Shown here: positions 1-64,000 of the stretch, piece after piece
Layout: each line of letters opens with the position of its first letter
Numbering within the stretch: the stretch's first letter is position 1
Virus record (IMG/VR): IMGVR_UViG_2840054979_000001
Span: 1-64,000 of that record
Length of the DNA: 64,000 nucleotides
Direction: 5' to 3' (one strand)
Origin: a virus
Lineage: Duplodnaviria; Caudoviricetes
The notes under the pieces: model-generated
Seen by the model: the letters and a program-made list of their open reading frames with translations, nothing else
Told to the model about the DNA's origin: nothing
Database searches by the model: none
Program-made: the position numbers and the translations under genes

Positions 1-1224
1 GTGAGCGACGAGGACAGGCGCCGTCGGGTGCGTTCGAACGGCGAGGGCGCGGTCCGCGAGGACAAGCGGAACAAGCGGTGGGTCGGGTCGATCACGCTCG
101 GTTGGGAACCGACCGCTGAGATTGACGATGCCGGCGACGAGGTGATGAAGCAACGCCGCAAATGGGTGAGCGGGAAGACCAAGCGCGAGGTGCTCGACAA
201 GCTCGACGAGCTTCGCCGCGACATCAGCCGCGGCGCCGACCTCAGCCGGGCCGACATGACCGTCGCGGCCTACCTGAACGACTGGCTCGAGCGCGTGCTG
301 CCCGGATCGGTGGCCGACGCGACCGAGGCGCAGTACCGGGACGTCGTGCACCGGCTGCTGATCCCGCGGATCGGTGAGTGCAAGCTGTCGAAGCTATCGG
401 CCCGCGACGTGTCGGGCATGTTGCTCGACATGGCCAAGCCGACCGAGACACGGCCCAGCGGATATTCGGCGAACAGCCGGCGCCTCGCCCGGTCGATTCT
501 GCGGCGCGCGTTGAGGCTCGCCCAGGCCGAAGGGCTCGTCACGCAGAATGTCGCCGCGCTCGCCAACCCTGTGAAGGCCGACCAGATCGACGGCCGAGCG
601 ATGACACCCGATCAGGCCAAGCGCTTCTTGGCGTCGATCCGTGGACACGCCGACGAGGCCGCGTTCGTGCTCATGTTGACGTGCGGGCTCCGGGTGTCGG
701 AACTGCTCGGCCTCGCCTGGGACTGCATCGAGCTCGACGGCGACGCCCCTCGACTGATGGTGCGCCGAGGGTTGAAGCGCATCAAGGGCAAGGGGTTGGT
801 GCTGTCCGACGTGAAGACGAAGAAGTCGAAGCGGGTAGTGCACCTGATTCCCACCGCGGTGACGGCGCTACGCGCACACAAGGCTCGTCTCGCCGCCGCG
901 AAGCTCGCACGGGGGTCGTCGTGGCCCGACCTGTGCTACGGGATCGACTTGGTGTTCCGCTCCCCCGTCGGCACGCCGATGGATCCGAAGAGGTACTCCG
1001 TTTCGCTGTCGGACGCGACGAAGGCCGCCGGGCTCGATCATTGGAATCCACACGCGCTCCGCCATTCGGCGGCGTCGCTTCTGATCGACCAGGGCCTCCC
1101 GCTCGAGATCGTGTCGGAGATGCTGGGGCACTCGTCGATCACGATCACGAAGGACGTGTACGGCCACCTCTACGACAGGGCCCGCAGTCAGGCCGCGGCG
1201 GCCATGCAAAGGGCGCTCGGCTGA
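1..1224 (+). CDS. int: Tyrosine recombinase / phage integrase
   Basis: Arm-binding-like N-terminus (GEGAVREDKRNKRWVGSITLG); catalytic GLRVSELLGL, HALRHSAAS, LGHSSITITKDVYGH (R-HxxR-H-Y). Confidence 0.97.
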   Translation: MSDEDRRRRVRSNGEGAVREDKRNKRWVGSITLGWEPTAEIDDAGDEVMKQRRKWVSGKTKREVLDKLDELRRDISRGADLSRADMTVAAYLNDWLERVLPGSVADATEAQYRDVVHRLLIPRIGECKLSKLSARDVSGMLLDMAKPTETRPSGYSANSRRLARSILRRALRLAQAEGLVTQNVAALANPVKADQIDGRAMTPDQAKRFLASIRGHADEAAFVLMLTCGLRVSELLGLAWDCIELDGDAPRLMVRRGLKRIKGKGLVLSDVKTKKSKRVVHLIPTAVTALRAHKARLAAAKLARGSSWPDLCYGIDLVFRSPVGTPMDPKRYSVSLSDATKAAGLDHWNPHALRHSAASLLIDQGLPLEIVSEMLGHSSITITKDVYGHLYDRARSQAAAAMQRALG

Positions 1225-1431
1225 AAAACTGACGCGGTCTCTGTGACAATCCCGCGCGAATTTTCGAGCAGAACTCCATTGGTTGTGCGCGCAGCTAACG
1301 TCCCCGCTGACTAAGTGGGCCGCGTAGTCGTGGTGGACTCGGGTGTGGTAATCCCTGGCGTAGTTGGGGTGGCGGGTACTCCGTCCTCGAGGCCGGGCGA
1401 GCGACCGGCTGGAGGAGCAGGGAGTTAGACC
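1225..1431. other. Candidate attP-containing intergenic region
   Basis: Non-coding gap right after int; GTGGGCCGCGTAG (1315-1327) resembles the reverse complement of a tRNA 3' end, but the match is only 13 nt. Confidence 0.3.
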
Positions 1432-1650
1432 ATGAAGACGAGGGTGGTGGAAACGCCCGTAGTCGCGTTCGGTGAAGCGGGCGACACTGCGACGCAACTC
1501 AGCCACCGACTCGACGGCCTGGACGATCAGATCCAGGGCCTGCGGCTCGACCTACTCGGCTTTCTGGAAGATCTCTCGGCAAGCCGAGCTCGCCTCGGGG
1601 TGGTCAACCCCGTCGCCGACGCCCTGTTGGCGCTGGCTTGGACTCGGTGA
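1432..1650 (+). CDS. Hypothetical protein
   Basis: ATG preceded by GGGAG; 72 aa helical ORF. Confidence 0.45.
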   Translation: MKTRVVETPVVAFGEAGDTATQLSHRLDGLDDQIQGLRLDLLGFLEDLSASRARLGVVNPVADALLALAWTR

Positions 1651-1990
1651 GCGGCGGCATCGTCGCCGTAGACGTGATGACACTGCGCAGCTCACCGATC
1701 AACGATCGCAAGTCGGCGATGTCGCGGGCCATCTCATCGACCCGTCGGTTCAGCCCGTCGAGCGACGTCGGTTCCGGCGCGTCCTTGTGGACCAGCGACC
1801 AGACCTCTTCGATCTCGAGGCCCAGGTAGTCGGCGATGACGGCGAACCTGTCGTCGTCGGGCCGGTTGTGGCCGGTCTCCCAGCGGGCGTAGCTCGCTTG
1901 GTGGATGCCGAAGCGTTCCGCTGTGTCGATCTGTCGTTCCTTGCGGCGCAGGCGTTCACGGCGCAGGCGCTCTCCGAGTTCGGTCGTCAT
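1604..1990 (-). CDS. XRE-family HTH immunity repressor (CI-like)
   Basis: LGERLRRERLRRKERQIDTAERFGIHQASYARWETGHNRP is an HTH_3 pattern; transcribed divergently from the early operon. Confidence 0.9.
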   Translation of the reverse strand: MTTELGERLRRERLRRKERQIDTAERFGIHQASYARWETGHNRPDDDRFAVIADYLGLEIEEVWSLVHKDAPEPTSLDGLNRRVDEMARDIADLRSLIGELRSVITSTATMPPLTESKPAPTGRRRRG

Positions 1991-2068
1991 TCCAGGTCTC
2001 CGTTCTGGTCGTGCTGCGGCGGAAGCGCTGGTTTCGGTTGGGCGATGTGCGGAAATGTGGCCCGATGG

Positions 2069-2108
2069 GTCAGATGAGTCCTGACTGTGGTGCGAGCATA
2101 GCTATGCT
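2069..2108. promoter_or_regulatory. Divergent lysis/lysogeny switch promoters with palindromes
   Basis: Perfect palindrome AGCATAGCTATGCT (2095-2108) gives a TATGCT -10 on each strand; inverted repeat GTCAG-N7-CTGAC at 2069-2085. Confidence 0.55.
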
Positions 2109-2116
2109 TGGCGAGT

Positions 2117-2365
2117 ATGACGACTGCCGCCGAGACCACTTCCTGGCCCGCCGAGGCTGACAATCCCGACGATCTCATCACGTTGGCGGAAGCTGCTCGG
2201 GTGATCGGGATCCACGAGAACACTGCGTTGAAGCTGGCCCACTCGGGCGATTTACCTGGGCTGCTGAACCCGCCGCGGCTCGGCAAGAAGTGGTGCATCT
2301 CGCGCCGTTTGATCCTTCTGTGGAAGACCACGCCGCTCACTGTAGACACCCGTGACCATGCGTGA
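2117..2365 (+). CDS. Excisionase/Cro-like HTH (HTH_17/MerR-like)
   Basis: LITLAEAARVIGIHENTALKLAHSGDLPG...RLGKKWCI; divergent from repressor. Confidence 0.85.
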   Translation: MTTAAETTSWPAEADNPDDLITLAEAARVIGIHENTALKLAHSGDLPGLLNPPRLGKKWCISRRLILLWKTTPLTVDTRDHA

Positions 2366-2410
2366 CGCGCATTTGGCTCATGTAGTCACGCTGAGTCACA
2401 GGGTTACCGG

Positions 2411-2860
2411 GTGAAACGTTCGCCGCTGCAACGGAAGGTCGCGCTGCCGCGCAGTAGCCGTCCGCTGACCCGCTCGGCGCCGATGCGTCGAACCGCCCCC
2501 CGCACACGTGACGCTCGACCTCGCCGCCGGTCCCGTCCGACCGTCGACGAGCTGGCATTCAGGGCCGCTGTCATCCGCCGCTCCGGCGGCGTGTGGGAGA
2601 ACGGCCAGGTCGTCCACGCGGGACGCTGTGAGATCCGCACGCCCAAGTGTCAGGGGCGGTCGTGGATCGCCCACCACCGCAAGCTTCGCTCGAGGCAGGG
2701 ACTGCACGATCCTTGCAACGGCCTCGCGACCTGCCATATGTGTCATGAGTATGTTCATGCGCACACCGCCGAGGCGACCGAGCACGGCGCCATCGTGCCG
2801 TCATGGGCTGACCCAGCCGAGACCGATGTCACCCCGTGGCGAGACGATCTCCGCTCATGA
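2411..2860 (+). CDS. HNH endonuclease
   Basis: CEIRTPKC...HHRKLRSRQG...NGLATCHMCHEYVH; basic MKRSPLQRK N-terminus. Confidence 0.85.
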   Translation: MKRSPLQRKVALPRSSRPLTRSAPMRRTAPRTRDARPRRRSRPTVDELAFRAAVIRRSGGVWENGQVVHAGRCEIRTPKCQGRSWIAHHRKLRSRQGLHDPCNGLATCHMCHEYVHAHTAEATEHGAIVPSWADPAETDVTPWRDDLRS

Positions 2861-2997
2861 ACCCCACCAACCCACGCCCCGAACCGCCCCGTGGAGTCAA
2901 GGCCGCCTCAACGGCCTTCGCCATCGTGGGCGTCGTGTGCGTCTCAGCGACGGTGCTCGCCATCACCGCTCGACTCGTCCTCTGGCTGCTCCGGTAG
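2857..2997 (+). CDS. Small membrane protein (46 aa, not in ORF track)
   Basis: MNPTNPRPEPPRGVKAASTAFAIVGVVCVSATVLAITARLVLWLLR; ATG overlaps the HNH stop; leaderless promoter upstream. Confidence 0.6.
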   Translation: MNPTNPRPEPPRGVKAASTAFAIVGVVCVSATVLAITARLVLWLLR

Positions 2998-3060
2998 CCG
3001 CTCCGCCAATTCAGAAATCCTCGACGCCGGCCGGCGGCGAGGGCCGAGAAAGGAACCGCC

Positions 3061-3471
3061 ATGTCCGACCAGACCGGCGTCGACGAATCCGCCGACGACG
3101 CCCACGACGAGGAACCGTCCGCGTTCATCCGATGGCTGCGCCAGTACGACGACGGGCAACTCGTCGAAGAGCTCGACGACGCGTTCAAGCAGCTGGTGAT
3201 CGAGGTTCACGGCACCGGCAAGAGCGGCAAGCTCACGCTCGAAGTCCCCGTCGGCCCGAAGGGTCGCACGATCATCACGTCCGGCGACGTGAAGGTGAAG
3301 CACCCGCCGACCGAGAAGATCCACGAGTTCTTCTTCCCCGATGCCGAAGGCGTCCTGCACCGCGACGAGCCGAACCAGTTGAAGCTCGACCTCAAGACCG
3401 TCGGCACCGTTCCGGGGAGCCTGCGCGTCGTCAACACCGAGACCGGAGAGATGAAGGAGGTCGCACGATGA
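3061..3471 (+). CDS. Conserved phage protein, usual upstream partner of DUF2303
   Basis: Strong SD GAAAGGAACC; LVIEVHGTGKSGKLTL...KVKHP...FFPDAEGVLHRDEPNQ pattern. Confidence 0.75.
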   Translation: MSDQTGVDESADDAHDEEPSAFIRWLRQYDDGQLVEELDDAFKQLVIEVHGTGKSGKLTLEVPVGPKGRTIITSGDVKVKHPPTEKIHEFFFPDAEGVLHRDEPNQLKLDLKTVGTVPGSLRVVNTETGEMKEVAR

Positions 3472-4355
3472 GCGACGCATTGAACAGCGAGTCCGTCTAC
3501 CGCTCCGAGTCGCAGGCCGGAATCCAGGCCGCCGCGATCGCCAAGGCGCTCGACCCCGTGCGATGGAGCCCAGGCGATCTGGCCACGGTGTCGGGTCCGA
3601 AGGAATGGTCGACTCACCTCGTCGACCTCGAGTCCCAACTGGCTGCGCCGCGGCGGGCCCGCGGGACTGTGCAGGTGCACTCGGCCGACTCGTTCGTCGC
3701 GGTGTGCGGCCGTCTCGTTGACGAAGAGGGCCCCGACGCGGTGGGGCTGTACGCCGACGAGACTGCCAACAAGCTGGTGGCGGTGCTGAACGACGACATC
3801 GCCAGCGCACCCGGTTGGCGCGACCACCGGGTCGAGCTCGTCCTGCGTCACACGCCGGAGTGGGAGCACTGGCATCGCAACCAGGGGCTCAAGTCGCAGC
3901 AGGACTTCGCCGAGACGATCGAGGCCGGCCTGACCGAGATCCACGAGCCGGCCGCCGCGACGATGCTGACGATCGCCGAGACGTTCGAAGCGAAGGTCGA
4001 CGTCAACTTCGCCCAGGGCGCCGACATGGGCCGTGGCCGGCGTCAGCTGACCTTCAACGAGAAGGTGACCGCCAAGGCCGGCGAGGGAGGTGCGCTGGAA
4101 ATCCCCGAGAAGATGGTGCTCGGCCTCCGACCGTTCATCGGCGGTGACGCGTACAAGGTGGAGGCGAAGATCAAGTTCCGTCTCCGCGAGGGCAAGCTGG
4201 CAATCGGCTACGTGCTCGACCGGCCGCACGAGACGTTGCGCGACGCGTTCCTCAACGACACGCAGAAGGTCGCCGCAGCGCTCCAGGTTGCGCTGCTGCA
4301 GGGCGTTGCCCCCGGGGCCGTCACGCCCCATGCCACAGCCACGGCGATCCGCTAG
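3468..4355 (+). CDS. DUF2303 (YfdQ-like) family protein
   Basis: PRRARGTVQVHSADSF, VAVLND..PGWRDHR, QQDFAETIE, IPEKMVLGLRPF motifs; SD AAGGAGG. Confidence 0.85.
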   Translation: MSDALNSESVYRSESQAGIQAAAIAKALDPVRWSPGDLATVSGPKEWSTHLVDLESQLAAPRRARGTVQVHSADSFVAVCGRLVDEEGPDAVGLYADETANKLVAVLNDDIASAPGWRDHRVELVLRHTPEWEHWHRNQGLKSQQDFAETIEAGLTEIHEPAAATMLTIAETFEAKVDVNFAQGADMGRGRRQLTFNEKVTAKAGEGGALEIPEKMVLGLRPFIGGDAYKVEAKIKFRLREGKLAIGYVLDRPHETLRDAFLNDTQKVAAALQVALLQGVAPGAVTPHATATAIR

Positions 4356-4695
4356 CGGCACGTTCACAGCCGCCGAGTACCGGCGTCTCGTCACCGAGTC
4401 CTCGTTCCAGGAGAAGGTGGTGCAGACGGCCGAGCTCGGCGGCTGGTGGGTGTGGCACGACAACGACAGCCGCCGCAACCGCGGCGGCCTACCCGACCTG
4501 ATTCTGATCCGCCCGCCGCGGGTCATCTTCGCCGAGCTCAAGAAGCACGACGGCCGCGTCCGTAGCGCGCAACAGAAGGTGCTCGGCCTCCTTGCTGACT
4601 GCCCTGACGTCGAGTCGTACCTGTGGCGACCCGACGATTTCGAGGCGATCGAACAGACCTTGGCCCGACGAGGATCCGCCTCTCGTCGACGCTGA
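4330..4695 (+). CDS. VRR-NUC domain nuclease (resolvase-like)
   Basis: ESSFQEKVV...GLPDLILIR..VIFAELKKHDGRVRSAQ (PD-(D/E)XK, VRR-NUC pattern). Confidence 0.85.
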   Translation: MPQPRRSASGTFTAAEYRRLVTESSFQEKVVQTAELGGWWVWHDNDSRRNRGGLPDLILIRPPRVIFAELKKHDGRVRSAQQKVLGLLADCPDVESYLWRPDDFEAIEQTLARRGSASRRR

Positions 4696-4731
4696 TTCCG
4701 CATGGCGGCAGACAGACCCGGGGAGGGTCCG

Positions 4732-4947
4732 ATGCCATTTGAGACCGAGATGAGCGTCCCGCTGGCGCTCATCACCGATGACCACCTGTCGTTCGAAGCA
4801 CGTGGGTTGTTCTGCTGGCTGCAGGCGACGCCGGACGCGATCAGGCTGCCGCTGACCGACATCGCAGCCCACGGGAACACGACCGTCGAGAACGTGGAGT
4901 TTGCTCTCGACGAGCTCGCCGCATACGGGTACCTGCCCAAACGATGA
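4732..4947 (+). CDS. Small winged-helix protein (Rep N-terminal-like)
   Basis: DDHLSFEARGLFCWL...ALDELAAYGYL. Confidence 0.6.
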   Translation: MPFETEMSVPLALITDDHLSFEARGLFCWLQATPDAIRLPLTDIAAHGNTTVENVEFALDELAAYGYLPKR

Positions 4948-5810
4948 GCGTCCAGTGGATCAGCTGGGTGTTCGGCGACCGACGAAACCCCGGCCTGAAC
5001 AAGCCGACCGGCGGCCGGCGGCTCGTGCTGCTCTCGCTGGCGAATCATGCCAACGACGAGGGGTGGTGCTTCCCGTCGATCGCCACGATCTCGCGCGAGG
5101 CCGGCCTGTCCGAGCGTCGCTGCCATGACGCGATCCGCTGGCTCCTGGCCGAGGGCTACATCGACCGGACGATCAACGGCGCCCCGAAGGAGATGGTCGG
5201 CCAGTACCGGTCGAACCTGTATCTGCTGAACGCTGATGCCGAGGCAGGCGTGGACTCTCCGTCCATGGCTGAATCGTCGGGGGTGGACGAATCGTCCCAG
5301 GACGCTTTGGCGCTCAGGGGTGGACGTTCTGACACGCCAGGGGTGGACGAATCGTCCGAGCAGGGGTGGACGGAACGTCCACAAGAACCATCACCTGAAC
5401 CGTCAGGTGAACCGTCTCCAGAACCGATGGTCGCCGCCGAGGCGGCGAGCGAAGAGCAGCCGACGGCGAACCAGGTGACGAAGAGAGTCGTGGACGACTA
5501 CTGGGAGTTCGTCCGCAAGGAGACCGGCAAGGTGCCCGTCGGGATCACGCACGTCGCGTTGCAGAACGTTGTGCGCCCGTTCATCGAAGCGGGCTACGGC
5601 GTTGCCGAGGTGAAGCGGGCAATGGCTGCTGTCCGTGAGCGCGGCCAGACGTTCACCCGTCAGATCGTCGAACAGCACCTCGATGGCCGTGCCAGCCAGC
5701 CCAAGGCGAACCGGACCACAACGGTCACCGACGTCGCGCGCGGCGCTCAGGACGCCGCCGCACGCTACGAAGCCGAAGAGATGACCGCATGTCACCGTCA
5801 CAGCGCATGA
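4944..5810 (+). CDS. Replication initiator (HTH_36 N-terminus)
   Basis: RLVLLSLANHANDEGWCFPSIATISREAGLSERR...L..EGYI...SNLY; EPS repeats; internal iterons. Confidence 0.85.
   Translation: MSVQWISWVFGDRRNPGLNKPTGGRRLVLLSLANHANDEGWCFPSIATISREAGLSERRCHDAIRWLLAEGYIDRTINGAPKEMVGQYRSNLYLLNADAEAGVDSPSMAESSGVDESSQDALALRGGRSDTPGVDESSEQGWTERPQEPSPEPSGEPSPEPMVAAEAASEEQPTANQVTKRVVDDYWEFVRKETGKVPVGITHVALQNVVRPFIEAGYGVAEVKRAMAAVRERGQTFTRQIVEQHLDGRASQPKANRTTTVTDVARGAQDAAARYEAEEMTACHRHSA
5248..5380. repeat. Iteron-like direct repeats / probable replication origin within the rep gene
   Basis: GGGGTGGACG at 5280, 5317, 5340, 5363 and degenerate GCGTGGAC at 5248; several copies extend to the inverted repeat GGACG-N3-CGTCC. 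Confidence 0.7.
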
Positions 5811-6568
5811 TGAAACCCGTGACACATTCCGCCGACATCCAAGTGCTCGAAGGACGCCACGTCGTCATCCACGAAGACGGCTCCAGGACGTTCGGCGTCG
5901 AGGATGCAACGAAGTTCCCGGTCGGCTCGTGGACGAACCTGTACGTGCCGACGGACCGGCTCGACGAGGTCCGTGTGATGCTCGACGCCATCGGTACCGG
6001 CGCCGGGCGGATCGTGCTCGAACGCCACCGTCAGAGCGACGGCGAGGGCTACCACGCAGCGATCGACGACACGTACGTCGAACAGGAACTGCAGCAGGCA
6101 GCGATCGCCTACATCGCTGCGTGCGACGATCACCAGGGCGACACCGCCAGGGACTTCTGGCCGCAGTCATGGCTGGAGGCAGCGTTCAAGCCGGCGAGCC
6201 AGGAGCGCAACCTCGAACGCGCCGGCGCGCTGGTCGCCGCCGAGCTCGATCGGCTCGACCGCAAGCACGCCCGGCTCGAAGGTCCGTCGGTCGCAGCCGA
6301 CGCTCCGCCCTCCCCCGTCGACGACGGCCTGCCACGAATCGAAGCGCCGCGAGGGCCGATCAGCTACGACCCCGTCGAGATCGCACGCCGCACGTTCGAA
6401 CGGACCCGTGACGGCTACGTCGACGCGATCCGCCGGATCGACGAGATCGCCAACTCCGAACCCGTCCAGATGACGGAAGCGGCCCATCTGCTCGAGCGGG
6501 CCTCCGAGCAGCTGCGCAGCCAGCTGGCCGACGTGCTGCTCGCCGACGTTCTCGGAGACGATGACTGA
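5807..6568 (+). CDS. Hypothetical phage protein
   Basis: Contains the recurring phage module ERHRQ..EGY....DD..ELQQAA.AY...WP....FKP...RNLERAGALVAAELDRLDR. Confidence 0.75.
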   Translation: MMKPVTHSADIQVLEGRHVVIHEDGSRTFGVEDATKFPVGSWTNLYVPTDRLDEVRVMLDAIGTGAGRIVLERHRQSDGEGYHAAIDDTYVEQELQQAAIAYIAACDDHQGDTARDFWPQSWLEAAFKPASQERNLERAGALVAAELDRLDRKHARLEGPSVAADAPPSPVDDGLPRIEAPRGPISYDPVEIARRTFERTRDGYVDAIRRIDEIANSEPVQMTEAAHLLERASEQLRSQLADVLLADVLGDDD

Positions 6569-6777
6569 TGCAGTCATGTGACCTGCAACCGGGCGACGTC
6601 ATCGAGTGGCGCTCGCAGCACTGGCCCGACGCCAGCCGAGCCGAGATCGAGGTCCGCAAGACCGACGACTCGGGCTGGTGGCTCGTCGACGGCACCGGGA
6701 TCTCCGACGCCGTCTTCGACCGCGACGGTTCCGGCTGGACGCTCGCCCGCCGGCCCAAGGCGGCCGCCGATGTCTGA
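6568..6777 (+). CDS. Hypothetical protein
   Basis: Translationally coupled ORF. Confidence 0.6.
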   Translation: MQSCDLQPGDVIEWRSQHWPDASRAEIEVRKTDDSGWWLVDGTGISDAVFDRDGSGWTLARRPKAAADV

Positions 6778-7048
6778 CCGCGTGATCTGGAAGTACGAGA
6801 TCCCCGTGGACGGGCTGACCCTCGAGCTCGCCCACCCGAGGATCGTGCACGTCGACCACGACCCGACCGGCATGGAGCCTGACCTACTGCCGTTCGTCTG
6901 GATCGAGCACGGCCGGCCGGGACCGCTCGAGCAGGTCGAGATCCGATTCGTCGGCACCGGCCAGCCGGTCCCTGATGCGCCGTTCCGGCACGTCGGCACC
7001 GCGATCTGCGGGCAGCTGGTCTGGCACGTCTACGCGAGGGTCACATGA
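6770..7048 (+). CDS. Hypothetical phage protein
   Basis: RVIWKYEIP...FVGTGQPVP...HVGTA...LVWHVY, a common small phage family. Confidence 0.75.
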   Translation: MSDRVIWKYEIPVDGLTLELAHPRIVHVDHDPTGMEPDLLPFVWIEHGRPGPLEQVEIRFVGTGQPVPDAPFRHVGTAICGQLVWHVYARVT

Positions 7049-7506
7049 CTTCCAACCAGGGCAGCCCCGACGACCCGCCGGTCGACGTGGATGAGGCCGC
7101 CGCCCGCCACCTGCCCGGCACCGGGCGTCAGGTGCTCCGGCACGGCGGCGATGGACCCGCAGGCCAAGACTGCGGCGTCTCCGTCGGCGAGAGGATGCCC
7201 ATCCAGGAGGGTGACCGGGGCGGTGCCGGCCCGGTCGCCGCAGTCTTCGGACGGTTCCGCGGTGGAATGGGCGCACGCGGGATCGCCGCCGCTCTCAACG
7301 AGGTCGTCGGAGCGATGTTCGACGACGCCGCCGCCGAGGTCGCGCAGCACGCCCGTCGGGCGACGCCGGCGCACACTGGGAGCCTCGCCCAGTCGATCCG
7401 CCCCCGCCAGTACGGTAAGCACGCCACCGGCGGCCACATCGGCCCGCCCACCGATCTCGCGCGCCGGTTCCCGGACGCGATCGAGACCACGGAGGCCGAC
7501 TCATGA
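7045..7506 (+). CDS. Hypothetical protein
   Basis: Coupled ORF (ATGA overlaps). Confidence 0.55.
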   Translation: MTSNQGSPDDPPVDVDEAAARHLPGTGRQVLRHGGDGPAGQDCGVSVGERMPIQEGDRGGAGPVAAVFGRFRGGMGARGIAAALNEVVGAMFDDAAAEVAQHARRATPAHTGSLAQSIRPRQYGKHATGGHIGPPTDLARRFPDAIETTEADS

Positions 7507-7778
7507 TCCGCCGCTTCCGACGCAAGTGGGTTGCGTGGCGCGGCTACAAGCAGCTGGTCCGGCTCGGATGGGAACCCGAGCGGGCCATGCTGCTGGCCAA
7601 GATCGCCGCCGGCCTCGACATCCCCGTGAAGCTGCTTGGCCCGCCCGGCATCAGCACTCACTGGTCGCAGGTCTTCCCGCCGTTCCCGAGCACGTACCCG
7701 TGGATCGAGGAAGGAACGACGCGTGGTCGTCCGTCGCCGTTCCTCGCCGCAGCGACCGACGACGAGCCGCAGCCATGA
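7503..7778 (+). CDS. Hypothetical protein
   Basis: Coupled ORF (ATGA overlaps). Confidence 0.55.
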   Translation: MIRRFRRKWVAWRGYKQLVRLGWEPERAMLLAKIAAGLDIPVKLLGPPGISTHWSQVFPPFPSTYPWIEEGTTRGRPSPFLAAATDDEPQP

Positions 7779-8023
7779 AGATCTTCCGCACGGCCACGAA
7801 CCAACATCGCTGCGAACCACCACCGGTAGCGCAAGACGGCGACATAGGCGAGTGCGACTGCGGCCGGTTCTGGATCGCCGTCACCCACAACCCACCGCCC
7901 TGGCATCGCGGCCAGTGGCCGGCCCGCCGCGGCTGGTTCGCAGGCCAGATGATCGGCTGGGAACCACTCGGCTGGCGCCGAGCACGACGACTCATCCGCA
8001 AGCTCTCCGAGCAGCCGTCATGA
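7775..8023 (+). CDS. Small Cys-containing hypothetical protein
   Basis: HRCEPP...ECDCGRFW; coupled ORF. Confidence 0.6.
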   Translation: MKIFRTATNQHRCEPPPVAQDGDIGECDCGRFWIAVTHNPPPWHRGQWPARRGWFAGQMIGWEPLGWRRARRLIRKLSEQPS

Positions 8024-8910
8024 ACCAGGTGTGGTCGTGGCTGCTGACCGTCGTCGGCGTCACCGGTCTGATCTTCGCCGGCCGGCGCCTGTGGTGGGCG
8101 TGGCTCATCGGGCTCGGTGCTCAGGGCCTGTGGCTGGCCTACGCCATTGCGACGCGCCAGTGGGGCGTCATCGTGTCGGCTGCCGCGTACGGCGCCACGT
8201 ACACGGTCAACGCCCGCCGCTGGTGGCGTGAACGCCAAGCGCCGGCGAGCGAAGAGGAACAGCTGATCGCCCAGTGGCTCGCCGTCAAGGACCGGGCGCC
8301 AATCGTCATGCCGCCCAACGTCACGTCGTACAGCGAGCGCGGCCCGAACGACCGCGTCTCGCAGAGCGCCGGCGGCTATCGGCCTCGCCAGCACTCCGGT
8401 CCGCTCCCGAAGCCGCGTGACCTGGGCCCGGCTGATCGTCTCTTCGTCGACGACCACGCCCGCCAACGCGTTCTCGTCCGCCAGCTGCTCGCTTACGCCC
8501 ACGAGCACGATGGGCCCGAGCCGCCGGCGTGGTGCATCTGCCGCTCCCACTGGAGCGAGGCCGGCGAGCACTCCACCGGGTGCGAGGCCCGCTACGACGC
8601 CGGCGTCGAGCTCATCGAACGCGCCGTCGCTGCCTACCGCTACCTCAACGACGCATCTGGGCCCAACTGGCGGTTCGTGCCCGACTGGTGCATCTGCCGC
8701 TCCCAGTACGAACGCACCGGCGCCCACGTCGACGACTGCCTCGCCAAGTTCAAAGCCGACGTCGCGCAGGTCCGCCGATCGACCGATCCGCAAGCGCGCA
8801 AGGTCCACGACACCCACTTCGAGAACCCGCCCGCCGAGTGCCGCGTCTGCGCCGCAGCGCAGCCCGATCTCGACGTCCCCGACTTCGTCCGCCCGAAGGA
8901 GACCCCGTGA
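8020..8910 (+). CDS. PnuC-like membrane N-terminus fused to duplicated Cys/His modules
   Basis: Three hydrophobic helices (WSWLLTVVGVTGL...WAWLIGL..QGLWLAYAI...); WCICRS...H...C twice. Confidence 0.65.
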   Translation: MNQVWSWLLTVVGVTGLIFAGRRLWWAWLIGLGAQGLWLAYAIATRQWGVIVSAAAYGATYTVNARRWWRERQAPASEEEQLIAQWLAVKDRAPIVMPPNVTSYSERGPNDRVSQSAGGYRPRQHSGPLPKPRDLGPADRLFVDDHARQRVLVRQLLAYAHEHDGPEPPAWCICRSHWSEAGEHSTGCEARYDAGVELIERAVAAYRYLNDASGPNWRFVPDWCICRSQYERTGAHVDDCLAKFKADVAQVRRSTDPQARKVHDTHFENPPAECRVCAAAQPDLDVPDFVRPKETP

Positions 8911-9833
8911 CCCAGCCCGTCCTCGCCCCGACCACCCCGCTCGTGATTCACCACGATGACTGCCCCGATGGCTTCGGGGCAGCGTGGTGGCTCGCCAAGT
9001 TCCTGAACCAGCGCCGCGTGCAGCCCGACGTCGAGAAGCACGCCGCCAACTACGGCGATCCGCTGCCGAACGTGGACGGCCGCGACGTGTGGGTCGTCGA
9101 CTTCTCGTACCCGCCTGAGCAGATGCGCGAGCTCGGAGAGCGCGCTGCCGGTGTCGTCGTGCTCGACCACCACAAGAAGGCGCTCGAGCAGGACTGGTCC
9201 GACACGGGCTTCCAGCTGTTCGAGCGGCCGAGCGACCTCGGATGGGGGCCGCCGGGGGTCGCCCGTCGGGTCGCCGTGCTCAACATGGACCGTTCCGGCA
9301 TCGGCCTGGTGCTCGCCTACATCGATCACCTCAACGGCCATCCGACGCCGTTCCCGACGTTCCTGCTCAACCTCGAGGACCGCGACCTGTGGCGATTCAG
9401 GATGCCCGGCACGCCCGAGGTGTTCGCGACCGTCACGTCGTACCCGTACGCCGATGAACTGTGGGACGACTTCGAAGCCCGCACGGTCACCGACCTGGTC
9501 GTGGAAGGGATGCCGATCGTCCGTTACCGGCAGCAGCTGATCGCCGAGTGCGTCGGCAACGCCTACCAGACCTACATCGACGGCCACTTCGTGTGGATCG
9601 CGTCGTGCCCGTACTCGGTCGGCTCCGACGTCGCCCAAGTGCTCGCCGAGCGCGAGCCCGACCTGTTCGGCGTCTACTTCATCGTCGGCCCGTCGACTCA
9701 GGTGAAGGTCGGACTGCGGTCGGTCGAGTCGGGCATGGACGTCAACGAGATCGCCAAACGTCACGGCGGCGGCGGCCACGCCCACGCCGCGGCGTTCCGC
9801 ACCACGACCGACGCCTGGTTCGCCGCGTTCTGA
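8907..9833 (+). CDS. DHH/DHHA1 phosphoesterase
   Basis: HHDDCPDGFGAA, VVDFS, LDHH, EDRDLW, GGGGHAHAAAF. Confidence 0.92.
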   Translation: MTQPVLAPTTPLVIHHDDCPDGFGAAWWLAKFLNQRRVQPDVEKHAANYGDPLPNVDGRDVWVVDFSYPPEQMRELGERAAGVVVLDHHKKALEQDWSDTGFQLFERPSDLGWGPPGVARRVAVLNMDRSGIGLVLAYIDHLNGHPTPFPTFLLNLEDRDLWRFRMPGTPEVFATVTSYPYADELWDDFEARTVTDLVVEGMPIVRYRQQLIAECVGNAYQTYIDGHFVWIASCPYSVGSDVAQVLAEREPDLFGVYFIVGPSTQVKVGLRSVESGMDVNEIAKRHGGGGHAHAAAFRTTTDAWFAAF

Positions 9834-10189
9834 TGAGCGAGATCGTCGGACACACGATCCGAGTCACCCGGCTCGACACCGACGGTCAGCCGGTCGGTGA
9901 GCCGATCGAGACGATCGGATTCACCGGTGTGCGCGTCGTGCGCGACCTGCCCACCGGCGACGGACGGTGCCCGATGATGCCGGATCGGGCCGAGCCGGCG
10001 CGGCACACGATCACGATCGACTTCGCCTTCGGCCGCGGCCGCGCCGGACGGCGCGCCAGCAACCAAATGGCCCGCTTCCTGTGGGGCCCCGACTGGGACC
10101 GGAGCGTCGCGGCGTGGCGACGGCACCAAGCGTTCGTCTCCCGCACGTGGCGCCAGACCCGGAGCCGCACCCGCCGACGCCGGCGTTGA
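9833..10189 (+). CDS. Hypothetical protein
   Basis: Coupled ORF. Confidence 0.55.
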   Translation: MSEIVGHTIRVTRLDTDGQPVGEPIETIGFTGVRVVRDLPTGDGRCPMMPDRAEPARHTITIDFAFGRGRAGRRASNQMARFLWGPDWDRSVAAWRRHQAFVSRTWRQTRSRTRRRRR

Positions 10190-10217
10190 TGCCACCCCAA
10201 CAGCGGACGATGAAGTA

Positions 10218-11045
10218 GTGACCACCTTCGAGCCTCCGACCACGCTGTCGCCGTCGCGGATCAAGAGCTTCCTCACCTGCCCGCTGCAGTTTCGATTCGA
10301 GTACGTCGAGAAGCTGCCCGGCACCGTCAACCGCGCCGCCGTGCTCGGCTCGACCGTGCACCTCGGGCTGGAGTACCTGTTCGAACGGCACCCCGCCGGC
10401 GAACGCGACCGGGCGGCCGCCGTCGCCTGCATCGCCGACGCCGTCGCCGAGTTCCGCGATGACGCCGAGTACCAGACGCTCGCCCTCGACGACAAGGAGG
10501 TCGTCAAGTTCGGCAAGGAAGCCCAATCGCTCGCGTCGAAGTACCTCGACATGGAGAACCCGAACGCCGTCGCAGTGATCGCGAATGAACTGTGGGTCGA
10601 GCACGACATCGGCGGGGTCACGCTGCGCGGCAAGATCGACCGGCTCGACGAGCACGGCGACATGACCGTCGGCATCGTCGACTACAAGACCGGCCGGCCG
10701 CCGTCGCAACGATTCGAACAGGACGCCATGTTCGGCGTCTGGTGCTACGCCCTGCTCGTCTTGGTCACCCGCGAAGAGATGCCGTCCCGGGCCCGTCTGA
10801 TGTACCTGTCATCGAGGGAGACGATCGACGTCACCCCGACACCGCAATCGCTGCGCGGCGTCCGAGGCAAGGTGCTCGCCGTCCACCAGGCGATCAGCCG
10901 GTCCTGCGAACGAGGCGACTTCCGACCGGCACCGACACAGAAGATCTGCGACCGCTGCCGCTACCGGCCCTTCTGCCCCGCCTACGGAGGCGAACCGGAC
11001 GACGCCGCGGCCGCTCTCGCGGACGCCGGGCTGGTGCCGGCATGA
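10218..11045 (+). CDS. RecB/Cas4-like PD-(D/E)XK exonuclease
   Basis: LSPSRIKSFLTCP, GSTVH, LRGKIDRLD, IVDYKTG, C-terminal CDRC...CP. Confidence 0.92.
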   Translation: MTTFEPPTTLSPSRIKSFLTCPLQFRFEYVEKLPGTVNRAAVLGSTVHLGLEYLFERHPAGERDRAAAVACIADAVAEFRDDAEYQTLALDDKEVVKFGKEAQSLASKYLDMENPNAVAVIANELWVEHDIGGVTLRGKIDRLDEHGDMTVGIVDYKTGRPPSQRFEQDAMFGVWCYALLVLVTREEMPSRARLMYLSSRETIDVTPTPQSLRGVRGKVLAVHQAISRSCERGDFRPAPTQKICDRCRYRPFCPAYGGEPDDAAAALADAGLVPA

Positions 11046-11743
11046 AGAAGTCCGACGTCGCCAAGCTGATCGGCATCGTCAAGGGGCTCTGGCCGAACTG
11101 GACCGCAGCGCCGATCACCCGCGAGCAGTGGGACGACACGGTGTCGACGTGGATGCTCATGCTCGAGGACGTCGACGCCGCCTCCGCCGCCGCAGCCGTG
11201 CAGATCCTGTCCGCCGAGGGCCGGGAGTGGCCGCCGCCGGTCGGCCGCATCCGCCGCCGCTCGATCGAAGCTGCCGCCCACGCGGCCGGTACCGCGCCGC
11301 CGACGCCGGATGAGGCGTGGGCCGAGGTTCGCGAAGCGATGCGTGATGACACGACCGACTGGTCGCACCCTGCCGTCAAGGAAGCGGTCGACACGATCGG
11401 CTGGTGGGACCTGCGCCACTCGACGAACGTCGACACGGTGCGGGCCCACTTTGTCAAGTTCTACGCAACCGCCGCTGACCGGGCGTGGGCGCCGATGCTG
11501 ACCCCACCGAACGCCCGAGCCACGCTCGACGCCATCGCCCTCACCGCCGCCGAACAGCGCACCGCGCTCCCCCGCCCAGCCCCAGTGCCGGCAGCCGAGC
11601 TCGCCGACCCGGGCGTCCCGGTCGATGACGGCCTGGCGATCATGCGCCGAGCCCGCGACGAGGCACGCACCCGCGAACGGGAGCCCCGAGCCGGCGACGG
11701 TCTGGTCGGTATCGGCGACGCACTCGGCCGCCTGACCAGCTGA
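11042..11743 (+). CDS. Replicative helicase loader/inhibitor-like protein
   Basis: DVAKLIGIVKGLWPN...TWMLMLEDVD...WPPPVGRIR...DEAWAEV...AVDTIGW..L...RAHFVKFY. Confidence 0.7.
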   Translation: MKKSDVAKLIGIVKGLWPNWTAAPITREQWDDTVSTWMLMLEDVDAASAAAAVQILSAEGREWPPPVGRIRRRSIEAAAHAAGTAPPTPDEAWAEVREAMRDDTTDWSHPAVKEAVDTIGWWDLRHSTNVDTVRAHFVKFYATAADRAWAPMLTPPNARATLDAIALTAAEQRTALPRPAPVPAAELADPGVPVDDGLAIMRRARDEARTREREPRAGDGLVGIGDALGRLTS

Positions 11744-11769
11744 CACGCCCGCGCGTCTACGATCCGCCG

Positions 11770-12474
11770 ATGGCGTTCGGGCGTAAACGGCGGAGGATCG
11801 GTGAACTCACCGTCCTGCTGGAGCGGGCGCAGGGACTTCGCATCAGCCAGGCCGTCGCCCTCGAAGCGATGGCGGACGCGCTCACGAGGCCGGGCCACAT
11901 GACTAAGGCCGCCGCGGCCGAGCAGCTTCGGGCGCTCGCCGGGGCGTGGCGCGCGGTCAGTGACGTGCAGGTCGCCGCCGTTCGGGGTGGGGCGATCCAG
12001 GCCGTCGCCACGACCGGCATCGTCGTGACCCTGCTTGCCGAGACGATCGGCGGAGCCGTCAGCGGTGTCAGTGAAGCCGTGTCCTCGCACGTCGTTGAGG
12101 CGTTTCAGCAAGATGCAGCCCTGCTGCTCACGCTCGACGCCAACATCGCCGGCATCGCAGACGGCATTCTCCTGATGCCCGACGACCCGCCCGACGCCGT
12201 TCAGGATGCAGCCGAGATGGTCGAGTCGATCGGCCGCGCCGCGGCAGTGGAGGTCGGCGACGATCTCGAATCGGAAAGTACGCGTGCCGGCTATCTGTTT
12301 CAGCGGTTCCGGCATCCGATGGGATTCAACGATCCGCACGAGTTGTTCGAGCTCGGCAATGAGCTACTCAGTGTGCTCGGCCCTGGGATGGTTGAGAGAA
12401 CGGATCAGCACCGCTTTCCGCTGGCTGCCGCTCTCGAAGCCCTCGATAGAGCGATGTCACGGGCGACTCGCTGA
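11770..12474 (+). CDS. Hypothetical protein
   Basis: Leaderless ATG 6 nt after TACGAT; helical ORF. Confidence 0.6.
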   Translation: MAFGRKRRRIGELTVLLERAQGLRISQAVALEAMADALTRPGHMTKAAAAEQLRALAGAWRAVSDVQVAAVRGGAIQAVATTGIVVTLLAETIGGAVSGVSEAVSSHVVEAFQQDAALLLTLDANIAGIADGILLMPDDPPDAVQDAAEMVESIGRAAAVEVGDDLESESTRAGYLFQRFRHPMGFNDPHELFELGNELLSVLGPGMVERTDQHRFPLAAALEALDRAMSRATR

Positions 12475-12498
12475 GTATCGCTTCGCCACGCTCGTGAC

Positions 12499-12510
12499 GC
12501 ATTATGATGC
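12499..12510. promoter_or_regulatory. Operator, GCATCATGATGC family (GCATTATGATGC)
   Basis: One mismatch to the palindrome; overlaps the TATGAT -10 of the leaderless ParB-N gene. Confidence 0.65.
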
Positions 12511-12516
12511 ATCCCG

Positions 12517-13074
12517 ATGAGTGGTGATGGTCGTGTGCTGCAGCAGGAGTTCGAGATGGTCGACGTCGGCGCTCTCGAACTGCATCCCCGCAATCCGAAC
12601 CAGGGCGACTTCGGCGCCATCCATGAGTCGGTGGCGACGAACGGGTTTTGGGGTGCCCTGGTCGTGCAGAAGTCGACGAACCGGGTGCTCGTCGGCAACC
12701 ACCGGCTCGCCGTGTCCCGCGAGCTCGGCATCACCGAGGTGCCGGTGCTGTGGGTCGACGTCGACGACGAACAGGCGCTGCGGGTACTCACGGCCGACAA
12801 CCGCACCGCCCGGCTCGGTTCCGACAACATCGAGGTGCTGACCGAGGTGCTGATGAGCCTGGCGTCATCGGACCTCGGCCTGGCGGGCACCGGCTTCGAC
12901 GGTGACGATCTCGACGCCATGTTGAACGACATGGCAGAGAACGAACCGACCGCAGAGCCCGAGCCGAAGGAACCGGTGCTGCAGGTGGTAATCGCGTGCG
13001 AGTCGAAAGAGCACCAGCGCGCCGTGCTCGCCAAGGTGGAGGAACTGGGCTATGAAGCCAAAGCCAAGGGGTGA
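12517..13074 (+). CDS. ParB N-terminal (ParB/Srx) domain protein, DNA-modification-locus type
   Basis: LELHPRNPN...SVATNGFWGALVV...VLVGNHRL...ADNRTA. Confidence 0.9.
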   Translation: MSGDGRVLQQEFEMVDVGALELHPRNPNQGDFGAIHESVATNGFWGALVVQKSTNRVLVGNHRLAVSRELGITEVPVLWVDVDDEQALRVLTADNRTARLGSDNIEVLTEVLMSLASSDLGLAGTGFDGDDLDAMLNDMAENEPTAEPEPKEPVLQVVIACESKEHQRAVLAKVEELGYEAKAKG

Positions 13075-13237
13075 CGCCGCCGCCGGCAAGGCGCAAATCA
13101 TCACCCACGTCGAACCCGACCTGCGTGACGCTGTGCACCGTTGGGCCGAGTCCGAGGACCGCACCGTGTCGGCGCAGGTCCGTAAGACGTTGCGCGACAA
13201 CGTGCCCGTCCGGTTTCTCGACGCACCACCTGGATAA
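13052..13237 (+). CDS. Ribbon-helix-helix (Arc-like) DNA-binding protein
   Basis: AQIITHVEPDLRDAVHRWAESEDRTVSAQVRKTLRD. Confidence 0.7.
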   Translation: MKPKPRGDAAAGKAQIITHVEPDLRDAVHRWAESEDRTVSAQVRKTLRDNVPVRFLDAPPG

Positions 13238-13301
13238 CTGTCGCCGCATCAGCTACACTTACTAGTAGGGACCAGGGAAGGGTCCCCGCCAGAAAGGAAC
13301 C
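13231..13301 (+). promoter_or_regulatory. Promoter plus AGGGAAG-loop hairpin plus SD
   Basis: TGGATA-17-TACACT; GGGACC-AGGGAAG-GGTCCC (13268-13286); GAAAGGAACC. Confidence 0.65.
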
Positions 13302-13306
13302 AGCTG

Positions 13307-14143
13307 ATGCCGACCGCAACCGACATGCGGATCGTCGACCTGCCCGTCGACCAGATCTCACCCGAGTGCAACGACCGCACGAAGTTCGACGAGACCGCGA
13401 TCGTCGCGCTCGCCGAGTCGATCGCCCGCAACGGGCTCGCCCAACCGATCACCGTCCGCCCCCGCCCCGACAGCGACGGCTACTGGCTGGTCGCCGGTGA
13501 ACGCCGCTGGCGGGCCCACCGGCACCTCGGCGCGTCAACGATCAAGGCCATCGTCCGTGACCTCGACGACCGCCGGGCCCAAGACGTCATGCTCGTCGAG
13601 AACATGGCCCGTCAGGATCTGAACCCGATCGAAGAGGCGACCGCGTACCGCAAGCGACTCGACGCCGGACTCGACATCGACGAGCTCGCCAAGATCGCCG
13701 GCGTGTCGGTCGCCCGGATCCGCTGGCGAGTCGGGCTGCTCGAGCTCACCCCAGAAATCCAGAAGCTCGTCGCGTCCGGCGACTTCGGTCCCGGCTACGC
13801 GGGGTCGATGCCCGGTCTCGACCCGCAACGGCAGCAGCTGGCGTTGCGGGCCTGCATGGAGAAGAACCTGACGGTGCAGGGCATGGAACTGCTGTGCGCG
13901 CAGCTGCTCGCCGAGCAGAACCAGGGCAGCATGTTCGACGCCGATTCGTTCATGCAGCTGGACGAGGTGGTCGCCAAGTCGCAGCGCGAGAACGTGAAGC
14001 TGTCGTCGATGGAACTGACCGCGCTCGCCGGCCGGGTGCTCGACGCCGTCCTCGATCACGTGCCGCTTGAGGCGCTGTCCCACGACGCCAAAGCCGACCT
14101 GGACCAGCTGCAGCGGGTCGTCGCCTTCCGGCTCAAGAAGTGA
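13307..14143 (+). CDS. ParB/RepB/Spo0J family protein
   Basis: LAESIARNGLAQPITVR, LVAGERRWRA, VENMARQDLNPIEEA, followed by an HTH. Confidence 0.93.
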   Translation: MPTATDMRIVDLPVDQISPECNDRTKFDETAIVALAESIARNGLAQPITVRPRPDSDGYWLVAGERRWRAHRHLGASTIKAIVRDLDDRRAQDVMLVENMARQDLNPIEEATAYRKRLDAGLDIDELAKIAGVSVARIRWRVGLLELTPEIQKLVASGDFGPGYAGSMPGLDPQRQQLALRACMEKNLTVQGMELLCAQLLAEQNQGSMFDADSFMQLDEVVAKSQRENVKLSSMELTALAGRVLDAVLDHVPLEALSHDAKADLDQLQRVVAFRLKK

Positions 14144-14183
14144 CAGAACTACGATCCGTCGCCGTGAACAGGGGTAGGGACCA

Positions 14184-14483
14184 ATGAACACGCCAACGCC
14201 GCCGCCGCCACCGATGCCGCCGAGACAGCCCGGCTACGCCACACCACCGGCCACCTCAGGCGGCCAGCCGGTGTGCCCGTACTGCGGAGCGCACGGCACG
14301 CTGCGCAGTCAGCAGAAGCAACTCACCACGAAGAAGCGCGTCAAGTTCGGCGTGATGTGGGTGGTGCTCACCGTCTGCACCGGCGGGATCGCATTCCTGA
14401 TCTGGCTGATGATGCCACGGCGCAACGAGGTCATCGGCGTCGACCGATGGACCGAATGCACCGCCTGCAAGTCGACTCTCTGA
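14184..14483 (+). CDS. Zn-ribbon membrane protein
   Basis: CPYCG...hydrophobic hairpin...CTAC; Pro-rich N-terminus. Confidence 0.7.
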   Translation: MNTPTPPPPPMPPRQPGYATPPATSGGQPVCPYCGAHGTLRSQQKQLTTKKRVKFGVMWVVLTVCTGGIAFLIWLMMPRRNEVIGVDRWTECTACKSTL

Positions 14484-14528
14484 CGACCGCGACCGGCCCG
14501 CTCGGTCGACGCGCCGCCACGGCTGATC

Positions 14529-15674
14529 TCAAGAAGTGAGCACGGCCGTCACCTGGTCGACGACGTAGTCGACGTCGTCGTTCGACATGGCGGCGTGGCA
14601 TGGGATCGCCAGGTGGCGGGCGCTGTACTCGGTGGCGCCGGGGATGGCGTCGCCGTAGAAGTCGCGGAAGTGGCTGAACTCGTGAAGCGGGATGAAGTAC
14701 ACCGACGATCCGACCCCGGCCGCGGCCAGCTGCTCGAGGTACTGGTTGCGGCGGGCCGGGTCGACGAACAGCGGGTACACGTACCGTGACCATGCCCGAC
14801 CGGGCAGCCGTGGCAGCAGGTCGACGCCGTCGAGTTGGCCCAACGCGACGTCGTAGCGGCCGCTGATCCAGCAGCGTCGGGACTGGGCGGCCCACGCGCG
14901 CCGTAGTTGAGCGACGCCGATCGCGGCGTGAACGTCGGACATGTTCGACTTCAAGCCGGGTCGGATGATGTCGTACCGCCACGTCGGGCCCCCGGACGCG
15001 TGGCGGGTCCACACGTCGCGGGACATGCCGTGCAGCCGCCAGCGGACAGCTTCGTCGAGCAGATCGTCAGGCCCCGTCAGCGCGCCGCCCTCGGCAGTCG
15101 TCAACGTCTTGGTGGCTTGGAAGCTGAACGCCGTCAGCCGGCGTACACCGATCGGGCCGGAAGGGTCGCCGATCGTGCGGCCGTCGACCGAGGCGGGCAG
15201 GGCGTGGGCGGCGTCCTCGACGATCGCGACGTCACGGCCGGCGCAGAGAGCGTCGATCGCGGTCATGTCGGCCGGCATCCCGTTGAGGTGCACCGGGATG
15301 ACCGCCCGAACGTCGTTGCCGTTCATCATCCGTTCGAGCAGGTCGACGTCGATCAGCCCGGTGGCCGGGTCGACGTCGCAGAGCCATGGCCGGCCGCCGG
15401 CTCGTTCGATGGCGTGCATGGTGCCGGGGAAGCCCATCGCCGAGGTGAGGACGATGCCGCCGTCGACGTCCACGGAGCGCAGGGCGAGCTCGATCGCGTC
15501 GGTGCACGACGAGAACAGTTCGACTCGGGGCGCTTCGACGAACCTGGCGAGGTCGGCGGCGAACTCGGCGCACTTCGGGCCGGTGGTGATCCACCCGGAG
15601 CGCAGCACGCTGGTGACCTCGGTGATTTCGTCGTCGGTGATCTGAGGCTGGGACAGGCCGACTCGTCGCATCAT
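14529..15674 (-). CDS. DegT/DnrJ/EryC1/StrS PLP-dependent sugar aminotransferase
   Basis: LRSGWITTGP, IPVHLNG, IVEDAAHA, FSFQATKTLTTAEGG (PLP lysine). Confidence 0.95.
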   Translation of the reverse strand: MMRRVGLSQPQITDDEITEVTSVLRSGWITTGPKCAEFAADLARFVEAPRVELFSSCTDAIELALRSVDVDGGIVLTSAMGFPGTMHAIERAGGRPWLCDVDPATGLIDVDLLERMMNGNDVRAVIPVHLNGMPADMTAIDALCAGRDVAIVEDAAHALPASVDGRTIGDPSGPIGVRRLTAFSFQATKTLTTAEGGALTGPDDLLDEAVRWRLHGMSRDVWTRHASGGPTWRYDIIRPGLKSNMSDVHAAIGVAQLRRAWAAQSRRCWISGRYDVALGQLDGVDLLPRLPGRAWSRYVYPLFVDPARRNQYLEQLAAAGVGSSVYFIPLHEFSHFRDFYGDAIPGATEYSARHLAIPCHAAMSNDDVDYVVDQVTAVLTS

Positions 15675-15694
15675 GCTCGCACGATACTGCTAAC

Positions 15695-15706
15695 GCATGA
15701 TGATGC
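15695..15706. promoter_or_regulatory. Operator, GCATCATGATGC family (GCATGATGATGC), between divergent leaderless promoters
   Basis: Lies between minus-strand -10 TATCGT (DegT gene) and plus-strand -10 TAGGGT at 15720 (methyltransferase gene). Confidence 0.65.
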
Positions 15707-15733
15707 ACGACGAGTCGGCTAGGGTGAGCGGCC

Positions 15734-16393
15734 GTGGATGACTACTGGGCGGAGCACTTCGGCGCCTACCACGGTGGCGACGACCGGCTCGACGCATCGT
15801 CGGACTCGTTCTGGTGGGGCTACGCCACGACGGTGCTCACCGAGGCCGGCCCGCTCGCCGGCCGCACCGTCCTCGACGCCGGGTTCGGCTCCGGTGCCAT
15901 GCTGCACCTCGCCGCCGCGGCCGGCGCAACCTGCACCGGCATCGACCTCGAGTCGGCAGTCGCCGCCTTCGACGACAGCCACCCGTCGATCGACGTCGAG
16001 ATCGGCGACCTTCGCGACACGGCCGGCTGGACCGTCGACCGGGCCGACGTCGTCTGGTGCGTCGAGTCGATCCACTTCGTCGACGACCCCGTCGAAACCG
16101 CCTACTCCCTGTGGGCCCGGGTCGCCGCCGGTGGCCGGCTCGTCGTCACGTTCGCCGACTCTCGCTCGCCGTTGATCGAAAAGGTGCGCCTCGACCACGG
16201 AGGCCGCTACCACGGTGTCCACCCCGGAGCCCTCGACGCGCTCGGCCGCAACCTGCCCGCCTGCGCCCGCTTCGAGATCCGCGACCTCCGCATCGACGCC
16301 GACCAGATCGTCCGCCCGTTCCGCATCGGGCCGCACGACCCGACCGCGCGGCCGCCGCACCGGCTGCTGTTCACCGCACTGAAAGGAGCCTGA
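15734..16393 (+). CDS. Class I SAM-dependent methyltransferase
   Basis: VLDAGFGSG, GIDL, DVVWCVESIHFV, GGRLVVT. Confidence 0.9.
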   Translation: MDDYWAEHFGAYHGGDDRLDASSDSFWWGYATTVLTEAGPLAGRTVLDAGFGSGAMLHLAAAAGATCTGIDLESAVAAFDDSHPSIDVEIGDLRDTAGWTVDRADVVWCVESIHFVDDPVETAYSLWARVAAGGRLVVTFADSRSPLIEKVRLDHGGRYHGVHPGALDALGRNLPACARFEIRDLRIDADQIVRPFRIGPHDPTARPPHRLLFTALKGA

Positions 16394-16395
16394 CG

Positions 16396-17034
16396 ATGGC
16401 AGGCCAAGGCCCGATGAAGGTCGTCCAGGTGAAAGTCGGCGACCTCGTCCCCGACCCGAACAACGCACGCCGCGGGTCGGTGTCCGAGATCATGAAGTCG
16501 CTCGAAGAGTTCGGCCAGCACCGGCCGATCGTGGCCCGCCGCGACTCGAAGGTCGTAGTCATCGGCAACCACATGCTCGAAGCCGCCAAGGCGCTCGGCT
16601 GGGACAAGATCGCCGTCACTTACGTCGACGACGACGACGAGACCGCGATCCGCCGTGGCCTTGCCGACAACCTGGCGTCGGACCGCTCGAAGTGGGATGA
16701 CGCCCAGCTGGCCTCACTGCTGTCCGAGCTCGACGACGCCGCATCGGTGCCCGGTGTAACCGACAAGATGCTCGACAACCTGCTCGCCGAAGTGACGACC
16801 GACGAGCCGACCGAACCGCTCCTTCCGATCACCCCGCGCCCGGCTGAGGGCTACAGCTACGTCGTCATCATGTCCCGCAACGACATCGACAAGGTGTGGC
16901 TGGAGACGGTGATGGGGATCCGCAAGGAACGGTCGTGGAAGTCGAAGAAGTCCGGCGTGTCCCGAGTGGTGACCGTCGACCAGTTCAAGCAGGCGTTGAA
17001 CACCGCGATCGCACGCGGCGAGCCGTTCCACTGA
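16396..17034 (+). CDS. ParB N-terminal domain protein, DNA-modification-locus type
   Basis: LVPDPNNARR...SLEEFGQHRPIV...VVIGNHMLEAAK...LADN...WD; C-terminal YSYVVIM domain; SD GAAAGGAG. Confidence 0.9.
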   Translation: MAGQGPMKVVQVKVGDLVPDPNNARRGSVSEIMKSLEEFGQHRPIVARRDSKVVVIGNHMLEAAKALGWDKIAVTYVDDDDETAIRRGLADNLASDRSKWDDAQLASLLSELDDAASVPGVTDKMLDNLLAEVTTDEPTEPLLPITPRPAEGYSYVVIMSRNDIDKVWLETVMGIRKERSWKSKKSGVSRVVTVDQFKQALNTAIARGEPFH

Positions 17035-17045
17035 CAGGAGCCCCG

Positions 17046-17759
17046 ATGAACTTCGTCCCGCACGACCGACACCAGCTGGCCGCCTACTGGCAGAGGTACT
17101 TCGCCGACACGTTCCGCCACGACTGGACGATCGAGACCGCTCCCCCACTGATGGGTCAGCATTTCGGGTTGGCGATCGCCGCGGCGGGCCCGGCCGTGTT
17201 CGACGGCCGGGTCCTCGACGCCGCGTGCGGACATGGCCGCCTCGGCCTCGCCTGCGCCGGCCTTGGCGCCCAGGTGCTCGCCGTCGACGGCAACCCCAGT
17301 CTGATGAGTCAGCTGCACGACCGCCACGTCCAGCGCGGCTCGAGCGAGCGTTACGTCGATGGGATCGCGTTCCAGGCGGTCGACCTGCATGGCCGCTGGG
17401 AGGTCGGCGACCCGTTCGACGTCGTGTTCGTCATGGAAGCCCTGCAGTGCTTGCCGCTGTCGGCGACACTCGGCGAAGCGTGGTCGCACGTCGCCGAGGG
17501 CGGCCGGCTCGTCTTCACGGTGCCGTGGGCGGCCAACCCGATCATCGAGGCCGCGCACCGAGAGCACCGTGGCATGTTCCAAGTGACCGGCCGCCACGAG
17601 CTCGTCTCCGCGATCCGGCAACGCTGCGACGGCCACAGCCTCTGGCACGCCCAAGCCCTGCACCTCGCCGACGACCAGCGCTACGGCGCCTACGCCCTCG
17701 ACCGGCTCGCCGACTTCGACGACCCGCCCTACCGGGTGCTCGTCACCGTCACCAGATGA
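17046..17759 (+). CDS. Class I SAM-dependent methyltransferase (paralog of 15734)
   Basis: VLDAACGHG, LAVD, FDVVFVMEALQ, GGRLVFT; shares a C-terminal L..DQ...PPyR.L.T pattern with 15734. Confidence 0.9.
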   Translation: MNFVPHDRHQLAAYWQRYFADTFRHDWTIETAPPLMGQHFGLAIAAAGPAVFDGRVLDAACGHGRLGLACAGLGAQVLAVDGNPSLMSQLHDRHVQRGSSERYVDGIAFQAVDLHGRWEVGDPFDVVFVMEALQCLPLSATLGEAWSHVAEGGRLVFTVPWAANPIIEAAHREHRGMFQVTGRHELVSAIRQRCDGHSLWHAQALHLADDQRYGAYALDRLADFDDPPYRVLVTVTR

Positions 17760-18721
17760 TCGCCGACTGGCCGGACTTCACCCGCCGGTACGGGCCGTAC
17801 TGGCATCAGGACTGGGCGACGATGTGGACCGACCGCGACGCCACCGTCGTCGGCGACATCGCCACCGCAGCGATGCCCGCGCTGCTCCACCCCGTCCCGG
17901 ACCAGCCCGGCCGGATCCATGTCTCGCCGCCGTCGGGTGAGGTCGGCGTCTTCTCCCACAGCCCGATCGGCATCGAAGCGCTGTGCCGCTGGCTCGCCGC
18001 CGCCGGTGTCGTGTCGGCGTTCCTGCCGTTCGACCCCCGCAGCCCGGTAGCGCCGACGGTGCCACGGCTCGATGACGCCTGGGACGCCACCGTGCGGCCG
18101 GTGCCTCCGTCGATCGTCGTCGACCTCGAACGTTGGGACCGCGCGGCAATGTCGGCGAACCATCGTCGCAACCTCGCCGCTGCCGAGCGTGCGGGTGTGG
18201 CGTGGCAGCACATCACCGACGACGGGCCCCACGACGACGTCGCCAGGTTCGTCGACCTCTACCGGCAGACGGCGCGCCGCAACCGGTTCGCCGCCCGCCA
18301 CGACCTGACCGCCGACCAGGTGCTGCGCCTGCTCGCCGCCGACAGCCTGCAACCGCGGCTGTACGGGGCGTGGCACGACGGCCGCCTCGTCGCCGGCGTC
18401 ACGACGCTGCTCGTCGGCGAGATCGCCACGTTCCACTGGTCCGCGACCGCCGACGACTACGCCCGTTCGCCGCTCGCCCCGTCGAAGGCTGCCCTGTACT
18501 GGGCGCTCGAGGACGCCAAGCTGCGCGGTGCCCGATTCATGCTGCTCGGCGGCGGGATGACCGCCGGTGACGACCTCGAACAGTTCAAGCGACGCTTCGG
18601 CGCGCACCTGCCGGTCGTGCCGCAGTTCGCGCTCGAGATCGTGTTCGACCGCAAAGCCCACCGTGCCGCGTGCGCGGCGCGGCCCGTGAAGGAAGGCTGG
18701 TTCCCGTCGTGGCAGTACTGA
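17756..18721 (+). CDS. FemAB/GNAT-family acyl- or aminoacyl-transferase
   Basis: NHRRNLAAAERAGV, FVDLYRQT, FHWSAT, LLGGG...LEQFKRRF. Confidence 0.85.
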   Translation: MIADWPDFTRRYGPYWHQDWATMWTDRDATVVGDIATAAMPALLHPVPDQPGRIHVSPPSGEVGVFSHSPIGIEALCRWLAAAGVVSAFLPFDPRSPVAPTVPRLDDAWDATVRPVPPSIVVDLERWDRAAMSANHRRNLAAAERAGVAWQHITDDGPHDDVARFVDLYRQTARRNRFAARHDLTADQVLRLLAADSLQPRLYGAWHDGRLVAGVTTLLVGEIATFHWSATADDYARSPLAPSKAALYWALEDAKLRGARFMLLGGGMTAGDDLEQFKRRFGAHLPVVPQFALEIVFDRKAHRAACAARPVKEGWFPSWQY

Positions 18722-19503
18722 CGCCGCTACTCCCGCTCGACGACTCGCCCGAAGAGCCGTTCACGATCGTCGTGCCGTCCAAGGGACGACCGAACAAGCT
18801 GCTCGTCAAGAAGATGCTGCCCGCCGGGTCGTTCAAGGTGCTCGTCGAACCGGGCGAGGCAGGCGCCTACCGGGAGGCGAACCCGGACTGCGAGATCGTC
18901 GAGCACCCGAAGGAGGCGTGGCCGTACTCCCGCAAGGTGCAGTGGGCGTATGAGACGTTCGGGTCGATCGTGTCGATCGACGACGACATGGAACGCTGCT
19001 GGCACTACGAGCACGGCCTGGGCGACCCCGAATGCACGCTGTCGAAGGAAGACACCGTCCGGTGGATCTCCCGAACGATGTGGGAGGCCCGCCAGGCCGG
19101 CGCGCACCTCGTCGGGTTCTTCGCCTCCGACATCCGCAACTATGACGCGCAGAACCCGTTCAAGCTGGTCGGCTGGATGCCCGCCTCCGCGATGGGGATC
19201 CTGTCGGGCTCGAAGCTGCACATGCATTCCGACATCGTCTGTTCGGCCGACTACTGGATTTGCCTGCTGAACATGTACGAGCACCGGTACATGTGGGTCG
19301 ACAACCGGATCGTCCCGGGCTTCGTCGAGGGCAAGACGTTCAAGACGGAGGGTGGCATTTCGTCGTCGCGGACGATCGAAGCGGAAAAGCATGATTTCGA
19401 ACTGCTGGAACGTTACTTCGGCAACGTCGTCCGCAAGAAGCAGGGGACGGTGCGGGCGAAGGTGAAGCACATCTGGCAGAAGCAGATCTATCCGCCGTTC
19501 TAG
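18709..19503 (+). CDS. GREB1/TAGT-like (TET-associated) GT-A glycosyltransferase
   Basis: IVVPSKGRP, IVSIDDD, ADYWICL, KTEGG.S..RT...E...L...F; GTG start after GAAGGAAGG (ORF track starts at 18670). Confidence 0.78.
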   Translation: MAVLTPLLPLDDSPEEPFTIVVPSKGRPNKLLVKKMLPAGSFKVLVEPGEAGAYREANPDCEIVEHPKEAWPYSRKVQWAYETFGSIVSIDDDMERCWHYEHGLGDPECTLSKEDTVRWISRTMWEARQAGAHLVGFFASDIRNYDAQNPFKLVGWMPASAMGILSGSKLHMHSDIVCSADYWICLLNMYEHRYMWVDNRIVPGFVEGKTFKTEGGISSSRTIEAEKHDFELLERYFGNVVRKKQGTVRAKVKHIWQKQIYPPF

Positions 19504-19548
19504 CCGGCTACTGTCGCACCGTCAGCTACACTTAAGGAGTAGGGACCA
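19504..19548 (+). promoter_or_regulatory. Promoter nearly identical to that of the 13307 ParB gene
   Basis: ACTGTCGC-N4-TCAGCTACACTTA-N3/4-GTAGGGACCA shared between 13237 and 19510. Confidence 0.6.
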
Positions 19549-19575
19549 ATCGCCTACGGGATAGAAAGGCTGACT

Positions 19576-20247
19576 GTGGGATTCAACTTCATGGGACAAA
19601 AGACGCTGCGGGGCTTCGCGCTCGGCGAAGTCGTGTCGGCGCTGCAGAAGGCGGTGAGACGTGGCGATGTAGCCCAGTCAGTGGCGTGGTGTGCCGAGCT
19701 CGACCAGTCCGGGTTCGGGAACTACGCGTGGAAGCGGCTGCTGATCATCATGTCCGAAGACATCGGCCCGGCGTGGCCCGAGGGACCGGCTGTCATCGCC
19801 GCGTTGCGGCGCAGCTGGGACGAGTACATTGAGGGCGCCAAGGGCCGCAAGGGCGGGTCGGAGCGGATCTTCATCACGCACGCCGCGATCCTGCTGGCGA
19901 GGGCGCCGAAGAGTCGGATCGTCGATGAAGCGATTTGGGCGACCTACGGGCGGCCCGAGCCGATGTTCGGGGAGATCCCCGACGAGGCGCTCGGCGTGTT
20001 CACGCAGCGCGGCCGGTCGATGGGTCGCAAGCTCGGCACCCCCGAAGGCGACCGGTTCTGGTACGACGTGGAATCGGTGCTCGTCAACGAGGTCGAGTTC
20101 GACAACCCGTTCCACGACCGGTATCTGATCGGCGAGCAGGCGGCATTCGACCAACAGGGCGCGTCATCGGGCGGCTCGAGGACCGAGGCCGCAGGCTCGG
20201 CGCGTGCGGCAGCGAAGAGTGACGACGCTCAGCTGTTCGACGCGTAG
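19576..20247 (+). CDS. Stand-alone MgsA/RarA C-terminal-like domain protein
   Basis: EVVSALQKAVRRGD...WKRLLIIMSEDIGPA...ILLARAPKSR...IPDEAL; no Walker A/B. Confidence 0.75.
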   Translation: MGFNFMGQKTLRGFALGEVVSALQKAVRRGDVAQSVAWCAELDQSGFGNYAWKRLLIIMSEDIGPAWPEGPAVIAALRRSWDEYIEGAKGRKGGSERIFITHAAILLARAPKSRIVDEAIWATYGRPEPMFGEIPDEALGVFTQRGRSMGRKLGTPEGDRFWYDVESVLVNEVEFDNPFHDRYLIGEQAAFDQQGASSGGSRTEAAGSARAAAKSDDAQLFDA

Positions 20248-21230
20248 GCGGCCGAGGTGGCGCCCGCGAGGATCCGTTGGATCTCGCGGGCGCGGCCGGC
20301 CTGCGACACCGCGGGCACGCGTACGTGGGTGATCGACGGGTTCGGGCCCGGCTCGGCGGTCTCGTTCGGGCCGACCAGGAGCTCGGAGAGACGCTCGCCG
20401 GGTCGTAGCCCGGTGATGGCGATGTCGATGCCGCCGCCGGCCTCGGCGATCAGCAGGGTGGCGACGTCGTGGATCTTGACGGGGTCGCCCATGTCGAGGA
20501 TGCAGGTGTCGCCAGAACGGCCGATGCCGCCCGCGGTGAGGACGAGAGCGACGGCCTCCGACAGCGTCATGAAGTAGCGGTCGACGTCGGGGTGGGTGAC
20601 GGTGACGGGGCCGCCGTGGGCGATCTGGCGGCGGAACACCTCGGTGATCGAGCCGCCCGAGCCGAGCACGTTGCCGAACCGCGTGGACAGCCAGCGGCCC
20701 TGCTGGCCGAGAGCGGCAGCTGCGACGATGCGTTCGGTGAGCCGCTTGGTGCGGCCCATGACGCCGATCGGGTCGGCGGCCTTGTCGGTCGAGATGTTGA
20801 CGAACGTGTCGACGCCGACGCGTCGGGAGGCTTCGACGACGTTGATCGTGCCGTGCACGTTCGTCTTGATCGCCTCGATCGGGTGCGCTTCTCCGAGCAC
20901 GACGTCTTTCATCGCGGCGGCGTGAAACACGACGTCGGGCCGGATCGCGGCGAACAGCTGGTCGAGACGGCCCGGGTCGCGGATGTCGGAGAGGACGAGT
21001 TCGGGGCGGACGAGGTTGCAGGCCGGGTCGAGCCGGTAGAGGGTGCGGCAGAGGTGCTCGTCGTCGCGGTCAAGCATGAACGGCAGCCGGCCGGTGCGTT
21101 CGGCGATCTGGACGCACAGTTCGCCGCCGATCGAGCCGCCGGCGCCGGTGACGAGGATGCGCTTTCCGTTGAGCCATCCGGTGTCGATCGGAGAGGCATC
21201 CCGGTGTCGTCCCAACTCGTCGCAACGCAT
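20229..21230 (-). CDS. NDP-sugar 4,6-dehydratase (CapD/PglF-like, Polysacc_synt_2)
   Basis: ILVTGAGGSIGGEL, VFHAAAMK, NISTDKAADP..VMG.TK, RFGNVLGS.GS, GLRPGE.L.E. Confidence 0.95.
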   Translation of the reverse strand: MRCDELGRHRDASPIDTGWLNGKRILVTGAGGSIGGELCVQIAERTGRLPFMLDRDDEHLCRTLYRLDPACNLVRPELVLSDIRDPGRLDQLFAAIRPDVVFHAAAMKDVVLGEAHPIEAIKTNVHGTINVVEASRRVGVDTFVNISTDKAADPIGVMGRTKRLTERIVAAAALGQQGRWLSTRFGNVLGSGGSITEVFRRQIAHGGPVTVTHPDVDRYFMTLSEAVALVLTAGGIGRSGDTCILDMGDPVKIHDVATLLIAEAGGGIDIAITGLRPGERLSELLVGPNETAEPGPNPSITHVRVPAVSQAGRAREIQRILAGATSAAYASNS

Positions 21231-21233
21231 GAC

Positions 21234-21245
21234 GCATCATGATAC
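21234..21245. promoter_or_regulatory. Operator, GCATCATGATGC family (GCATCATGATAC), between divergent genes
   Basis: Overlaps the minus-strand -10 TATCAT of the dehydratase gene; upstream of plus-strand -10 TATGCT (21258) of the PIG-L-WbqC-terS-terL operon. Confidence 0.65.
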
Positions 21246-21269
21246 TTGTTGCACATCTATGCTGGGGGT

Positions 21270-21920
21270 GTGGAACTCCCCGACCGGATCCTGGTAGTCG
21301 CGCCACACGCCGACGATGAAGTGATCGGCTGCGGCGGTCTGCTGCACCGGGCGGCCCGCGACGGCGCTGAGACGACCGTGGTCGTGGTCGCCACCGACGA
21401 CGAGGAACGCACCGTCGAGCTCAAAGAGGCCTGTCGGGTGCTTGGCGTCGCCAACGTCGAGGTGCTGTTCGGCCCGATGCCGTTCATCGACGACCTCGAC
21501 GACAGCCGCATCGTCTCCGCGATCGACGACGCGCTCGCCCGCCACGCTCCACGGCTGGTGCTCGTCCCGTCGCAGGCCGGCTACCACCAAGAGCACCGAC
21601 GGGTCGCCGGTCTCGCCGTCTCAGCGACCCGGCCGGGCGGCGGCCGCACGTTTGGCCACGCGCCGCAGTCGGTCTGGTACTACGAGGCGCCCGCCGACGT
21701 GTCGTCGCCGACCGGAGCCTGGTCGCCGACCTTGTACGTCACGCTCGACGACGTTGATGTCGCCGCGAAGTGCGACGCGATGCTCGCCCACGCCTCCCAG
21801 GTGCGGCCGTACCCGTCGGAACGGTCCACGGAGGCGCTCCGGTCGCTGGCCGTGCTGCGTGGCTGCCAAGTCGGCGCCGCCTTCGCCGAGGCGTACGCCC
21901 CGCGGCGCCAGGTGTTCTGA
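21270..21920 (+). CDS. PIG-L/LmbE-family deacetylase
   Basis: VVAPHADDEVIGCGG, R..E...A, HQEH, HASQ, AEAY. Confidence 0.93.
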   Translation: MELPDRILVVAPHADDEVIGCGGLLHRAARDGAETTVVVVATDDEERTVELKEACRVLGVANVEVLFGPMPFIDDLDDSRIVSAIDDALARHAPRLVLVPSQAGYHQEHRRVAGLAVSATRPGGGRTFGHAPQSVWYYEAPADVSSPTGAWSPTLYVTLDDVDVAAKCDAMLAHASQVRPYPSERSTEALRSLAVLRGCQVGAAFAEAYAPRRQVF

Positions 21921-22597
21921 TGCGCCTCGCAGCTCACCAGCCGCTGTTCTGGCCGCCGATGTACCTGATGCAGCGGTGGCTGCACGTCGACACGCTGGTG
22001 TGGCTCGGCTCGGTGCAATTCACCCGCAAGTCCCGCGACGAGCACGGCCGCAACCGGCCGACCGGCCAGAACCGCATCGTGCTCGGCGACGCAGCCGGCA
22101 ACGACGTCGACGTGACCGTCCCGGTCGGGGCGTCACGCCAGCCGATCGACGACACGCCGCTCGGCGACTGGGCCGACTCGTTCATCTCGACGGTTTGCCA
22201 CCTGTATCCCGAGACGCCCGAACGCGACGTCGTCTGCCATGCGGCCGCCGAGCTCGAAGGCGAACCGCTCGGCAGCGTGAACCGGGCGACATGGTCGCTG
22301 ACGATCGGCCTGCTCGACGTCAAGGCGCCTCACGTCGTCGACGACACCAGCCTGCCGCCGGTCGACGACCGGGTCGACCGGCTCGTCACGTACTGCCGTC
22401 AGCTGGGCGCGACCACCTATGTCGCAGGCAAGCCCGCCATCAACGCCTATCTGGACGCCAACGCGTTCGCCGCTGCCGGCGTCACTCTCACCCCCCAGGA
22501 TTGGACGCCTCCGCACGGCGTTCAGGCGGGCCGGTCAGTGCTCGACTCGATCCTGCGCCGCGGCGTCGACCGCACACGGAAGGCGTTGGGATGGTGA
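21920..22597 (+). CDS. WbqC-like protein
   Basis: AAHQPLFWP, VQF, QNRI, TVPV, RLVTYC..LGATTYV.G....YLD, SVLD. Confidence 0.85.
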   Translation: MRLAAHQPLFWPPMYLMQRWLHVDTLVWLGSVQFTRKSRDEHGRNRPTGQNRIVLGDAAGNDVDVTVPVGASRQPIDDTPLGDWADSFISTVCHLYPETPERDVVCHAAAELEGEPLGSVNRATWSLTIGLLDVKAPHVVDDTSLPPVDDRVDRLVTYCRQLGATTYVAGKPAINAYLDANAFAAAGVTLTPQDWTPPHGVQAGRSVLDSILRRGVDRTRKALGW

Positions 22598-23301
22598 CCA
22601 CCAAACGGCTCCGTCGCAAGTCGCCCGTCGTCGCCAACCCGGCACCCGTCGGCACCCGGGTCGTCACCACGCCGCAGGGCAAGCGCGGCCGCCCGGCGCT
22701 GATCCTCGAAGGCTGGAACGAATCGAGCGGCGGCTGGTCGGAAGGGTCGCCGGCGCACCGGGTGATCACCGCAGTGCGCACCGGCGCGTTCTTGAACGCG
22801 GCGGCCGAGTACGCCCGCCTGAACAAGTCGACAGTGACGAACTGGCTGGCACGAGGCCGCGAGCACCGCCCCGACGTCGACTACGACCGCACCGACATCG
22901 ACGTCGAGCACCGGCCGTACGTCGACTTCCTCGAAGCGGTCCGCAACGCCGATGGCAGCTACGAGGTCGAACTCACCGGCCTCACGTTGAAGGCCGCGCG
23001 CGAGGACCCGAAGTTCGCGTTGCAGGTGCTGTCGCGTCGCTACCCGCACTGGCGCGAGTCGTCCAAGCTTGAGCTCGCCTCCGGGCCCGCCGAGGAAGAG
23101 ACCGCCGATCCGCTCGAGCAGATGGCCGAGCACCCGGCGATGATCGCCCAGCTGGCCAAGCTGTCCCACGACCTCGAAGACCTGAGCGTCGACCCCGAGC
23201 TCGTCGCCGGCAGCGACGAGACCCGCCGCCCCTCGGTGGGCGGTCCGACCGGTGACGTCCCCGACAGCTACGCCGACACCGTCGGCGGTGGTGATGAGTG
23301 A
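22591..23301 (+). CDS. terS: Terminase small subunit (putative)
   Basis: GRP...ITAVRTGAFLNAAAEYARLNKSTVTNWL.RG HTH, F.EAV..A, LSRRYP.W; immediately upstream of terL. Confidence 0.75.
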   Translation: MVTTKRLRRKSPVVANPAPVGTRVVTTPQGKRGRPALILEGWNESSGGWSEGSPAHRVITAVRTGAFLNAAAEYARLNKSTVTNWLARGREHRPDVDYDRTDIDVEHRPYVDFLEAVRNADGSYEVELTGLTLKAAREDPKFALQVLSRRYPHWRESSKLELASGPAEEETADPLEQMAEHPAMIAQLAKLSHDLEDLSVDPELVAGSDETRRPSVGGPTGDVPDSYADTVGGGDE

Positions 23302-24863
23302 CCGCCGCCGTCCTCGACCGAACTAGCCAGCGGATCGCCAAGCGGGCCTGGCTCGCCACGCCAGACACGTTCGGCCGGCGGCTGTCGCACGGCACGCTCG
23401 TCGCGCCGTCGCATCTGCGGCTGCTGTCGTGGCTGCTGTACCTGTCGTCGATCGGCTACGTCAGGCGGCTGACCATCGCGATGCCGCCCGGCCACGCCAA
23501 GTCGACGGCGACGTCGCGTTGGTTTCCGGGCTGGGACCTCGAACTGCGGCCCAAGCACAAGATCATCCTGGCGTCGTACGAATCGACGCTCGCGGTCGAG
23601 CACGGCAAGGCCGTCCGCGAGATGCTGATGGAGAACGCCGACAAGCTGCACGTCCGGTTGAAGGCCGACTCCCAGGCCGCCGACCGGTGGGTGACGATGG
23701 CCGGCGGCGGTCTGCGCACCGCCGGCGCCGGCGGTTCGATCACCGGCCGCCGCGCCGACATCTTCATCGTCGACGACCCGTTCAAGGGGTTCGACGACTC
23801 GCATTCGCCGACGCAGCGCGGCGCGGTGTGGAACTGGTATCGGTCCGTCGCCCGCACCCGTCTGCTGCCGGGCGGCTCGATCATCATCGTGCAGACCCGC
23901 TGGCATCCCGAAGACCTGATCGGCATGGTGTCCGAACAGCCGAACTGGGTGCATCTGCGGCTGCCGGCGATCGCCGAAGAGGACGAGTCGATCGAGACGG
24001 TGGTCGGCGCCGAGTTCGTCGCCAAGTGCGCCCGCGACGGCGTCCCGCTGCCCGCCTGGCATCGGGCAGAAGGCGAACCGTTGTGGCCGTGGCTGATCGA
24101 ACCGTCCGACGTCCTGGCCGGCGTCCCGTGGTATTCGGCCGACGAGATGGCCGAGATCCGCGACGAGGTCGGCGAGTACGTCTGGCAGACCCTGTACCAG
24201 CAGAACCCGACCGTCATCGACGGCGACATGTTCAAGCGCGACAACTGGGTGCGTGTCGACGCCGCGCCGGCTGGCTTGCAGGTCGTGCGCCGCTGGGACA
24301 TGGCCGCCACCGAAGGCGGCGGCGACGCGACTGCCGGCGTGTTGATGGGCCGCGCGAAGAACGGCCGCGTGTACATCTTGGACGTCAAGCACGAGCGCTA
24401 CGGGCCGTCGGGCGTGGAGCGGCTGATCGCCAACACCGCCGAAGAGGACGCCGAGAAGTACGGCCGCAAGATGCCGATCCTGATCGAGCAGGAAGGCGGC
24501 TCGGCCGGCAAGAACGTCGCCGAGCACTACGCCGCGACGGTGCTGCCCGGGTTCAACGTCCGCTTCGAAGGGTCGACCGGCGACAAGACGGTCCGCGCGT
24601 TGCCGTTGGCCGCCCAGGTCGAATCCGGCAACGTGTATCTGGTGCGCCGCGAGGGAGACCGCGGCCCGGAAACACCGGGCTGGTGGTCGAAGCTGATCGA
24701 CGAGGCCGCCGCGTTCCCGAACGGCGCACACGACGACATCGTCGACGCGGCGTCGCTCGCCTACATGGATCTGCTCCGCCTCGCCAAGACCCGCAAGAAG
24801 GCGTCGACCGCTCGGGCGACCGGGTCGATCACAGCGCAGCCGATGCGCGCCGGCATCCGATAA
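23298..24863 (+). CDS. terL: Terminase large subunit
   Basis: MPPGHAKST (Walker A), ITGRRADIFIVDDP (Walker B), QTRWHPEDL, YQQNP, RRWDMA, FPNGAHDDIVDA nuclease motif. Confidence 0.96.
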   Translation: MTAAVLDRTSQRIAKRAWLATPDTFGRRLSHGTLVAPSHLRLLSWLLYLSSIGYVRRLTIAMPPGHAKSTATSRWFPGWDLELRPKHKIILASYESTLAVEHGKAVREMLMENADKLHVRLKADSQAADRWVTMAGGGLRTAGAGGSITGRRADIFIVDDPFKGFDDSHSPTQRGAVWNWYRSVARTRLLPGGSIIIVQTRWHPEDLIGMVSEQPNWVHLRLPAIAEEDESIETVVGAEFVAKCARDGVPLPAWHRAEGEPLWPWLIEPSDVLAGVPWYSADEMAEIRDEVGEYVWQTLYQQNPTVIDGDMFKRDNWVRVDAAPAGLQVVRRWDMAATEGGGDATAGVLMGRAKNGRVYILDVKHERYGPSGVERLIANTAEEDAEKYGRKMPILIEQEGGSAGKNVAEHYAATVLPGFNVRFEGSTGDKTVRALPLAAQVESGNVYLVRREGDRGPETPGWWSKLIDEAAAFPNGAHDDIVDAASLAYMDLLRLAKTRKKASTARATGSITAQPMRAGIR

Positions 24864-24879
24864 TTCTTCGCCGCCCCTC

Positions 24880-24908
24880 TTGCCTTCTGTAGCCGCTTCG
24901 ACTACAGT
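24880..24908 (+). promoter_or_regulatory. SigA-type promoter with overlapping inverted repeat (P1)
   Basis: TTGCCT-17-TACAGT; CTGTAG...CTACAG. Confidence 0.75.
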
Positions 24909-24929
24909 AGAGGGAGTCAACAAAAACAC

Positions 24930-24969
24930 CCCGTCGGGAAGGGAAGCCCGACGGGACCGAAAGGAACCC
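24930..24969 (+). repeat. AAGGGAAG-loop hairpin plus SD element
   Basis: CCCGTCGGG-AAGGGAAG-CCCGACGGG followed by GAAAGGAACCC. Confidence 0.85.
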
Positions 24970-24970
24970 C

Positions 24971-26161
24971 ATGACAGCCACCGATACCACTGCCGTCGTC
25001 GACGCGCCCGCCGAGACCGGCGAGGTCGCCGACACCAAGCCGAAGCGCAAGGGACGCGCTGCCGCCCGCAAGCGGCTCGCGTTCACCGCCGACCGTGAGC
25101 CGCTGCACAAGGCGCTCGCGGGCGCCGTGCTCGCCATCCTGCCCGGCGGCCTCCCCGTCCTCGCCGACGTCAAGCTGACCGTCGCCCGCAACCGCCTGAC
25201 GATCACCGCCACCGACCTCGCGTTGTCGATCGAGACCACAATCCCGGTGAAGGCCGCCAAGGCCGGCACCGTGCTCGTGCCCGGTCGGCTCCTGTTCGAG
25301 CTCGTGCGCTCGGCCGGTGACGAGATCCGCATCGCCGAAGGCGACGGCGAGTGCGACTTCACGTCGGGCGACTTCCAGGCCACGTTGAACACGCACGACG
25401 CCGCCGACTTCCCGGTGCCGCCCCCGGTCGACGGCGACCCGCTCGAGGTCGACTCCCTGCTGCTGTTCGCCGCCGTCGCCCGCACCGTCAAGGCCGCATC
25501 GAACGACCCGGTCCGCCCGATGCTCAACACGCTGTTCATCCACAACGTCGACGGCCAGTCCCGCCTCGTCGCCACCGACTCGTACCGGCTGCACGTCACC
25601 GACCTCGGCGAGAAGATGACCGCCGGGGACGTCGTCATCCCGGCCCGCTTCGCCACCGTGGCGTCGAGGGTGCTGGCCGGCGAGTCCGACAACGTCGCCG
25701 TCACGGTCACCGCATCGCACATCGCCATGTCGACGCCGTCGACGACGGTGATCGCCCGGATCGTCGAGGGCGACTACCCGAACTACGCCGGCCTGTTCCC
25801 GGCAACCTCGGACCTGCACGTCACCGTTGATCGTCGACCGCTCGCCGCCGCCATCACCCGCATGAGGGCGCTGATCGACGCCGACACCACCGTTGTGCTG
25901 ACGTTCGAGGCCGAGCAGGTGACCGTGTCGGCGTACGGCGTCGACGTCGGCAACGCTGCCGAGACGATCCGCTGTCAGAACGGACCCGACGAGGCGATGC
26001 GGATCGGGTTCAAGCCCGAGTACCTCCGAGATGCGCTGGCCGTCCAGGTCGCCGACTCGGTGACGTTCGCGATGCGCGATGCCATCAAGGCCGTCGTCAT
26101 CGAGGTCGCCGGCAACACGGCGGTCCGCCACCTGCTGATGCCGGTGCGAGTCCCGGGATGA
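24971..26161 (+). CDS. dnaN: DNA polymerase III beta sliding clamp
   Basis: LPVLADV, ATDL, DFP, RPMLNT, VATDSYRL, VIP, GDYPNY, IGFKPEYL, LLMPVR. Confidence 0.93.
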   Translation: MTATDTTAVVDAPAETGEVADTKPKRKGRAAARKRLAFTADREPLHKALAGAVLAILPGGLPVLADVKLTVARNRLTITATDLALSIETTIPVKAAKAGTVLVPGRLLFELVRSAGDEIRIAEGDGECDFTSGDFQATLNTHDAADFPVPPPVDGDPLEVDSLLLFAAVARTVKAASNDPVRPMLNTLFIHNVDGQSRLVATDSYRLHVTDLGEKMTAGDVVIPARFATVASRVLAGESDNVAVTVTASHIAMSTPSTTVIARIVEGDYPNYAGLFPATSDLHVTVDRRPLAAAITRMRALIDADTTVVLTFEAEQVTVSAYGVDVGNAAETIRCQNGPDEAMRIGFKPEYLRDALAVQVADSVTFAMRDAIKAVVIEVAGNTAVRHLLMPVRVPG

Positions 26162-26478
26162 GTGAGGCCGCCTTCGGGGCGGCCACGGCGCCGCAGCTGT
26201 TCGACGTCACCGTGTACGTCGAACAGCTGCCGGACCGGCTGCTGCCGTTCGATCCGCTGCTCGAGGCGTGGGGCGCGCACATGGGTGCGATCGCCGACGC
26301 GATGCACGTCGACGTCCGCACGGTGCAACGCTGGCGGGCCACGGGCCTGTCCTACGACCTGGCCGACGAGCTCGCCGTCCGTGCCGGGTTGCACGCCTTC
26401 GACGTGTGGGGCGACCTGTGGTTCGTCGGCACCGACCTCGAGACCGAGGCGGGCGACGACGCGGCTCTCGCCGCATAA
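26158..26478 (+). CDS. HTH DNA-binding protein (paralog of 38419)
   Basis: LPFDPL...ADAMHVDVRTVQRWRATGL..DLADELAVRAGLH...VWG..W. Confidence 0.7.
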   Translation: MSEAAFGAATAPQLFDVTVYVEQLPDRLLPFDPLLEAWGAHMGAIADAMHVDVRTVQRWRATGLSYDLADELAVRAGLHAFDVWGDLWFVGTDLETEAGDDAALAA

Positions 26479-26482
26479 TCTC

Positions 26483-26511
26483 TTGCTTACTGTAGCCGTA
26501 TGGACTACAGT
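26483..26511 (+). promoter_or_regulatory. SigA-type promoter with inverted repeat (P2), leaderless gene
   Basis: TTGCTT-ACTGTAGCCGTATGGAC-TACAGT; GTG start 7 nt downstream. Confidence 0.75.
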
Positions 26512-26518
26512 AGATGTT

Positions 26519-26722
26519 GTGACCACATTCCACGAATCCACCGTCGCCAACGTCAACGAAGGGGACGTCATCAGGCTCCACTGGGGCAAGCCTTTCCGGG
26601 TCAAGGCCATCCGACCCAACGATCTGCGACTCCAAGCCGTCGTCATCGACAGCCTGGACGGAGACCACTGGCCGGTCAAGACGACCGACACGGTCACCAT
26701 CGTCCGCCGCTCCTGGGACTGA
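26519..26722 (+). CDS. Small SH3/KOW-like hypothetical protein
   Basis: VANVNEGDVI...FRVKAI; leaderless. Confidence 0.6.
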   Translation: MTTFHESTVANVNEGDVIRLHWGKPFRVKAIRPNDLRLQAVVIDSLDGDHWPVKTTDTVTIVRRSWD

Positions 26723-26740
26723 CCTCCCGACAACCCACTC

Positions 26741-26781
26741 GCTGCCGGAAGGGAAGCCGGCAGCCAACCCGAAAGGAACCC
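26741..26781 (+). repeat. AAGGGAAG-loop hairpin plus SD element
   Basis: GCTGCCGG-AAGGGAAG-CCGGCAGC, then GAAAGGAACCC. Confidence 0.85.
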
Positions 26782-26786
26782 ACCCG

Positions 26787-27080
26787 ATGACACTCATCGA
26801 CTCCGGCTACGACCGCTGGCTCACCCACCCGATCGACGTCGCCTACGGCAGCAGCGACCGCATCACCGTCCTCGCCGAACACGTCGACGTCACCGACGCC
26901 GACTACATCGACTGGCGAGACGAATGGGCGGCCGACAACCCGCCGGCCGACGGTGACACCGCCGACGTCGATCAGCGCTGGCAGGACTCGCCCGACTTCG
27001 AGCGCTACCTCGAGTGGGCGGAAGAGCAGCAGCGTGACGCCGACCTCGACTACTGGGCGGAAGCGAGGTCGGGCCTGTGA
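26787..27080 (+). CDS. Acidic hypothetical protein
   Basis: Strong SD; D/E/W-rich. Confidence 0.7.
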   Translation: MTLIDSGYDRWLTHPIDVAYGSSDRITVLAEHVDVTDADYIDWRDEWAADNPPADGDTADVDQRWQDSPDFERYLEWAEEQQRDADLDYWAEARSGL

Positions 27081-27364
27081 GCGCCGCATCCGACTACGGC
27101 GTGGCGATCGTTGATCGCCTGATCCGGCCGCCGCTCGACGCTGGCGATCGCAACGTGTTCGCCGAGGGCGACCCAGCCACCGCCGTCGGCGACGTCATCG
27201 CCTACCTACTGCACTGGGCCGAAGCCAACGGCGTCAACGAGTCGTCGATCGGCGACGTCCTGGAGCTCGGCCGCAGTCACTGGGAAGCCGAACGTGGCGC
27301 CGGCGACGACCTCGCCCAAGGCTACGAGGACCGCTACCACGAACTGATCAGCCTGTTGACATGA
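27077..27364 (+). CDS. Hypothetical protein
   Basis: GDVIAYLLHWA pattern; coupled ORF. Confidence 0.65.
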   Translation: MSAASDYGVAIVDRLIRPPLDAGDRNVFAEGDPATAVGDVIAYLLHWAEANGVNESSIGDVLELGRSHWEAERGAGDDLAQGYEDRYHELISLLT

Positions 27365-27682
27365 GCGCACCAAGCGATCGGTTGCAAACGCCGGCGTCGA
27401 TCGAGCTCGTGCTGCCGCCCGCCGAGGTCGTGAAGGTCGAAACCTACTGATGCTCGGCCGACGCTCGTACCCGTGCGGCTGCCCGACATCGACCCGGATC
27501 GTGAACCAGACGCCGGGCCGGTACCGGCGCGACTGCCCGGTCTGCAGCGCGAGGTGGGTGCTCGTCCTGTCGGTCGCCCGCCACGCCAGCCAGATCGTGG
27601 GCCGAGAAGTGCTCCGCATTGATTGGGAGCCGGCCGGCCCACCGCAACTATCGATCTCTCCCGCACCCGCGGGGGCGAAACA

Positions 27683-27713
27683 GCCCGGAGGGAAGCCGGG
27701 CAAGAAAGGAACC
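27683..27713 (+). repeat. AGGGAAG-loop hairpin plus SD element
   Basis: GCCCGG-AGGGAAG-CCGGGC, then GAAAGGAACC; ATG at 27716. Confidence 0.8.
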
Positions 27714-27715
27714 AC

Positions 27716-27922
27716 ATGAGGACACGAACTGTCCGGCTCGACGGCGCCACCAAGCCGATGTGCCTGGTCGCCGTCGACCAAGGCCTCGTCGACCACCTGT
27801 CGCTCATCGTCCACCACCTTGGCGGCACGTTCAATGTCGCCGCGGATGAGATCCCCGAACCATGGCGCGACCTGTACGAGAGCGTGATGGCGTCGGCCAT
27901 CGTCGAAGAGACGGAGGGCTGA
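27716..27922 (+). CDS. Hypothetical protein
   Basis: Strong SD. Confidence 0.65.
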   Translation: MRTRTVRLDGATKPMCLVAVDQGLVDHLSLIVHHLGGTFNVAADEIPEPWRDLYESVMASAIVEETEG

Positions 27923-27971
27923 CGTGACGAGCCTCGTCGGGCTGAGTGCTGTCACCCCTTCGAGCAAGAAT

Positions 27972-28203
27972 GTCCAAGAGCCCTCCACCACCAATCACGG
28001 CGGTGACAGACGGTGGGGGCTACGGACGGTGGAGACACCGGTCGGGCGCGGAACCCGGCCGGGTCTCTGCCTGCAGTGGGGCGGGACGCCCGCAACGTCC
28101 CGCGGCGGAAACCCACTGCTCCCGGAGGTTGGGGTCGGTTGTCGGCGGCGACTGACCCCAACCTACGGATCATCCACCCATCGACGCCTGGGAAGTGGCG
28201 TCG
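27972..28203 (+). ncRNA. Candidate structured ncRNA or long 5' leader (five consecutive hairpins)
   Basis: Stems at about 27979-28021, 28028-28070, 28073-28119, 28122-28168, 28182-28203; upstream TGTC-N12-AAGAAT promoter. Confidence 0.5.
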
Positions 28204-28225
28204 CCCCCTTGAAAGGAACCCTGTG

Positions 28226-29107
28226 ATGGCAACCATCAACCGGTACATCGTCGAGTACGACGACGGCGAATCCGACGAGTGCGACACGTTCGCCGAAGCC
28301 GACGCGCTCGCACGGAGGCTCCGCGGCAAGGTCGTCGAGTACGAGTACGAGTACTCCGACTCGATCGTCGTCGCCGACCACACGGCGACCAGCGACCGCG
28401 GCGAGGCCGAGCCGGCAGCGAACCCGCCGGCCGTCTACCCCGACGGCACGAAGCTGTGGCGGGCCCCGTTCGACTTCGCCGACGGCACGGCCGGCGAGGT
28501 GACGATCACCGAGTCCGACGGTCCCGACCATGCCGTCGTCGTGCTGGTCGACACCGAGTTCGAACCGGACGGCTCCGACGGCACCCGCGGCCTGCGGGTG
28601 TACGTCAACGACGGCGCCGTGTTCGTCGGCGTCGAGCGGCAACCGCCCGATGGTGAGCCTGCTCCCCCGCCGCCGCACTCGCGGACGTTGACGGTCGCGG
28701 ACGGCTGGGAGATCGAGGTGACCGACTCGCACTCGGCGTTCATCCGCTACCGAGGCACCGATCTCGCTGCGCTGTGGGCGCCGGATCGTGACGGCGAAGT
28801 GAACCCGGTGCTGGAGGTCGCCCACGAAGCCAGAGTGTTCGGCGCCGCGAAGCACGGCGACCAGACCGAGTGGTCCGACCAGATGAACCACTCGATCGAC
28901 CTGGCAGCGCTCGCCGGCAGCGTCGACATCGGCATCGCCGAACTCGAGGTCCGCCGAGCGCGGCCCGTCGAGATGTGGCGACAGGCCGTCGCCGACGGTG
29001 AGACAACCGAGAGTTACGAAGCCTGGCTGCACCCGGCCGTGTGCGAGGCCCGCGCCACTGCCGTCGTGGCTGCCAAGGCCCGTTGGGGAGACAAGGCGGT
29101 CCGGTGA
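28226..29107 (+). CDS. Multidomain acidic hypothetical protein
   Basis: SD GAAAGGAACCC after a hairpin; C-terminal W...VADG.T...Y..W. Confidence 0.7.
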   Translation: MATINRYIVEYDDGESDECDTFAEADALARRLRGKVVEYEYEYSDSIVVADHTATSDRGEAEPAANPPAVYPDGTKLWRAPFDFADGTAGEVTITESDGPDHAVVVLVDTEFEPDGSDGTRGLRVYVNDGAVFVGVERQPPDGEPAPPPPHSRTLTVADGWEIEVTDSHSAFIRYRGTDLAALWAPDRDGEVNPVLEVAHEARVFGAAKHGDQTEWSDQMNHSIDLAALAGSVDIGIAELEVRRARPVEMWRQAVADGETTESYEAWLHPAVCEARATAVVAAKARWGDKAVR

Positions 29108-29270
29108 TGGATCCCGTCGTCGTCGCGGTCGTGTGCGGGTTCTGCCGCAACGCCGAGGAACATCTGCTGGTCGCCGGCCGGGCCCTGACGCGATGCCGGA
29201 AGTGTCGGTCGAACAATCTGATCGACCCGGCCACCGGCGAGTTCGTCGGCCCGCCCCAGGACGGGTTCCT

Positions 29271-31940
29271 GTGAGCGCCACGCTGTTCGACGTTGAGCCC
29301 AATGTCATGCGTGTGGTGCATGATGATGTCGTGGACGCGCGTGCCGAGTTGAAACGGTACCTGCACGCCGCGATCGGTCGGGTCGCGGCGAACTGCGACG
29401 GTGCCCGCGAGCAGGACGGGATCGGGTTCGACGGCTCCGACAGCAAGCCGGGCCGCATGATCGCATCGTGTCCGCCCGAGACGTGGTCCGATCAGATGGC
29501 GTCGCAGGCCGGGCTGTGGTGCCGCAAGTACGCCCGCCAGATCGGCCCCGACGCCAACGGCCTCGCCGACGAGGCGGCCAAGACGTTCGGCACCGTCACG
29601 GCGAAGTCGGCTGACGTGAAGGCCATCACCGCCGCCGAGGGCGGCTTCATCGTCCGGTTCGGCTACAACCCCGACGTCTCCGACGCCTTGCGCGAGATGG
29701 TGGTCGGCGCCCGCTGGAACGGCGACAAGCGCGCCTGGATCGTGCCCCGCCAACAGGGCGTCCGGCTCGAAAGCTTTGCCGCCCGGTACGGGTTCACGCT
29801 GTCGAACGCAGCCCACGCCCTGCTGACCGCGTCGCGGCACATGCAGACCGCCGACGGCAAGGTCGGCTTCGACGGCACCGACGTCACGATCGCGTTCGCC
29901 GACGTCCCCGACGCCGCAGTCCGCAAGGCCGTCAAGGCGTTGCCGGGCTGCCGGTTCGACTCGGTCGCCAAGCTGTGGCGGCTGCCGCCACGCTACGTCC
30001 GCACGGTCCGTGACCTCGCCGCACGGTTCGAGTGGGCGACGACCGGCGACTTCGACGCTCTGCCCGACCTCGACCCTGACGTCGTCGACGTCAAGGTGCG
30101 CGCCGACGGCACCACGTTGCTGGTGTCGTTCCCGTACGACAAGCAGCTGATCGACATCATGAACCAGGTCGGTGCCCGCTGGGACGGACGCGCCGAGGTG
30201 AAGGCGTGGCGGATCCCGGCCGAGGCCGGCTTCGATCTGCTCTCGGTGCTCGAGCACCAGAAGGTGAAGGTCGCCGACGACGACTCGACCGGCGACCTGT
30301 TGGACCAGGCCCGCCAGATGCTGGCCAGGATCACGAACTCGCGGGCGCTCGACGCCGACTTCGAGGTGTCCGGCATGGCGTGCGACCTGTATCCGTTCCA
30401 GCGGGCCGGCGTGAAGTACGTCGTCGAGGCCGGCGGCCGCAGCCTGATCGGCGACGAGATGGGCTTGGGCAAGACGCCTCAGGGCCTCGCCGCGCTGCAG
30501 GCGATGAACGCGTGGCCCGCCGCGGTGCTGGTGCCGAACGTCGTCAAGGTGAACTGGGTGCGCGCCGCGCACAAGTTCTTCCCGCATCTGCGCGTTGTCG
30601 CCCTGTACGGCATGTTGAAGCCCGAGTTCGCCCGCCAGCTGGTCCGCATGATCGAAGTCGGCCAACCCGACGGGCTGCTGGTGCCGTACACGATGTCGCC
30701 CGGCGAGGCCCGCTCAATCAAAGTCACCGACCGGGCATCGGCGGTCGAGGCGTACACGCTCCTGACGCAGGCCGATCTGATCGTCGTCAACTACGACGTG
30801 TTGGGTCCGACCGAGTTGACCGAGAAGGAGACGCTCGTCGGCAAGCGACCCGATCCGGGTTGGGTGCCGGTGTTGAAGGCGCTGCCTTTGAAGGGCATCG
30901 TCGCTGACGAGTCGCACGGTCTGAAAGACCCCAAGACGCTGCGGACCCGGGCGTGCATCGAAACGGCCCGGTCGCTGCCCGACGGCGCCGCGAAGATCGG
31001 CATGTCCGGCACGCTGGTGTTGAACCGACGTGTCGAGGTTGCCGCCCAGCTGGACTTCATCGGCATGTTGGACGAGTTCGGCGGCTACACCGCCGTCAAA
31101 CAGATGCCTGATCTGGCCCGTCGGCTTCGAGCCCGCTGCATGGTTCGCCGTGACAAGGCCGAGGTGCTGCCCGAGCTCCCGCCCCGTCAGCACGAACCGA
31201 TCGTGTTGAACCAGTCCGAGCTCGACGCCAAGGTGATGGCCGAGTACCGCCACGCCGAGCGCGACCTGCTCGACTTCCTGGCCCGCCGCGCGGCGGAGAT
31301 GGCCCTCGAGGCCGGGCTGGATCCGACGTCGGCAGCGATCGAAGCCCGCATGAAAGCGGCCGGCGCCGAGTTCCTGATCCGCATCGGTGTGCTGCTGCGC
31401 TTGGCGTTGCGAGCGAAGAAGAAGGCGGCTCGCCGCTGGATCGACGAGTTCGCCAAGACCGGCGAGAAGCTGCTGGTGTTCGGTTCGCACCTTGAGCAGC
31501 TGGATGAGTTCGCCGCTGAGTTCGGCGCCCCTGAGATCAAGGGCGGCGTGTCACCGGAGCGGCGCATGGAGATCGTCGACGACTTCCAGGACCCGAACGG
31601 CGCCCAGTTGTGCTTCCTGCAGATCCACGCCGGCGGTGTCGGCCTGACGATGACGGCAGCGAGCAACGTCCTGTTTTTGGAGCAGGCGTGGTCGCCGATG
31701 TTGCACGACCAGGCGATCGACCGCTGCTACGGCCGTCTCGACGGCGACCCGCACGGCGCGGTCGGCTGGTATCTGGTCGCTGAGGACACGATCGAAGAGT
31801 GGGTGTCGCAGCTGCTCGCGGAGAAGCGCATCGAGTGTGCTGACGCGCTCGACGGTGACGTGACCGACGGCCAGATCGAGTCGACGTCGGTGTACTCCGA
31901 CCTCGTCGGAATGTTGGTCCGCAAAGCGGTCCAACCATGA
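29271..31940 (+). CDS. SNF2-family helicase with three HARP-like N-terminal repeats (SMARCAL1-like)
   Basis: LYPFQRAGV, LIGDEMGLGKT, DESH, MSGT, GGVGLTMT, QAIDR; repeats F.Y....GARW....AW.(I/V)P. Confidence 0.9.
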   Translation: MSATLFDVEPNVMRVVHDDVVDARAELKRYLHAAIGRVAANCDGAREQDGIGFDGSDSKPGRMIASCPPETWSDQMASQAGLWCRKYARQIGPDANGLADEAAKTFGTVTAKSADVKAITAAEGGFIVRFGYNPDVSDALREMVVGARWNGDKRAWIVPRQQGVRLESFAARYGFTLSNAAHALLTASRHMQTADGKVGFDGTDVTIAFADVPDAAVRKAVKALPGCRFDSVAKLWRLPPRYVRTVRDLAARFEWATTGDFDALPDLDPDVVDVKVRADGTTLLVSFPYDKQLIDIMNQVGARWDGRAEVKAWRIPAEAGFDLLSVLEHQKVKVADDDSTGDLLDQARQMLARITNSRALDADFEVSGMACDLYPFQRAGVKYVVEAGGRSLIGDEMGLGKTPQGLAALQAMNAWPAAVLVPNVVKVNWVRAAHKFFPHLRVVALYGMLKPEFARQLVRMIEVGQPDGLLVPYTMSPGEARSIKVTDRASAVEAYTLLTQADLIVVNYDVLGPTELTEKETLVGKRPDPGWVPVLKALPLKGIVADESHGLKDPKTLRTRACIETARSLPDGAAKIGMSGTLVLNRRVEVAAQLDFIGMLDEFGGYTAVKQMPDLARRLRARCMVRRDKAEVLPELPPRQHEPIVLNQSELDAKVMAEYRHAERDLLDFLARRAAEMALEAGLDPTSAAIEARMKAAGAEFLIRIGVLLRLALRAKKKAARRWIDEFAKTGEKLLVFGSHLEQLDEFAAEFGAPEIKGGVSPERRMEIVDDFQDPNGAQLCFLQIHAGGVGLTMTAASNVLFLEQAWSPMLHDQAIDRCYGRLDGDPHGAVGWYLVAEDTIEEWVSQLLAEKRIECADALDGDVTDGQIESTSVYSDLVGMLVRKAVQP

Positions 31941-31959
31941 CCAGTTGTATGCATGTGGG

Positions 31960-31971
31960 ACATGATGATGT
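31960..31971. promoter_or_regulatory. Degenerate GCATCATGATGC-family operator (ACATGATGATGT)
   Basis: Intergenic; abuts TATCAT, a -10-like hexamer. Confidence 0.5.
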
Positions 31972-32192
31972 ATCATCGGTGTCACTGGGAAGCAGGACAG
32001 GGTCCCATCGGACACCGACGCACGGTAGCGCCGATGGTCCAAGCGCTTCCGCCCGGGCAGTCCGCCGCTCCGGGCGGGAGCGCTGGCTCAGTGCCTCCCT
32101 CCCCTACCTGGTCGCCAGAACGTGCCGCCAACAGGCGCACACGAAGCCTCATCGAAGACCCGCCGGGTCACCAACCAGGAAGGACCAGCCGC

Positions 32193-32411
32193 GTGAAGCA
32201 CTGGGTAGTGATGGAAGCTCCGATCGGGGCTCGCATGGTGTGGGCCTGGGGCCTCGTCGGCGACGAGCCCGGGTTCGAGCAGACGTACTTCACCGAGACC
32301 GACGGCCACACGCCGGCCAACATCGACGACGCCCCGTCGAAGCTTGGGGCCGTCCTGTTCGTTGTACCGGCTGCTGCTGGTGGCCTCGAACTTCCGCCTG
32401 TCGATGATTGA
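32193..32411 (+). CDS. Hypothetical protein
   Basis: GTG after AGGAAGGA. Confidence 0.55.
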   Translation: MKHWVVMEAPIGARMVWAWGLVGDEPGFEQTYFTETDGHTPANIDDAPSKLGAVLFVVPAAAGGLELPPVDD

Positions 32412-32691
32412 TCGGCGCCGCCGGCTGAACGAGGCGCTGGCCACCGCGGTCTGCGCCGGCGCGGCGCTCACCGCGGCGGCGCTGGCCTGGTCGGCGTTAT
32501 GCGTGGCGGTGTGGGCGACGAGGGTCGCTCTCTGATGGGCCGAACCGAGACGCTCGACCCGCTGTCACAGCAGGTCGAAGAAGCCTTCCGTGCGTTCGCG
32601 TTCGGGTCGAGCGACCCGGCCGTGCGCGAGCAGAACCGGATCCGCTACGAGGGCTTATTGGCCCGCTACCGACGAGAGAAGGGATACGACC

Positions 32692-33297
32692 GTGACAACG
32701 GAGCCCATGCCTGACGTGCTCACCAACGGCTTGCTCGGCGACGTCGCCGACCGGCTGGTCGAGGGCGTCAAGATCCGCAAGAAGCATGACGGCCCGACGA
32801 TGGCGGTGCGTGCCGTCGACTGGGACCTGACCGACCGGAACAGCCCGACCGTCACGGTGAGGGGAGCCTTGCTCGACGGCGGACCGGCGTTCGAACGTGA
32901 CGGAGTCGAGGCCCGTTGGCTGATCCGATCCGACGAGCACGTGTTCTTCGCCACCGGGCCGCGCCCTCCCGACGCCAATGGCACGCTGACGATCCCCGCC
33001 CAACTCGTCACCGACGACACGGCCGACAGCGAGCTCGTGGACGCGCTCCGCGATCAGATGGGCCGCACCGTCCTCACCGAGCCGGCGCCGCCGCCGATCG
33101 TGGCGCCGCCGGCGCCGCGGTTCCCCCCGCGAGGCGAGTGGCAACGCGTACAGGTGAGGCTGCCGCCCGGCCTGCTCGAGCGGCTCGAGGTGGCCGCCGA
33201 TGATCGAGTGGTGGGCCGCGACCTCTTGATGGCCCACCTGGTCGCCGACGGGCTGACTCGCCTGCATTCTTCCGGGTTTCCGGCCGCCACCCCTTGA
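32692..33297 (+). CDS. Hypothetical protein with C-terminal ribbon-helix-helix
   Basis: QRVQVRLPPGLLERLEVAADDRVVGRDLLMAHLV. Confidence 0.6.
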   Translation: MTTEPMPDVLTNGLLGDVADRLVEGVKIRKKHDGPTMAVRAVDWDLTDRNSPTVTVRGALLDGGPAFERDGVEARWLIRSDEHVFFATGPRPPDANGTLTIPAQLVTDDTADSELVDALRDQMGRTVLTEPAPPPIVAPPAPRFPPRGEWQRVQVRLPPGLLERLEVAADDRVVGRDLLMAHLVADGLTRLHSSGFPAATP

Positions 33298-33322
33298 CTA
33301 CTGTAGCCTGATTCACTACAGT
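33294..33322 (+). promoter_or_regulatory. SigA-type promoter with inverted repeat (P3)
   Basis: TTGACT-ACTGTAGCCTGATTCAC-TACAGT. Confidence 0.8.
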
Positions 33323-33345
33323 CATAGATGTCAACTACATACCAC

Positions 33346-33382
33346 CCACCGGAAGGGAAGCCGGTGGTCTCGAAAGGAACCC
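33346..33382 (+). repeat. AAGGGAAG-loop hairpin plus SD element
   Basis: CCACCGG-AAGGGAAG-CCGGTGG, then GAAAGGAACCC. Confidence 0.85.
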
Positions 33383-33388
33383 GCAGCG

Positions 33389-33637
33389 ATGACGCTCCTC
33401 TCCACCCCCATCACCTTGGACCCGTTGCCCACGGTCGAAGACCTCAAGGCCAAGATGCTGGCCGAAGCCACCCAGGGAACGGTCGAAGACCCCGAAGACC
33501 AGTGGATGGGCGCCAGCGCCCCCTACGAGATGCCCGCAGTGCCCGCTCGCCGGGATTGGGAGTCCACCTGCAGCTGCTGCTTCCTCATCAAGAACGCAGC
33601 CAACCTGCTCGACAGCGTCTGCAGCGATTGCCGGTGA
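33389..33637 (+). CDS. DUF4193-like small Zn-binding protein
   Basis: VP.R..E.TCSCCFLIK...L....CSDC C-terminus. Confidence 0.6.
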   Translation: MTLLSTPITLDPLPTVEDLKAKMLAEATQGTVEDPEDQWMGASAPYEMPAVPARRDWESTCSCCFLIKNAANLLDSVCSDCR

Positions 33638-33817
33638 CCCCGATGACCACGACGCTCTTCACCGAGACCGCCTGCGAGCTCTGCCAGGAACGGTTCCGGC
33701 CGATCGACGAGATCGCCGAGATGTACGACCCCGACAACGACGCCGACGGCTCCCTGATCGTCCACGCCGACTGCGGCCTCAGCCGCGGCTTCGAGATCGC
33801 CTGATCCCAACCAACCC

Positions 33818-33856
33818 GCTGCCGGAAGGGAAGCCGGCAGCTCACGAAAGGAACCC
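33818..33856 (+). repeat. AAGGGAAG-loop hairpin plus SD element
   Basis: GCTGCCGG-AAGGGAAG-CCGGCAGC, then GAAAGGAACCC. Confidence 0.85.
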
Positions 33857-33860
33857 ACCC

Positions 33861-34058
33861 ATGACCCTGACCGATCGCCGCGGCATCAACGCCGCGGCCA
33901 ACAGGACGACCGTGCTGCTGCCCGGTGGCGTCGCCGGCACGCTCCTCGGTTGGCAACGCAGAGGCCACCGGGCCCGCGTGCTCGTCGGCGGCCGCCACAA
34001 GCTCGTCGAGAAGGCCGACGTCGAACTCGCCCCTCAGCCGGTCGAGGCCCGGTCGTGA
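33861..34058 (+). CDS. Small hypothetical protein
   Basis: Strong SD. Confidence 0.65.
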   Translation: MTLTDRRGINAAANRTTVLLPGGVAGTLLGWQRRGHRARVLVGGRHKLVEKADVELAPQPVEARS

Positions 34059-34717
34059 GCGACGACATCATCGACGACCTCCACGCCGCCGAGGACCACA
34101 TCGGCGTCCTCGAGCAGGCCATCGAGGATCTGCTCGCCGCCGGCACTTTCGAGCCCGGCGCGACCGACCGAGCCCGGTCCCTGCTCGGCTCCTACGAGCG
34201 CCCGTCGTGCGACGAGGACTGCGACAACGAGTTCTGCGGCAGCCCTCGCCACAACACCCAGGTGTGGGACGACGTCGCCGACGTGTGGGTGGACGACGAG
34301 CAGACCTGCCCGCACGACCCGGATGGCCAGCATCACTTCGGCTGCGGCTGCGACTACCAGTCGCCCGACGACGACCCGCCGCCCGGCCTGATCAACTGCG
34401 ACCGCTGCGGCGAAACGGTGCTCGCGCACCTCGTCGCCACACACCAACAGCTGCACTGCCACGGCGCGTCCGTCGAGCCCGGCCAGTGCTCGTTCCGGTT
34501 CGCCAGCGGCGGGTGCTGCACCGAACCCGCGGGCCATGAGCAACAGCCAACACCGAGCGGACATGTCGAACTCATCGCTCCGCTCCGCGTCTGTCGGGAC
34601 GAGACATGCCCGGAGTGCGGATGGTTCGAGACGTACGGAGAAGCAGGTTCGGCAGGGTTCGAGGGCGGTCCTGTCGCAGTCGGCTGTTCGAGGTGCGGAT
34701 GGAGGGAAGCGCTGTGA
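34055..34717 (+). CDS. Cys/His-rich hypothetical protein
   Basis: Multiple CxxC pairs; coupled ORF. Confidence 0.6.
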   Translation: MSDDIIDDLHAAEDHIGVLEQAIEDLLAAGTFEPGATDRARSLLGSYERPSCDEDCDNEFCGSPRHNTQVWDDVADVWVDDEQTCPHDPDGQHHFGCGCDYQSPDDDPPPGLINCDRCGETVLAHLVATHQQLHCHGASVEPGQCSFRFASGGCCTEPAGHEQQPTPSGHVELIAPLRVCRDETCPECGWFETYGEAGSAGFEGGPVAVGCSRCGWREAL

Positions 34718-35307
34718 GCGGCCCGTTCACGTTCGACCTCTTCGCCGCCCGTTTCGACCTCGAGGCGCTTGGCGTCGACGAGATGCCCACGTGGGACGAG
34801 TCGCCGGCCCGGATGATTGAGCAGACCTTCTACGACGTCGCCGTCGAAGCCGGCCACCTGGCCGGCCCGGACGGCTGGTCGATCCTGCTGTACCCGCTGA
34901 TCTACGACTCCGACCCCGACGGTCTGCTTGTCACCGTCGTCCGGCCGAACCCGTTACCCGCGCTGGCGGGCAACCCGAGCGACTGGGACGACTGGCTGCC
35001 GAAGGACTCGTCCGCCCGATCATTGTCGGTCGACGAGACGATCGACCTGGTGCAACGCCTGGTCGACGAGGCGAACCGGCTCGTCGCCGACAGCGGCCTC
35101 GCGAGGGTTGCCGCGGTCATGGACGAGTCCGCGTTCGACGGGGACGGCTGGAACGGCGGCGACGTGTGCGGCGATCTCGCCGTCATGCTCACCAAGAGCG
35201 GCTACTTCGTCGACTGCGCCGAGCACGGCGAGTACTGCGGCCTCGTCAAGCCCGGCTGCCCGCTCTGCACCGGCGACCAGGAAGAGGACGAGGACGACGA
35301 CCGGTGA
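34714..35307 (+). CDS. Hypothetical protein
   Basis: Coupled ORF; C-terminal CAEHG..CPLC. Confidence 0.65.
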   Translation: MSGPFTFDLFAARFDLEALGVDEMPTWDESPARMIEQTFYDVAVEAGHLAGPDGWSILLYPLIYDSDPDGLLVTVVRPNPLPALAGNPSDWDDWLPKDSSARSLSVDETIDLVQRLVDEANRLVADSGLARVAAVMDESAFDGDGWNGGDVCGDLAVMLTKSGYFVDCAEHGEYCGLVKPGCPLCTGDQEEDEDDDR

Positions 35308-35705
35308 TCTACCGGTTCGACGTCGACTGCCCCGCCTGTGGTGCCGACCCGGTCCACGTGACCGGATCGGCACCGCTGCCCGCGGCGAACCCGAAGTCGT
35401 CGGCGATCGTCCGCTGCCCCGCCTGCGACACCGAATGGTTCCTCGAACTCACGTTGGCGTCGATGGCCCGCATCGGCCACCGCGAACGCCTCGCCGACCT
35501 GCTGCTCGACGAACACATCGCTCGCGCGAACCCCGAACCCGAACCCGTCTTCGACGAGACCGCACCGTTCGCACCGCTGGTGCTCGCGGTCCTCGAAGCA
35601 TCCCCCGACACGAAAGATGACGATGTCCACCACCACCACCAAGGCGAAACGCCGCAAGACCGCCGAGCACAGGCCCGCCGTCAGACGACGCCGATTCCGG
35701 CATGA
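35304..35705 (+). CDS. Zn-ribbon hypothetical protein
   Basis: CPACG...CPACD. Confidence 0.55.
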   Translation: MIYRFDVDCPACGADPVHVTGSAPLPAANPKSSAIVRCPACDTEWFLELTLASMARIGHRERLADLLLDEHIARANPEPEPVFDETAPFAPLVLAVLEASPDTKDDDVHHHHQGETPQDRRAQARRQTTPIPA

Positions 35706-37599
35706 CGAACTGACCGCCGTCGACCTGTTCTCCGGCTTCGGCGGCCTGACCCGCGGCATCCGCCGGGCCGGCGTGACGACGATCATGGCGGCCAACCACA
35801 ACCCGTACAAGATCGAGGTGCACGAGGCCAACGAACCCGAGTGCGAGCACTGGATCGCCGACCTCGTCGACGAGACGTCGGGCGACTACCACTCGGCCGC
35901 GGACCTGCCGCCGGCCGACATGCTCGTCGCCGGCATCTCGTGTGTGCACCACAGCCAGGCGAACGCGAAGAAGGCGTACGCACAGGGCCTGAACCTATTC
36001 ACGATGGACGACCCGGACTGGGAGGCCCGCGTCACCCGCTCCGAACGTGACCGGGCCACCGCGGTCTGTGTGCTGCAGTACGCGGAGAAGAACGCACCGC
36101 GGGTCATGTTGATCGAATGCACGACCGAACTGACGTCGTGGGGGCCCGCGCTGCCGAACAAGCCGAAGGTCGGCGACGGCTCGTCGTACCGGTGGTGGCT
36201 GAACGAGGTCCACAAGCTCGGCTACCGATCGAAGACGCTGTACCTGAACTCGCAGTTCTTCGGGGTGCCGCAGTCGCGGGACCGCATCTACATCTGCTTC
36301 TGGCGCAGCGAGCTCCCGACCCCCGATCTGGAGCATCGGCCGCCGTCGTGGTGCTTCCACTGCGACCGTGTCGTCGAGGCGGTGTGGTCGTGGCGCACCA
36401 GGATCCCGCCGACCGGCTCGGTCCGCTACGGAAAGCAGTACGACTACCGATGCCCGTCTTGCAACCACGAGGTGATCCCGCCGATGACGCCGTCGCTCGC
36501 GGCGTTGGACCTGACCGACCTCGGAACCCGGATCGGTGACCGCGACCGGCCGCTCGCCGCGTCGACGATGGCCCGGGCGGAGCGGTGCCGGCAACGGTTC
36601 GCTGACTTCCCGGCCGTGCTGATGCCCGCCAAGGCCCTGCCGCGCGGCTCGGACCGGCACCCCTGGCAGCCGATGGCGACACAGACGTCGCAGCAGGAGA
36701 CAGCCGTGCTGTCCACCGGCGCCTTGGTGACGGCGGCAGGGAACACGTTCGAGTGGAACGACCGGTCGATGACCCGGATCCGCCGGTTCGATCAGCCGCT
36801 GTGGACCCAACACGCCACCAACGCCGCCGGGCTGCTGACCCCGCCCACCGCGATGGCGCTGATGCCCTATCGCAACGGGAATCAGCCAGTGCCGACCGAT
36901 CAGCCACTGCCGACGCAGGCGTCGCACGAATCGATGGCGGTCGTCTCGGCGCCGCTGGCGAACCGGACGAACGCCACCCCGACCGACCCGACCGAGCCGA
37001 TGCCGACGCTCGTTGGCGGCGCCGGCTCCGGTGGCGTCGGCGTCATCTCGTCAGGCGTCCTGCCGTTCCGTGCGAACACGATCCCGCCGACGCACGGCGA
37101 GCCGATGCCGACGTTCACGTCGGAACAGGTGCCCGGCGTGCTGACCGCCGCCGGCGTCATCAAGAACAACGGCGCGATCGGCGAAGCCCAGTACCGGGCG
37201 CGTCCGGTCGACGAGCCGCTCGGCACGGTCGTCGGGTCCGGCAACAGCAAGGGGCTGCTGTTCTCCGGCTGGTTCAAGCAGAACGGCGGTCCCGCGGACA
37301 CGGCACCGCACCCGATGTCGGACCCGTGGGGCACGCTCACCTCGCGCGACACGACCGGTCTGCTGATGGCCGACTGGCGGGCGCAGCTGGCCGACCTGCC
37401 GCTCGAGGACTGCTACTTCCGCATGATGTTCGCCCACGAGGTCGGCGTCGGCTGCGGCTTCGACGTCGACCATCCGGCGTACGGCGATGGTGGCTTCATC
37501 GTGTGGGGCTCGACCCGTGACCAGGTCGACGGGTTCGGCAACGCGGTTTCGCCGCAGGTCGGTGAGTTCATCGGTGGCCGGTTGAGGGCGATCCTGTGA
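35617..37599 (+). CDS. DNA (cytosine-5)-methyltransferase, large actinobacterial type
   Basis: VDLFSGFGG (motif I), GISCVHHS (motif IV variant), GVPQSRDR (motif VIII), GNAVSP (motif X); Zn-finger insertion and P.PT repeats. Confidence 0.9.
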   Translation: MTMSTTTTKAKRRKTAEHRPAVRRRRFRHDELTAVDLFSGFGGLTRGIRRAGVTTIMAANHNPYKIEVHEANEPECEHWIADLVDETSGDYHSAADLPPADMLVAGISCVHHSQANAKKAYAQGLNLFTMDDPDWEARVTRSERDRATAVCVLQYAEKNAPRVMLIECTTELTSWGPALPNKPKVGDGSSYRWWLNEVHKLGYRSKTLYLNSQFFGVPQSRDRIYICFWRSELPTPDLEHRPPSWCFHCDRVVEAVWSWRTRIPPTGSVRYGKQYDYRCPSCNHEVIPPMTPSLAALDLTDLGTRIGDRDRPLAASTMARAERCRQRFADFPAVLMPAKALPRGSDRHPWQPMATQTSQQETAVLSTGALVTAAGNTFEWNDRSMTRIRRFDQPLWTQHATNAAGLLTPPTAMALMPYRNGNQPVPTDQPLPTQASHESMAVVSAPLANRTNATPTDPTEPMPTLVGGAGSGGVGVISSGVLPFRANTIPPTHGEPMPTFTSEQVPGVLTAAGVIKNNGAIGEAQYRARPVDEPLGTVVGSGNSKGLLFSGWFKQNGGPADTAPHPMSDPWGTLTSRDTTGLLMADWRAQLADLPLEDCYFRMMFAHEVGVGCGFDVDHPAYGDGGFIVWGSTRDQVDGFGNAVSPQVGEFIGGRLRAIL

Positions 37600-37907
37600 G
37601 CCCGTGCACGCAGTGCGGCCGCGAGTTCGAGCGGCCCAGTCGACGGGGCCCGGCACCGCAGTACTGCTCGCCGGCGTGCCGCCAGGCCGCTCACCGCGAA
37701 CGAAAGACGGAGCCGCCGCTGACGCAGTGGCGTCGCCACCTGATGGAGCTCGGCGAGTTCATGGAAACGATCCAGGACTCCGTTGCCGGCTACCGCTCCG
37801 CCCTCCAACGCCTCCAATACCCGAGCGTCGTGGTCGACCAGATGTCGGTCGCCTACCACGCCTTCGTCCTCGACATGGTCGTCAGACAGATGGGAGCAAC
37901 GAAATGA
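37596..37907 (+). CDS. Zn-finger hypothetical protein
   Basis: CTQCG...YCSPACRQAAHR. Confidence 0.7.
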   Translation: MSPCTQCGREFERPSRRGPAPQYCSPACRQAAHRERKTEPPLTQWRRHLMELGEFMETIQDSVAGYRSALQRLQYPSVVVDQMSVAYHAFVLDMVVRQMGATK

Positions 37908-38422
37908 GACAGTCCCCGAAAGACGGCGCCCTGATGCCCGAGCGCGGGTTCTCGAAGGCGTCGAACCGGCAGTCGTCGATGCTGCCCGACGGCGCGACGG
38001 GCTGGGTGTCGCACGACGGCCTGCTGGTCCTGTCGACGTGCGCAGTGATGGAGCTTCCTGGCCAACCGGACGGCGTCAACGGCCTCACGTGGTTCCTGTC
38101 GGTGTCGCGCCTCGATGGCGACACGACCGAGGCCCGCCGAGCATCAGACGACGAGATGGCCAGGGTCGTCGAGTGCTTCGATCTGCCGGCGTTCGACGAG
38201 GACAACCACTTTCCCGGTGTCAGCCGCGGGCTGTTCTGTCCGATCGACCCGCAGTACCGGGCGGCCTGCGATTGCAAGATCACCGAGACGGTCGTCGTCG
38301 AGCCGGACGGCTTCGAGTGGACGAACCCGACCGACGGCGAATGCCGCGGCTGCAGCTACGAGCACGCCGCGGCCCGGTTCGGCCAGACGTCGCCGTGCCC
38401 GATCCACGGGCCCGGCCAGTGA
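37904..38422 (+). CDS. Hypothetical protein
   Basis: LSVSR...R.SD.E...EDNH.PG..R; coupled ORF. Confidence 0.65.
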   Translation: MRQSPKDGALMPERGFSKASNRQSSMLPDGATGWVSHDGLLVLSTCAVMELPGQPDGVNGLTWFLSVSRLDGDTTEARRASDDEMARVVECFDLPAFDEDNHFPGVSRGLFCPIDPQYRAACDCKITETVVVEPDGFEWTNPTDGECRGCSYEHAAARFGQTSPCPIHGPGQ

Positions 38423-38715
38423 CCGCCCGACGCGGCCCGGCACCGCTGTTCCGGCTGCCGTTCGAACCGCTGGCCCGGATCGTCGACGTCCGCTACCGCG
38501 GCGTGTGCCGAGAGGGGCAGGGCTGGCAGGAGCTCACGCCGGCCACGGTGTTCTGCGAGGCGTTGGACGTGCACCCGCAGAAGTTCGCCCGGTGGAGGGC
38601 GAAAGGCTTGACGGTCGACGACGCGGATGACATCGCGGTGCGGTTGGGGATGCATCCGGCGTCGATCTGGCCCGAGTGGTGGTCGATCCCGATCGACGAG
38701 GACGTCGCGGCGTGA
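38419..38715 (+). CDS. HTH DNA-binding protein (paralog of 26158)
   Basis: LPFEPL...ALDVHPQKFARWRAKGLTVDDADDIAVRLGMHPASIWPEWW. Confidence 0.7.
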   Translation: MTARRGPAPLFRLPFEPLARIVDVRYRGVCREGQGWQELTPATVFCEALDVHPQKFARWRAKGLTVDDADDIAVRLGMHPASIWPEWWSIPIDEDVAA

Positions 38716-38757
38716 CGTCGGCGAACTGTGTGACACCCTGTCGGTACGGTGGGTTCG

Positions 38758-38997
38758 GTGAGCAGGTCTGGCGAGATGTTGGCGGCGATTCATGCCGGCA
38801 AGGTGACCGCCGCGGCCGACGGCTCGTTCCAGATGTGGAAGACGGCGACGCTGTCATCACCCGTGACCCGGCATGTCGCGCCGCTTGTCGACGCGGGCCT
38901 CGTTCTTGTCGCCGGCACGACGGTCGAGTTGACCGAGGATGGGCGGGCAATCGTCGACGAGGCTCTGGCTCGGCTGGCCGACCGGCTCGACACATAG
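38758..38997 (+). CDS. Small winged-helix-like protein
   Basis: Leaderless after TGTG-N12-TACGGT; LVDAGLV...ELTEDGR. Confidence 0.6.
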   Translation: MSRSGEMLAAIHAGKVTAAADGSFQMWKTATLSSPVTRHVAPLVDAGLVLVAGTTVELTEDGRAIVDEALARLADRLDT

Positions 38998-39035
38998 CGG
39001 CGAGGTTGTCACCCCCGGCGTTCACAATCAGCGGC

Positions 39036-39335
39036 ATGAACAACCTCATGAAGTCCACCGCCCTGGCAGCGCTCGCTGTCGGGTCGTTCGTTGCTGTCAA
39101 CGCCGCCGGCGGCGGTTCGGCGTCGGCTCTCGCGCCGTGCGCTGACAGCAACGGCTCCGCTCCGGGTGGTTCCGTGTATTTCACGGCCGCTTGGTACCGG
39201 TCGGGCGCGCCGGCGCCGTGCACGGTGACTCCGCCGCAACGGCTCCACATCACGGGGCTGACCGCTGCCGAGTGCGCCACCGCGGGCGGCAGCTATCAGG
39301 CGTCGCCGCCGATCTGCTGGGACATCGACCTCTGA
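39036..39335 (+). CDS. Secreted small protein
   Basis: Signal-peptide-like N-terminus ending ASA; leaderless promoter. Confidence 0.65.
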   Translation: MNNLMKSTALAALAVGSFVAVNAAGGGSASALAPCADSNGSAPGGSVYFTAAWYRSGAPAPCTVTPPQRLHITGLTAAECATAGGSYQASPPICWDIDL

Positions 39336-39397
39336 GCCCGAGGTAGCGCTGGCGGGCGGCTGGCAGCCATCGGGGTCCGAGGCCCCGACGCCCACGA

Positions 39398-39434
39398 CAC
39401 CGGGAGGGAAGCCCGGTGCATGACGAAAGGATCC
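39398..39434 (+). repeat. AGGGAAG-loop hairpin plus SD element
   Basis: CACCGGG-AGGGAAG-CCCGGTG, then GAAAGGATCC. Confidence 0.8.
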
Positions 39435-39437
39435 ACG

Positions 39438-39902
39438 ATGACCCGTACCCGCAATTTCGACGTCGACACGCCCGAGGGCCAGGCGAACGTCGCCCGCGCG
39501 ATCGGCAAGGCAGTGGCGACCGTGATCGTCGCGATCGTCTTGGTGATCGTCGGCTGGAAGGTCGTGTCGCCGAAGCTGAACCTGTACCGCAGCAACACCG
39601 AGAAGCAGTCGGTGATCGCCGAGCAGGAAGCCATCAGCCAGGCGGAGGTGTACGCCGCTCAGAAGCGCGTCACCGCGGCGGAGGCCGAGGCCGAGGCGCG
39701 CATCATCGAGGCCGAGTCGATCGCCGAGTCGCAGCGCATCATCTCTGAGACGTTGACGCCGGAGTATCTGACGTGGCGGTTCTACGAGGTGCTGGCCACG
39801 ACGGAGAACGAGATCATCTACGTGCCGACCGAGGCGGGGCTGCCCATCTTGGAGGCCGCACGCAACACGCCGCCTGTCGTCGTGGAGTCCGACAATGGGT
39901 GA
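39438..39902 (+). CDS. SPFH/band-7-like membrane protein (short form)
   Basis: TM helix, then AEAEAEARIIEAE.IAESQ.II..TLTPEYL.W...IIYVPTEAGLPILEA. Confidence 0.75.
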   Translation: MTRTRNFDVDTPEGQANVARAIGKAVATVIVAIVLVIVGWKVVSPKLNLYRSNTEKQSVIAEQEAISQAEVYAAQKRVTAAEAEAEARIIEAESIAESQRIISETLTPEYLTWRFYEVLATTENEIIYVPTEAGLPILEAARNTPPVVVESDNG

Positions 39903-40760
39903 CGCCCCGGTTCCGTCTGACTACGTGAAGTCGTTCATCGGTCGGACCGTGACGATCGAGTCGAGCCGCAAGGCGCACAACGCGACGGGTCGGATCGACG
40001 GGGTCCGGTGGGATGGCTGCTCGATCCGCACGGAGCGTGGCGATTTCCCCGGCGTGGCGTTCCTGATCAAACCGGAGGACGGCCGCCGCGCGTTCTGGTC
40101 GACGGCGTTCCCCGACTACGGCGAACCCGTCGACGCCAAGGCGAAGGAGTCGGCCGATGTCGGCGGCTGAGGACTACCCGAACCTGGCGTCGATCGCCGA
40201 CAACAAGCGCCACGTGAATCCGGCGATCCCGGAGCAGTGCCGTGACGCGCTCGCCGAGCTCGACAAGCTTCGTGGCGACGTCGCCAATCTGCTCGCCCAA
40301 GCCGCGACGGCGGCGAGAACGATCGCCGTCACCCGGTTCGTCGCCGACCACTGGCGCGAGGCGCTGAACGCTTCGAACAGCAGTCGGCTGTGTGCCCATC
40401 CGTTGTGCATGGTGCTCCACGCTCTCGATGGCGAGACCGACCCGGTGCAGATGGGCATCGAACACGACGCTCACGCCGCGCTCGCTGCCGTGGTGGCGCG
40501 GCCGCCGTGGCCCGCTGAGGCGGTGACCGAGTGAACGTGGACGGCCAGACGTGGAAGTGGCCGACGCTGTGAGCGGCAAGGCCCGCGACGTGTTCTACGG
40601 CCGCCGCGGAGGCCACTGGATCGACGGCGACCTGCCCGCGCCACCATCACCGTGCGACGTGTGCGGCGGCCCGGTGTACGGCCACACCGGTTCGGGCCTC
40701 CCACTCCACCAGGACTGTCGGCCAGCGCCGCCACCAGACGCACAAGGAAGCCTTCTATGA
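39895..40760 (+). other. Three coupled small hypothetical ORFs (39895-40170, 40157-40534, 40531-40760)
   Basis: Overlapping start/stop codons on the + strand. Confidence 0.55.
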
Positions 40761-41578
40761 CCCAACTGACCTGCCTTAGCCTCTGGCAGCCATACGCCAC
40801 GCTGCTGGTCCTCGACAACCCGGCAACCGGAGACCCGTTCAAGGAGATCGAGACCCGCCCGATGCCCCCGTGGAAGACGCCCGGCTACCGGACGTTCCCC
40901 GGCGCGGCGCCGAAGCCTGGCGACTGGATCGGCATCCACGCCACCGCTCGCCACGCCCGCGAACGCGAGCTCGACCAGTTGAACAACGCGGTCGGGGACC
41001 TGCCGATCCACTTCTCGACTGAGGACACCCGTGATGGCCTGATGCTCGCGGTCCGTGACGACGAGGTCGAGACTGCGTTCGAACCCGGAGCGTGGACGTC
41101 GGGGAACACGCACGGCTATTGGGCGCCGTACAGCGCCCTGGTCGGCACGGCTCGCATCGTCGGCGCGGTCCCGATGGTCCGTCCCGGCCAACGGTCGACG
41201 CCGGAGCATGTGTCGATCGCCGAGGACGGCGACGGTGTGACGCTGCTGCGTTGGAAGTTCGACGGCGTGGGCCAGTCCGCCGATCTGGTCGAGTGTGAAC
41301 CGATCGGCCACGAGTACCCGTTCGGCTGGTACGAGCCGGGCAGGTGGGCGTGGATCCTCGAGGACGCCAAGTCGGTGCTCGAACGGTGCCCGCGATGCAT
41401 GGACTCTGGACGGGTGCCGGACGATCGGCCCGAGGCGCCGCGGGGCCTACACGGCCATCTGCAGGCGTGGATGCCGTGTTCTGTCTGCGAGGGCGCAGGC
41501 CGGCTCGCCCGATACCCGACGGTGGCGGGCCGGCAGGGCTGGTGGCGTCTCGATCTCGACACGCTGGCGGTGGCGTGA
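40757..41578 (+). CDS. ASCH/PUA-like domain protein with Zn-ribbon insertion
   Basis: CLSLWQPYATLLV...KEIETR...IGIHA...FGWYEPGRWAWIL...GRQGWW. Confidence 0.8.
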   Translation: MTQLTCLSLWQPYATLLVLDNPATGDPFKEIETRPMPPWKTPGYRTFPGAAPKPGDWIGIHATARHARERELDQLNNAVGDLPIHFSTEDTRDGLMLAVRDDEVETAFEPGAWTSGNTHGYWAPYSALVGTARIVGAVPMVRPGQRSTPEHVSIAEDGDGVTLLRWKFDGVGQSADLVECEPIGHEYPFGWYEPGRWAWILEDAKSVLERCPRCMDSGRVPDDRPEAPRGLHGHLQAWMPCSVCEGAGRLARYPTVAGRQGWWRLDLDTLAVA

Positions 41579-41782
41579 TGCCCGGCGAGTTGGAGGCGTT
41601 GCGTGACTGGAAGCGCAGCGCGCTCGTGGTGCTTGCCGAGTGGGAGGCCGTGTTCGATGCTGCGGGCCGGCCGGGCCCGGTGGGACGCTCGAAGGCGGCG
41701 AACACGAACGCGGAGGTGCTGCGCCTCCGAGCGGAGAACAGCGTGCTGGCCGCTGCGCTCGCAGACCGAGGGGATGGCGACG

Positions 41783-42397
41783 ATGGGTGAGATGCGTTGC
41801 CCTCACTGCCGGTCGAGCGATGTGTGGTGCTCCCGGGAGTGCACCAGCGAGCGGCCGCACATGCACTACTGCAAGACGTGCGGCTACGACGGCACGACCC
41901 CGGTCGACCGGCCGCGCCGGATCCGTCTGCGTCGAACGAAGGGCTGGCGAAAGCCCGACGGCGCCGTGGTCGTCGCGCGGCCGTCGAGGTGGGGCAACCC
42001 GTTCCGTCTCGGCACCCCGCACGGCCTCGTCCGCTATGGGCCCCGTCACCTCGAACGGTTCGGGCGGGCATGGGACTACGAGGGCCGGATCAGCGCGGAC
42101 GGGAACCGGCACGACATGTGGTTCGCTGCGGACGACATCGTCGAGACCTATGTCCGCTACGCCACCGCGGCCGAGGCGGTCGAACTGTTCCGCCTGACGC
42201 TGACCGCACCCACGCCCGCGATGCTGATGGCCTTCCCGTCCGGTGGCGGCCACTTGGCCCGCTTCACCGTCGACGACGTCGCCCAGCTGGCCGGCCACGA
42301 CCTCGCGTGCTGGTGTCCGTTCGACCAGCCCTGCCACGCCGACGTCCTGCTCGAGCTCGCCAACCTGGCGACTCCGGTCGAGCAGAATGTGTGCTGA
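41783..42397 (+). CDS. DUF4326 domain protein
   Basis: RIRLRRTKGWRKP....V.RPSRWGNPF...LAGHDLACWCP....CHADVL. Confidence 0.9.
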   Translation: MGEMRCPHCRSSDVWCSRECTSERPHMHYCKTCGYDGTTPVDRPRRIRLRRTKGWRKPDGAVVVARPSRWGNPFRLGTPHGLVRYGPRHLERFGRAWDYEGRISADGNRHDMWFAADDIVETYVRYATAAEAVELFRLTLTAPTPAMLMAFPSGGGHLARFTVDDVAQLAGHDLACWCPFDQPCHADVLLELANLATPVEQNVC

Positions 42398-43251
42398 TGG
42401 CTCGACTCTTCGACAAGGCCTTGGCATACCGGCCACCGAGTGGCAACAACCGCAACCTCTTCACCGAACTACAGGAAGGCTTGCAGTGGGCGACACCGTT
42501 GGTCTGCGATGACCTTCTCCCGTACGCCCCCGACGACACTGACTTCTCGGCTCTGTCGGGCGTACGCGTGCCCTGGCCGCTCGCATTCGTTGAGTGGCGC
42601 AACAATCAGGGGATCGAGCTGGGGGTCACCGCCTTCGAGGTCGATGCGGACGTCGTGCACGGCGGCCCGCCACCGAATGGCGCGACGCGAACGATCGTGA
42701 TGCGGGGCATGTCAGCCCGACGGAAGTCTGACCAAGTGCTGGCGTGGGCGGACGGCATCGACATTGATGTCACTGAGAACGGCGACGTTGTGGACTACAA
42801 CATCCGGTTTCTCGATCCCGACTTTGAACGCGACCTCGCTGCCGACCCCGATAGAGCGAAGACGATGATCAGAGATCTGATCGGCATCGCACATCTTGCG
42901 GGCTGGTTCCTGATGGCGGCAAACGCCAAGAACATTGAGATCGAACCGGTGGAGCCGTCAGCTGGCCTGTCTCGGAACTGGCGGCGCAAGACCGGGCAGC
43001 CCTTGCACAGCTACAACCGGGTGCTGCTGCCGCACGATGCCCGTAGCGGGTCGTCTCGCCGATCGGGCGGCGCGCCGGCTCCGTTGGAGATCGTCAAAGG
43101 TCACTTCAAGACCTACGACGATCAACGTCCCCTGTTCGGGAAGCTGACCGGAACGTGGTGGTGGGCGCCGTTCGCTCGTGGCGACGCATCGGCCGGGGTT
43201 CGGGAGCACGACTACGCATTCGGGCCTGAGGCACCAGACGGCAACAGCTGA
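42397..43251 (+). CDS. Hypothetical phage protein (lower GC)
   Basis: C-terminal VKGHFKTY...WW.PF.RG; many A/T third positions. Confidence 0.7.
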   Translation: MARLFDKALAYRPPSGNNRNLFTELQEGLQWATPLVCDDLLPYAPDDTDFSALSGVRVPWPLAFVEWRNNQGIELGVTAFEVDADVVHGGPPPNGATRTIVMRGMSARRKSDQVLAWADGIDIDVTENGDVVDYNIRFLDPDFERDLAADPDRAKTMIRDLIGIAHLAGWFLMAANAKNIEIEPVEPSAGLSRNWRRKTGQPLHSYNRVLLPHDARSGSSRRSGGAPAPLEIVKGHFKTYDDQRPLFGKLTGTWWWAPFARGDASAGVREHDYAFGPEAPDGNS

Positions 43252-43284
43252 GCTCTGTCACCCCGCCGTCGCAAAGTCGATGGC

Positions 43285-43332
43285 ATGAAGCTTCGTGTCC
43301 AGGCCGACGTGAACGGCGCCGTGAACCGGTGA
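43285..43332 (+). pseudogene. Truncated duplicate of the 44347 gene start (MKLRVQADVNGAVNR)
   Basis: 34 of 39 nt identical to 44347-44385, behind the same TGTCACCCC promoter. Confidence 0.55.
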
Positions 43333-43548
43333 CCGACCATGATCGTCGCGCGGCTGTGGGCCGATCACGTCCGGGAGTGTGACCCGATCGCCACGATCGA
43401 GATCGCTGAGGCGCCGTTGGAGCTCGTGGTGCCGTCGGATCTCGGGTTGAACGCTGTGTACACGCTGCGGTCGAAGGTTGTGCCGGATTGGACGGGTCGG
43501 ACGCCGGCGTCGGCCGACTACGAGTTCGACCACATCGCCTGATCGAGT

Positions 43549-43848
43549 TCAGTGGATCTCGTCATGAAGAACGAATGCGGCGATCGCCGCAGCTAGTAGC
43601 AGACCCGCCGTACCGATGGCTGTCCAGTTGTGCGAGGGGGCCGGATCTCGATCAGCGAGTGCCACCATCGATTGCACGATGACCGCCGCCGGACCGACAG
43701 TGAGGTAGGCGAAGGCCAGCCCCCGAACGATGCCTGGCCTGTCGTTGGGAGTCTTCGCGGCGCGCTGAATGAGCAGAAGTGAGACCGCCAGGAAGACGGC
43801 CGAGATGGCAGCGGCGGTTGCCCAAAACTCCGGGTTCGACTCGGTCAT
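43549..43848 (-). CDS. Small multi-TM membrane protein (moron-like)
   Basis: Three hydrophobic segments; opposite strand. Confidence 0.65.
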   Translation of the reverse strand: MTESNPEFWATAAAISAVFLAVSLLLIQRAAKTPNDRPGIVRGLAFAYLTVGPAAVIVQSMVALADRDPAPSHNWTAIGTAGLLLAAAIAAFVLHDEIH

Positions 43849-43959
43849 CACGCCGGCAGCATTGCAGACCGTGATGTCGGATGAGCACTGGTTCGTCGCC
43901 GCGCGATGGGGCGGACGCCGGCTCAGCGCTGTGACACCCAATCCGTAGAGTCCTGGCCC

Positions 43960-44310
43960 ATGAGCGACTCCACCGTCACCGTCCAATCGATCGGCAAGCG
44001 CTGGCACTCTGTGTCCGGACCGCTCCGCTCGGCGGACGAGATCGGACAACGGATTGTCGAAGCCGCTGTGGACGGCCAGCTGGTCACGATCTGGCTCGCC
44101 GACCACCCCTGCCAATTCCGCGACGGCTACCCGATTGCCGACGTCACCGCGGCATCTCGCACCCCAGGCGGCTTCCGCAGCTACCTTCGGGCCCGCTATG
44201 AGACCATCAGGGACTGGGAGGACGACGACCGGCTCGGCGTCATGCCGGCGTTCGACGACATCGCTGACGACGCAGCCGTAGACATCACTCTCACAGCCCC
44301 ACTGACCTGA
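43960..44310 (+). CDS. Hypothetical protein
   Basis: Leaderless after TGTG-N12-TAGAGT. Confidence 0.6.
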   Translation: MSDSTVTVQSIGKRWHSVSGPLRSADEIGQRIVEAAVDGQLVTIWLADHPCQFRDGYPIADVTAASRTPGGFRSYLRARYETIRDWEDDDRLGVMPAFDDIADDAAVDITLTAPLT

Positions 44311-44346
44311 ACTCGCGTGTCACCCCTCGGCCTCATTGTCGAGGGT

Positions 44347-44814
44347 ATGACGCTTCGTGTGCAGGTCGACGTGAACGGCACGGTGTTGGCCGACGTCACG
44401 GTGGAGAACGTCGGCTACCCGACCGGTGAGCCAGCCGATCTGGACGGTGTGTGGGAGTACCACTGGGCGAACAGCATCAGCCACGCCGCGGGGGCGGTGA
44501 CGCATCGTCGCAGTGACGGCGCACTCCGCCTGGCCGCGGCGGCGCTGCTCGAGCAGACCGTCACCCCCGATGTCGGCCGGGTGGGTGCGCAGATCGGGGT
44601 GCTGGCGATCACGGGGTCGAACCTGCCCGACGAAGCGGGCCAAACCGCGGCCGCCGGCCTAATGATGAACCAGCCGCGCGACGTCCTGATCTCGACGATC
44701 GCGTTCCTCACCGGTCTGTGCGCCGCACACATCGACGACAAGGCAGCACGTGAAGGCATCCCGGTCGACGAGGTGATGCACGAGCTCGGCCGTTACGCCG
44801 AGCAGATGACATGA
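44347..44814 (+). CDS. Hypothetical protein
   Basis: LRVQVDVNG...VTHRRSDGA..L; leaderless. Confidence 0.7.
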   Translation: MTLRVQVDVNGTVLADVTVENVGYPTGEPADLDGVWEYHWANSISHAAGAVTHRRSDGALRLAAAALLEQTVTPDVGRVGAQIGVLAITGSNLPDEAGQTAAAGLMMNQPRDVLISTIAFLTGLCAAHIDDKAAREGIPVDEVMHELGRYAEQMT

Positions 44815-45458
44815 CCCGGATCCCGCATCGTTCGGTCGCCGAAGCGTTGGAACGTCTCGCCGGCCAGGTGATGATCGCCGATGACGGCCCGCACGTCGCG
44901 TTCGTCATCGGTGTGAACATCGGCGATCCGCCATCGCTGTGGGTGTGTGACCGGCAGGGTGATGTCGTCCCGTTCGACCATGTCCGCAACGCAACGGACC
45001 GTCCCGACCCGACCGCCCCGTCGACAGAGACCGGCCGTGCCGCCCCGTGGACACCAGGTGACCTTGCCGAAGCCTCCGCGCTGGTCCATGACCTGCTGAT
45101 CGCCTGGCAACACACCAACGACCCCGAGCAGGCGCTCGATCAGGCCCGCCGCATGTACCGGCGGCGCCGCGACGCCGAGTTCGACCATCAGCTGGCCGTC
45201 GACTTGGAACGATCCCGCCTGCCGCACCAATGCTCACGCTGCGGACGCCGCTGGGCGACCGAGCTCGACCGTGACCGCCACGAGGCCGCCTGCCGCCAGC
45301 CGTGCCGCCACCAGCCCGCCTACCAGTGGATCGCCTACGGCCGCCAGCACGCCGTCCGCTGCGTCTGCGGCCACGTCATCCACGCTCCGACCGCTACTGA
45401 CGCGGGCCGGGCGATGCTCGCCCACGCTCACGCCTGCCGCCTGGACGACCCGGTTTGA
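44811..45458 (+). CDS. Hypothetical protein with C2H2-like motifs
   Basis: CSRCG...H...C; C.CG...H. Confidence 0.6.
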   Translation: MTRIPHRSVAEALERLAGQVMIADDGPHVAFVIGVNIGDPPSLWVCDRQGDVVPFDHVRNATDRPDPTAPSTETGRAAPWTPGDLAEASALVHDLLIAWQHTNDPEQALDQARRMYRRRRDAEFDHQLAVDLERSRLPHQCSRCGRRWATELDRDRHEAACRQPCRHQPAYQWIAYGRQHAVRCVCGHVIHAPTATDAGRAMLAHAHACRLDDPV

Positions 45459-45751
45459 TCGGCGCGATCCCGGGGGGCCGAGTCATGGCGGTCAGGCATG
45501 ATGATGTGCGTGCCTGACGAGACGTATGGACCTGGCGACCGGGCGGCGATCGCCCTGCTGACCGAAGGGTTGGCGGGCGGACGCCTGGAGGTGTCAGCAC
45601 AGCTGCTCGACGAGCTCGACCCGGCCGACATGAGAGACGCTGTCGTGTTCCTGGCCGGGTTGGCGTTGGCATGGATGCCGTGGATGGCAGCCCTCGAAGA
45701 GATCCCGGTCGACGACTATCTGGCCGGCCTGGCGTTGCAGGTGGCCGCGCG

Positions 45752-46468
45752 ATGACCGTCTACGCCATTGCGAAGGCGAACACGAACGCCGAACTGGTGG
45801 AGCAATGCGCCGAGCTCGGCTATCTGCGCCGCGAGTTCCGGGTGTTGGAGCCGACGTGGCGGAACGGCCGGTTCTGGTCCCGTTGGCAGCCGGACGAGTT
45901 GTACGGCTCGGATCTGGTGACCGAGTGTTCGCCGGTCGGCCGCAGCATCGATGCGCGGCGGTTGCCGTGGCGTGACGGCTGGTTCGACGCCGTCGTCGTG
46001 GATGGCCCGTACAAGCTGAACGGCACGTCGACCGGCGAAGGACCGTCCGCGTCCGATGTGGACTACGGCGTGGACCGGTACAACTCGGTCGCGGGCCGCC
46101 ACGGTCTGTTGGCCGACATGATGACCGAAGCGCACCGGGTGCTCGCCCCCGCCGCCCGGGTGCGGGTTGATCGTGGCCGTCACGAGTGGGTGGGCGGCAT
46201 CCTGCTGTTCAAGTGCCAAGACCAGGTGTGCAACCAGCAGATCTGGTGGCAGACCGACATCTTCACCCGACACGCCGAGACGCTCGGGCTGGTGAAGGTC
46301 GACTCGTTGATGCTCGAGGGCTACAGGGAGCAGCCGCCACGGACCCGGAAGCACGGTGACTGCCACGGCAGCGGCTGTCTGATGTGTGAGGACGGCAGGG
46401 TGCCGTCACGTCAGGAGCACGCCGCCCGCAACTACTCGACGCTCATGGTGCTGCAGAAGTTGTCGTGA
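45752..46468 (+). CDS. DNA amino-methyltransferase-like protein (N6A/N4C)
   Basis: FDAVVVDGPY (DPPY variant), EAHRVL...GGILLFKCQD, HAARNYS. Confidence 0.75.
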   Translation: MTVYAIAKANTNAELVEQCAELGYLRREFRVLEPTWRNGRFWSRWQPDELYGSDLVTECSPVGRSIDARRLPWRDGWFDAVVVDGPYKLNGTSTGEGPSASDVDYGVDRYNSVAGRHGLLADMMTEAHRVLAPAARVRVDRGRHEWVGGILLFKCQDQVCNQQIWWQTDIFTRHAETLGLVKVDSLMLEGYREQPPRTRKHGDCHGSGCLMCEDGRVPSRQEHAARNYSTLMVLQKLS

Positions 46469-46928
46469 CCGGGAGTTCGAGCGCCATGACCGGCTCCAGA
46501 TAGCCCTCTTCGTTGTAACGGAAGCCAACCGGTTCCGTTGGGTCGCTGTTCGCACAGACGAGGCGAAAGTCGAGGAACCCAGCGAAGAGTGGGGGGTCGG
46601 CGCCGAGAAGCTCCGCAAGGGACTGGTACGGCTCCGGAAGACTGAACACGGCCGAACCGCCGGCAGGGACCGACGCCGGGTCGCCGAACCGACGACGCGC
46701 GCCAGCCTCGTCGGGCCCTTCCACCAGGCAGCCGCGAGCATCCTCGTCGCCGACATTGAACACGACCAAGGTGCGCCCATCGGTTTCGTCGCGTGCGATG
46801 AGTTCGGGTTCTGGTTCGGCAGCGCGGGCGTCCATGAACTGAATGACATTCAAGACGATCGACGCCAAGGCGACGCCCGCGAGGACGACCTGCATCAAAG
46901 TGTTCGTCCATTCCCGCCCCTCGCTCAC
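46443..46928 (-). CDS. Membrane-anchored hypothetical protein (moron-like)
   Basis: N-terminal TM helix; leaderless GTG after TAGTCT on the minus strand. Confidence 0.55.
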   Translation of the reverse strand: MSEGREWTNTLMQVVLAGVALASIVLNVIQFMDARAAEPEPELIARDETDGRTLVVFNVGDEDARGCLVEGPDEAGARRRFGDPASVPAGGSAVFSLPEPYQSLAELLGADPPLFAGFLDFRLVCANSDPTEPVGFRYNEEGYLEPVMALELPVTTTSAAP

Positions 46929-47016
46929 CGCCCGGAGACTACGAGGCCACGCAGGCGCTCTGCGCAGTGCGTGCCGTCCAACCGTCCTGTCACCCCGACG
47001 TCGTACCGTCGTAGAC

Positions 47017-47322
47017 ATGTCCGATAGTCATGATGATGCTTTTGGCGTCATGGTCTCGAACCCCAGCAACGACAGCCTGCTGATCGACCTGCCCGGCGCC
47101 ATCCCGACCCAGGTCGACGCTCTGTCGGTCATTGCCATCCGGCTCGAGGTCGACAACCCGCAAGGCCCGATGGTCGGCGTGTGGACCCGGCACGGCGCCC
47201 TGTTCGTCCTCACCCCGGGCGACTCGACGACGGTCGAGCTGCTGTACGACGAGACCCGAGCGACGATCGACTGGGCCCGCAAGCTGTACGCCGCATCTGA
47301 TCACGGCCGGGCCGGCCGGTGA
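47017..47322 (+). CDS. Hypothetical protein
   Basis: Leaderless after TGTC-N12-TACCGT. Confidence 0.6.
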   Translation: MSDSHDDAFGVMVSNPSNDSLLIDLPGAIPTQVDALSVIAIRLEVDNPQGPMVGVWTRHGALFVLTPGDSTTVELLYDETRATIDWARKLYAASDHGRAGR

Positions 47323-47978
47323 AGCTCATCTACCGGCCGCTCGACGGCGGCTGGACCGACCCCGTCGACCCGTCGCCGCAACGCTCCCGCTTCGAAGCAT
47401 CGTGGTCGAAGACCGTCGACCTGCTCGACCGCGAAGTCTGGTACCTGCAGGCCGGCAGCGCCGAGCCTCTCGTCATCGTCCAGCTGGACGTCCCCGACCG
47501 AGGCGTCCGCCTCGACGGCGGCCTGCGCGCCGACGTCCGCGTCGGCTACCACGGCGCCGTCGTCTCGTTCGAATCGAAGTACGGGCCGCTCCGCTACGCC
47601 TGCGACCGCTTCGACTCCCCCGGCGGCGGCCAAGCCTGGAAGCACAACGTCCGCGCGATCGCGCTCGCCCTCGAAGCACTCCGCACCGTCGACCGGTACG
47701 GCGTCACTCGCCGAGGCGAGCAGTACACCGGCTTCGCGCAGCTGGGGTCGGGTCCGTCGACGTCACCGTCGACCGACATGTCCGTCGACGAGGCCGCCCT
47801 GTTTGTCGCCCGTGTCGCTGACCTGCCGACGCCGTTCACGCTCTCGCACGTCCTGCGTGACCTCGCCCACCTGTACCGGCGCGCGGCCCGCAAGCTGCAC
47901 CCCGACGTCGGCGGCGACGAGAACGACTTCAAACGCCTGCAGATCGCCTACGGCGTCCTGTGCGCTGCCCGCGGCTGA
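47319..47978 (+). CDS. Phage protein with C-terminal J-domain
   Basis: YRRAARKLHPDVGG (HPD motif); CDRF...W.HNVRAIALALEALR.VDRYGV. Confidence 0.88.
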   Translation: MKLIYRPLDGGWTDPVDPSPQRSRFEASWSKTVDLLDREVWYLQAGSAEPLVIVQLDVPDRGVRLDGGLRADVRVGYHGAVVSFESKYGPLRYACDRFDSPGGGQAWKHNVRAIALALEALRTVDRYGVTRRGEQYTGFAQLGSGPSTSPSTDMSVDEAALFVARVADLPTPFTLSHVLRDLAHLYRRAARKLHPDVGGDENDFKRLQIAYGVLCAARG

Positions 47979-48036
47979 CCGCCGTTTCGCCGCTCCGCTG
48001 CGGCCGCCTCTCCCCCGCCGAACCCTGGAGACCCCG

Positions 48037-49281
48037 TTGAGCCATCCGTCCGCCGTCACCTCGTCCAGCCAGACCGCCCTGCCCGTGATCGGGAAGGTGT
48101 CCGCCGCAATCTCGACCGCTCGTGCCGTCCAGGAGCTCGTCAAGGACGTCCATCGCCGCTGGCAGTCCCGTTCCGAGTACGTCTCGTCGATCGACTCGAC
48201 CGACGACGCCTACCACCTCGTGCTCACCGCGGTGTTGGATCGGCTCCCGACCGTCGGTCAGCGTGCTGTGGAGATGGTGACCGGCCGTGGTGGCGCCGTG
48301 GCCGACCACCCGTCGAGCAGCGGCAGCGATCGCACGGTCCGCTGGGTGTATGACGGCGCCCGCCAGTCGGTCCTCTCGATCGGCGGGCACCGTATCGAGG
48401 TGGCGTTGACGGACGCGGAGACGCAGCAGCGCGGCGAGGGCTACACGCTGCGGCGCCGCCAGGTCCGGTTCACGTCGTCGTCGATCGCCGCCCGTGACGC
48501 CCTGCACGACTGGCTGACGTCGATCGTCGCGACGGCCCGGGCGCAGCGGCCGGCGTTGCGGATGGCCGGACGTTGGGGTGGCTGGGAGCACCGGGGTGAC
48601 GTGCCGCAACGCGACCTCGACACCGTCATCTTGGACGGCGACCAGAAGGAGCAGCTGATCGGCGACCTCGACCGGTTCCTCGCCTCGGAGGCCGACTACG
48701 CCCGGCTCGGTGTCCCGTTCCACCGCGGCTACCTGCTGTACGGGCCGCCTGGGACCGGCAAGACGTCGATGGTGAAGGCGATTGCCGCGCACTTCGCGTT
48801 GCCGCTGTTCTATCTGCCGTTGTCCGACATGAGCAGCGACGTGAACCTGCTCGACCTGGTCGCCGGTGTCCCGCCCCGCTCGATGCTGTTGCTCGAGGAC
48901 ATCGACGTCGCCGCAACGGCTACCGAAGGCACCGATGGCGACGGCAAGCGGGCGTCGCTGGCCGGTCTACTCAACGCGTTGGACGGCGTGTTCACGCCTC
49001 ATGGCCTGATCACGGTGATGACGACGAACCACCGTGAGAAGCTCGACGAGCGGGCGTTGCGGGCGGGCCGAGTCGACATGGAACTGCGGCTCGGGTTGAC
49101 GTCGATCGACCAGGCGCACGGTCTCTGGCATCTGGCGTTCCCGGCTGTTCCGCCGCCGCGGGAGGTCGGTGAGCTCGTCGGCCTGCCGCCGGCCGAGGTG
49201 GTGGAGGCGTTGCGCCGCAGCCTCGACCACCCCGACGCCGCGGCGCACGCGCTGCGTGCCCTGGTCGGAGATTCGGCATGA
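48037..49281 (+). CDS. BCS1-like AAA+ ATPase
   Basis: RGYLLYGPPGTGKTS, LLLEDID, LLNALDG, MTTNH.EKLD..ALR.GR.D. Confidence 0.92.
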   Translation: MSHPSAVTSSSQTALPVIGKVSAAISTARAVQELVKDVHRRWQSRSEYVSSIDSTDDAYHLVLTAVLDRLPTVGQRAVEMVTGRGGAVADHPSSSGSDRTVRWVYDGARQSVLSIGGHRIEVALTDAETQQRGEGYTLRRRQVRFTSSSIAARDALHDWLTSIVATARAQRPALRMAGRWGGWEHRGDVPQRDLDTVILDGDQKEQLIGDLDRFLASEADYARLGVPFHRGYLLYGPPGTGKTSMVKAIAAHFALPLFYLPLSDMSSDVNLLDLVAGVPPRSMLLLEDIDVAATATEGTDGDGKRASLAGLLNALDGVFTPHGLITVMTTNHREKLDERALRAGRVDMELRLGLTSIDQAHGLWHLAFPAVPPPREVGELVGLPPAEVVEALRRSLDHPDAAAHALRALVGDSA

Positions 49282-49589
49282 CCGAGGATCGGGTGTTGCG
49301 CCGCGACGACGGCTCGATGGTCGACCTGACCCCGACTCAACTCGTCGCGACCCGCATCGACCTGGACGCCGAGCGCGCCGTCGTCGGGATGGCCGATGGC
49401 CGCTGGCTGTTCTCCCACGTCTGCGATCGCGGCGACCGTGGCATTCTGCGCGCCGCGCCAGCGCTGCAGGTGGCGGGCGGCGGGCACCGGATTGTGCACG
49501 TCGTCCCGTTGACGATCACGCCGTCGATCCTCTGCGACGACTGCGGGACGCACGGCTTCGTCACACGGGCTGAGTGGGTGCCGGCGTGA
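49278..49589 (+). CDS. DUF6527-like small Zn-binding protein
   Basis: PLTITPSILC..CG.HGFV....W. Confidence 0.7.
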   Translation: MTEDRVLRRDDGSMVDLTPTQLVATRIDLDAERAVVGMADGRWLFSHVCDRGDRGILRAAPALQVAGGGHRIVHVVPLTITPSILCDDCGTHGFVTRAEWVPA

Positions 49590-50782
49590 TGGAGGGGTGC
49601 GGCAACTGCCGGTTCGCTCAGCCGACCGTGCATGACGACGGCGACGTCGCCCTGGTGTGCCGCCGGTATCCGCCGACCGTGTTCGCGCTCGACGGCGAAC
49701 CAGCCGCCGGTCAGCCCGATGTCGAGTCGTCCGGCTGGTGCGGCGAATGGGCCCAGTCGTGAGACGCCGGTGCACGGGGTTGACGGCGATGTGGTGCCCG
49801 GTCCACGGCCACTGCCTCTGCCCGCAGGACGGCGACCAAGGCCTCGGGCCGGGCGACGACGACCGCTGTCCGCTGCACTCCCCCCGCTCGCGTCACCCGC
49901 GCCCCACAGTCGTGACGGTCCGAAGATGAGCGCGGTTTTCCCGCAGGAGGGCCCGCCGAGTACTGGCTCTGCTTGTCCGCAACACGCAGGGTCAGCGGGC
50001 CCTGCTGTCCCGCCGGAACATGCAGCGCAATGGCTCGAAGCTGACTCTACCGCCTCGTCGAAGTACCACCGTCGGCACCCGGTGACCGACGTCGAGTTCG
50101 ACTACGACCACGTCTGCCAGACCTGCCGGTTCTGGCAGCCAGGTCGCCGCCTCGGCGACCCGTGCGCTCACAACCGGTCATTCCAGACCCCGCCCGGCCA
50201 GGTGCGTGAGTCGTTCCTGGCGTGCCAGCTGTGGCAGCCCGCCACCGTCCAGAAAGGAGAGACGCCATGAGCGATCTCAGCAACGAAGCAACCCCGACCG
50301 ACCCGATCTTCGAGCACGCCGCCGTCGAGCAGCTGGAGTCGATCGAGCATGTCTCCCCCGACGTCTTGCCTCCGTCCACGGTGGAGATACCGGCCAACCC
50401 GACCGTCAAGGGGCTCGTCGCCTACGTCGCCGACCTCGAGGCCCGCATCAACGTCACCTTGGGTGCGCTCGCCCAATCCCGCCTGCAGCACGGGATGCTG
50501 TACGTCCCGGCAGGTGACGGGACTGACGAGGCCGACGACGGGCTGGAGGTCGTGGAGATGCCCGCCGACGAGTTCGACGCCCTCATCGAACGGCTCGACG
50601 CCCTCGAGGAATCGGTCCGCAAGCTCAGTGACGCGACCCCGCTCGCCGGCGTCACGGTCGACGAGTCCGGCAAGCTGTTCGTCGTCACCCCCGACCAGGA
50701 GTCACACGGCCCGTACGCCACCATCGGCGACGCCCACCGCGAGGCCGCTCGGCTGGGCGGCCAGGTGAGGCGGATCGCGTGA
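49589..50782 (+). other. Coupled small hypothetical ORFs (49589-49762 Cys-rich, 49927-50270, 50267-50782)
   Basis: CGNCRF..CRRYPP..WCGEW motif; SD GAAAGGAG before 50267. Confidence 0.55.
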
Positions 50783-51312
50783 ACGAGCCCGGCGACTACC
50801 GGTACCTGCTGACGCGGGACTGGCTGACCGGTGACGGCACGGTGCTGTACGTCATGCTGAACCCGAGCACGGCGGACACGGCGAACGACGACCCGACGAT
50901 CCGACGCTGCAAGACGTTCGCGCAGGTGCACGGCTTCGCGCGTCTGGAGGTGGTGAACCTGTTCGCCGCCCGAGCGACGAAACCCGAGCGGCTGCTGTCC
51001 CTGGATGATCCGGTCGGGCCGGCCAACGAGCGGTATGTCGCCGACGCGATGCAACGCGCCGATCTCGTCGTGTTCGCGTGGGGTGCGTGGCTGGCGACCC
51101 TGACCGCCAAGAAGCGCCTGCGGCTCGCGCCGACCGATGTCGAGGCGATCGCCGCACAGCTGGACGTCACGCCGCACTGTTTGGGGTTGACGTCGTCTGG
51201 TCTGCCCAGGCATCCGTTGTATGTGCCGGGCGATCAGCGGTTCGTCCCGTTCCGGCAGCCAGCGTTCCTGCCGGCCGACGAGCCGCTGGATTTGGGTGTC
51301 GAGGTCGGCTGA
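50779..51312 (+). CDS. DUF1643 domain protein
   Basis: YRYLLTRDW, VMLNPSTAD...DDPTIRRC, VNLFA, AWG, PRHPLY. Confidence 0.92.
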   Translation: MNEPGDYRYLLTRDWLTGDGTVLYVMLNPSTADTANDDPTIRRCKTFAQVHGFARLEVVNLFAARATKPERLLSLDDPVGPANERYVADAMQRADLVVFAWGAWLATLTAKKRLRLAPTDVEAIAAQLDVTPHCLGLTSSGLPRHPLYVPGDQRFVPFRQPAFLPADEPLDLGVEVG

Positions 51313-51318
51313 CGCGCG

Positions 51319-51753
51319 CTATGGCAGGGTGCAGGTGCCGGTCGCCGGTGCTTCGATCGTGCAGCTACCGGTCGGGTCATCGGCCGCCGGCGATGGCCCC
51401 GTCAGTGCGAGGACTCCGAACACGGCGAGGCTGACGAGCCCGAGGGCGAAGGCCCCCATCTGAATGCCTGCCTTGCCTGTGACCGAACCCGAATAAATGT
51501 CGAGTGCCTCATCAGCTTTGCCGACGACTCCGGTGAGCGATAGATACGCAGCCACACCGGCCAGGATCGCTAGCGCAAGTAGTAGCCACGAGATCCATAG
51601 GAAGAGTTCGTCGAATGGGAACGTGTCGCCGGCGATGTCCTTGCGGAAGGCGATGGTGAACGACAGGATCGTCGTCGACAGGGTGAGAACCTGCTTGCAG
51701 GAGTCAGAGGCGAAGGTGAACGCCAGCTTCTCCCGATCGGTCGGCGCGGTCAT
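51319..51753 (-). CDS. Multi-TM membrane protein (moron)
   Basis: KQVLTLSTTILSFTIAF plus further TM segments; lower GC. Confidence 0.75.
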   Translation of the reverse strand: MTAPTDREKLAFTFASDSCKQVLTLSTTILSFTIAFRKDIAGDTFPFDELFLWISWLLLALAILAGVAAYLSLTGVVGKADEALDIYSGSVTGKAGIQMGAFALGLVSLAVFGVLALTGPSPAADDPTGSCTIEAPATGTCTLP

Positions 51754-52076
51754 CAGCAGAACGGCCAGAGCGGGCAGATCTTGCCGAACGCGATGCTGAG
51801 AACGTCGTCGCCCAACGGGCGCGTCGCTCGCGTCAGTCCTATTTCGGCGATGACCCGTTCCAGCCGATCGATGCTCGCCGCCGCCACCGTTTCAGCCAGT
51901 TCGAGTTCCTCGTCACGTGACTTCGGACGCGTCTGGTCGCGGCCGATTGCGTGCTTCACCGAAGGAGCGGAGGCGATTCTCTCGTACAGCTGATCTCGAG
52001 CGTCGTCTGTCAGGTCCTCAAACATGCCCGACTCTTCAAGAGCTCGGATCACGACCCCTTGCTGTTCTCTGTCCAC
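51753..52076 (-). CDS. Hypothetical protein (moron)
   Basis: SD AAGGAGG; ends ICPLWPFC; coupled to the membrane gene. Confidence 0.65.
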   Translation of the reverse strand: MDREQQGVVIRALEESGMFEDLTDDARDQLYERIASAPSVKHAIGRDQTRPKSRDEELELAETVAAASIDRLERVIAEIGLTRATRPLGDDVLSIAFGKICPLWPFC

Positions 52077-52174
52077 CCCTGGACCTCCTTGTTTCCGGGA
52101 TCGGCGAACACTACTCGACCCGGGAGATGCCGTTGCCCGGCCGGTATCCCTCCTGGCACTACTCGCCGCAAACA

Positions 52175-52203
52175 TTGACTACCGTAGCCGTCTCTGCTAC
52201 AGT
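52175..52203 (+). promoter_or_regulatory. SigA-type promoter with inverted repeat (P4)
   Basis: TTGACT-ACCGTAGCCGTCTCTGC-TACAGT; leaderless GTG at 52211. Confidence 0.8.
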
Positions 52204-52210
52204 ATTAAGG

Positions 52211-52453
52211 GTGATCAACCCCACCAACCACTCGGAGGACTACCAGCACGGCATCGACATCGGCCTCAAGACGCCAGCGCACCTGCTCGACATCACGTTG
52301 CAGCGACGCAGCTTCGACGTCGCCACATTGACCGACACGATCGCCAGCCAGGAAGGCGCCGGGGTCGAAAGCCACGTGCTCGACACCTACCGCCGGAAGC
52401 TGGCACAGAAACGAGGCATCGTCGACGCCATCAACCAGCGCCTCACCGCCTGA
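52211..52453 (+). CDS. Hypothetical protein
   Basis: Leaderless from P4. Confidence 0.65.
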   Translation: MINPTNHSEDYQHGIDIGLKTPAHLLDITLQRRSFDVATLTDTIASQEGAGVESHVLDTYRRKLAQKRGIVDAINQRLTA

Positions 52454-52464
52454 TCGCCCCTGAT

Positions 52465-52500
52465 CGCCGGCGAGGGAAGCGCCGACGTCGAAAGGAACCC
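52465..52500 (+). repeat. AGGGAAG-loop hairpin plus SD with no start codon behind it
   Basis: CGcCGGCG-AGGGAAG-CGCCGaCG, then GAAAGGAACCC, then a GC hairpin. Confidence 0.7.
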
Positions 52501-52584
52501 ACCAGCCGTCCGGGCGGTCCCGCCGCCGCCCGGACGGCCAACCATCCGCCGCGAGGACGCGGCCTTGATAATGTCCGAGACACA

Positions 52585-52619
52585 TGCCGGGAAGGGAAGC
52601 CCGGCACCGAAAGGAACCC
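52585..52619 (+). repeat. AAGGGAAG-loop hairpin plus SD element
   Basis: TGCCGGG-AAGGGAAG-CCCGGCA, then GAAAGGAACCC. Confidence 0.85.
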
Positions 52620-52620
52620 G

Positions 52621-53022
52621 ATGTCCACCGTCAGCCTCGATCAGCCCGAACTCGACCTGTACTCGTCGGTCCGAGTCGACGACCCCGCGACCTCTGAGGA
52701 AGCCGCCCACTTCGCCGCGCCCCGGGCCGGCACCCACCGCCTCCTGGCCCTGCAAGCCCTCGCCGACGCCGGCGAAGGCGGCCTCACCGACTTCGAACTC
52801 GAAGCCGCCACGCGCGTCAAGCAGACGTCGATCGGCAAGCGCCGCAAGGAGCTCGCCGACATGGGCTACGTCGTCCCGCGGCTCGACGAGCACGGCAAGC
52901 AACGTCGCCGCCCCGCCCCGTCGGGGACGCCGGCCGGCGTGTACATGATCACCCCGGGTGGCCGCAACGCGCTCGCCCACGCGCTCGACTCCGGCTCGCT
53001 CGACAAGGCGAAGGCGTCATGA
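52621..53022 (+). CDS. Winged-helix DNA-binding protein
   Basis: R.DDPATS.EAA, GLTDFELE...SIGKRRKELADMGYV. Confidence 0.75.
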   Translation: MSTVSLDQPELDLYSSVRVDDPATSEEAAHFAAPRAGTHRLLALQALADAGEGGLTDFELEAATRVKQTSIGKRRKELADMGYVVPRLDEHGKQRRRPAPSGTPAGVYMITPGGRNALAHALDSGSLDKAKAS

Positions 53023-53659
53023 CTCTCGACCCCGCTCTCGACTCCGCACGCCGTCGCATCGACTGCCCGCTGGATCGGATCGTTGCCGAGCTCGACGAGA
53101 TGATCGACCTGTACGGAGAGCACGAAGCGTGCCGGGCCTGGCGCGAGGCCAGCGCCGAGCGCGCTGCGTCGTGCGAGCTCGCCCACTCGTTCGCCACGGC
53201 CGGTGACGCTCCCGACCCCGACCCGACCAGAGTGCACGGGTTTCCGAGGCCGGTGCTGTCGTGACGCTGGCTGTCTGGCTCCGCCAGTGCACCGGCGACC
53301 CGGAGCCGTCGACGATCCCGATCGAGTCTCTCAAGCCGGGCACCGAGCTCGTAGTCCACGGGCTGTTCGACCGTCTGACCACGATTCGGTACCGGCGTCA
53401 CGGCCGTTGCGCCGACGGGGGCCGGTGGGTGGCCGGCACCAACCGTTGGGGCCTCGTCACCGTCGTGCGAGCGAACGCCGTCGTGTCGGTGCGGCGATGA
53501 TCGCCGTCCGGCTGCTGCTCGCCTGGAGCACGCTCTCGGTGATCGTGTTCGCCGGCGGTGGCATCTGGCACCGCCTGGGCCGCAGTCCCGTCGAATACTC
53601 GCCACGCATCGTAATGTGTAAGCCGTGTACGTTGCGTCGCCAGCCACGACAGGGTCGCG

Positions 53660-54073
53660 GTGATGTTCGCCGACGCCGGAGTGACCATTGCCATCATCAG
53701 TTCGATCACCGGCGTTCTGGTCGCCCTGTGCTCGGCGGCTGGGGTCGTGTACCAAGCGAAGCGGTCGTCCGACGCGAAGGAACGTGAAGCCGACGCCACA
53801 CGCGCCGCCGCGGCCGCGCAGGAGAAGGCGTCCAACGTCGAAGTCGCCCAAGGCGTGCTCCGAGAGACGATCGAGTTCCAGAAACGTGAGCTCGCCGAGA
53901 CCCGCGCCGAGCACGCCCGCGAGATCGAAGCGCTACGGGCTGAGCTTCGCCAGGTGCGCAGCGCCCAGGACGAATGCAATAGGAACCACCGCGCGTGCAT
54001 GGCACGCAACGAGACGCTGGAACGCGAGAAGCGAGACCTCGAACGGGAACTCGTGACGCTTCGTGGAAGGTAG
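53660..54073 (+). CDS. Membrane protein with coiled coil (holin/spanin-like position type)
   Basis: N-terminal TM segment, then a long heptad-rich helix. Confidence 0.65.
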   Translation: MMFADAGVTIAIISSITGVLVALCSAAGVVYQAKRSSDAKEREADATRAAAAAQEKASNVEVAQGVLRETIEFQKRELAETRAEHAREIEALRAELRQVRSAQDECNRNHRACMARNETLEREKRDLERELVTLRGR

Positions 54074-54080
54074 GAGGCCA

Positions 54081-54620
54081 GTGATGGACAAGGACCGGGA
54101 AGCTCGAGTCGACCAGGCGTACCGAGTGCTGGACGAGGCCGCCGAGGATCGGCTGATCACCGGCGAGATCCCGATCGTCGTGGTGAAGCACCCGTGGTGG
54201 GTGACGTTGAAAGGCCCGATGTACCTGCTCGGCCTCGCGATGGTGCTGTTCGCTGTGTCGATCACGACTCTCGCGTTCGCGACGCTGTCACGGACCGACG
54301 CGCAACGCGAGCAGGAAGCGATCGACGAATGCAACCGGCTCTGGTCGCAGCGGATCACGGAGGCGTCGTTCGGAAGTCGGCGCGCGTCGGCTGAATCGGA
54401 CGTCGCCTTCAACGATGCTCTGCTGGTCGTGCTCGAGTCGGGCGATCTCGACGCCGTCGACACCACTGGGTTGGTCGAGTCGAACTCGAACACCGAGCAG
54501 GCGTTGGAGCGGGACGAGGCGACGATCCGGGATCGTGATGCGTGGGTGGCTGCGGGTCAGCCGATGCCGTGTCCGGTGGAGGCACCAGATCGTGACGCCG
54601 AGCCGGAGCAGGCAGGCTAA
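54081..54620 (+). CDS. Membrane protein
   Basis: SD AGGAGG; one TM segment; paired Cys. Confidence 0.7.
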   Translation: MMDKDREARVDQAYRVLDEAAEDRLITGEIPIVVVKHPWWVTLKGPMYLLGLAMVLFAVSITTLAFATLSRTDAQREQEAIDECNRLWSQRITEASFGSRRASAESDVAFNDALLVVLESGDLDAVDTTGLVESNSNTEQALERDEATIRDRDAWVAAGQPMPCPVEAPDRDAEPEQAG

Positions 54621-54635
54621 ATCTCGCCGCACACC

Positions 54636-54664
54636 TTGACTACTGTAGCCCTTCAGACTACAGT
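54636..54664 (+). promoter_or_regulatory. SigA-type promoter with inverted repeat (P5)
   Basis: TTGACT-ACTGTAGCCCTTCAGAC-TACAGT; leaderless GTG at 54672. Confidence 0.8.
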
Positions 54665-54671
54665 AGGTGTT

Positions 54672-54932
54672 GTGAACAACACCTATCGAGCCACCGTCTA
54701 CCCGGCACCGCCAGAGTTGCGCGACCGACCGGGTATGACGCTCGCCCGCATCTTCGACAACGCCGCCGACGCCCTCGACTGGGTGTGCTCGAAGATCAGC
54801 CACGCCCGCGAGCGAGGCGACATCGAGGAACTCGCCGACAACGGCGACATCGACCACAACGGCGTCTGGATCAGCTGCTACCGCAGCCGTGGAGGAAGCA
54901 TCAAGATCGACGGCTACTCCCAGGTCGCCTGA
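54672..54932 (+). CDS. Hypothetical protein
   Basis: Leaderless from P5. Confidence 0.65.
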   Translation: MNNTYRATVYPAPPELRDRPGMTLARIFDNAADALDWVCSKISHARERGDIEELADNGDIDHNGVWISCYRSRGGSIKIDGYSQVA

Positions 54933-54949
54933 ACCAACCACCAACCACC

Positions 54950-54989
54950 GCTGCCGGAAGGGAAGCCGACAGCACACCGAAAGGAACCC
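54950..54989 (+). repeat. AAGGGAAG-loop hairpin plus SD element
   Basis: GCTGCCGG-AAGGGAAG-CCGACAGC, then GAAAGGAACCC. Confidence 0.85.
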
Positions 54990-54990
54990 G

Positions 54991-55467
54991 ATGACCACCA
55001 GCCTCTACTGGCACGCGCCCGGCACCCGGGCGTTCATCCGCACCGCCCATTTCCCGTCGAGCACCTACGTCGGCGCCAGCCAGGCGTTCGCGTCGCTGTA
55101 CCGGGAGATCGAACTCGACGACACCGACATCATCGCCGTCTTGGCCGGCGGCACGTTCGTCCGCACCGACACCGACCCGTATGGCAACCGGATGGGCGAC
55201 ACGTACGTCTTCGAAGCACGGTTCTCACCGAACTGCCAGCACCTGTTCGAACGCGGCCCCGTCCGCAAAGACCCGGTGCCCGAAGGCACCCCAGCGCCCG
55301 CGTTGGTGTGGGCGTCCTATTGGCAGCCGTGGCGCTGGAAGCCGTTCACGCTCGACTGGACCTACCAGCAGGTTCGAGACGCGGGTGCGGTCCCGTTCGG
55401 CGCGATGGACTACCACTGGCCGCTCGACGCCGAACAGCCCGTCTTCCCGGCGAAGGCAGTGCGGTGA
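54991..55467 (+). CDS. Hypothetical protein
   Basis: Strong SD. Confidence 0.7.
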   Translation: MTTSLYWHAPGTRAFIRTAHFPSSTYVGASQAFASLYREIELDDTDIIAVLAGGTFVRTDTDPYGNRMGDTYVFEARFSPNCQHLFERGPVRKDPVPEGTPAPALVWASYWQPWRWKPFTLDWTYQQVRDAGAVPFGAMDYHWPLDAEQPVFPAKAVR

Positions 55468-55928
55468 TGGGCGCGCTCATCGGATTCCTGCGTGCCGCCG
55501 ACATCGGCGACTGCACCAACGGCGGCACGTCAGGCCGGCACGTCCGCTGTGTCGTCGTCAACGTGCCCGGCCCGTTCGACCCGTCGCCGGATTCGCCGGC
55601 AATGATGCTCGTCCCCGGCGCCTACGGTGCCCCGATCCTCGTCGACGCCGTCCGCGACGGCAACGGCGGATGGAAGCCCGCTGAATCCGGGCCGGACGGC
55701 AAGACGATCGGCCCGATGGCCGGCGGCAATTACGCCGCGACGCACGGCTCGTGGCGCGACATCGTCGCCGACATGACCGCCACCGCGATGTTCGACCGGA
55801 ACTACGGCCGCGGCCCCGACCTCGACCTCGAGGGCCTGCGCCGCCTCGCCCGCGACTGCGCACCGCACGCCGTCGCCGTCCACGACCGATGGGAAACCCC
55901 AGCCCAGTACGACCAGCTGTCCCGATGA
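55467..55928 (+). CDS. Hypothetical phage protein
   Basis: DCTNGG.S...MAGGNYA...VHDR.E, a recurring phage family pattern. Confidence 0.75.
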   Translation: MGALIGFLRAADIGDCTNGGTSGRHVRCVVVNVPGPFDPSPDSPAMMLVPGAYGAPILVDAVRDGNGGWKPAESGPDGKTIGPMAGGNYAATHGSWRDIVADMTATAMFDRNYGRGPDLDLEGLRRLARDCAPHAVAVHDRWETPAQYDQLSR

Positions 55929-55972
55929 AAGCCTCCCAGGGCCGTGTCGCCGCCATCGCTACAGTTATCCGC

Positions 55973-56377
55973 ATGGCGAAGGCAGACCCCGTCGGAGCGA
56001 TCGAAATCGCCCACCGACTCGACGTCACCCCGAAGACCGTGCAGACCTGGCGGTTCCGACGCGCCCTGCCGCCGGCCGACTACCAGGTGAACGGGGCCGA
56101 CGCCTGGGACTGGATGACGATCCTGCGTTGGGCCGGCCAGACCGGCCGTCTCCGCACCGAAGCCATGGCCGCCGCGTACAAGGCGAAGTTCCGCAAGGAC
56201 CCGGCCCCGCCGAACGAAGGCGGCGCCGGCACGTGGAAGACACCGGCGAAACAAGTCGCCGCGCAACGCGCCGCCCGCCGAACCGCGACGAAGCCACCGT
56301 CGACGAAGTCCGTCAAGAAGAAGCCCGCCCGCAAGACCGCCGCCAAGAAGGCGGCAGCCGCCGGGAAGCCGAACTGA
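55973..56377 (+). CDS. AlpA/MerR-like HTH protein with Lys/Ala-rich tail
   Basis: PVGAIEIAHRLDVTPKTVQTWR....LP.....G..AWDW..I..WA..TGR; KKPARKTAAKK tail; leaderless after TACAGT at 55960. Confidence 0.8.
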   Translation: MAKADPVGAIEIAHRLDVTPKTVQTWRFRRALPPADYQVNGADAWDWMTILRWAGQTGRLRTEAMAAAYKAKFRKDPAPPNEGGAGTWKTPAKQVAAQRAARRTATKPPSTKSVKKKPARKTAAKKAAAAGKPN

Positions 56378-56601
56378 TGGGCTCCGACCGCTTCGACTGG
56401 GAGACCTACGTCATCGGCGAGGTGATCGACCCCGAGCTCGAGGAACGCCTCGACAGCATCGCGCTCAAACGTGCCGAGTTCGACCTCGCCCTCGAGCGAT
56501 TCGACGCCGTCGCCGGGAGCGCCGCTGACGCTCTGAACGAGTTCGCCGCCGCCTGGAACGACTGGGGCCCCGTCGTCAACTAGCCGCTCTCCGCACATCA
56601 C

Positions 56602-56640
56602 GTCGGGGAGGGAAGCCCCGACACCATCTGAAAGGAATCC
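56602..56640 (+). repeat. AGGGAAG-loop hairpin plus SD element
   Basis: GTCGGGG-AGGGAAG-CCCCGAC, then GAAAGGAATCC. Confidence 0.85.
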
Positions 56641-56643
56641 GAA

Positions 56644-57834
56644 ATGCCAATCCAGCTGAACCCCCGTCTCCTGTCGTGGGCGCCCGACCTCGAAGACTCC
56701 GCCCGCGACCAGGCTGTCAACACGTCGAAGCTGCCGTTCCTCGCGGGCCACGTCGCGTTGATGCCCGACGCCCACTGGGGGATGGGTGCCACCGTCGGCT
56801 CCGTCATCCCGACCGAGGGTGCGATCGTGCCGGCTGCGGTCGGTGTCGACATCGGCTGCGGCATGATCGCCGCGCGCACCGACCTCACCTCGCACGATCT
56901 GCCCGACGATCTCGATCGGCTGCACGCCATGATCGGCGAAGGGATCCCGCACGGTGCCGGCCAGCAGCACGACGACGGTCGCTCCATCCCGCCGACCAAC
57001 GGCGCGTCGGTCGCTCTCACGCATCGCCTGTTCGACAAGGCGCAGCATCAGATGGGCACGCTCGGTGGCGGCAACCACTTCGTCGAGGTGTGCTTGGACG
57101 AGCTCGACCGGGTGTGGATCGTCCTGCACTCCGGTAGCCGCGGCGTCGGCAAAGAACTCGCCGAGGTCCACATCGACAAGGCGAAGGGCCTGATGAAGTC
57201 GTACTTCATCGACCTGCCCGACCCCGACCTCGCCTACCTGGCCGAAGGGACGCCGGAGTTCGCCGACTACATCGGCGACATGCTGTGGGCCCAGCGGTAC
57301 GCGATGCGGAACCGCGAGCAGATGCTGATGGCCGCGCACGAAGCATTCGACGACTTCCTCGGCCGTGGCGTCGTGATCGAGGACGTCATCAACTGCCACC
57401 ACAACTTCACCGAACGCGAGCACCACCGCGGCCGGAACGTGTGGCTGACCCGCAAGGGAGCGATCCGGGCCCGGACGGGTGACCGTGGTGTGATCCCCGG
57501 CTCGATGGGCGCGGCTTCGTACATCGTGTCCGGTCTCGGCAACCCGGCCAGCTACGACTCGTGCTCTCACGGCGCCGGGCGTCGCATGTCGCGGGCGAAG
57601 GCGTTCGCGACGTTCACGGCCGACTCGTTGATCGAAGCGATGGCCGGCAAGGCGTGGAACGGCGCCGGCGAGGCCGCGGACCTGGTCGACGAGCATCCCG
57701 GCTCGTACAAGGACATCGACGAGGTGATGGCGAACCAGGCCGACCTCGTCACCGTCGAGCACACGCTGCACCAGATCCTGAACTTGAAGGGCAAGGACGA
57801 CCGCAACCGGCGTCGCCGCAAGGGTCGCCGCTGA
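56644..57834 (+). CDS. rtcB: RtcB RNA ligase
   Basis: MPDAH.G.G..VG, VGVDIGCGM, GTLGGGNHFVE, HSGSRG, HHN, RKGA, IPGSMG, HGAGR, DEHP.SYK. Confidence 0.97.
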   Translation: MPIQLNPRLLSWAPDLEDSARDQAVNTSKLPFLAGHVALMPDAHWGMGATVGSVIPTEGAIVPAAVGVDIGCGMIAARTDLTSHDLPDDLDRLHAMIGEGIPHGAGQQHDDGRSIPPTNGASVALTHRLFDKAQHQMGTLGGGNHFVEVCLDELDRVWIVLHSGSRGVGKELAEVHIDKAKGLMKSYFIDLPDPDLAYLAEGTPEFADYIGDMLWAQRYAMRNREQMLMAAHEAFDDFLGRGVVIEDVINCHHNFTEREHHRGRNVWLTRKGAIRARTGDRGVIPGSMGAASYIVSGLGNPASYDSCSHGAGRRMSRAKAFATFTADSLIEAMAGKAWNGAGEAADLVDEHPGSYKDIDEVMANQADLVTVEHTLHQILNLKGKDDRNRRRRKGRR

Positions 57835-60011
57835 TGTGCGCAACGATCGCCCTGCCGGATGGCCGGTGGCTGCACTCCCCCAGGGAGCTCGCAGCCGCCG
57901 GCCTACCCCTCTCCGACGCCGCTCTCGTCGAGCTCGCCGACGAGCTCGACGGGATGCCCGTCGAGCCGCTGGACGTGTGCCTATGCCTCGTTGACGTCCC
58001 AGCCCTGCTCGGAGGGCACGGCGTCGGCTGGTCCGACGACGACGGCCTCTACATGGTTCGGCAGGTGCCGTTGTGATCTGCAGCTGCAAGGGTCTCGAAC
58101 TCTCTGACGGGACGATTGCCACGATCCGCCGCAAGGACTGCGTGATTCACGGGCTCGGCCTGCTCGCCGTGCCCGGCGTGAGTAGCGCTCTCGCCGACGT
58201 GGCCCGAAAGGTCGGCGAGTCGGTGGGTGCGTCGATCGGCGCCGCGCTGGCCGCAGCCGGGCTCGCGGTCGTCGAGCCGTACCGGCAAGCGATCGCCGAA
58301 GCACACAAGGCCGAAGAGGCCGCCGTCCGCGCGGCCGTACTGGAAGGAGCCAAACATGAGTGACGTCCCCGCGGGCTGCTGGCCTGTCGAGTTCCCGATC
58401 GTTGCCCGGATCGGCACCCCGACGGTCGACAACCGGCTGGTGACCGTTCCGCCGATCGTCGACGTGCCTGTTCCGATCCTGCACGGGACCGAGCAGGTCG
58501 GTGTCATCACCGCGGTGGCGGCCATGCCCGACGGGCTCGCCGCGATTCGCTGGTTCACGACCCCGGCCTGGGACGGCCTCGTCCCGTGTCTCGATGCCGA
58601 GGGCGGTGAATGGGTGATCGTCGGAGACATGCACGAGTTGCGCGGCGACTGGCGGCTCGCCGCGGTCACGATGTGTCCTGTAGCAGAGGCGCCGTGGCCC
58701 GACCTCGACGTGATCGTCGGCGACCAGGTGCCAGCGTGAGCGATCAAGGCGAGCCGACCAAGGTGACCATCGTCATCCACGCACCGCCCCAGCCGAACCT
58801 GGATCCGTGCGCACGGGGGGCCCACGCCTGGGCGTGGCTCACCGCCGGCGGCCAGCAGTGCGCGGCGTGCGGAGCCAGGCGATGATCGTCGAGACCACGC
58901 TCGTCAACGGTCACGGGTTGTTCAACGTCCGGCCGATCGCCCCCGACGGCATCGAACTTCCTGCAGCGTTGTACTCGACGGCCGCGCTGCAGCTGGGCCA
59001 CATGCGGGAGCGTGACTGCACGCCGTGGCGGTTCGAGATCCGCTTCTCGCTGGCGATGGTCCGCTGGCTCGGCCCGGCCGGGCTGGCCGCGCTCGCGCGG
59101 ATCGACGCGTTCGACGACGTCCCGGTGATCCGACCGGAAGAGCCGTTCGCTCCGTGGGTCGAGCCGGCCTCGATCAACGACTGGTTCGAAGCTGTGGCAC
59201 TCCGCCTCGTCGCCTCCACGGTCCCGGTCCCCGAGTCGCACCACGCCCGCAACCTGGAGGTGATCGGGCATGAGCTCGGCATCCACGCCGTCGCCTGGGA
59301 GCATGTCATCACCCGCCGTCACCTCGAAACGTCAGGATGGACCCGATGACCTACGAGATGTTTGAAGCGGCCGAGGCATTCCGGTTCCCCGACGTCGAAG
59401 CCCAGCAACGCGTCGTCGACGAACTGCGCGCCAGCCTGGCTGCCGCTGTCGGCGACGTCGCCGGCAAGCTGATGCTCGAGCTCGGCGTCCGAGCCCGAGC
59501 CGCCCACGTAGCGGCGGCCCATCTCGTCCCGCACGCCGTTGCGCGCGACCGCATGGACGCCTGCCGTGTCGCCATCAGCTTCGTGGCCGTCGACGATCGA
59601 GAGCTCGCCGAACGGTATCTGCAGTGGTGTTCGTCGGGCCGGCTCGACGCCACCCGGCCAGCAAGAATGTTGATCGACCGGTCGAAGCTGCCACCGCATC
59701 TGCGCGCCCGCCTCGACAGCCACCCGTCCGCCGACGGCTGATCAGGGAGTACCGTCGCCGATATGGCGAAGGTGCATTGGCGGCCCGAGGCCGCCGACGA
59801 TTTGGACGGCGCGACGGTGTTCGTCCACGCCGGCTTCCCGGACGTGCGCATCCAGCCTGGTGAGCACACGGACGCTGCCGGTGGAGTGTGGCCGCACGGC
59901 GTGCAGGTGACGGTCCGCGATGACGAGCACGGCTGGCTGCCGGTAGACAGCGGCTCGTTCTTCTGGGTCCACGAGGCCGAGGCGTGGGCGGAGAGAGAAC
60001 TGGCACCCTGA
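57834..60011 (+). other. Run of coupled small hypothetical ORFs (57834-58076, 58073-58363, 58356-58739, 58736-58885, 58882-59349, 59346-59741, 59763-60011)
   Basis: Overlapping stop/start codons; no recognisable motifs. Confidence 0.55.
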
Positions 60012-60029
60012 CCGCATAGGGTTTGAGGG

Positions 60030-60296
60030 GCCGGCGGGGCTGGTTTGCCCACACCACGGCCCCGCCGGCACTGTGACCAGGGCGATCATCGATTCTGTCG
60101 CCACGATCCAGAGGCCGAAAACACTGGTCCAGTGGCTGGTCTAGCCTTTCGTCGCCGGCGGGGAGTACGCCACAACGTCACCCTGCCGGCACCATCTCGA
60201 TGAGCGCGTAATCTAGGCGGCAACAGCTGTCGGCCATTCCACCACCGGGCTGACGGCGGCCAGCCGGCAGGGCCGAGGACCAACGGCCCTGCCGGC
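60030..60296 (+). ncRNA. Candidate structured ncRNA with three related GCCGGC(G/A)GGG stems
   Basis: Hairpins at 60030-60069, 60154-60190, 60263-60296 with intervening stems; TGGC-N12-TAGGGT promoter at 60001-60022. Confidence 0.45.
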
Positions 60297-60332
60297 GCTC
60301 GCGATGTCACCCCAGCGGCGCACGATCGACCG

Positions 60333-60995
60333 ATGAGCGACACCCGCTACGGTCAACCCCCTGTCGACGTCGGCCCCGTCGCAGTCGAGTTCGTCGAGCT
60401 CATGCACTGGATGTATTTACCGGTGAAGATGGCCGGCACATACGGGTTCAGGTATCCCGACAACGTCCGGTTCCTCGAGCCCCTCGTCGACGCCGCCACC
60501 CACGATTTCTTCGGCTGCTACGACGATGGCGGGTTGCGAGCGGTGCGCGACCATTACGTCTACCTGACCTGCCGGCGCGGTTGGGCGACACCGGACAACC
60601 CGATCAACCGACCGGGCTGGCACACCGACGGGTTCGGCACCGACGACATCAACTACGTGTGGTGCGACCGGTGGGGCACCCGCTGGGCCGTCCACGACTT
60701 CGACGACATCTCCGGCGACCACATCGAGTCGATGCACCAGTTCGAGACCCAGGCCCGAACAACCGGCGCCGCCGAACCCGGCCGCCTGTACCGCCTCGAC
60801 CAGTACGTCGTCCACGCAACGCCGATCATTCCCGACGACGGCGGCTGGCGGTCGTTCGTGAAGGTGTCGTTCTCGACGGCCCGCTACGATCTGGCCGGCA
60901 ACAGCCACAACCACCTGTTCGACTACGACTGGACGATGCGGGACCGCGACGACGTCCGCAACGACCCGTGGACGGCGGGGAAGGACCACTCGTGA
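60333..60995 (+). CDS. Putative 2OG-Fe(II) dioxygenase-fold protein
   Basis: RPGWHTDG (HxD), VVHATP (distal His), RSFVKVSF (Arg on the last strand). Confidence 0.65.
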   Translation: MSDTRYGQPPVDVGPVAVEFVELMHWMYLPVKMAGTYGFRYPDNVRFLEPLVDAATHDFFGCYDDGGLRAVRDHYVYLTCRRGWATPDNPINRPGWHTDGFGTDDINYVWCDRWGTRWAVHDFDDISGDHIESMHQFETQARTTGAAEPGRLYRLDQYVVHATPIIPDDGGWRSFVKVSFSTARYDLAGNSHNHLFDYDWTMRDRDDVRNDPWTAGKDHS

Positions 60996-61336
60996 AGCTG
61001 CGAGACCTCGTCACCGTCGGGTTCGCCGCGCACCGAGCCGCCCGCGCCGTCGCCACCGATTCGATCACGAAGCCGTTGCGTGACCGGCTGGAGGTGTGGT
61101 CGATCGACATCGAAGCGTCCGACGCCCAGGTGGCGCGCCGCGAGAAGCTGGTGCAGCTTGTGCGATGCCAGTACTGCTGCGGGTTCTGGCTGGCGCTCGT
61201 CACGTTCGCCGCGCTGGTCGCCGCACGCCGCAAGGGCTGGTGGCTGCTCGAGCGGTGCATCGACGGTTGGGCCGGCGCCGGCGTGCAGTCGACGATCACG
61301 TCGTTCCGCCAGATGATCGACGACCACACCGATTGA
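60992..61336 (+). CDS. DUF1360 membrane protein
   Basis: AAHRAARAV.TDSITKPLR...LVRCQYCCGFW. Confidence 0.8.
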   Translation: MKLRDLVTVGFAAHRAARAVATDSITKPLRDRLEVWSIDIEASDAQVARREKLVQLVRCQYCCGFWLALVTFAALVAARRKGWWLLERCIDGWAGAGVQSTITSFRQMIDDHTD

Positions 61337-61347
61337 ATACCTCTGGA

Positions 61348-61359
61348 ACATGATGATGC
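61348..61359. promoter_or_regulatory. GCATCATGATGC-family operator (ACATGATGATGC) upstream of portal
   Basis: 5 nt upstream of a TAGTCT -10; leaderless ATG at 61379. Confidence 0.6.
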
Positions 61360-61378
61360 GCGCCTAGTCTGTGAGGCT

Positions 61379-63412
61379 ATGGCCCCGGCGAGCACGAAGG
61401 CAGCGAAGCAACGCCGCCTGTTCAACCGCAAGCCCGAACGCCACGGCTCGTTCGCCATGACCCAGCCGAACCGGGCCCACGCCACGTCATCGACCGCGGC
61501 GACCCGCCAAGTCAAAGACGGCGTCAAGCCGCGCAACACGCTCGACGGCTGGCAGCCCGAGGCGTACATGTACTCCGACGAGATCGGAGAGGTCGGCTAC
61601 GTCAACAACCTCAAGGCGAACTCGGCCGCCGACTGCGAACTCGTCCTGCAGGAGTACGACGCCGACGCCGACGACTGGAAGGACTCAGAGGACGTCCGAG
61701 CCGCCCGGGTGATGAAGGCGTTCGTGTCGCCGCACGGCGGCCAGTCCGAACTGATCCGCCGCGCGTTCCTGCACCTCGACATCGCCGGCGAGACGATGCT
61801 CGTCGGGTCGCCGACCAAGGAACTTGGCATCTCGACGGGAATCTGGTGGGAGTTCCTGTCGTCCGAAGAGCTCGTCATCACGCGGGGCAACGCGAAGCCG
61901 CGCCGCAAGCGTGACGGCATCAGCCAGGGCGAAGACCTCGACCAGGACGCCTACATCGCCCGCCTCTACCGCAGCCATCCTCGGTTCTCCGATCTGGCAG
62001 ATTCGCCGATGCGCCGCGTGCTCGGCATCTGCTCGGAGGTGCTGACGCTCACGCAGATGGTCTCGGCAATCGCCCGAAGCCGGCTCGCCGCGGGCATCTT
62101 GTACGTGCCCGAAGAGTTGTCGTTCGCCGTCGACGACGAGTCCGACGAGGTGCTCGACGCCGACGACGAGGGCTACGACGAGAACTCGATCGAACCGTTC
62201 CTCAAGGACCTCGAAGAGCACCTCAAGGCGCCAGTCGAGGACCGCACCTCCGTCGCATCGCTGGTGCCGCTGATCCTCCGCGGTCCCGCCGAGATGAAGG
62301 ACAAGGTCGGTCTCATCGAGATCGCCCGCAACCTCGACACGTGGGCCCAGGAGCTTCGCAAGGAAGCCCTCAGCCGGTTGGCGACCGGCATGGACATCGA
62401 CCCGGCCTACCTCGAAGGCAAGTCGCAGGTGAACCACTGGGGGACGTGGAACATCGACAACGAGTTCGTGATGAAGCACGTCGCCCCCACCGGGTCGCTC
62501 GTCGCCGACTTCGTGACCGTCGCCTACCTGCGACCCATGCTCGAGACGTTCGAAGCGATGTCGGAGGACGACGCGCTGCGGTTCCGTGTCGTGTTCGACA
62601 CGTCGAAGATCATGGCCCGCTCCGACGAGGCCGCGAACGCCCGCCTGCTGCACACCGAGTTGCAGTTGTCCGACTCGTCACTGCGATCGTCGAACGGTTT
62701 CGACGAGTCCGACGCACCCGACCCCGACGAGCTCAAGCGGCGGATGGCGTGGCGTCTGCTCGAGAAGGCGCCCGTCCAGCTGGGCCCGGCGCTCGGCCCG
62801 CTCGTCGGTCTCGACGACGTCGACTGGTCGAAGGTGACCCCGCAGCAGATCATCGGCAACCCGTCGAACCCGACCCGACCGGACCTCGACGGGCCCGACG
62901 ACGTGTCCGGGATGCAGCCCCCCGAGCAGCAGTCGCAGGAAGAGGCCGAACGGATCCCCGGCATGTCGATGCTGATCGAACGAGTCGCCACCGCCGCGGA
63001 CGCCGCGGTGGACCGGGCGATCGACACGGCGGCGTCACGGGTCGTGTCGAAGGCCCGCAAGAACCTGTCGATCAAGGACCGCATCGCGACGGTCGACAAG
63101 GGCCGCGTCCTCACCGTCGTCGCCCCCGCTGATCTCGGCGAGCTCGGCTTGAATGCCGGACAGCTGCTCGCCGGCGCCTGGGACACGGTCGGGTTGAAGG
63201 TGCGCGGCTGGGTCCGCTCGTACCTCGAGCAGCGCGGCCGCGACGGACTGGCGGCCGACGACATCGCTGCGTTGGCGTCGTCGAACCTGTGCTCCGCCCT
63301 CGATCGGCTCGTCAGCGACCGGCTGCACACGCAGCTGTCGCCGAACGGCAACGGGCTGCGCGTGCCGCACCGTCTCGTGATCGACGCGTTGGCTCACGCC
63401 GGAGTGGGGTGA
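61379..63412 (+). CDS. Portal protein
   Basis: WQ.EAY...DEIGEV.Y, L.IAGE, HPR....ADSP, SRLAAGILYVPEE, S.VP.I, RLA.G.D..P..L.G....NHW (actinophage portal pattern). Confidence 0.88.
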   Translation: MAPASTKAAKQRRLFNRKPERHGSFAMTQPNRAHATSSTAATRQVKDGVKPRNTLDGWQPEAYMYSDEIGEVGYVNNLKANSAADCELVLQEYDADADDWKDSEDVRAARVMKAFVSPHGGQSELIRRAFLHLDIAGETMLVGSPTKELGISTGIWWEFLSSEELVITRGNAKPRRKRDGISQGEDLDQDAYIARLYRSHPRFSDLADSPMRRVLGICSEVLTLTQMVSAIARSRLAAGILYVPEELSFAVDDESDEVLDADDEGYDENSIEPFLKDLEEHLKAPVEDRTSVASLVPLILRGPAEMKDKVGLIEIARNLDTWAQELRKEALSRLATGMDIDPAYLEGKSQVNHWGTWNIDNEFVMKHVAPTGSLVADFVTVAYLRPMLETFEAMSEDDALRFRVVFDTSKIMARSDEAANARLLHTELQLSDSSLRSSNGFDESDAPDPDELKRRMAWRLLEKAPVQLGPALGPLVGLDDVDWSKVTPQQIIGNPSNPTRPDLDGPDDVSGMQPPEQQSQEEAERIPGMSMLIERVATAADAAVDRAIDTAASRVVSKARKNLSIKDRIATVDKGRVLTVVAPADLGELGLNAGQLLAGAWDTVGLKVRGWVRSYLEQRGRDGLAADDIAALASSNLCSALDRLVSDRLHTQLSPNGNGLRVPHRLVIDALAHAGVG

Positions 63413-64000
63413 TGGTCGACCTCGGCGTCGAGGCGCCGTCGTCGCTGAACGTCACCGAGATGACCGACTGGCTCGACACGGTGGCTGCCAAGCTGGCCGC
63501 CGCGGTGTCCGATGTGATGGGCGACATGGTCAACGAGGCGTTCAACGCGGCCGCGGCGTCGCCGGTAGCGACCGCTGCGTCGGTGTCGGCGGTGTCGTCG
63601 AGTTGGTCGACCTACGTCACGTCGAATCTGGCTCCGACGCTCGCCGTGCTGTTCTCGCAGGCCGGCCAGATCGGCTTCGGTCGCATCGACACGCCACTCG
63701 TCGACGTGTGGGGCATCGAGTTGGGCCGCCTGGGGCTCGTGCACGCCGACCAGCGCGCCGTACTGCTGAACAGGATCGGCAGGGACATGTCGGCCCTGGT
63801 GCGTGCACAGACCGCCGGCTACGGCAGCCTCGACCTGGGCGTCGAAGTCCCGGGCGGAGCGGTCGAGGCGATTCACCGGTTCGCCCGCACCCGCGGCGAG
63901 TCGGTCGGCTGGATGGAGGCGTACACGGCGGGCAGCCGCGGTGTGATCACCGGCCAACGAGTCATGGGCCCGGCCGGCGCGGTCGAGAAGGAATGGATCG
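63412..64000 (+). CDS. MuF-like / minor head protein (truncated by window end)
   Basis: ATG overlaps the portal stop; open to the window end, ending ...GAVEKEWI. Confidence 0.6.
   Translation, partial: MVDLGVEAPSSLNVTEMTDWLDTVAAKLAAAVSDVMGDMVNEAFNAAAASPVATAASVSAVSSSWSTYVTSNLAPTLAVLFSQAGQIGFGRIDTPLVDVWGIELGRLGLVHADQRAVLLNRIGRDMSALVRAQTAGYGSLDLGVEVPGGAVEAIHRFARTRGESVGWMEAYTAGSRGVITGQRVMGPAGAVEKEWI

Follow-up and report, generated by a model that had tools for sequence, protein, structure and literature searches.

A conserved glycosyltransferase trio with amino-sugar genes next to the terminase genes of a temperate phage: a candidate DNA glyco-hypermodification module

Gene content and prophage setting

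The window, i.e., the whole stretch of 64 kb that was analysed, covers the left part of a prophage of ~98.9 kb that is inserted at tRNA-Lys. The 15 genes of the module under study are all present at or near the positions proposed in a first-pass annotation, based on ORFs, third-position GC, Pfam, and PHROGs (Table 1). The 99-aa ORF among the features listed, which has no Pfam or NCBIfam match, was missing from the gene list of that annotation. The module is located in the middle of the late/packaging region, ~14-21 kb from the integrase end and outside the capsid/tail genes, with the portal gene 36.6 kb away. The terS product has no Pfam match, and that of terL shares at most 39% identity with phage terminases in 1937 records.

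Table 1. Features of the module and of two further candidate genes in the window
Feature	Position	Strand	Length (aa)	Basis and remarks
ParB-N protein 1, no HTH	12517-13074	+	185	phrog_723 'ParB-like', E 8.7e-35
Full ParB-like protein	13307-14143	+	278	ParB_N 74.6 and HTH_ParB 58.8 bits (Pfam)
Small ORF, zinc-ribbon/membrane type	14184-14483	+	99	two CxxC pairs and one hydrophobic helix, read by eye; GC3 0.83
DegT/PseC-like sugar 4-aminotransferase	14529-15674	-	381	Pfam DegT 280.9 bits
Class-I SAM methyltransferase 1	15734-16393	+	219	Methyltransf_11/23/25
ParB-N protein 3, no HTH, core TAGT partner	16396-17034	+	212	phrog_620, E 6.9e-32
Class-I SAM methyltransferase 2	17046-17759	+	237	Methyltransf_25/12/11/31
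GNAT/FemAB-like acyl- or aminoacyl-transferase	17756-18721	+	321	Acetyltransf_6 40.7 bits
TAGT-family GT-A glycosyltransferase	18709-19503	+	264	PF20691; GTG start behind GAAGGAAGG
Stand-alone RarA/MgsA C-terminal-domain protein, second core partner	19576-20247	+	223	profile and fold
PseB/CapD-like short UDP-HexNAc 4,6-dehydratase	20229-21230	-	333	Polysacc_synt_2 288 bits
PIG-L family de-N-acetylase	21246-21920	+	224	PF02585 68 bits
WbqC-like protein	21920-22597	+	225	PF08889 60 bits; translationally coupled to PIG-L and terS
terS, terminase small subunit	22591-23301	+	236	phrog_4102, E 1.6e-13
terL, terminase large subunit	23298-24863	+	521	Terminase_6N and 6C
C5 cytosine DNA methyltransferase, possible contributor	35620-37599	+	659	PF00145 71 bits
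2OG-Fe(II)-oxygenase-like protein, lead only	60333-60995	+	220	phrog_1843; upstream of portal gene

An overlapping chain is formed only by PIG-L, WbqC, terS, and terL (overlaps of 1, 7, and 4 nt, respectively). The methyltransferase 2 and GNAT genes overlap by 4 nt and the GNAT and TAGT genes by 13 nt, and the block from methyltransferase 1 to the RarA-C-like gene is separated from the terminase chain by the antisense dehydratase gene, which overlaps the end of the RarA-C-like gene by 19 nt. The whole set had been described as wired into the terminase operon; because the aminotransferase and dehydratase genes are antisense to the rest, this link is strict for PIG-L and WbqC only.

The glycosyltransferase and its constant partners

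Profile matches and predicted fold identify the glycosyltransferase as a true member of the TAGT family with a GT-A fold and not as an ordinary GT2, which settles in favour of TAGT a distinction that the first-pass annotation had singled out for checking. The gene scores 32.1-32.4 bits against PF20691 (Pfam cut-off 27.5), a family also matched by 102 of the 104 homologues in our TAGT alignment (A1), and matches phrog_842 ('beta-glucosyl-HMC-alpha-glucosyltransferase') with an E value of 4.7e-10; residues D91-D93 are invariant. Its AF2 model (pLDDT 93.1) has a GT-A fold, for which viral TAGT models in BFVD are the nearest group (TMq 0.66-0.76; 0.71 for a Klebsiella phage beta-glucosyl-HMC-alpha-GT model), whereas generic GT-A structures in PDB reach only 0.41-0.49.

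TAGT is part of a conserved core trio, together with an HTH-less ParB-N protein and a RarA/MgsA C-terminal-domain (RarA-C) protein. A TAGT-seeded search detected a RarA-C-like gene within ~7 kb in 29 of 30 viral loci, and an independent RarA-C-seeded search detected TAGT in 67 and ParB-N in 63 of 80 loci, 11 of the 13 loci without TAGT being no longer than 11.2 kb. Among 92 non-redundant viral loci, TAGT and RarA-C occur together in 79, of which 72 also have ParB-N 3 and hence all three genes. Nineteen loci from bacterial genomes frequently contain ParB-N (17), RarA-C (12), terL (11), and N6 DNA methyltransferase (11) genes, and all of those with sufficient flank are prophage-like. The trio is also present in cultured Microbacterium cluster EC phages. 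In the Microbacterium phage RobsFeet, which has a circularly permuted genome (PMC7302621), a ParB-like protein (gp92, 31% identity to ParB-N 3), a glycosyltransferase (gp93, hhalign probability 98.9% and E 1e-17 against A1), a UDP-glucose dehydrogenase (gp94), and an 'AAA-ATPase' (gp95) are encoded consecutively; four small ORFs spanning ~1.4 kb separate this row from terS downstream.

By profiles and fold comparison, both constant partners of TAGT are members of DNA-associated families. ParB-N 3 scores 23 bits against Pfam ParB_N, and its paralogue ParB-N 1, which matches the profile of ParB-N 3 homologues (A3) at 8.4e-40, scores 19.3 bits, below the cut-off; this ParB-N type also matches the N-terminus of the phage 'DNA methyltransferase' phrog_498 (E 1e-24 to 1e-26). 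In 8 of 80 loci, a homologue of the full ParB-like protein lies next to the trio. The second partner, previously called MgsA_C-like, is slightly under the Pfam cut-off (25.7 versus 27 bits), and the name was borne out by profile matches to RarA C-terminal fragments in PDB (E 8e-14 to 2e-10) and by fold comparison (Z 15-16, rmsd 1.4-2.2 over 104-114 residues). ParB-type proteins are reported to activate phage DNA thymine dioxygenases (PMC13229309).

As for genomic context, clustering mainly in host surface-glycan loci had been named as the pattern that would speak against DNA modification. None of the loci examined has the trio inside such a locus, and TAGT relatives adjoin ParB-N, DNA methyltransferases, and terS/terL in phage or prophage DNA. 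Published phage DNA-glycosylation clusters likewise comprise ParB, terminase, clamp proteins, and sugar enzymes (PMC13229309; bioRxiv 2023.12.21.572611; PMC8256090), which matches the earlier view of a ParB/terminase neighbourhood as a DNA-modification context; a DNA-modification result for any trio-bearing phage was not found in our literature search. The assumption that TAGT enzymes act on DNA holds in part: the nearest characterised phage member of PF20691, from T2/T6, is reported to glucosylate glucosyl-hmC in DNA (PMC13216743), but the family is not confined to DNA, as GREB1 is reported to O-GlcNAcylate the protein ER-alpha (PMC7968844).

It is conceivable, though in our judgement unlikely, that TAGT acts on a protein, either of the virion or of the DNA-bound packaging/replication machinery, with the amino-sugar genes supplying the donor. 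Glycosylation of actinophage virions has been discussed in published work and reportedly described in a primary study. In addition to the GREB1 precedent, a genome note sees a hint of capsid glycosylation in the presence of two glycosyltransferases (PMC11256854), the module adjoins the late genes terS and terL, and a protein acceptor is compatible with the lack of any hydroxymethyl-pyrimidine-forming enzyme described below. However, the distance from the capsid/tail genes, the T2/T6 activity, and the nature of the constant neighbours, which are ParB-N, RarA-C, and DNA methyltransferases and not structural proteins, argue for DNA.

Amino-sugar and tailoring genes

In this prophage, the core trio is enlarged by inserts, namely the PseB-like and PseC-like (both antisense), PIG-L, WbqC-like, and GNAT/FemAB-like genes and two SAM methyltransferase genes. 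A bacillosamine/Qui4N-type sugar had been suggested for the pathway, an assignment that the profile matches do not bear out; the best NCBIfam models are instead PseB for the dehydratase (159 bits, cut-off 407.75) and PseC for the aminotransferase (246 bits, cut-off 423.5), both matches being far below the equivalog cut-offs. PseB and PseC are enzymes of the inverting, altro series. We found no DegT homologue in the related loci tested and one weak dehydratase match (25% identity) in 80 related loci, and among related loci the two genes are thus nearly confined to this prophage. They are antisense insertions that might supply TAGT. However, considering their orientation, their near absence from related loci, and the presence of a host paralogue of the dehydratase (54% identity) on C72, which also has a DegT-like gene, they may not feed TAGT.

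The same observations would fit a mosaic origin, in which these two genes, perhaps with more of the sugar genes, are host-derived morons altering the envelope glycan of the lysogen (lysogenic conversion or receptor masking), and the trio is separate and uses a common host sugar nucleotide. GC content is also consistent with such an origin (69-72% in accessory genes versus 63-67% in the trio), as is the finding that most related phages have the trio without any sugar-nucleotide genes. We nevertheless regard it as quite unlikely. A Pfam scan of the 15 genes gave no match to flippase, polymerase, or priming-transferase families, in agreement with the first-pass annotation, nor is there a membrane glycosyltransferase among them; the genes lie amid the late/packaging region and away from the integrase end; unrelated phages likewise have PIG-L and WbqC by the trio, and both are here translationally coupled to terS; and other trio loci have NDP-sugar enzymes of their own (epimerase/dehydratase in 5 loci, UDP-glucose dehydrogenase in RobsFeet).

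A few relatives also have PIG-L and WbqC. PIG-L, whose best NCBIfam match is BshB1 (51 bits, below cut-off), has homologues adjoining the trio in L007, L017, L020, L025, L029, L043, and L059, and WbqC homologues are found beside PIG-L in L029/L058 and L059 and also in L064. Homologues of methyltransferase 1 (36% identity) and of the GNAT/FemAB-like protein (33% identity; FemAB 19.4 bits, below cut-off) occur in L004/L057, and methyltransferase 2 has a weak best NCBIfam match to a daptide-type methyltransferase (41 bits, cut-off 175). Families recurring beside the trio are PIG-L, WbqC, NDP-sugar epimerase/dehydratase, Amidoligase_2, GATase, ATP-grasp, and a second TAGT, and, with the trio excluded, no gene family is common to more than 25 of the 79 loci. 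Varied tailoring genes around a fixed core are typical of hypermodification clusters.

The acceptor and a possible pathway

Hydroxymethyl-pyrimidine acceptors had been assumed previously; the prophage and its complete relatives yielded neither TET/JBP nor a ThyA-like hydroxymethylase. PF12851 searches, for which this family lacked a positive control, gave no Tet_JBP in the prophage's own genome (0/1), in 30 related viral records (completeness of at least 90% in 11), or in 50 further records (the same completeness in 15). ThyA-like hydroxymethylase is absent from all 26 records that are at least 90% complete, in a search whose control worked, and the sole ThyA-like gene belongs to the host and lies on C9. 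As these searches yielded no enzyme that would form a hydroxymethyl-pyrimidine, we do not propose a particular acceptor atom for TAGT.

An unrecognised, highly divergent 5-methylpyrimidine dioxygenase or other hydroxylase encoded elsewhere in the prophage might generate 5hmC or 5hmU for TAGT by the classical route, which seems to us improbable. The candidates would be the C5 DNA methyltransferase of the prophage and the oxygenase-like protein, for which the Atlas model is similar to 2OG-Fe(II) oxygenases (TM 0.51-0.57). The uncontrolled PF12851 searches leave room for such an enzyme, and thousands of contigs detected with phage-specific dioxygenase profiles are reported to lack Pfam TET/JBP annotation (PMC13229309). 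However, the neighbours of the Atlas model are PhyH and 2OG-Fe_Oxy_2/5, not TET/JBP, and fall under the bar of the tool; the oxygenase-like gene and TAGT lie 40 kb apart; 30 related records have no counterpart of the former, and only one of them has a C5 methyltransferase; and the most frequent gene families of the trio loci that were scanned gave no Pfam oxygenase match.

The reading we favour, whose chances we consider about evenly balanced, is that the module carries out packaging-proximal glyco-hypermodification of the ~99-kb temperate phage's own DNA. A UDP-4-amino-4,6-dideoxy-HexNAc would be made from host UDP-GlcNAc, its amine perhaps being methylated and/or acylated, and the sugar would then be passed to DNA by TAGT, which the ParB-N and RarA-C-like partners may recruit to replicating or soon-packaged DNA. 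PIG-L could subsequently remove the 2-N-acetyl group from the DNA-attached sugar, and the freed amine might be re-acylated by WbqC and/or GNAT. Characterised PIG-L relatives deacetylate GlcNAc glycosides, and the proposed order of glycosyltransferase, deacetylase, ligase, and GNAT resembles mycothiol and bacillithiol synthesis. If this is true, the DNA would bear a decorated, cationic amino-sugar, which would block restriction and possibly help packaging.

Prophage setting and gene layout

The window corresponds to C23:129264-193263 of a 6.2-Mb genome of 70% GC (68% in the window itself) and begins, by eye, with a tyrosine-integrase-like ORF, an XRE-like repressor and an excisionase-like ORF. 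Two exact copies of a 51-bp direct repeat were located: one lies 200 bp to the left of window position 1, and the other, farther along the same contig, overlaps a tRNA-Lys(ctt) gene at its 3' end. Considering the direct repeats at tRNA-Lys and the integrase-type genes, the locus lies within a prophage of about 98.9 kb, of which the window is the left 64 kb. Genes for tRNA-Trp and tRNA-His stand directly beside attR. No near relative of the 12.3-kb region was detected by megablast among 50,697 phage records, and the window terL reaches no more than 39% identity to known terminases.

Given the high GC content, genes were selected by third-position GC and then subjected to family scans, which recovered every gene named in the first-pass annotation and confirmed its observation as a whole. 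Its claim of a terminase operon holds in part: PIG-L, WbqC, terS and terL form an unbroken overlapping chain (overlaps of 1, 7 and 4 nt), but the DegT aminotransferase and the 4,6-dehydratase are antisense. A second coupled block runs from the first methyltransferase gene (MTase1) through the glycosyltransferase gene. A simple scan of positions 11500-26500 gave no promoter-like sites and three terminator-like sites against 5.1 expected. As had also been stated, none of the 15 genes scanned (12517-24863) matches a flippase, polymerase or priming transferase family, the set expected of a surface-polysaccharide (O-antigen or capsule) locus.

The 36.6 kb between terL and the portal gene hold a DnaN beta-clamp, an SNF2 helicase, a C5 methyltransferase, an AAA ATPase, DUF4326 and DUF1643 proteins and an RtcB-like ORF. 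A RecJ-like protein and a Cas4-like nuclease are encoded just upstream of the ParB block, and a tRNA-Arg(gcg) reported by ARAGORN, which has an odd length and overlaps a plus-strand ORF, may be spurious.

Coordinates of features in the window, in the window's own genome (G000, with contigs numbered C) and in related loci (numbered L)
Feature	Position	Strand	Remark
Direct repeat, left copy	C23:129061-129111		51 bp
Direct repeat, right copy	C23:227923-227973		51 bp
DHH/DHHA1 (RecJ-like) protein and PD-(D/E)XK/Cas4-like nuclease	8436-11045	plus	
ParB-N protein	12517-13074		
ParB protein	13307-14143		ParB_N and HTH
DegT aminotransferase	14529-15674	minus	inside otherwise plus-strand array
ParB-N 3	16396-17034		
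TAGT glycosyltransferase	18709-19503		
RarA-C (MgsA_C-like) protein	19576-20247		223 aa
4,6-dehydratase	20229-21230	minus	inside otherwise plus-strand array
terL	23298-24863		
DnaN beta-clamp	24971-26161		
tRNA-Arg(gcg)	28034-28127	minus	94 nt
SNF2 helicase	28998-31940		
C5 DNA methyltransferase	35620-37599	plus	659 aa
RtcB-like ORF	56644-57834		by eye
phrog_1843 protein	60333-60995	plus	220 aa
Portal gene	61454-63412		
Host RarA	C4:149890-151521		
Second RarA-C profile match	C35:7918-9039		373-aa open frame
Host PseB-like and DegT-like genes	G000:C72:118236-135239		
AAA+ ATPase gene, viral locus	L078:9258-10004		directly upstream of RarA-C-like gene
Amidotransferase-type gene set	L018:6367-12266		

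A TAGT-family glycosyltransferase and its conserved partners

Our analysis favours the proposed assignment of the glycosyltransferase to the TAGT family over ordinary GT2 enzymes on three grounds, namely Pfam profile, PHROG and viral structural models. It matches PF20691 with 32.1-32.4 bits (cut-off 27.5) over profile positions 2-192 of 205, 102 of the 104 rows of its homologue alignment (the query plus 103 of the best 150 representative clusters) match the same family, and it also matches the PHROG named for the T-even beta-glucosyl-HMC-alpha-glucosyltransferase. Because the Pfam score is low (32 bits), we place it in a distant clade of the family, which was reportedly defined by Iyer et al. 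in 2013. Exhaustive HMMER searching (E <= 0.001) retrieved 424 representative clusters of homologues, and a word-based protein search only one other cluster, at 56% identity. The AlphaFold (AF2) model built on the homologue alignment (pLDDT 93.1, pTM 0.89) has a GT-A fold with an acidic DxD-type motif (D91-D92-D93) that is invariant or nearly so. Foldseek matched this model to generic GT-A enzymes only in the PDB (TMq 0.41-0.49) and to TAGT-annotated proteins among viral models (TMq 0.66-0.76); the model of a Klebsiella phage beta-glucosyl-HMC-alpha-glucosyltransferase matches with TMq 0.71. To judge by the PDB matches, there appears to be no solved TAGT structure. By tblastn, no match to the protein was found in 50,697 phage records, and P0010, a mid-distance family member, matches only two Clostridium phage records. 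The TAGT-clade profile was detected in one of 401 genomes of the same phylum, namely the window's own.

An IMG/VR scan seeded from the TAGT yielded 30 loci ranging from 31 to 71% GC, and tblastn with the window proteins placed a RarA-C gene within about 7 kb of the TAGT in 29 of them; in many, a ParB-N gene of the 16396 type stands directly upstream of the TAGT, often overlapping it. Independent seeding from the RarA-C protein (330 viral stretches, 80 kept) recovered TAGT in 67 and ParB-N in 63 of the 80 loci, and 11 of the 13 loci without TAGT are 11.2 kb long or less. After removal of duplicate contigs (109 loci reduced to 92), TAGT and RarA-C co-occur in 79 loci and the full trio of ParB-N, TAGT and RarA-C in 72. 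The glycosyltransferase thus has ParB and terminase neighbours, as in hypermodification clusters, and not a single host surface-glycan locus was encountered among the trio loci examined, which bears out the phage rather than host-glycan context suggested earlier. Nineteen loci come from bacterial genomes, mostly Cytophagales prophages, with the gene order X2, ParB-N, TAGT, X1, N6 DNA methyltransferase, RarA-C, terS and terL. X1 and X2, two uncharacterised families that recur beside the trio in Cytophagales prophages, were considered as hidden oxygenases and rejected (no Pfam match, helical/coiled-coil by eye), and the window's prophage has no homologue of either.

No other family is constant beside the trio, none occurring in more than 25 of 79 loci; those seen in other loci include Amidoligase_2, GATase, ATP-grasp, NDP-sugar epimerase/dehydratase and a second TAGT. 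In some trio loci (L018, L024 and L026), GATase_6, Amidoligase_2 and NDP-sugar epimerase/dehydratase genes lie between the RarA-C gene and the TAGT, a set reminiscent of the amidotransferase genes that have been described next to ParB-dependent thymine dioxygenases.

The RarA-C protein is well conserved (mean column identity 47%, many invariant charged residues), and its profile matches RarA/MgsA C-terminal fragments with E values of 8e-14 to 2e-10. Its model (pLDDT 82) matches RarA C-terminal fragments in VIA with Z 15.0-16.0, rmsd 1.4-2.2 and 28-32% identity, followed by clamp-loader collar domains at Z of about 8. The MgsA_C helical domain is therefore present by profile and fold, with a Pfam score (25.7 bits) just below the cut-off of 27. 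The protein corresponds to RarA residues ~250-371 only and lacks the AAA+ ATPase module; a separate AAA gene stands directly upstream in 8 of 79 related loci (L078 and seven more viral loci) and is missing from the window's locus, and RarA appears to be split into two genes in some phages. The host has its own RarA, and a second RarA-C profile match (E 7.5e-23) with no TAGT nearby lies on contig C35. We also considered whether RarA-C might be a mere packaging gene carried by synteny. Pure synteny is argued against by the co-occurrence of RarA-C and TAGT across loci of 31-71% GC, by the presence of terminases of more than one kind (the window terL is matched in 1 of 30 TAGT-seeded and 2 of 80 RarA-C-seeded loci, and one locus carries a Terminase_3-type terL), and by the RarA-C-like protein standing with sugar genes in Stenotrophomonas phage DLP5, in which no TAGT is detectable in that protein; a functional link is putative.

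Of the three ParB-type proteins of the window, only one combines ParB_N with an HTH DNA-binding domain, as in chromosome-segregation ParB; neither the first ParB-N protein nor ParB-N 3 has an HTH match. Phage DNA methyltransferase fusions (phrog_498) carry at their N-terminus a region matched by the ParB-N type of the window, and ParB-type proteins are reported to activate phage DNA thymine dioxygenases (PMC13229309).

The acceptor and its precursor enzyme

The known cases of phage DNA glycosylation require 5hmC, 5hmU or 5-hydroxy-dC, bases whose formation depends on either a TET/JBP-type dioxygenase or a ThyA-like hydroxymethylase. The first-pass interpretation stands as regards TAGT identity and phage context, but the precursor enzyme for the hydroxymethyl-pyrimidine acceptor that it assumed was not found in the prophage or in complete relatives, the TET/JBP part of this search being uncontrolled. 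Searched without a positive control, Tet_JBP (PF12851) had no match in the window's own genome, in the 30 TAGT-seeded viral records or in 50 further related records (of 72); it was also absent from all 401 genomes of the phylum, which thus still gave no positive control for the family, and from the proteins of the window and related loci scanned directly. Hence neither the TET/JBP association implied by the TAGT family name nor the 5-methylpyrimidine dioxygenase of hypermodification clusters was seen in these uncontrolled searches. A ThyA-like gene (PF00303) is absent from the prophage (the sole genome match lies outside it, on contig C9) and from all 26 related viral records of 90% completeness or more, in a search whose control was positive in 10 of 14 genomes; i.e., the dCMP hydroxymethylase of T-even pre-replicative hmC glucosylation was not detected. 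Neither a dioxygenase nor a thymidylate synthase or DNA polymerase is annotated in RobsFeet, a Microbacterium phage with the same trio.

Many phage dioxygenases are reportedly missed by the Pfam model (PMC13229309), and the Atlas model of the phrog_1843 protein (no Pfam match, directly upstream of the portal gene) resembles 2OG-Fe(II) oxygenases (PhyH, 2OG-Fe_Oxy_2/5; TM 0.51-0.57). This protein is not co-conserved with the trio, having no homologue in the 30 TAGT-bearing viral records, and we consider it very unlikely that a hidden oxygenase provides a classical hydroxymethyl-pyrimidine route. The prophage also encodes a C5 DNA methyltransferase that is not co-conserved with the trio; its PF00145 match falls in two stretches with a long insert, and by eye its catalytic motif reads SCV versus the usual PCQ.

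Since no precursor enzyme was found, the acceptor is either something other than DNA or a site for which the phage need not make a precursor. A protein is the substrate of GREB1, a member of the TAGT family from eukaryotes (PMC7968844), and a protein acceptor may be envisaged here as well. Both constant partners of this TAGT clade come from DNA-associated families, and we judge glycosylation of protein rather unlikely. We favour, with roughly even confidence, a post-replicative, packaging-linked DNA glycosylation module in which the trio core is served by the prophage's own amino-sugar and tailoring enzymes. An unlikely variant is that the trio is self-sufficient and glycosylates a canonical or methylated DNA site directly (e.g., an exocyclic amine or the backbone), ParB-N and the clamp-loader-like RarA-C engaging DNA, with no hydroxymethyl-pyrimidine precursor and, here, with a custom methylated, acylated diamino-dideoxy sugar.

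Sugar chemistry, comparison with known systems and significance

The best NCBIfam models for the dehydratase and the DegT aminotransferase are PseB (159.1 bits, below the equivalog cut-off of 407.75) and PseC (246.1 bits, below 423.5), and the two enzymes, judged by sequence, probably make a UDP-4-amino-4,6-dideoxy-HexNAc. The combination of a short Polysacc_synt_2 dehydratase and a DegT aminotransferase is that of the early PseB-PseC/PglF-PglE steps; unlike in pseudaminic acid or bacillosamine loci, the two genes are non-adjacent, both are antisense insertions and their scores are far below the equivalog cut-offs. No nonulosonate synthase or CMP-transferase family is matched by any of the 15 genes.

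Related loci contain no DegT homologue and only one weak dehydratase match among 80, and the dehydratase is 54% identical to a host paralogue. PIG-L and WbqC, on the other side of the comparison, stand beside the trio in several unrelated phages, adjoining each other and terS, and in phage DLP5 a PIG-L gene and NDP-sugar genes lie in the vicinity of the RarA-C-like gene. That the locus is a mosaic whose antisense sugar genes serve lysogenic conversion seems to us improbable. The host paralogue lies on contig C72 together with a further PseB-like gene (34%) and one resembling DegT (29%), in a locus that probably serves the host's surface glycans and from which the phage dehydratase copy may have come.

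The best NCBIfam matches of PIG-L are BshB1 and MshB, below cut-offs, and both SAM methyltransferases are small-molecule class-I types, one showing its best, though weak, similarity to an amine-methylating RiPP enzyme (a lead only). Characterised PIG-L enzymes de-N-acetylate GlcNAc glycosides and are not known to act on UDP-GlcNAc, and for this reason PIG-L is placed after sugar transfer in the proposed scheme; re-acylation by WbqC and/or GNAT would then follow. Such an order would parallel mycothiol/bacillithiol synthesis, which proceeds through a glycosyltransferase, a PIG-L deacetylase, a ligase and a GNAT. The likeness is one of logic only (GlcNAc-type glycosyltransferase, PIG-L deacetylase, possible amide-forming enzyme, GNAT), whereas the prophage has a TAGT (GT-A) rather than an MshA/BshA-type glycosyltransferase, no Cys ligase and a phage packaging context. 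The combination of a constant core and exchangeable enzymes for amide formation and sugar tailoring is consistent with a modification pathway undergoing diversification.

The T2/T6 beta-glucosyl-HMC-alpha-glucosyltransferase shares with the prophage enzyme PF20691 above cut-off, its PHROG, the GT-A fold and the DDD motif. The T-even enzyme extends a glucose already on hmC; a ThyA-like hydroxymethylase supplies this hmC before replication, and alpha-GT adds the first glucose (PMC13216743). Here, no hydroxymethylase was found, the phage is temperate and the TAGT belongs to a distant clade. The methyltransferase/5mYOX (TET)/GT and ParB-dependent thymine dioxygenase clusters (Burke 2021, Pyle 2023/2024, O'Toole 2026) are likewise post-replicative in logic and hence compatible with a temperate lifestyle. 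In these, GT-A-like glycosyltransferases occur beside ParB, terminase, clamp-type proteins, methyltransferases, GNATs and sugar epimerases (PMC13229309; bioRxiv 2023.12.21.572611; PMC8256090), neighbours that the prophage GT-A-like enzyme shares, ParB and terminase among them; co-occurrence figures for glycosyltransferase, ParB and terminase have been published (PMC13229309). However, neither the prophage nor 80 related records yielded the dioxygenase that defines 5mYOX clusters (searches without positive control), ParB-N adjoins the glycosyltransferase itself, and the constant RarA-C partner is not mentioned for 5mYOX/ParB-dependent clusters in the available portions of those reports. The prophage has a dedicated 4-amino-4,6-dideoxy-HexNAc-type pathway, whereas the sugars reported for phage clusters (hexose, N-acetylhexosamine, heptose) come from the host pool (bioRxiv 2023.12.21.572611). 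This locus thus differs from published 5mYOX/GT clusters and solitary TAGTs in its missing enzyme for the precursor, its RarA-C partner and its chemistry of PseB/PseC, PIG-L and WbqC type.

The same trio in the same order is found in Microbacterium cluster EC phages (RobsFeet, Quhwah and others). RobsFeet carries ParB-like gp92, glycosyltransferase gp93, UDP-glucose dehydrogenase gp94 and 'AAA-ATPase' gp95 at its right genome end; the genome being circularly permuted (PMC7302621), about 1.4 kb with four small ORFs separates this row from terS at the left end. By hhalign, gp93 falls in the TAGT clade of the window (98.9% probability, E 1e-17), and gp92 is 31% identical to ParB-N 3 over 178 residues. 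Cluster EC terL is among the better matches to the prophage terL, and in these phages, too, numerous ORFs separate terL from the portal gene; the paper describing them notes glycosyltransferases and, in the text available, gives them no role (PMC7302621). In contrast to the temperate phage studied here, with its ~98.9-kb prophage, they are cultured, lytic and 53-54 kb in size, and their accessory sugar gene encodes UDP-glucose dehydrogenase instead of PseB/PseC-like, PIG-L and WbqC proteins.

'Solitary' TAGT homologues occur in 288 of 753 phage genomes, and their role is described as an open question in the literature (PMC13216743). A trio without a recognisable dioxygenase or hydroxymethylase offers a testable entry to this role, and its presence in cultured Microbacterium phages makes the question directly testable at the bench. 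If the trio is self-sufficient, it would represent a new DNA modification chemistry in dozens of temperate phages as well as in these cultured ones. If DNA is the target, no earlier phage DNA hypermodification would have drawn on a phage-encoded 4-amino-4,6-dideoxy-HexNAc pathway that includes de-N-acetylation, re-acylation and methylation; glucosylation and arabinosylation would be far simpler by comparison, and the bearer would be a temperate actinophage. Such a modification would bear on how phages evade restriction and CRISPR, on targeting by type IV restriction and on artefacts in sequencing, and may provide new enzymes for DNA labelling.

Follow-up and report, generated by a model that had tools for sequence, protein, structure and literature searches.

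A covarying hairpin upstream of an extended Shine-Dalgarno sequence at 16 non-structural prophage genes: a candidate two-part mRNA operator

Described signals at ribosome-binding sites

The start-associated sequences described in phages of clusters K and EF (ESAS and SAS) are asymmetric motifs at the ribosome site, a few nucleotides before a start codon that is mostly ATG, with 10–19 copies per phage. They are phage-specific, occur in one orientation at non-structural genes, and are conserved past the bases that pair with 16S rRNA. The element that we describe here is like them in all of these respects. For the ESAS repeats of cluster K, the authors found RNA pairing to be unsupported.

In CsrA/RsmA sites the A-N-GGA motif occurs twice, once within a hairpin loop and once where it overlaps the Shine-Dalgarno sequence (SD). 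In the boxB element of phage lambda, which lies behind early promoters, a short GC stem carries a loop rich in purines, and STAB-SD 5' stabilisers are linear, SD-like sequences that lie away from the start codon and are strongly complementary to 16S rRNA. In T4, RegB cuts GGAG in the intergenic SDs of early mRNAs, cleaving best when the GGA is unpaired and the following G constrained, and RegA represses about 30 mRNAs (PMC3014915). In E. coli, a hairpin upstream of the SD lowers translation unless there is enough single-stranded flank (PMC3936740).

The module and its place in the prophage

The window, by which we mean the whole 64,000-nt stretch that we analysed, belongs to a prophage of about 98 kb (G000:C23:129.3-227.7 kb) in the 6.2-Mb genome of a high-GC actinobacterium. 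Transcription of this long prophage is almost wholly unidirectional, and its left end is recognisable.

1..1990: prophage left end, tyrosine integrase 1-1224 (+) and HTH repressor-like gene 1607-1990 (-)

At 16 non-structural genes of the prophage, a small RNA hairpin stands directly 5' of an unusually conserved ribosome-binding site. The order is a G-poor A/C tract, a GC stem of 5–10 bp (the preliminary description gave 6–9 bp), the loop (A)AGGGAAG, 2–7 nt, the SD GAAAGGAACC, 2–7 nt and the start codon, which is ATG in 15/16 cases and GTG in 1/16. The 12 hairpins listed by that description all exist, with all five quoted stems correct. Its count holds for the window; the covariance-model search that it proposed added five copies past the window end, for a total of 17, all on the + strand and all inside the ~98-kb prophage.

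13268..13309 (+): Module 1, stem GGGACC/GGTCCC, loop AGGGAAG 13274-13280, SD 13292-13301, ATG 13307, ParB-like gene; its promoter is a variant with -10 TACACT at 13254-13259
24930..24973 (+): Module 2, 9-bp stem CCCGTCGGG/CCCGACGGG, loop AAGGGAAG, SD 24959-24968, ATG 24971, DNA polymerase III beta clamp
26741..26789 (+): Module 3, stem GCTGCCGG/CCGGCAGC, loop AAGGGAAG, SD 26771-26780, ATG 26787, 97 aa product; begins 19 nt past the stop of leaderless gene 26519-26722
27683..27718 (+): Module 4, stem GCCCGG/CCGGGC, loop AGGGAAG, SD 27704-27713, ATG 27716, 68 aa product
28182..28228 (+): Module 5, stem CGACGCC/GGCGTCG, variant loop TGGGAAGT, SD 28211-28220, GTG 28223 or ATG 28226, 294 aa product with no family match
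33346..33391 (+): Module 6, stem CCACCGG/CCGGTGG, loop AAGGGAAG, SD 33372-33381, ATG 33389, 82 aa
33818..33863 (+): Module 7, stem GCTGCCGG/CCGGCAGC with CCCAACCAACCC in front of it, loop AAGGGAAG, SD 33846-33855, ATG 33861, 65 aa
39398..39440 (+): Module 8, stem CACCGGG/CCCGGTG, loop AGGGAAG, SD GAAAGGATCC 39425-39434, ATG 39438, 154 aa, phrog_11227
52468..52499 (+): Module 9, orphan, stem CGGCG/CGCCG, loop AGGGAAG, SD 52490-52499, no start codon; in the 3' region of leaderless gene 52211-52453 and followed by a 10-bp GC hairpin
52585..52623 (+): Module 10, stem TGCCGGG/CCCGGCA, loop AAGGGAAG, SD 52609-52618, ATG 52621, 133 aa, weak MarR-like match
54950..54993 (+): Module 11, stem GCTGCCGG/CCGACAGC with one C/A mismatch, loop AAGGGAAG, SD 54979-54988, ATG 54991, 158 aa; preceded by leaderless gene 54672-54932
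56602..56646 (+): Module 12, stem GTCGGGG/CCCCGAC, loop AGGGAAG, SD GAAAGGAATC 56630-56639, ATG 56644, RtcB RNA ligase
G000:C23:195676-195715, 197403-197441, 197839-197877, 225196-225233, 226475-226515 (+): five copies past the window end, found with the covariance model
3017..3063 (+): SD-only relative without an AGGGAAG loop, a different hairpin CCTCG..CGAGG around GCCGGCCGGC, 3-4 nt, GAAAGGAACC 3048-3057, ATG 3061

Covariance-model and sequence searches of the rest of the 6.2-Mb genome returned zero further copies and no host gene with the module, and Rfam had no match to it. An SD follows every hairpin as described earlier, except that at one copy (given as 52465) no start codon comes after it. 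ParB, beta clamp and RtcB were confirmed as downstream genes, whereas SPFH/Band-7, also named as a target, had no match for any module gene. PHROGs were of no help for 12/14 module genes scanned. The structural genes have different upstream motifs and GGAGG-type SDs without the hairpin (temporal sorting).

The copies far exceed chance. AGGGAAG occurs 12 times in the window, always on the + strand, against 3.7 expected, and 12 was reached in 0/100 shuffles; 11 of these are hairpin loops at the places listed and the twelfth (34703) is intragenic and has no stem. GAAAGGAACC with at most one mismatch occurs 15 times in the window versus 2.1 expected, with 12/15 following listed hairpins. Across the prophage there are 15 perfect-stem hairpins with a GGGAAG loop, where 200 dinucleotide shuffles gave 0.8 on average and at most 4, and GAAAGGA falls fully inside the 12 nt after the hairpin in 11 of those 15 (0/200 shuffles).

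The stems vary and stay paired. In an alignment that was itself fitted to the structure, the covariation score was 0.523 compared with 0.113 in shuffles (matched by 0/500) and fell to 0.03–0.10 once the partner columns were slid; 92.9% of cells were paired versus 64.4% in shuffles. We counted 14 distinct stems among the 17 copies, and 6/8 stem pairs change on both sides; the covariation counts are inflated by copying because three copies with similar flanks have one stem (GCTGCCGG) and all copies are paralogues in one genome; CCACCGG is common to two. We found no other phage with the module, hence its conservation is known from one genome only. Pairing had been described as constant, and the covariation bears this out apart from a single A/C mismatch at 54950 and another in a copy past the window end. 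Hairpin stability ranges from -8.6 to -24.2 kcal/mol (mean -14.0). The loop, on one strand throughout and correctly described as conserved, is invariant in 16/17 copies and predicted to be 86% unpaired.

G is scarce in the flanks: the stretch of 15 nt upstream, where an A/C-rich tract had been noted, is 33% A, 43% C and 13% G, and the linker between hairpin and SD is 52% C and 8% G, against a prophage average of 33% G. Openness of the SD region is predicted at 0.61 (n=16), above the 0.38 of the remaining phage genes (n=121). GGAA is present in 16/17 modules; in host upstream regions AAGGAG is found 27 times and AAGGAA 5 times.

Loop and SD resemble each other. The loop plus closing pairs, GGAAGGGAAGCC, agrees with the SD, CGAAAGGAACCC, at 9/12 positions around an A-R-GGAA core, and the shorter A-N-GGA core is in both, 15–21 nt apart. 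The SD pairs with the 16S 3' tail at -9.6 kcal/mol. A single A-to-G change separates loop AAGGGA from SD AAAGGA, and pairing with UCCUUU is kept as G.U, at -5.3 kcal/mol. SD conservation extends beyond rRNA pairing, as its trailing ACC has no possible pairing with the 16S tail.

Six copies follow phage-specific, sigma-70-like predicted promoters that carry an inverted repeat.

24880..24908 (+): promoter-like site, TTGCCT, 17 nt containing CTGTAGCC, then ACTACAGT, GTCAAC leader 8 nt past the -10; its inverted repeat ACTGTAG..CTACAGT looks like an operator
33294..33322 (+): promoter-like site, TTGACT-17-TACAGT, inverted repeat ACTGTAG..CTACAGT, GTCAAC leader from 33330
26483..26521 (+): same promoter type at a leaderless gene, GTG 26519 exactly where GTCAAC sits in leadered units
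54636..54674 (+): same promoter type at a leaderless gene, GTG 54672
52175..52213 (+): promoter variant at a leaderless gene, TTGACT..CCGTAGCC..CTACAGT, gene starts 52211

The leader GTCAAC begins exactly 8 nt past the -10 in five copies, and the same position is the GTG of two leaderless genes, which places the hairpin 11–16 nt inside the predicted transcript; that distance behind the predicted start holds for the six promoter-linked copies. The other copies (11/17) have no recognised promoter in front and lie between cistrons; seven of these begin 3–21 nt past the preceding stop codon.

A possible operator and its alternatives

The preliminary description was right that one phage has, throughout, an element at its ribosome-binding sites that keeps to one strand and conserves its structure; this is the anatomy expected of an RNA-level signal that several genes share. 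The interpretation given there is partly supported overall; the protein-bound regulon would be one reading of this sequence pattern. Our best explanation, held tentatively and with less than even confidence, is that the module may be a two-part mRNA operator through which a putative non-ribosomal factor controls translation of one gene set. It would be a cis-acting signal in the mRNA of promoter-driven, non-structural prophage transcription units. One part would be the hairpin, which is stable and presents the purine loop (A)AGGGAAG, and the other the extended SD GAAAGGAACC 2–7 nt downstream, with the A-R-GGAA core in both. A putative trans-acting factor, most likely a phage protein that is dimeric or has two RNA-binding sites, would recognise loop and SD together and set ribosome access, and perhaps decay, for the 16 genes as one set, a logic akin to that of CsrA sites and to the role of RegA/RegB for T4 early mRNAs. 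We infer action at the RNA level, a reader other than the ribosome and the direction of the effect. A hairpin upstream of the SD costs translation in E. coli, so the hairpin alone has no obvious benefit.

We looked for the reader with Pfam scans of 144 prophage proteins, with a threshold of E 0.01 for 26 of them and E 0.001 for the other 118 (for the 118, results name families, not holder proteins). No known RNA-binding family was found among the 144, so the phage RNA-binding protein proposed earlier did not turn up there, and the 118 (E 0.001) had no RegA/RegB relatives or nuclease families of RegB or RelE type. The CsrA/RsmA idea keeps its two A-N-GGA motifs at the right places; CsrA itself (PF02599) had no match above cut-off in the whole genome, host and prophage.

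Since the loop can pair with the 16S 3' tail, the ribosome alone could be the reader, with the loop as a weaker SD copy that serves as a standby or tethering site; we regard this as credible and rather unlikely. A 30S subunit, from solution or after upstream termination, would dock on the loop and be handed to the SD 15–21 nt downstream. The single A-to-G difference with its G.U-compatible pairing (-5.3 vs -9.6 kcal/mol), the A/C-rich, G-poor flanks as a single-stranded landing surface, the more open SD region and the promoterless copies close behind stop codons all suit docking, and the geometry is that of the E. coli standby site modules (PMC3936740), although hairpins there decrease initiation. 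However, a ribosome-only mechanism is open to host genes too, yet none has the module. 16S pairing accounts neither for the ACC that is conserved behind GGA nor for the strict GGAA or the G that follows GGGAA in the loop, a loop of 7–8 nt gives about five pairs at most, and at the orphan, 52468, there is no start codon for a ribosome to use. With no gene behind it to be translated, that orphan in a 3' region fits a role in RNA fate. The hairpin could stand in the way of decay that proceeds 5'-to-3' or depends on the 5' end, by RNases of the J or E type, cleavage in the A/C tract could give each downstream cistron a defined, protected 5' end, or a RegB-type phage nuclease could shut off early mRNA by way of the GGA exposed in both loop and SD. 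We consider such a role improbable. The hairpins are stable and lie near predicted 5' ends (six copies) or between cistrons (11 copies), and in Bacillus, ribosomes at strong SDs and SD-like 5' stabilisers block RNase J1. But a stabiliser needs neither a conserved loop nor a strict 2–7 nt link to an SD, and in five promoter-linked copies 11–16 unpaired nt precede the hairpin, a poor layout for 5'-end protection by the E. coli 5'-hairpin rule. RegB's preference for an unpaired GGA with a constrained next G (PMC3014915) would suit a nuclease of this kind, whereas no RegB- or RelE-type family appeared in the Pfam scans of the 118 proteins.

Recent copying is evident, with three copies sharing GCTGCCGG and similar flanks and two sharing CCACCGG. 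The module might be a ribosome-site cassette without regulatory meaning that spread inside this phage as it was copied or recombined where genes meet. Another form of this reading is a signal in DNA or single-stranded DNA, for example a priming site or a linker for recombination. The module's position at the boundaries of small, mostly unassigned genes, the orphan, and the two stem mismatches, each A/C as read on the + strand, agree with this. We find it quite improbable, because simple copying would preserve the stems too and neutral decay would affect loop and stem alike, while 14 stems keep pairing around a fixed loop; a linker should favour sequence identity over compensatory change, and the modules have a single orientation relative to genes and a fixed start-codon distance. 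Least probable, and very much so, is a transcription-level signal in nascent RNA (a nut/boxB-like antiterminator site, a pause hairpin or a terminator without U-tract). Six copies are directly behind promoters, the prophage is long and almost one-directional, and lambda boxB loops are purine-only, as here. However, boxB loops have 5 nt versus 7–8 nt here, and antitermination needs no 17 copies each 2–7 nt from an SD. With 11 copies lacking a promoter as well, the boxB-like site suggested earlier fits poorly. None of the seven hairpins in 24000-34500 was called a + strand terminator, and no copy is followed by a T-run. We rejected a terminator reading of the promoter-linked copies, whose hairpins are 11–16 nt behind the predicted start; a terminator there would kill the unit.

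Comparison with known systems

Like STAB-SD, the loop resembles an SD and lies at a distance from the start codon. The module differs from lambda boxB in its number of copies, in the size of its loop and in its constant association with a true SD. CsrA/RsmA sites are matched by A-N-GGA in loop and SD, 15–21 nt apart; the conserved core here is longer (A-R-GGAA-S-CC), and the CsrA gene was not found in host or prophage. The host phylum is not known to use CsrA. T4 controls a phage-wide early mRNA set at ribosome sites, as the module may do here, but its sites have no shared hairpin, and those of RegA are A/U-rich and unstructured (PMC3014915). The standby-site modules of PMC3936740 have the same series of a distal unpaired segment, a hairpin, a short proximal unpaired segment and the SD; unlike the module, they are synthetic E. 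coli leaders with arbitrary loops, in which the hairpin is a cost to offset and not a conserved signal.

The module stands nearer to start-associated sequences than the "reminiscent" of the preliminary description implies, though the hairpin sets it apart. GAAAGGAACCC here matches 10/13 positions of the cluster EF motif GGGAAAGGACCCC, and six copies lie behind a SigA-like promoter with an inverted repeat, which is how the ESAS itself has been re-read in Adephagia. The promoter and extended-SD layout parallels the ESAS/SAS of clusters K and EF. The motifs themselves have different sequences, and the genomes show no similarity. In AnnaSerena, a hairpin stands in front of 3/10 SAS, none with a shared loop. 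Here, a separate hairpin with a free, covarying stem and a fixed loop lies between the promoter or upstream stop codon and the SD. The module is a structured version of start-associated sequences, and the covarying, loop-conserved hairpin is its new part.

Anatomy and placement of the modules

The window holds 12 copies of the motif AGGGAAG, all of them on the + strand, compared to about 3.7 expected; none of 100 shuffles reached 12. The SD 10-mer GAAAGGAACC is found 15 times at one mismatch or less, against 2.1 expected. Eleven of the 12 AGGGAAG form the loop of a GC-rich hairpin with perfect or near-perfect pairing, behind which come the 10-mer and a start codon; the one at 34703 is intragenic and has no stem. 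The hairpin at 28182 has the loop TGGGAAGT. We checked the sites one by one, and all twelve hairpin positions claimed in the preliminary description were correct. A covariance model that we built from 8 module copies recovered all 12 copies in the window and 5 more past its end, one of which has a stem mismatch and was missed by the pattern scan. The total is 17 modules, plus 2 copies of the SD alone.

The 15 nt 5' of the modules are poor in G (A 33%, C 43%, G 13%, T 11%, compared to a prophage average of 33% G), the stems have 5-10 pairs, and the loop is AAGGGAAG in nine modules, AGGGAAG in seven and TGGGAAGT in one. A linker of 2-7 nt (C 52%, G 8%, T 16%) leads from the hairpin to the SD 10-mer, which has no mismatch in 15 of the 17 modules and a single one in the remaining two, and in 16 of the 17 a start codon (15 ATG, one GTG) follows 2-7 nt from the end of the SD. 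The isolated hairpins have folding energies of -8.6 to -24.2 kcal/mol, with a mean of -14.0. The prophage has 15 perfect-stem GGGAAG-loop hairpins, compared to a mean of 0.8 in 200 dinucleotide shuffles, and the composite of hairpin plus SD did not occur in any of 200 dinucleotide shuffles of the prophage. Downstream genes include those for a ParB-like protein, the beta clamp and RtcB, all three of which had been proposed as targets, and most others have no family match; SPFH had been named as a target as well, and we found no SPFH match among the module genes. One module has no start codon:

window 52468-52560, + strand: orphan module with perfect loop and SD, in the 3' region of a leaderless 80-aa gene

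Past this orphan there is a strong 10-bp GC hairpin, then a promoter-like site, TTGATAAT, and then a second module.

The window corresponds to G000:C23:129264-193263 of the host assembly, which is 6.2 Mb in 73 contigs at 70% GC. GGGAAG with at least 5 flanking pairs has 149 matches genome-wide, and the SD is present only behind those in C23:142.5-226.5 kb. The exact 10-mer occurs 22 times in the 6.2 Mb: 16 times on the + strand of the prophage, once on its - strand and 5 times elsewhere. Run over the whole genome, the covariance model picked up all modules but one (16 of 17), together with an SD-only copy on the minus strand of the prophage and 4 further weak matches outside it (15-23 bits), which all lack the loop motif. 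The minus-strand copy, GAAAGGAACCC at L002:11854-11884 (a prophage locus past the window end; G000:C23:225117-225147), is behind a different hairpin (CCGC AGTG GCGG), points away from a module promoter and has no ORF of at least 30 aa behind it. On the host side, outside the prophage, a serine-recombinase-like gene (G000:C23:21521-21555, - strand) has a module-like architecture without the loop motif, made of a tetraloop hairpin, 3 nt, GAAAGGAACC, 8 nt and ATG.

When we listed all intergenic gaps, we found a recurrent sigma-70-like promoter with TTG(A/C)CN, a 17-nt spacer holding CTGTAGCC, and then ACTACAGT. The inverted repeat ACTGTAG..CTACAGT within it probably serves the prophage repressor as its operator. 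All promoters and transcription starts given here are predicted, and the sites of this promoter family are as follows:

window 24880-24908: promoter family site
window 26483-26511: promoter family site
window 33294-33322: promoter family site
window 52175-52203: promoter family site
window 54636-54664: promoter family site
G000:C23:195627: promoter family site past the window
G000:C23:197354: promoter family site past the window
G000:C23:about 225150: promoter family site past the window

The strict form of the promoter has 6 matches genome-wide, all on the prophage + strand. Four have GTCAAC exactly 8 nt past the -10, leading into a module, and the other two have a GTG start codon at the position of GTCAAC and give leaderless genes, so that a single base, GTG vs GTC, separates the leaderless from the leadered design. 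Looser variants add two module-linked promoters and one leaderless gene, and all three leaderless genes have a module directly 3'. Six of the 17 modules are behind a promoter of the TTGNCN-17-TACAGT type with ACTGTAG..CTACAGT and lie 11-16 nt inside the predicted primary transcripts, and we therefore exclude a role as terminator. No intrinsic terminator was called on the + strand at any of the 7 module hairpins in 24000-34500, and no copy has a T-run behind it. The other 11 modules are not behind a recognised promoter, and 7 of these begin 3-21 nt past the preceding stop codon.

Where structural genes have intergenic gaps (portal, capsid and others), we find the motif CATGATGATG and GGAGG-type SDs, and no hairpin. 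This second motif, CATGATGATG(C/T) or its complement, lies at about 12500, 15700, 31965, 47030 and 61350 in the window, and three sites past the window end are, in its numbering, at about 77170, 90790 and 95090. Its role may be that of a late promoter or of a site for a regulator.

The prophage and its relatives

The block C23:129.3-227.7 kb is a prophage. It has a tyrosine integrase and an HTH repressor-like gene at the left end, a tRNA-Trp/Lys/His cluster at the right end, and genes for a large terminase, portal, MuF-like protein, major head, major tail and tape-measure among about 150 ORFs, nearly all on the + strand according to a simple gene caller, whose starts are crude for genes other than those behind modules. 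We found no att repeat of 12 nt or more between the two ends.

A sugar/modification gene cluster at about 1400-23300 of the window includes families such as DegT/DnrJ aminotransferase, Polysacc_synt_2 dehydratase, PIG-L deacetylase, WbqC, several methyltransferases, a GNAT/FemAB-like protein and a TET-associated glycosyltransferase (TAGT). These families, tallied for the region as a whole, suggest that DNA or the virion is glycosylated. Residues 3-144 of the MuF/portal-associated protein at L001:245-2320 (a locus past the window end; 64245-66320 in window numbering) match phage RNA-ligase PHROGs, and the same phage also encodes RtcB. ARAGORN called a 94-nt tRNA-Arg(GCG) at 28034-28127 of the window (- strand), in the 300-nt gap 5' of module 5 (the 28182 copy), a call we consider doubtful because of the unusual length and strand.

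Known phages are only distant relatives of this prophage. Identity to them is just about 30-50% for terminase, capsid and RtcB; no phage record exceeds 39% identity to the terminase, and the capsids of large Gordonia, Arthrobacter and Microbacterium phages share 27-35% identity with this one. A megablast of window 24-34 kb against 50,697 phage records found nothing. A single-protein terminase search of genome contigs and viral contigs found nothing, a profile search found 80 + 80 loci at no more than 49% identity, none with the module motif, and in Logan assemblies the terminase has relatives at 59-66% identity. It has none among 400 same-family genomes. Among 400 same-order genomes there was one capsid relative (G058, 39% identity), and its region has no module; the signal repeated in G058:C7:10001-115733 (loci L317-L322) is another one, TCATATATATATTATCG, with 9 copies. 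Applied to 60 relatives, the covariance model gave one weak match apiece in 3 genomes, and it found no real copy in DSL-LC01, GMA2, AnnaSerena and Terij. Two pattern scans of IMG/VR gave only single matches per contig. In one scan, 0 of the 12 matches at E <=0.01 paired as in the model; in the other, the count of one per contig applies among the matches listed, which were compared by pattern. All module findings come from one genome, known from its assembly.

Stem covariation and candidate readers

The stems had been described as differing in sequence while staying paired, and this is borne out by covariation. In a model-guided alignment of 18 rows (the 17 modules and the minus-strand SD-only copy), standard pairs fill 92.9% of stem cells compared to 64.4% in shuffles, there are changes on both sides at 6 of 8 stem pairs, and the covariation score is 0.523 vs 0.113 in shuffles, none of 500 of which got there; these values come from an alignment fitted to the structure and from copies that are paralogues, three of which share one stem and two another. 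When the 3' partner is slid by 1-3 columns, the score is 0.03-0.10. Fourteen different stems still pair around the unchanged loop, a result that simple copying or neutral drift would not give, and we consider a DNA-level or neutral reading of the module unlikely.

Of 8 leaders folded in context, 7 have the hairpin in the minimum-energy structure, and folding energies of the whole leaders are not unusual (z -2.2 to +1.8, 8 leaders). Predicted openness of the SD region is 0.61 for module genes, higher than the 0.38 for the 121 remaining genes on the + strand (p 2e-8). We rejected the hairpin as an insulator that holds the SD open, since barring the 5' arm from pairing leaves the predicted openness at 0.614 vs 0.620 (p 0.5), and a free SD therefore does not need the hairpin.

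The loop and its closing pairs, GGAAGGGAAGCC, agree with the SD region, CGAAAGGAACCC, at 9 of 12 positions, and the common core A-R-GGAA occurs twice per module, 15-21 nt apart. A GGA in the loop and another at the SD, about 20 nt apart, had been noticed before, and this extends to all 17 modules, each with AGGGA in the loop and AAGGA at the SD. The host 16S rRNA ends in GGATCACCTCCTTTCT at its 3' end. GAAAGGA is perfectly paired with UCCUUUC of this tail (-9.6 kcal/mol for the 10-mer), the loop AAGGGA would pair with one G.U (predicted duplex -5.3 kcal/mol), and the conserved ACC(C) after the GGA of the SD cannot pair with the tail. In STAB-SD elements, which are ribosome-binding 5' stabilisers, an SD-like sequence distant from the start codon binds the 16S tail; for the module loop, the duplex predicted with this tail has only the -5.3 kcal/mol given above. 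Upstream of 1789 long host ORFs with crude start calls we counted AAGGAG 27 times and AAGGAA 5 times, so the strict GGAA of the module is not the usual host choice.

Strand specificity, position inside transcripts, fixed distance to the start, covariation and the exposed loop together point to an mRNA signal tied to translation initiation. In boxB, coat-protein operators, CsrA sites and RegB sites, a conserved loop on free stems is read by a protein. Our tentative preference is for a dedicated reader, which would bind loop and SD jointly and control the 16 genes as one set; this is favored by the duplicated core at its spacing of 15-21 nt, by conservation beyond rRNA pairing, by the absence of the design from host genes and by the fact that module genes and structural genes are sorted apart. 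A narrower version, a private translation code in which a phage protein of no known family, possibly a small early one, would read A-R-GGAA twice and switch the 16-gene set as a block, is speculative and we would call it doubtful. It is also rather unlikely, in our view, that the ribosome is the only reader, with the loop as a weaker displayed SD for docking or tethering: the loop change is wobble-compatible and the flanks are single-stranded, but the restriction to the phage and the conserved bases are left unaccounted for. In E. coli, a hairpin 5' of the SD is reported to cost initiation unless the flanks compensate (PMC3936740).

We give little weight to mRNA stability or processing, including RegB-like shut-off, as the function; the orphan copy and the positions between cistrons fit, but neither a fixed loop nor a link to the SD is required. 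Reading at the level of transcription is, in our view, unlikely. The nut/boxB sites of lambda combine a pentaloop hairpin with boxA and an N-like protein, and occur once or a few times behind early promoters. A boxB-like site had been offered as an alternative, and it is a poor fit, as the loops here are 7-8 nt, there are 17 copies and 11 of them are not behind a promoter. A CsrA regulon had been suggested too. CsrA binds a GGA in a hairpin loop plus a GGA at the SD; a genome-wide check for csrA gave a best PF02599 (CsrA) match of 15 bits, outside the prophage, against a cut-off of 27, so there is no match over the cut-off in host or prophage and the suggestion is not supported. To our knowledge, the host phylum lacks CsrA.

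For the dedicated reader, Pfam on 144 prophage proteins gave DNA-binding, replication, sugar-modification, methyltransferase and lysis domains and no known RNA-binding family. A leaderless 67-aa beta-rich early protein was considered and set aside; it has an AlphaFold pLDDT of 68, no PDB fold match at E <=0.001, and unnamed clusters only in the Atlas. These searches gave no candidate for the reader. As for a partner RNA, the kissing sequence CTTCCCT is absent from the rRNA operon, CTTCCC in the prophage is intragenic or at chance level only, and our search for a complementary loop or sRNA was negative. At the right end, directly 3' of tRNA-Trp, there is a hairpin with the loop CTTCCCAG, which we took to be the terminator of that tRNA and not a partner. 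The 6C sRNA (RF01066) was not found in the host among the 150 of 3176 candidates scored, a search of low sensitivity.

Comparison with start-associated sequences

In Rfam 15, the window has no match at the gathering score, and over 24860-28260, which holds 4 modules, there are 3 weak matches at E <=1, none overlapping a module; the module matches no known Rfam family. The closest parallel is with the start-associated sequences (SAS) of actinobacteriophages. Cluster K mycobacteriophages have a 13-nt SAS, GGGATAGGAGCCC, 3-7 nt 5' of the starts of 11-19 non-structural genes, conserved past the 16S-pairing bases and described as having an unknown role (PMC3203893). About half of these copies are behind an ESAS with 17-bp inverted repeats, for which RNA pairing is not supported according to its authors (PMC3203893), and the ESAS of Adephagia was later interpreted as a SigA-like promoter plus an inverted repeat (PMC11373665). 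SAS have been known since 2011, and papers from 2024 and 2025 still give their role as unknown or unverified (PMC11373665, PMC12699233), the latter, a survey of 188 cluster K genomes, stating that the role of the motif still needs experimental verification. Cluster EF Microbacterium phages have ten copies of GGGAAAGGACCCC and a weak upstream motif (PMC7302621). We checked the sequence of AnnaSerena (EF) and found all 10 sites behind promoter-like sequences, 3 of 10 with some hairpin and none with a shared loop.

Covariation around a fixed loop is direct sequence evidence that a system of this kind works partly as folded RNA, and the module offers simple, separable targets for mutation: the loop, the stem, and GGAA vs GGAG. 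If the private code is real, it would be the first start-associated-sequence system with demonstrable RNA structure and a mechanistic entry into a puzzle that has been open since 2011. A dedicated reader, if it exists, would represent a novel type of post-transcriptional regulator in phages, and if the ribosome is the reader, the module would be a natural example of a loop-displayed standby SD. Whichever reader applies, the module would offer a compact, portable part for controlling translation in high-GC hosts.

The module resembles SAS in having at least ten copies of one asymmetric motif at the ribosome-site position near starts, an SD core with conservation past the 16S-pairing bases, a single orientation, restriction to the phage with rarity in the host, and a subset (6 of 17) behind an ESAS-type SigA-like promoter with an inverted repeat. 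In the aligned SD regions, 10 of 13 positions agree with the EF motif GGGAAAGGACCCC and fewer with the K motif GGGATAGGAGCCC. The preliminary description had called the module reminiscent of SAS but different in sequence and structure; the layout and the EF match make the likeness closer than this, and the difference in motif stands. Judged by sequence, the module is a functional analogue of SAS with a motif other than GGGATAGGAGCCC or GGGAAAGGACCCC. We found no description of such a hairpin in these SAS papers or in wider literature searches, and none of the AnnaSerena sites compared has a shared loop; the layout itself is already known. What the prophage adds to the ESAS/SAS layout is the covarying hairpin, the fixed SD-like loop and the use between cistrons.
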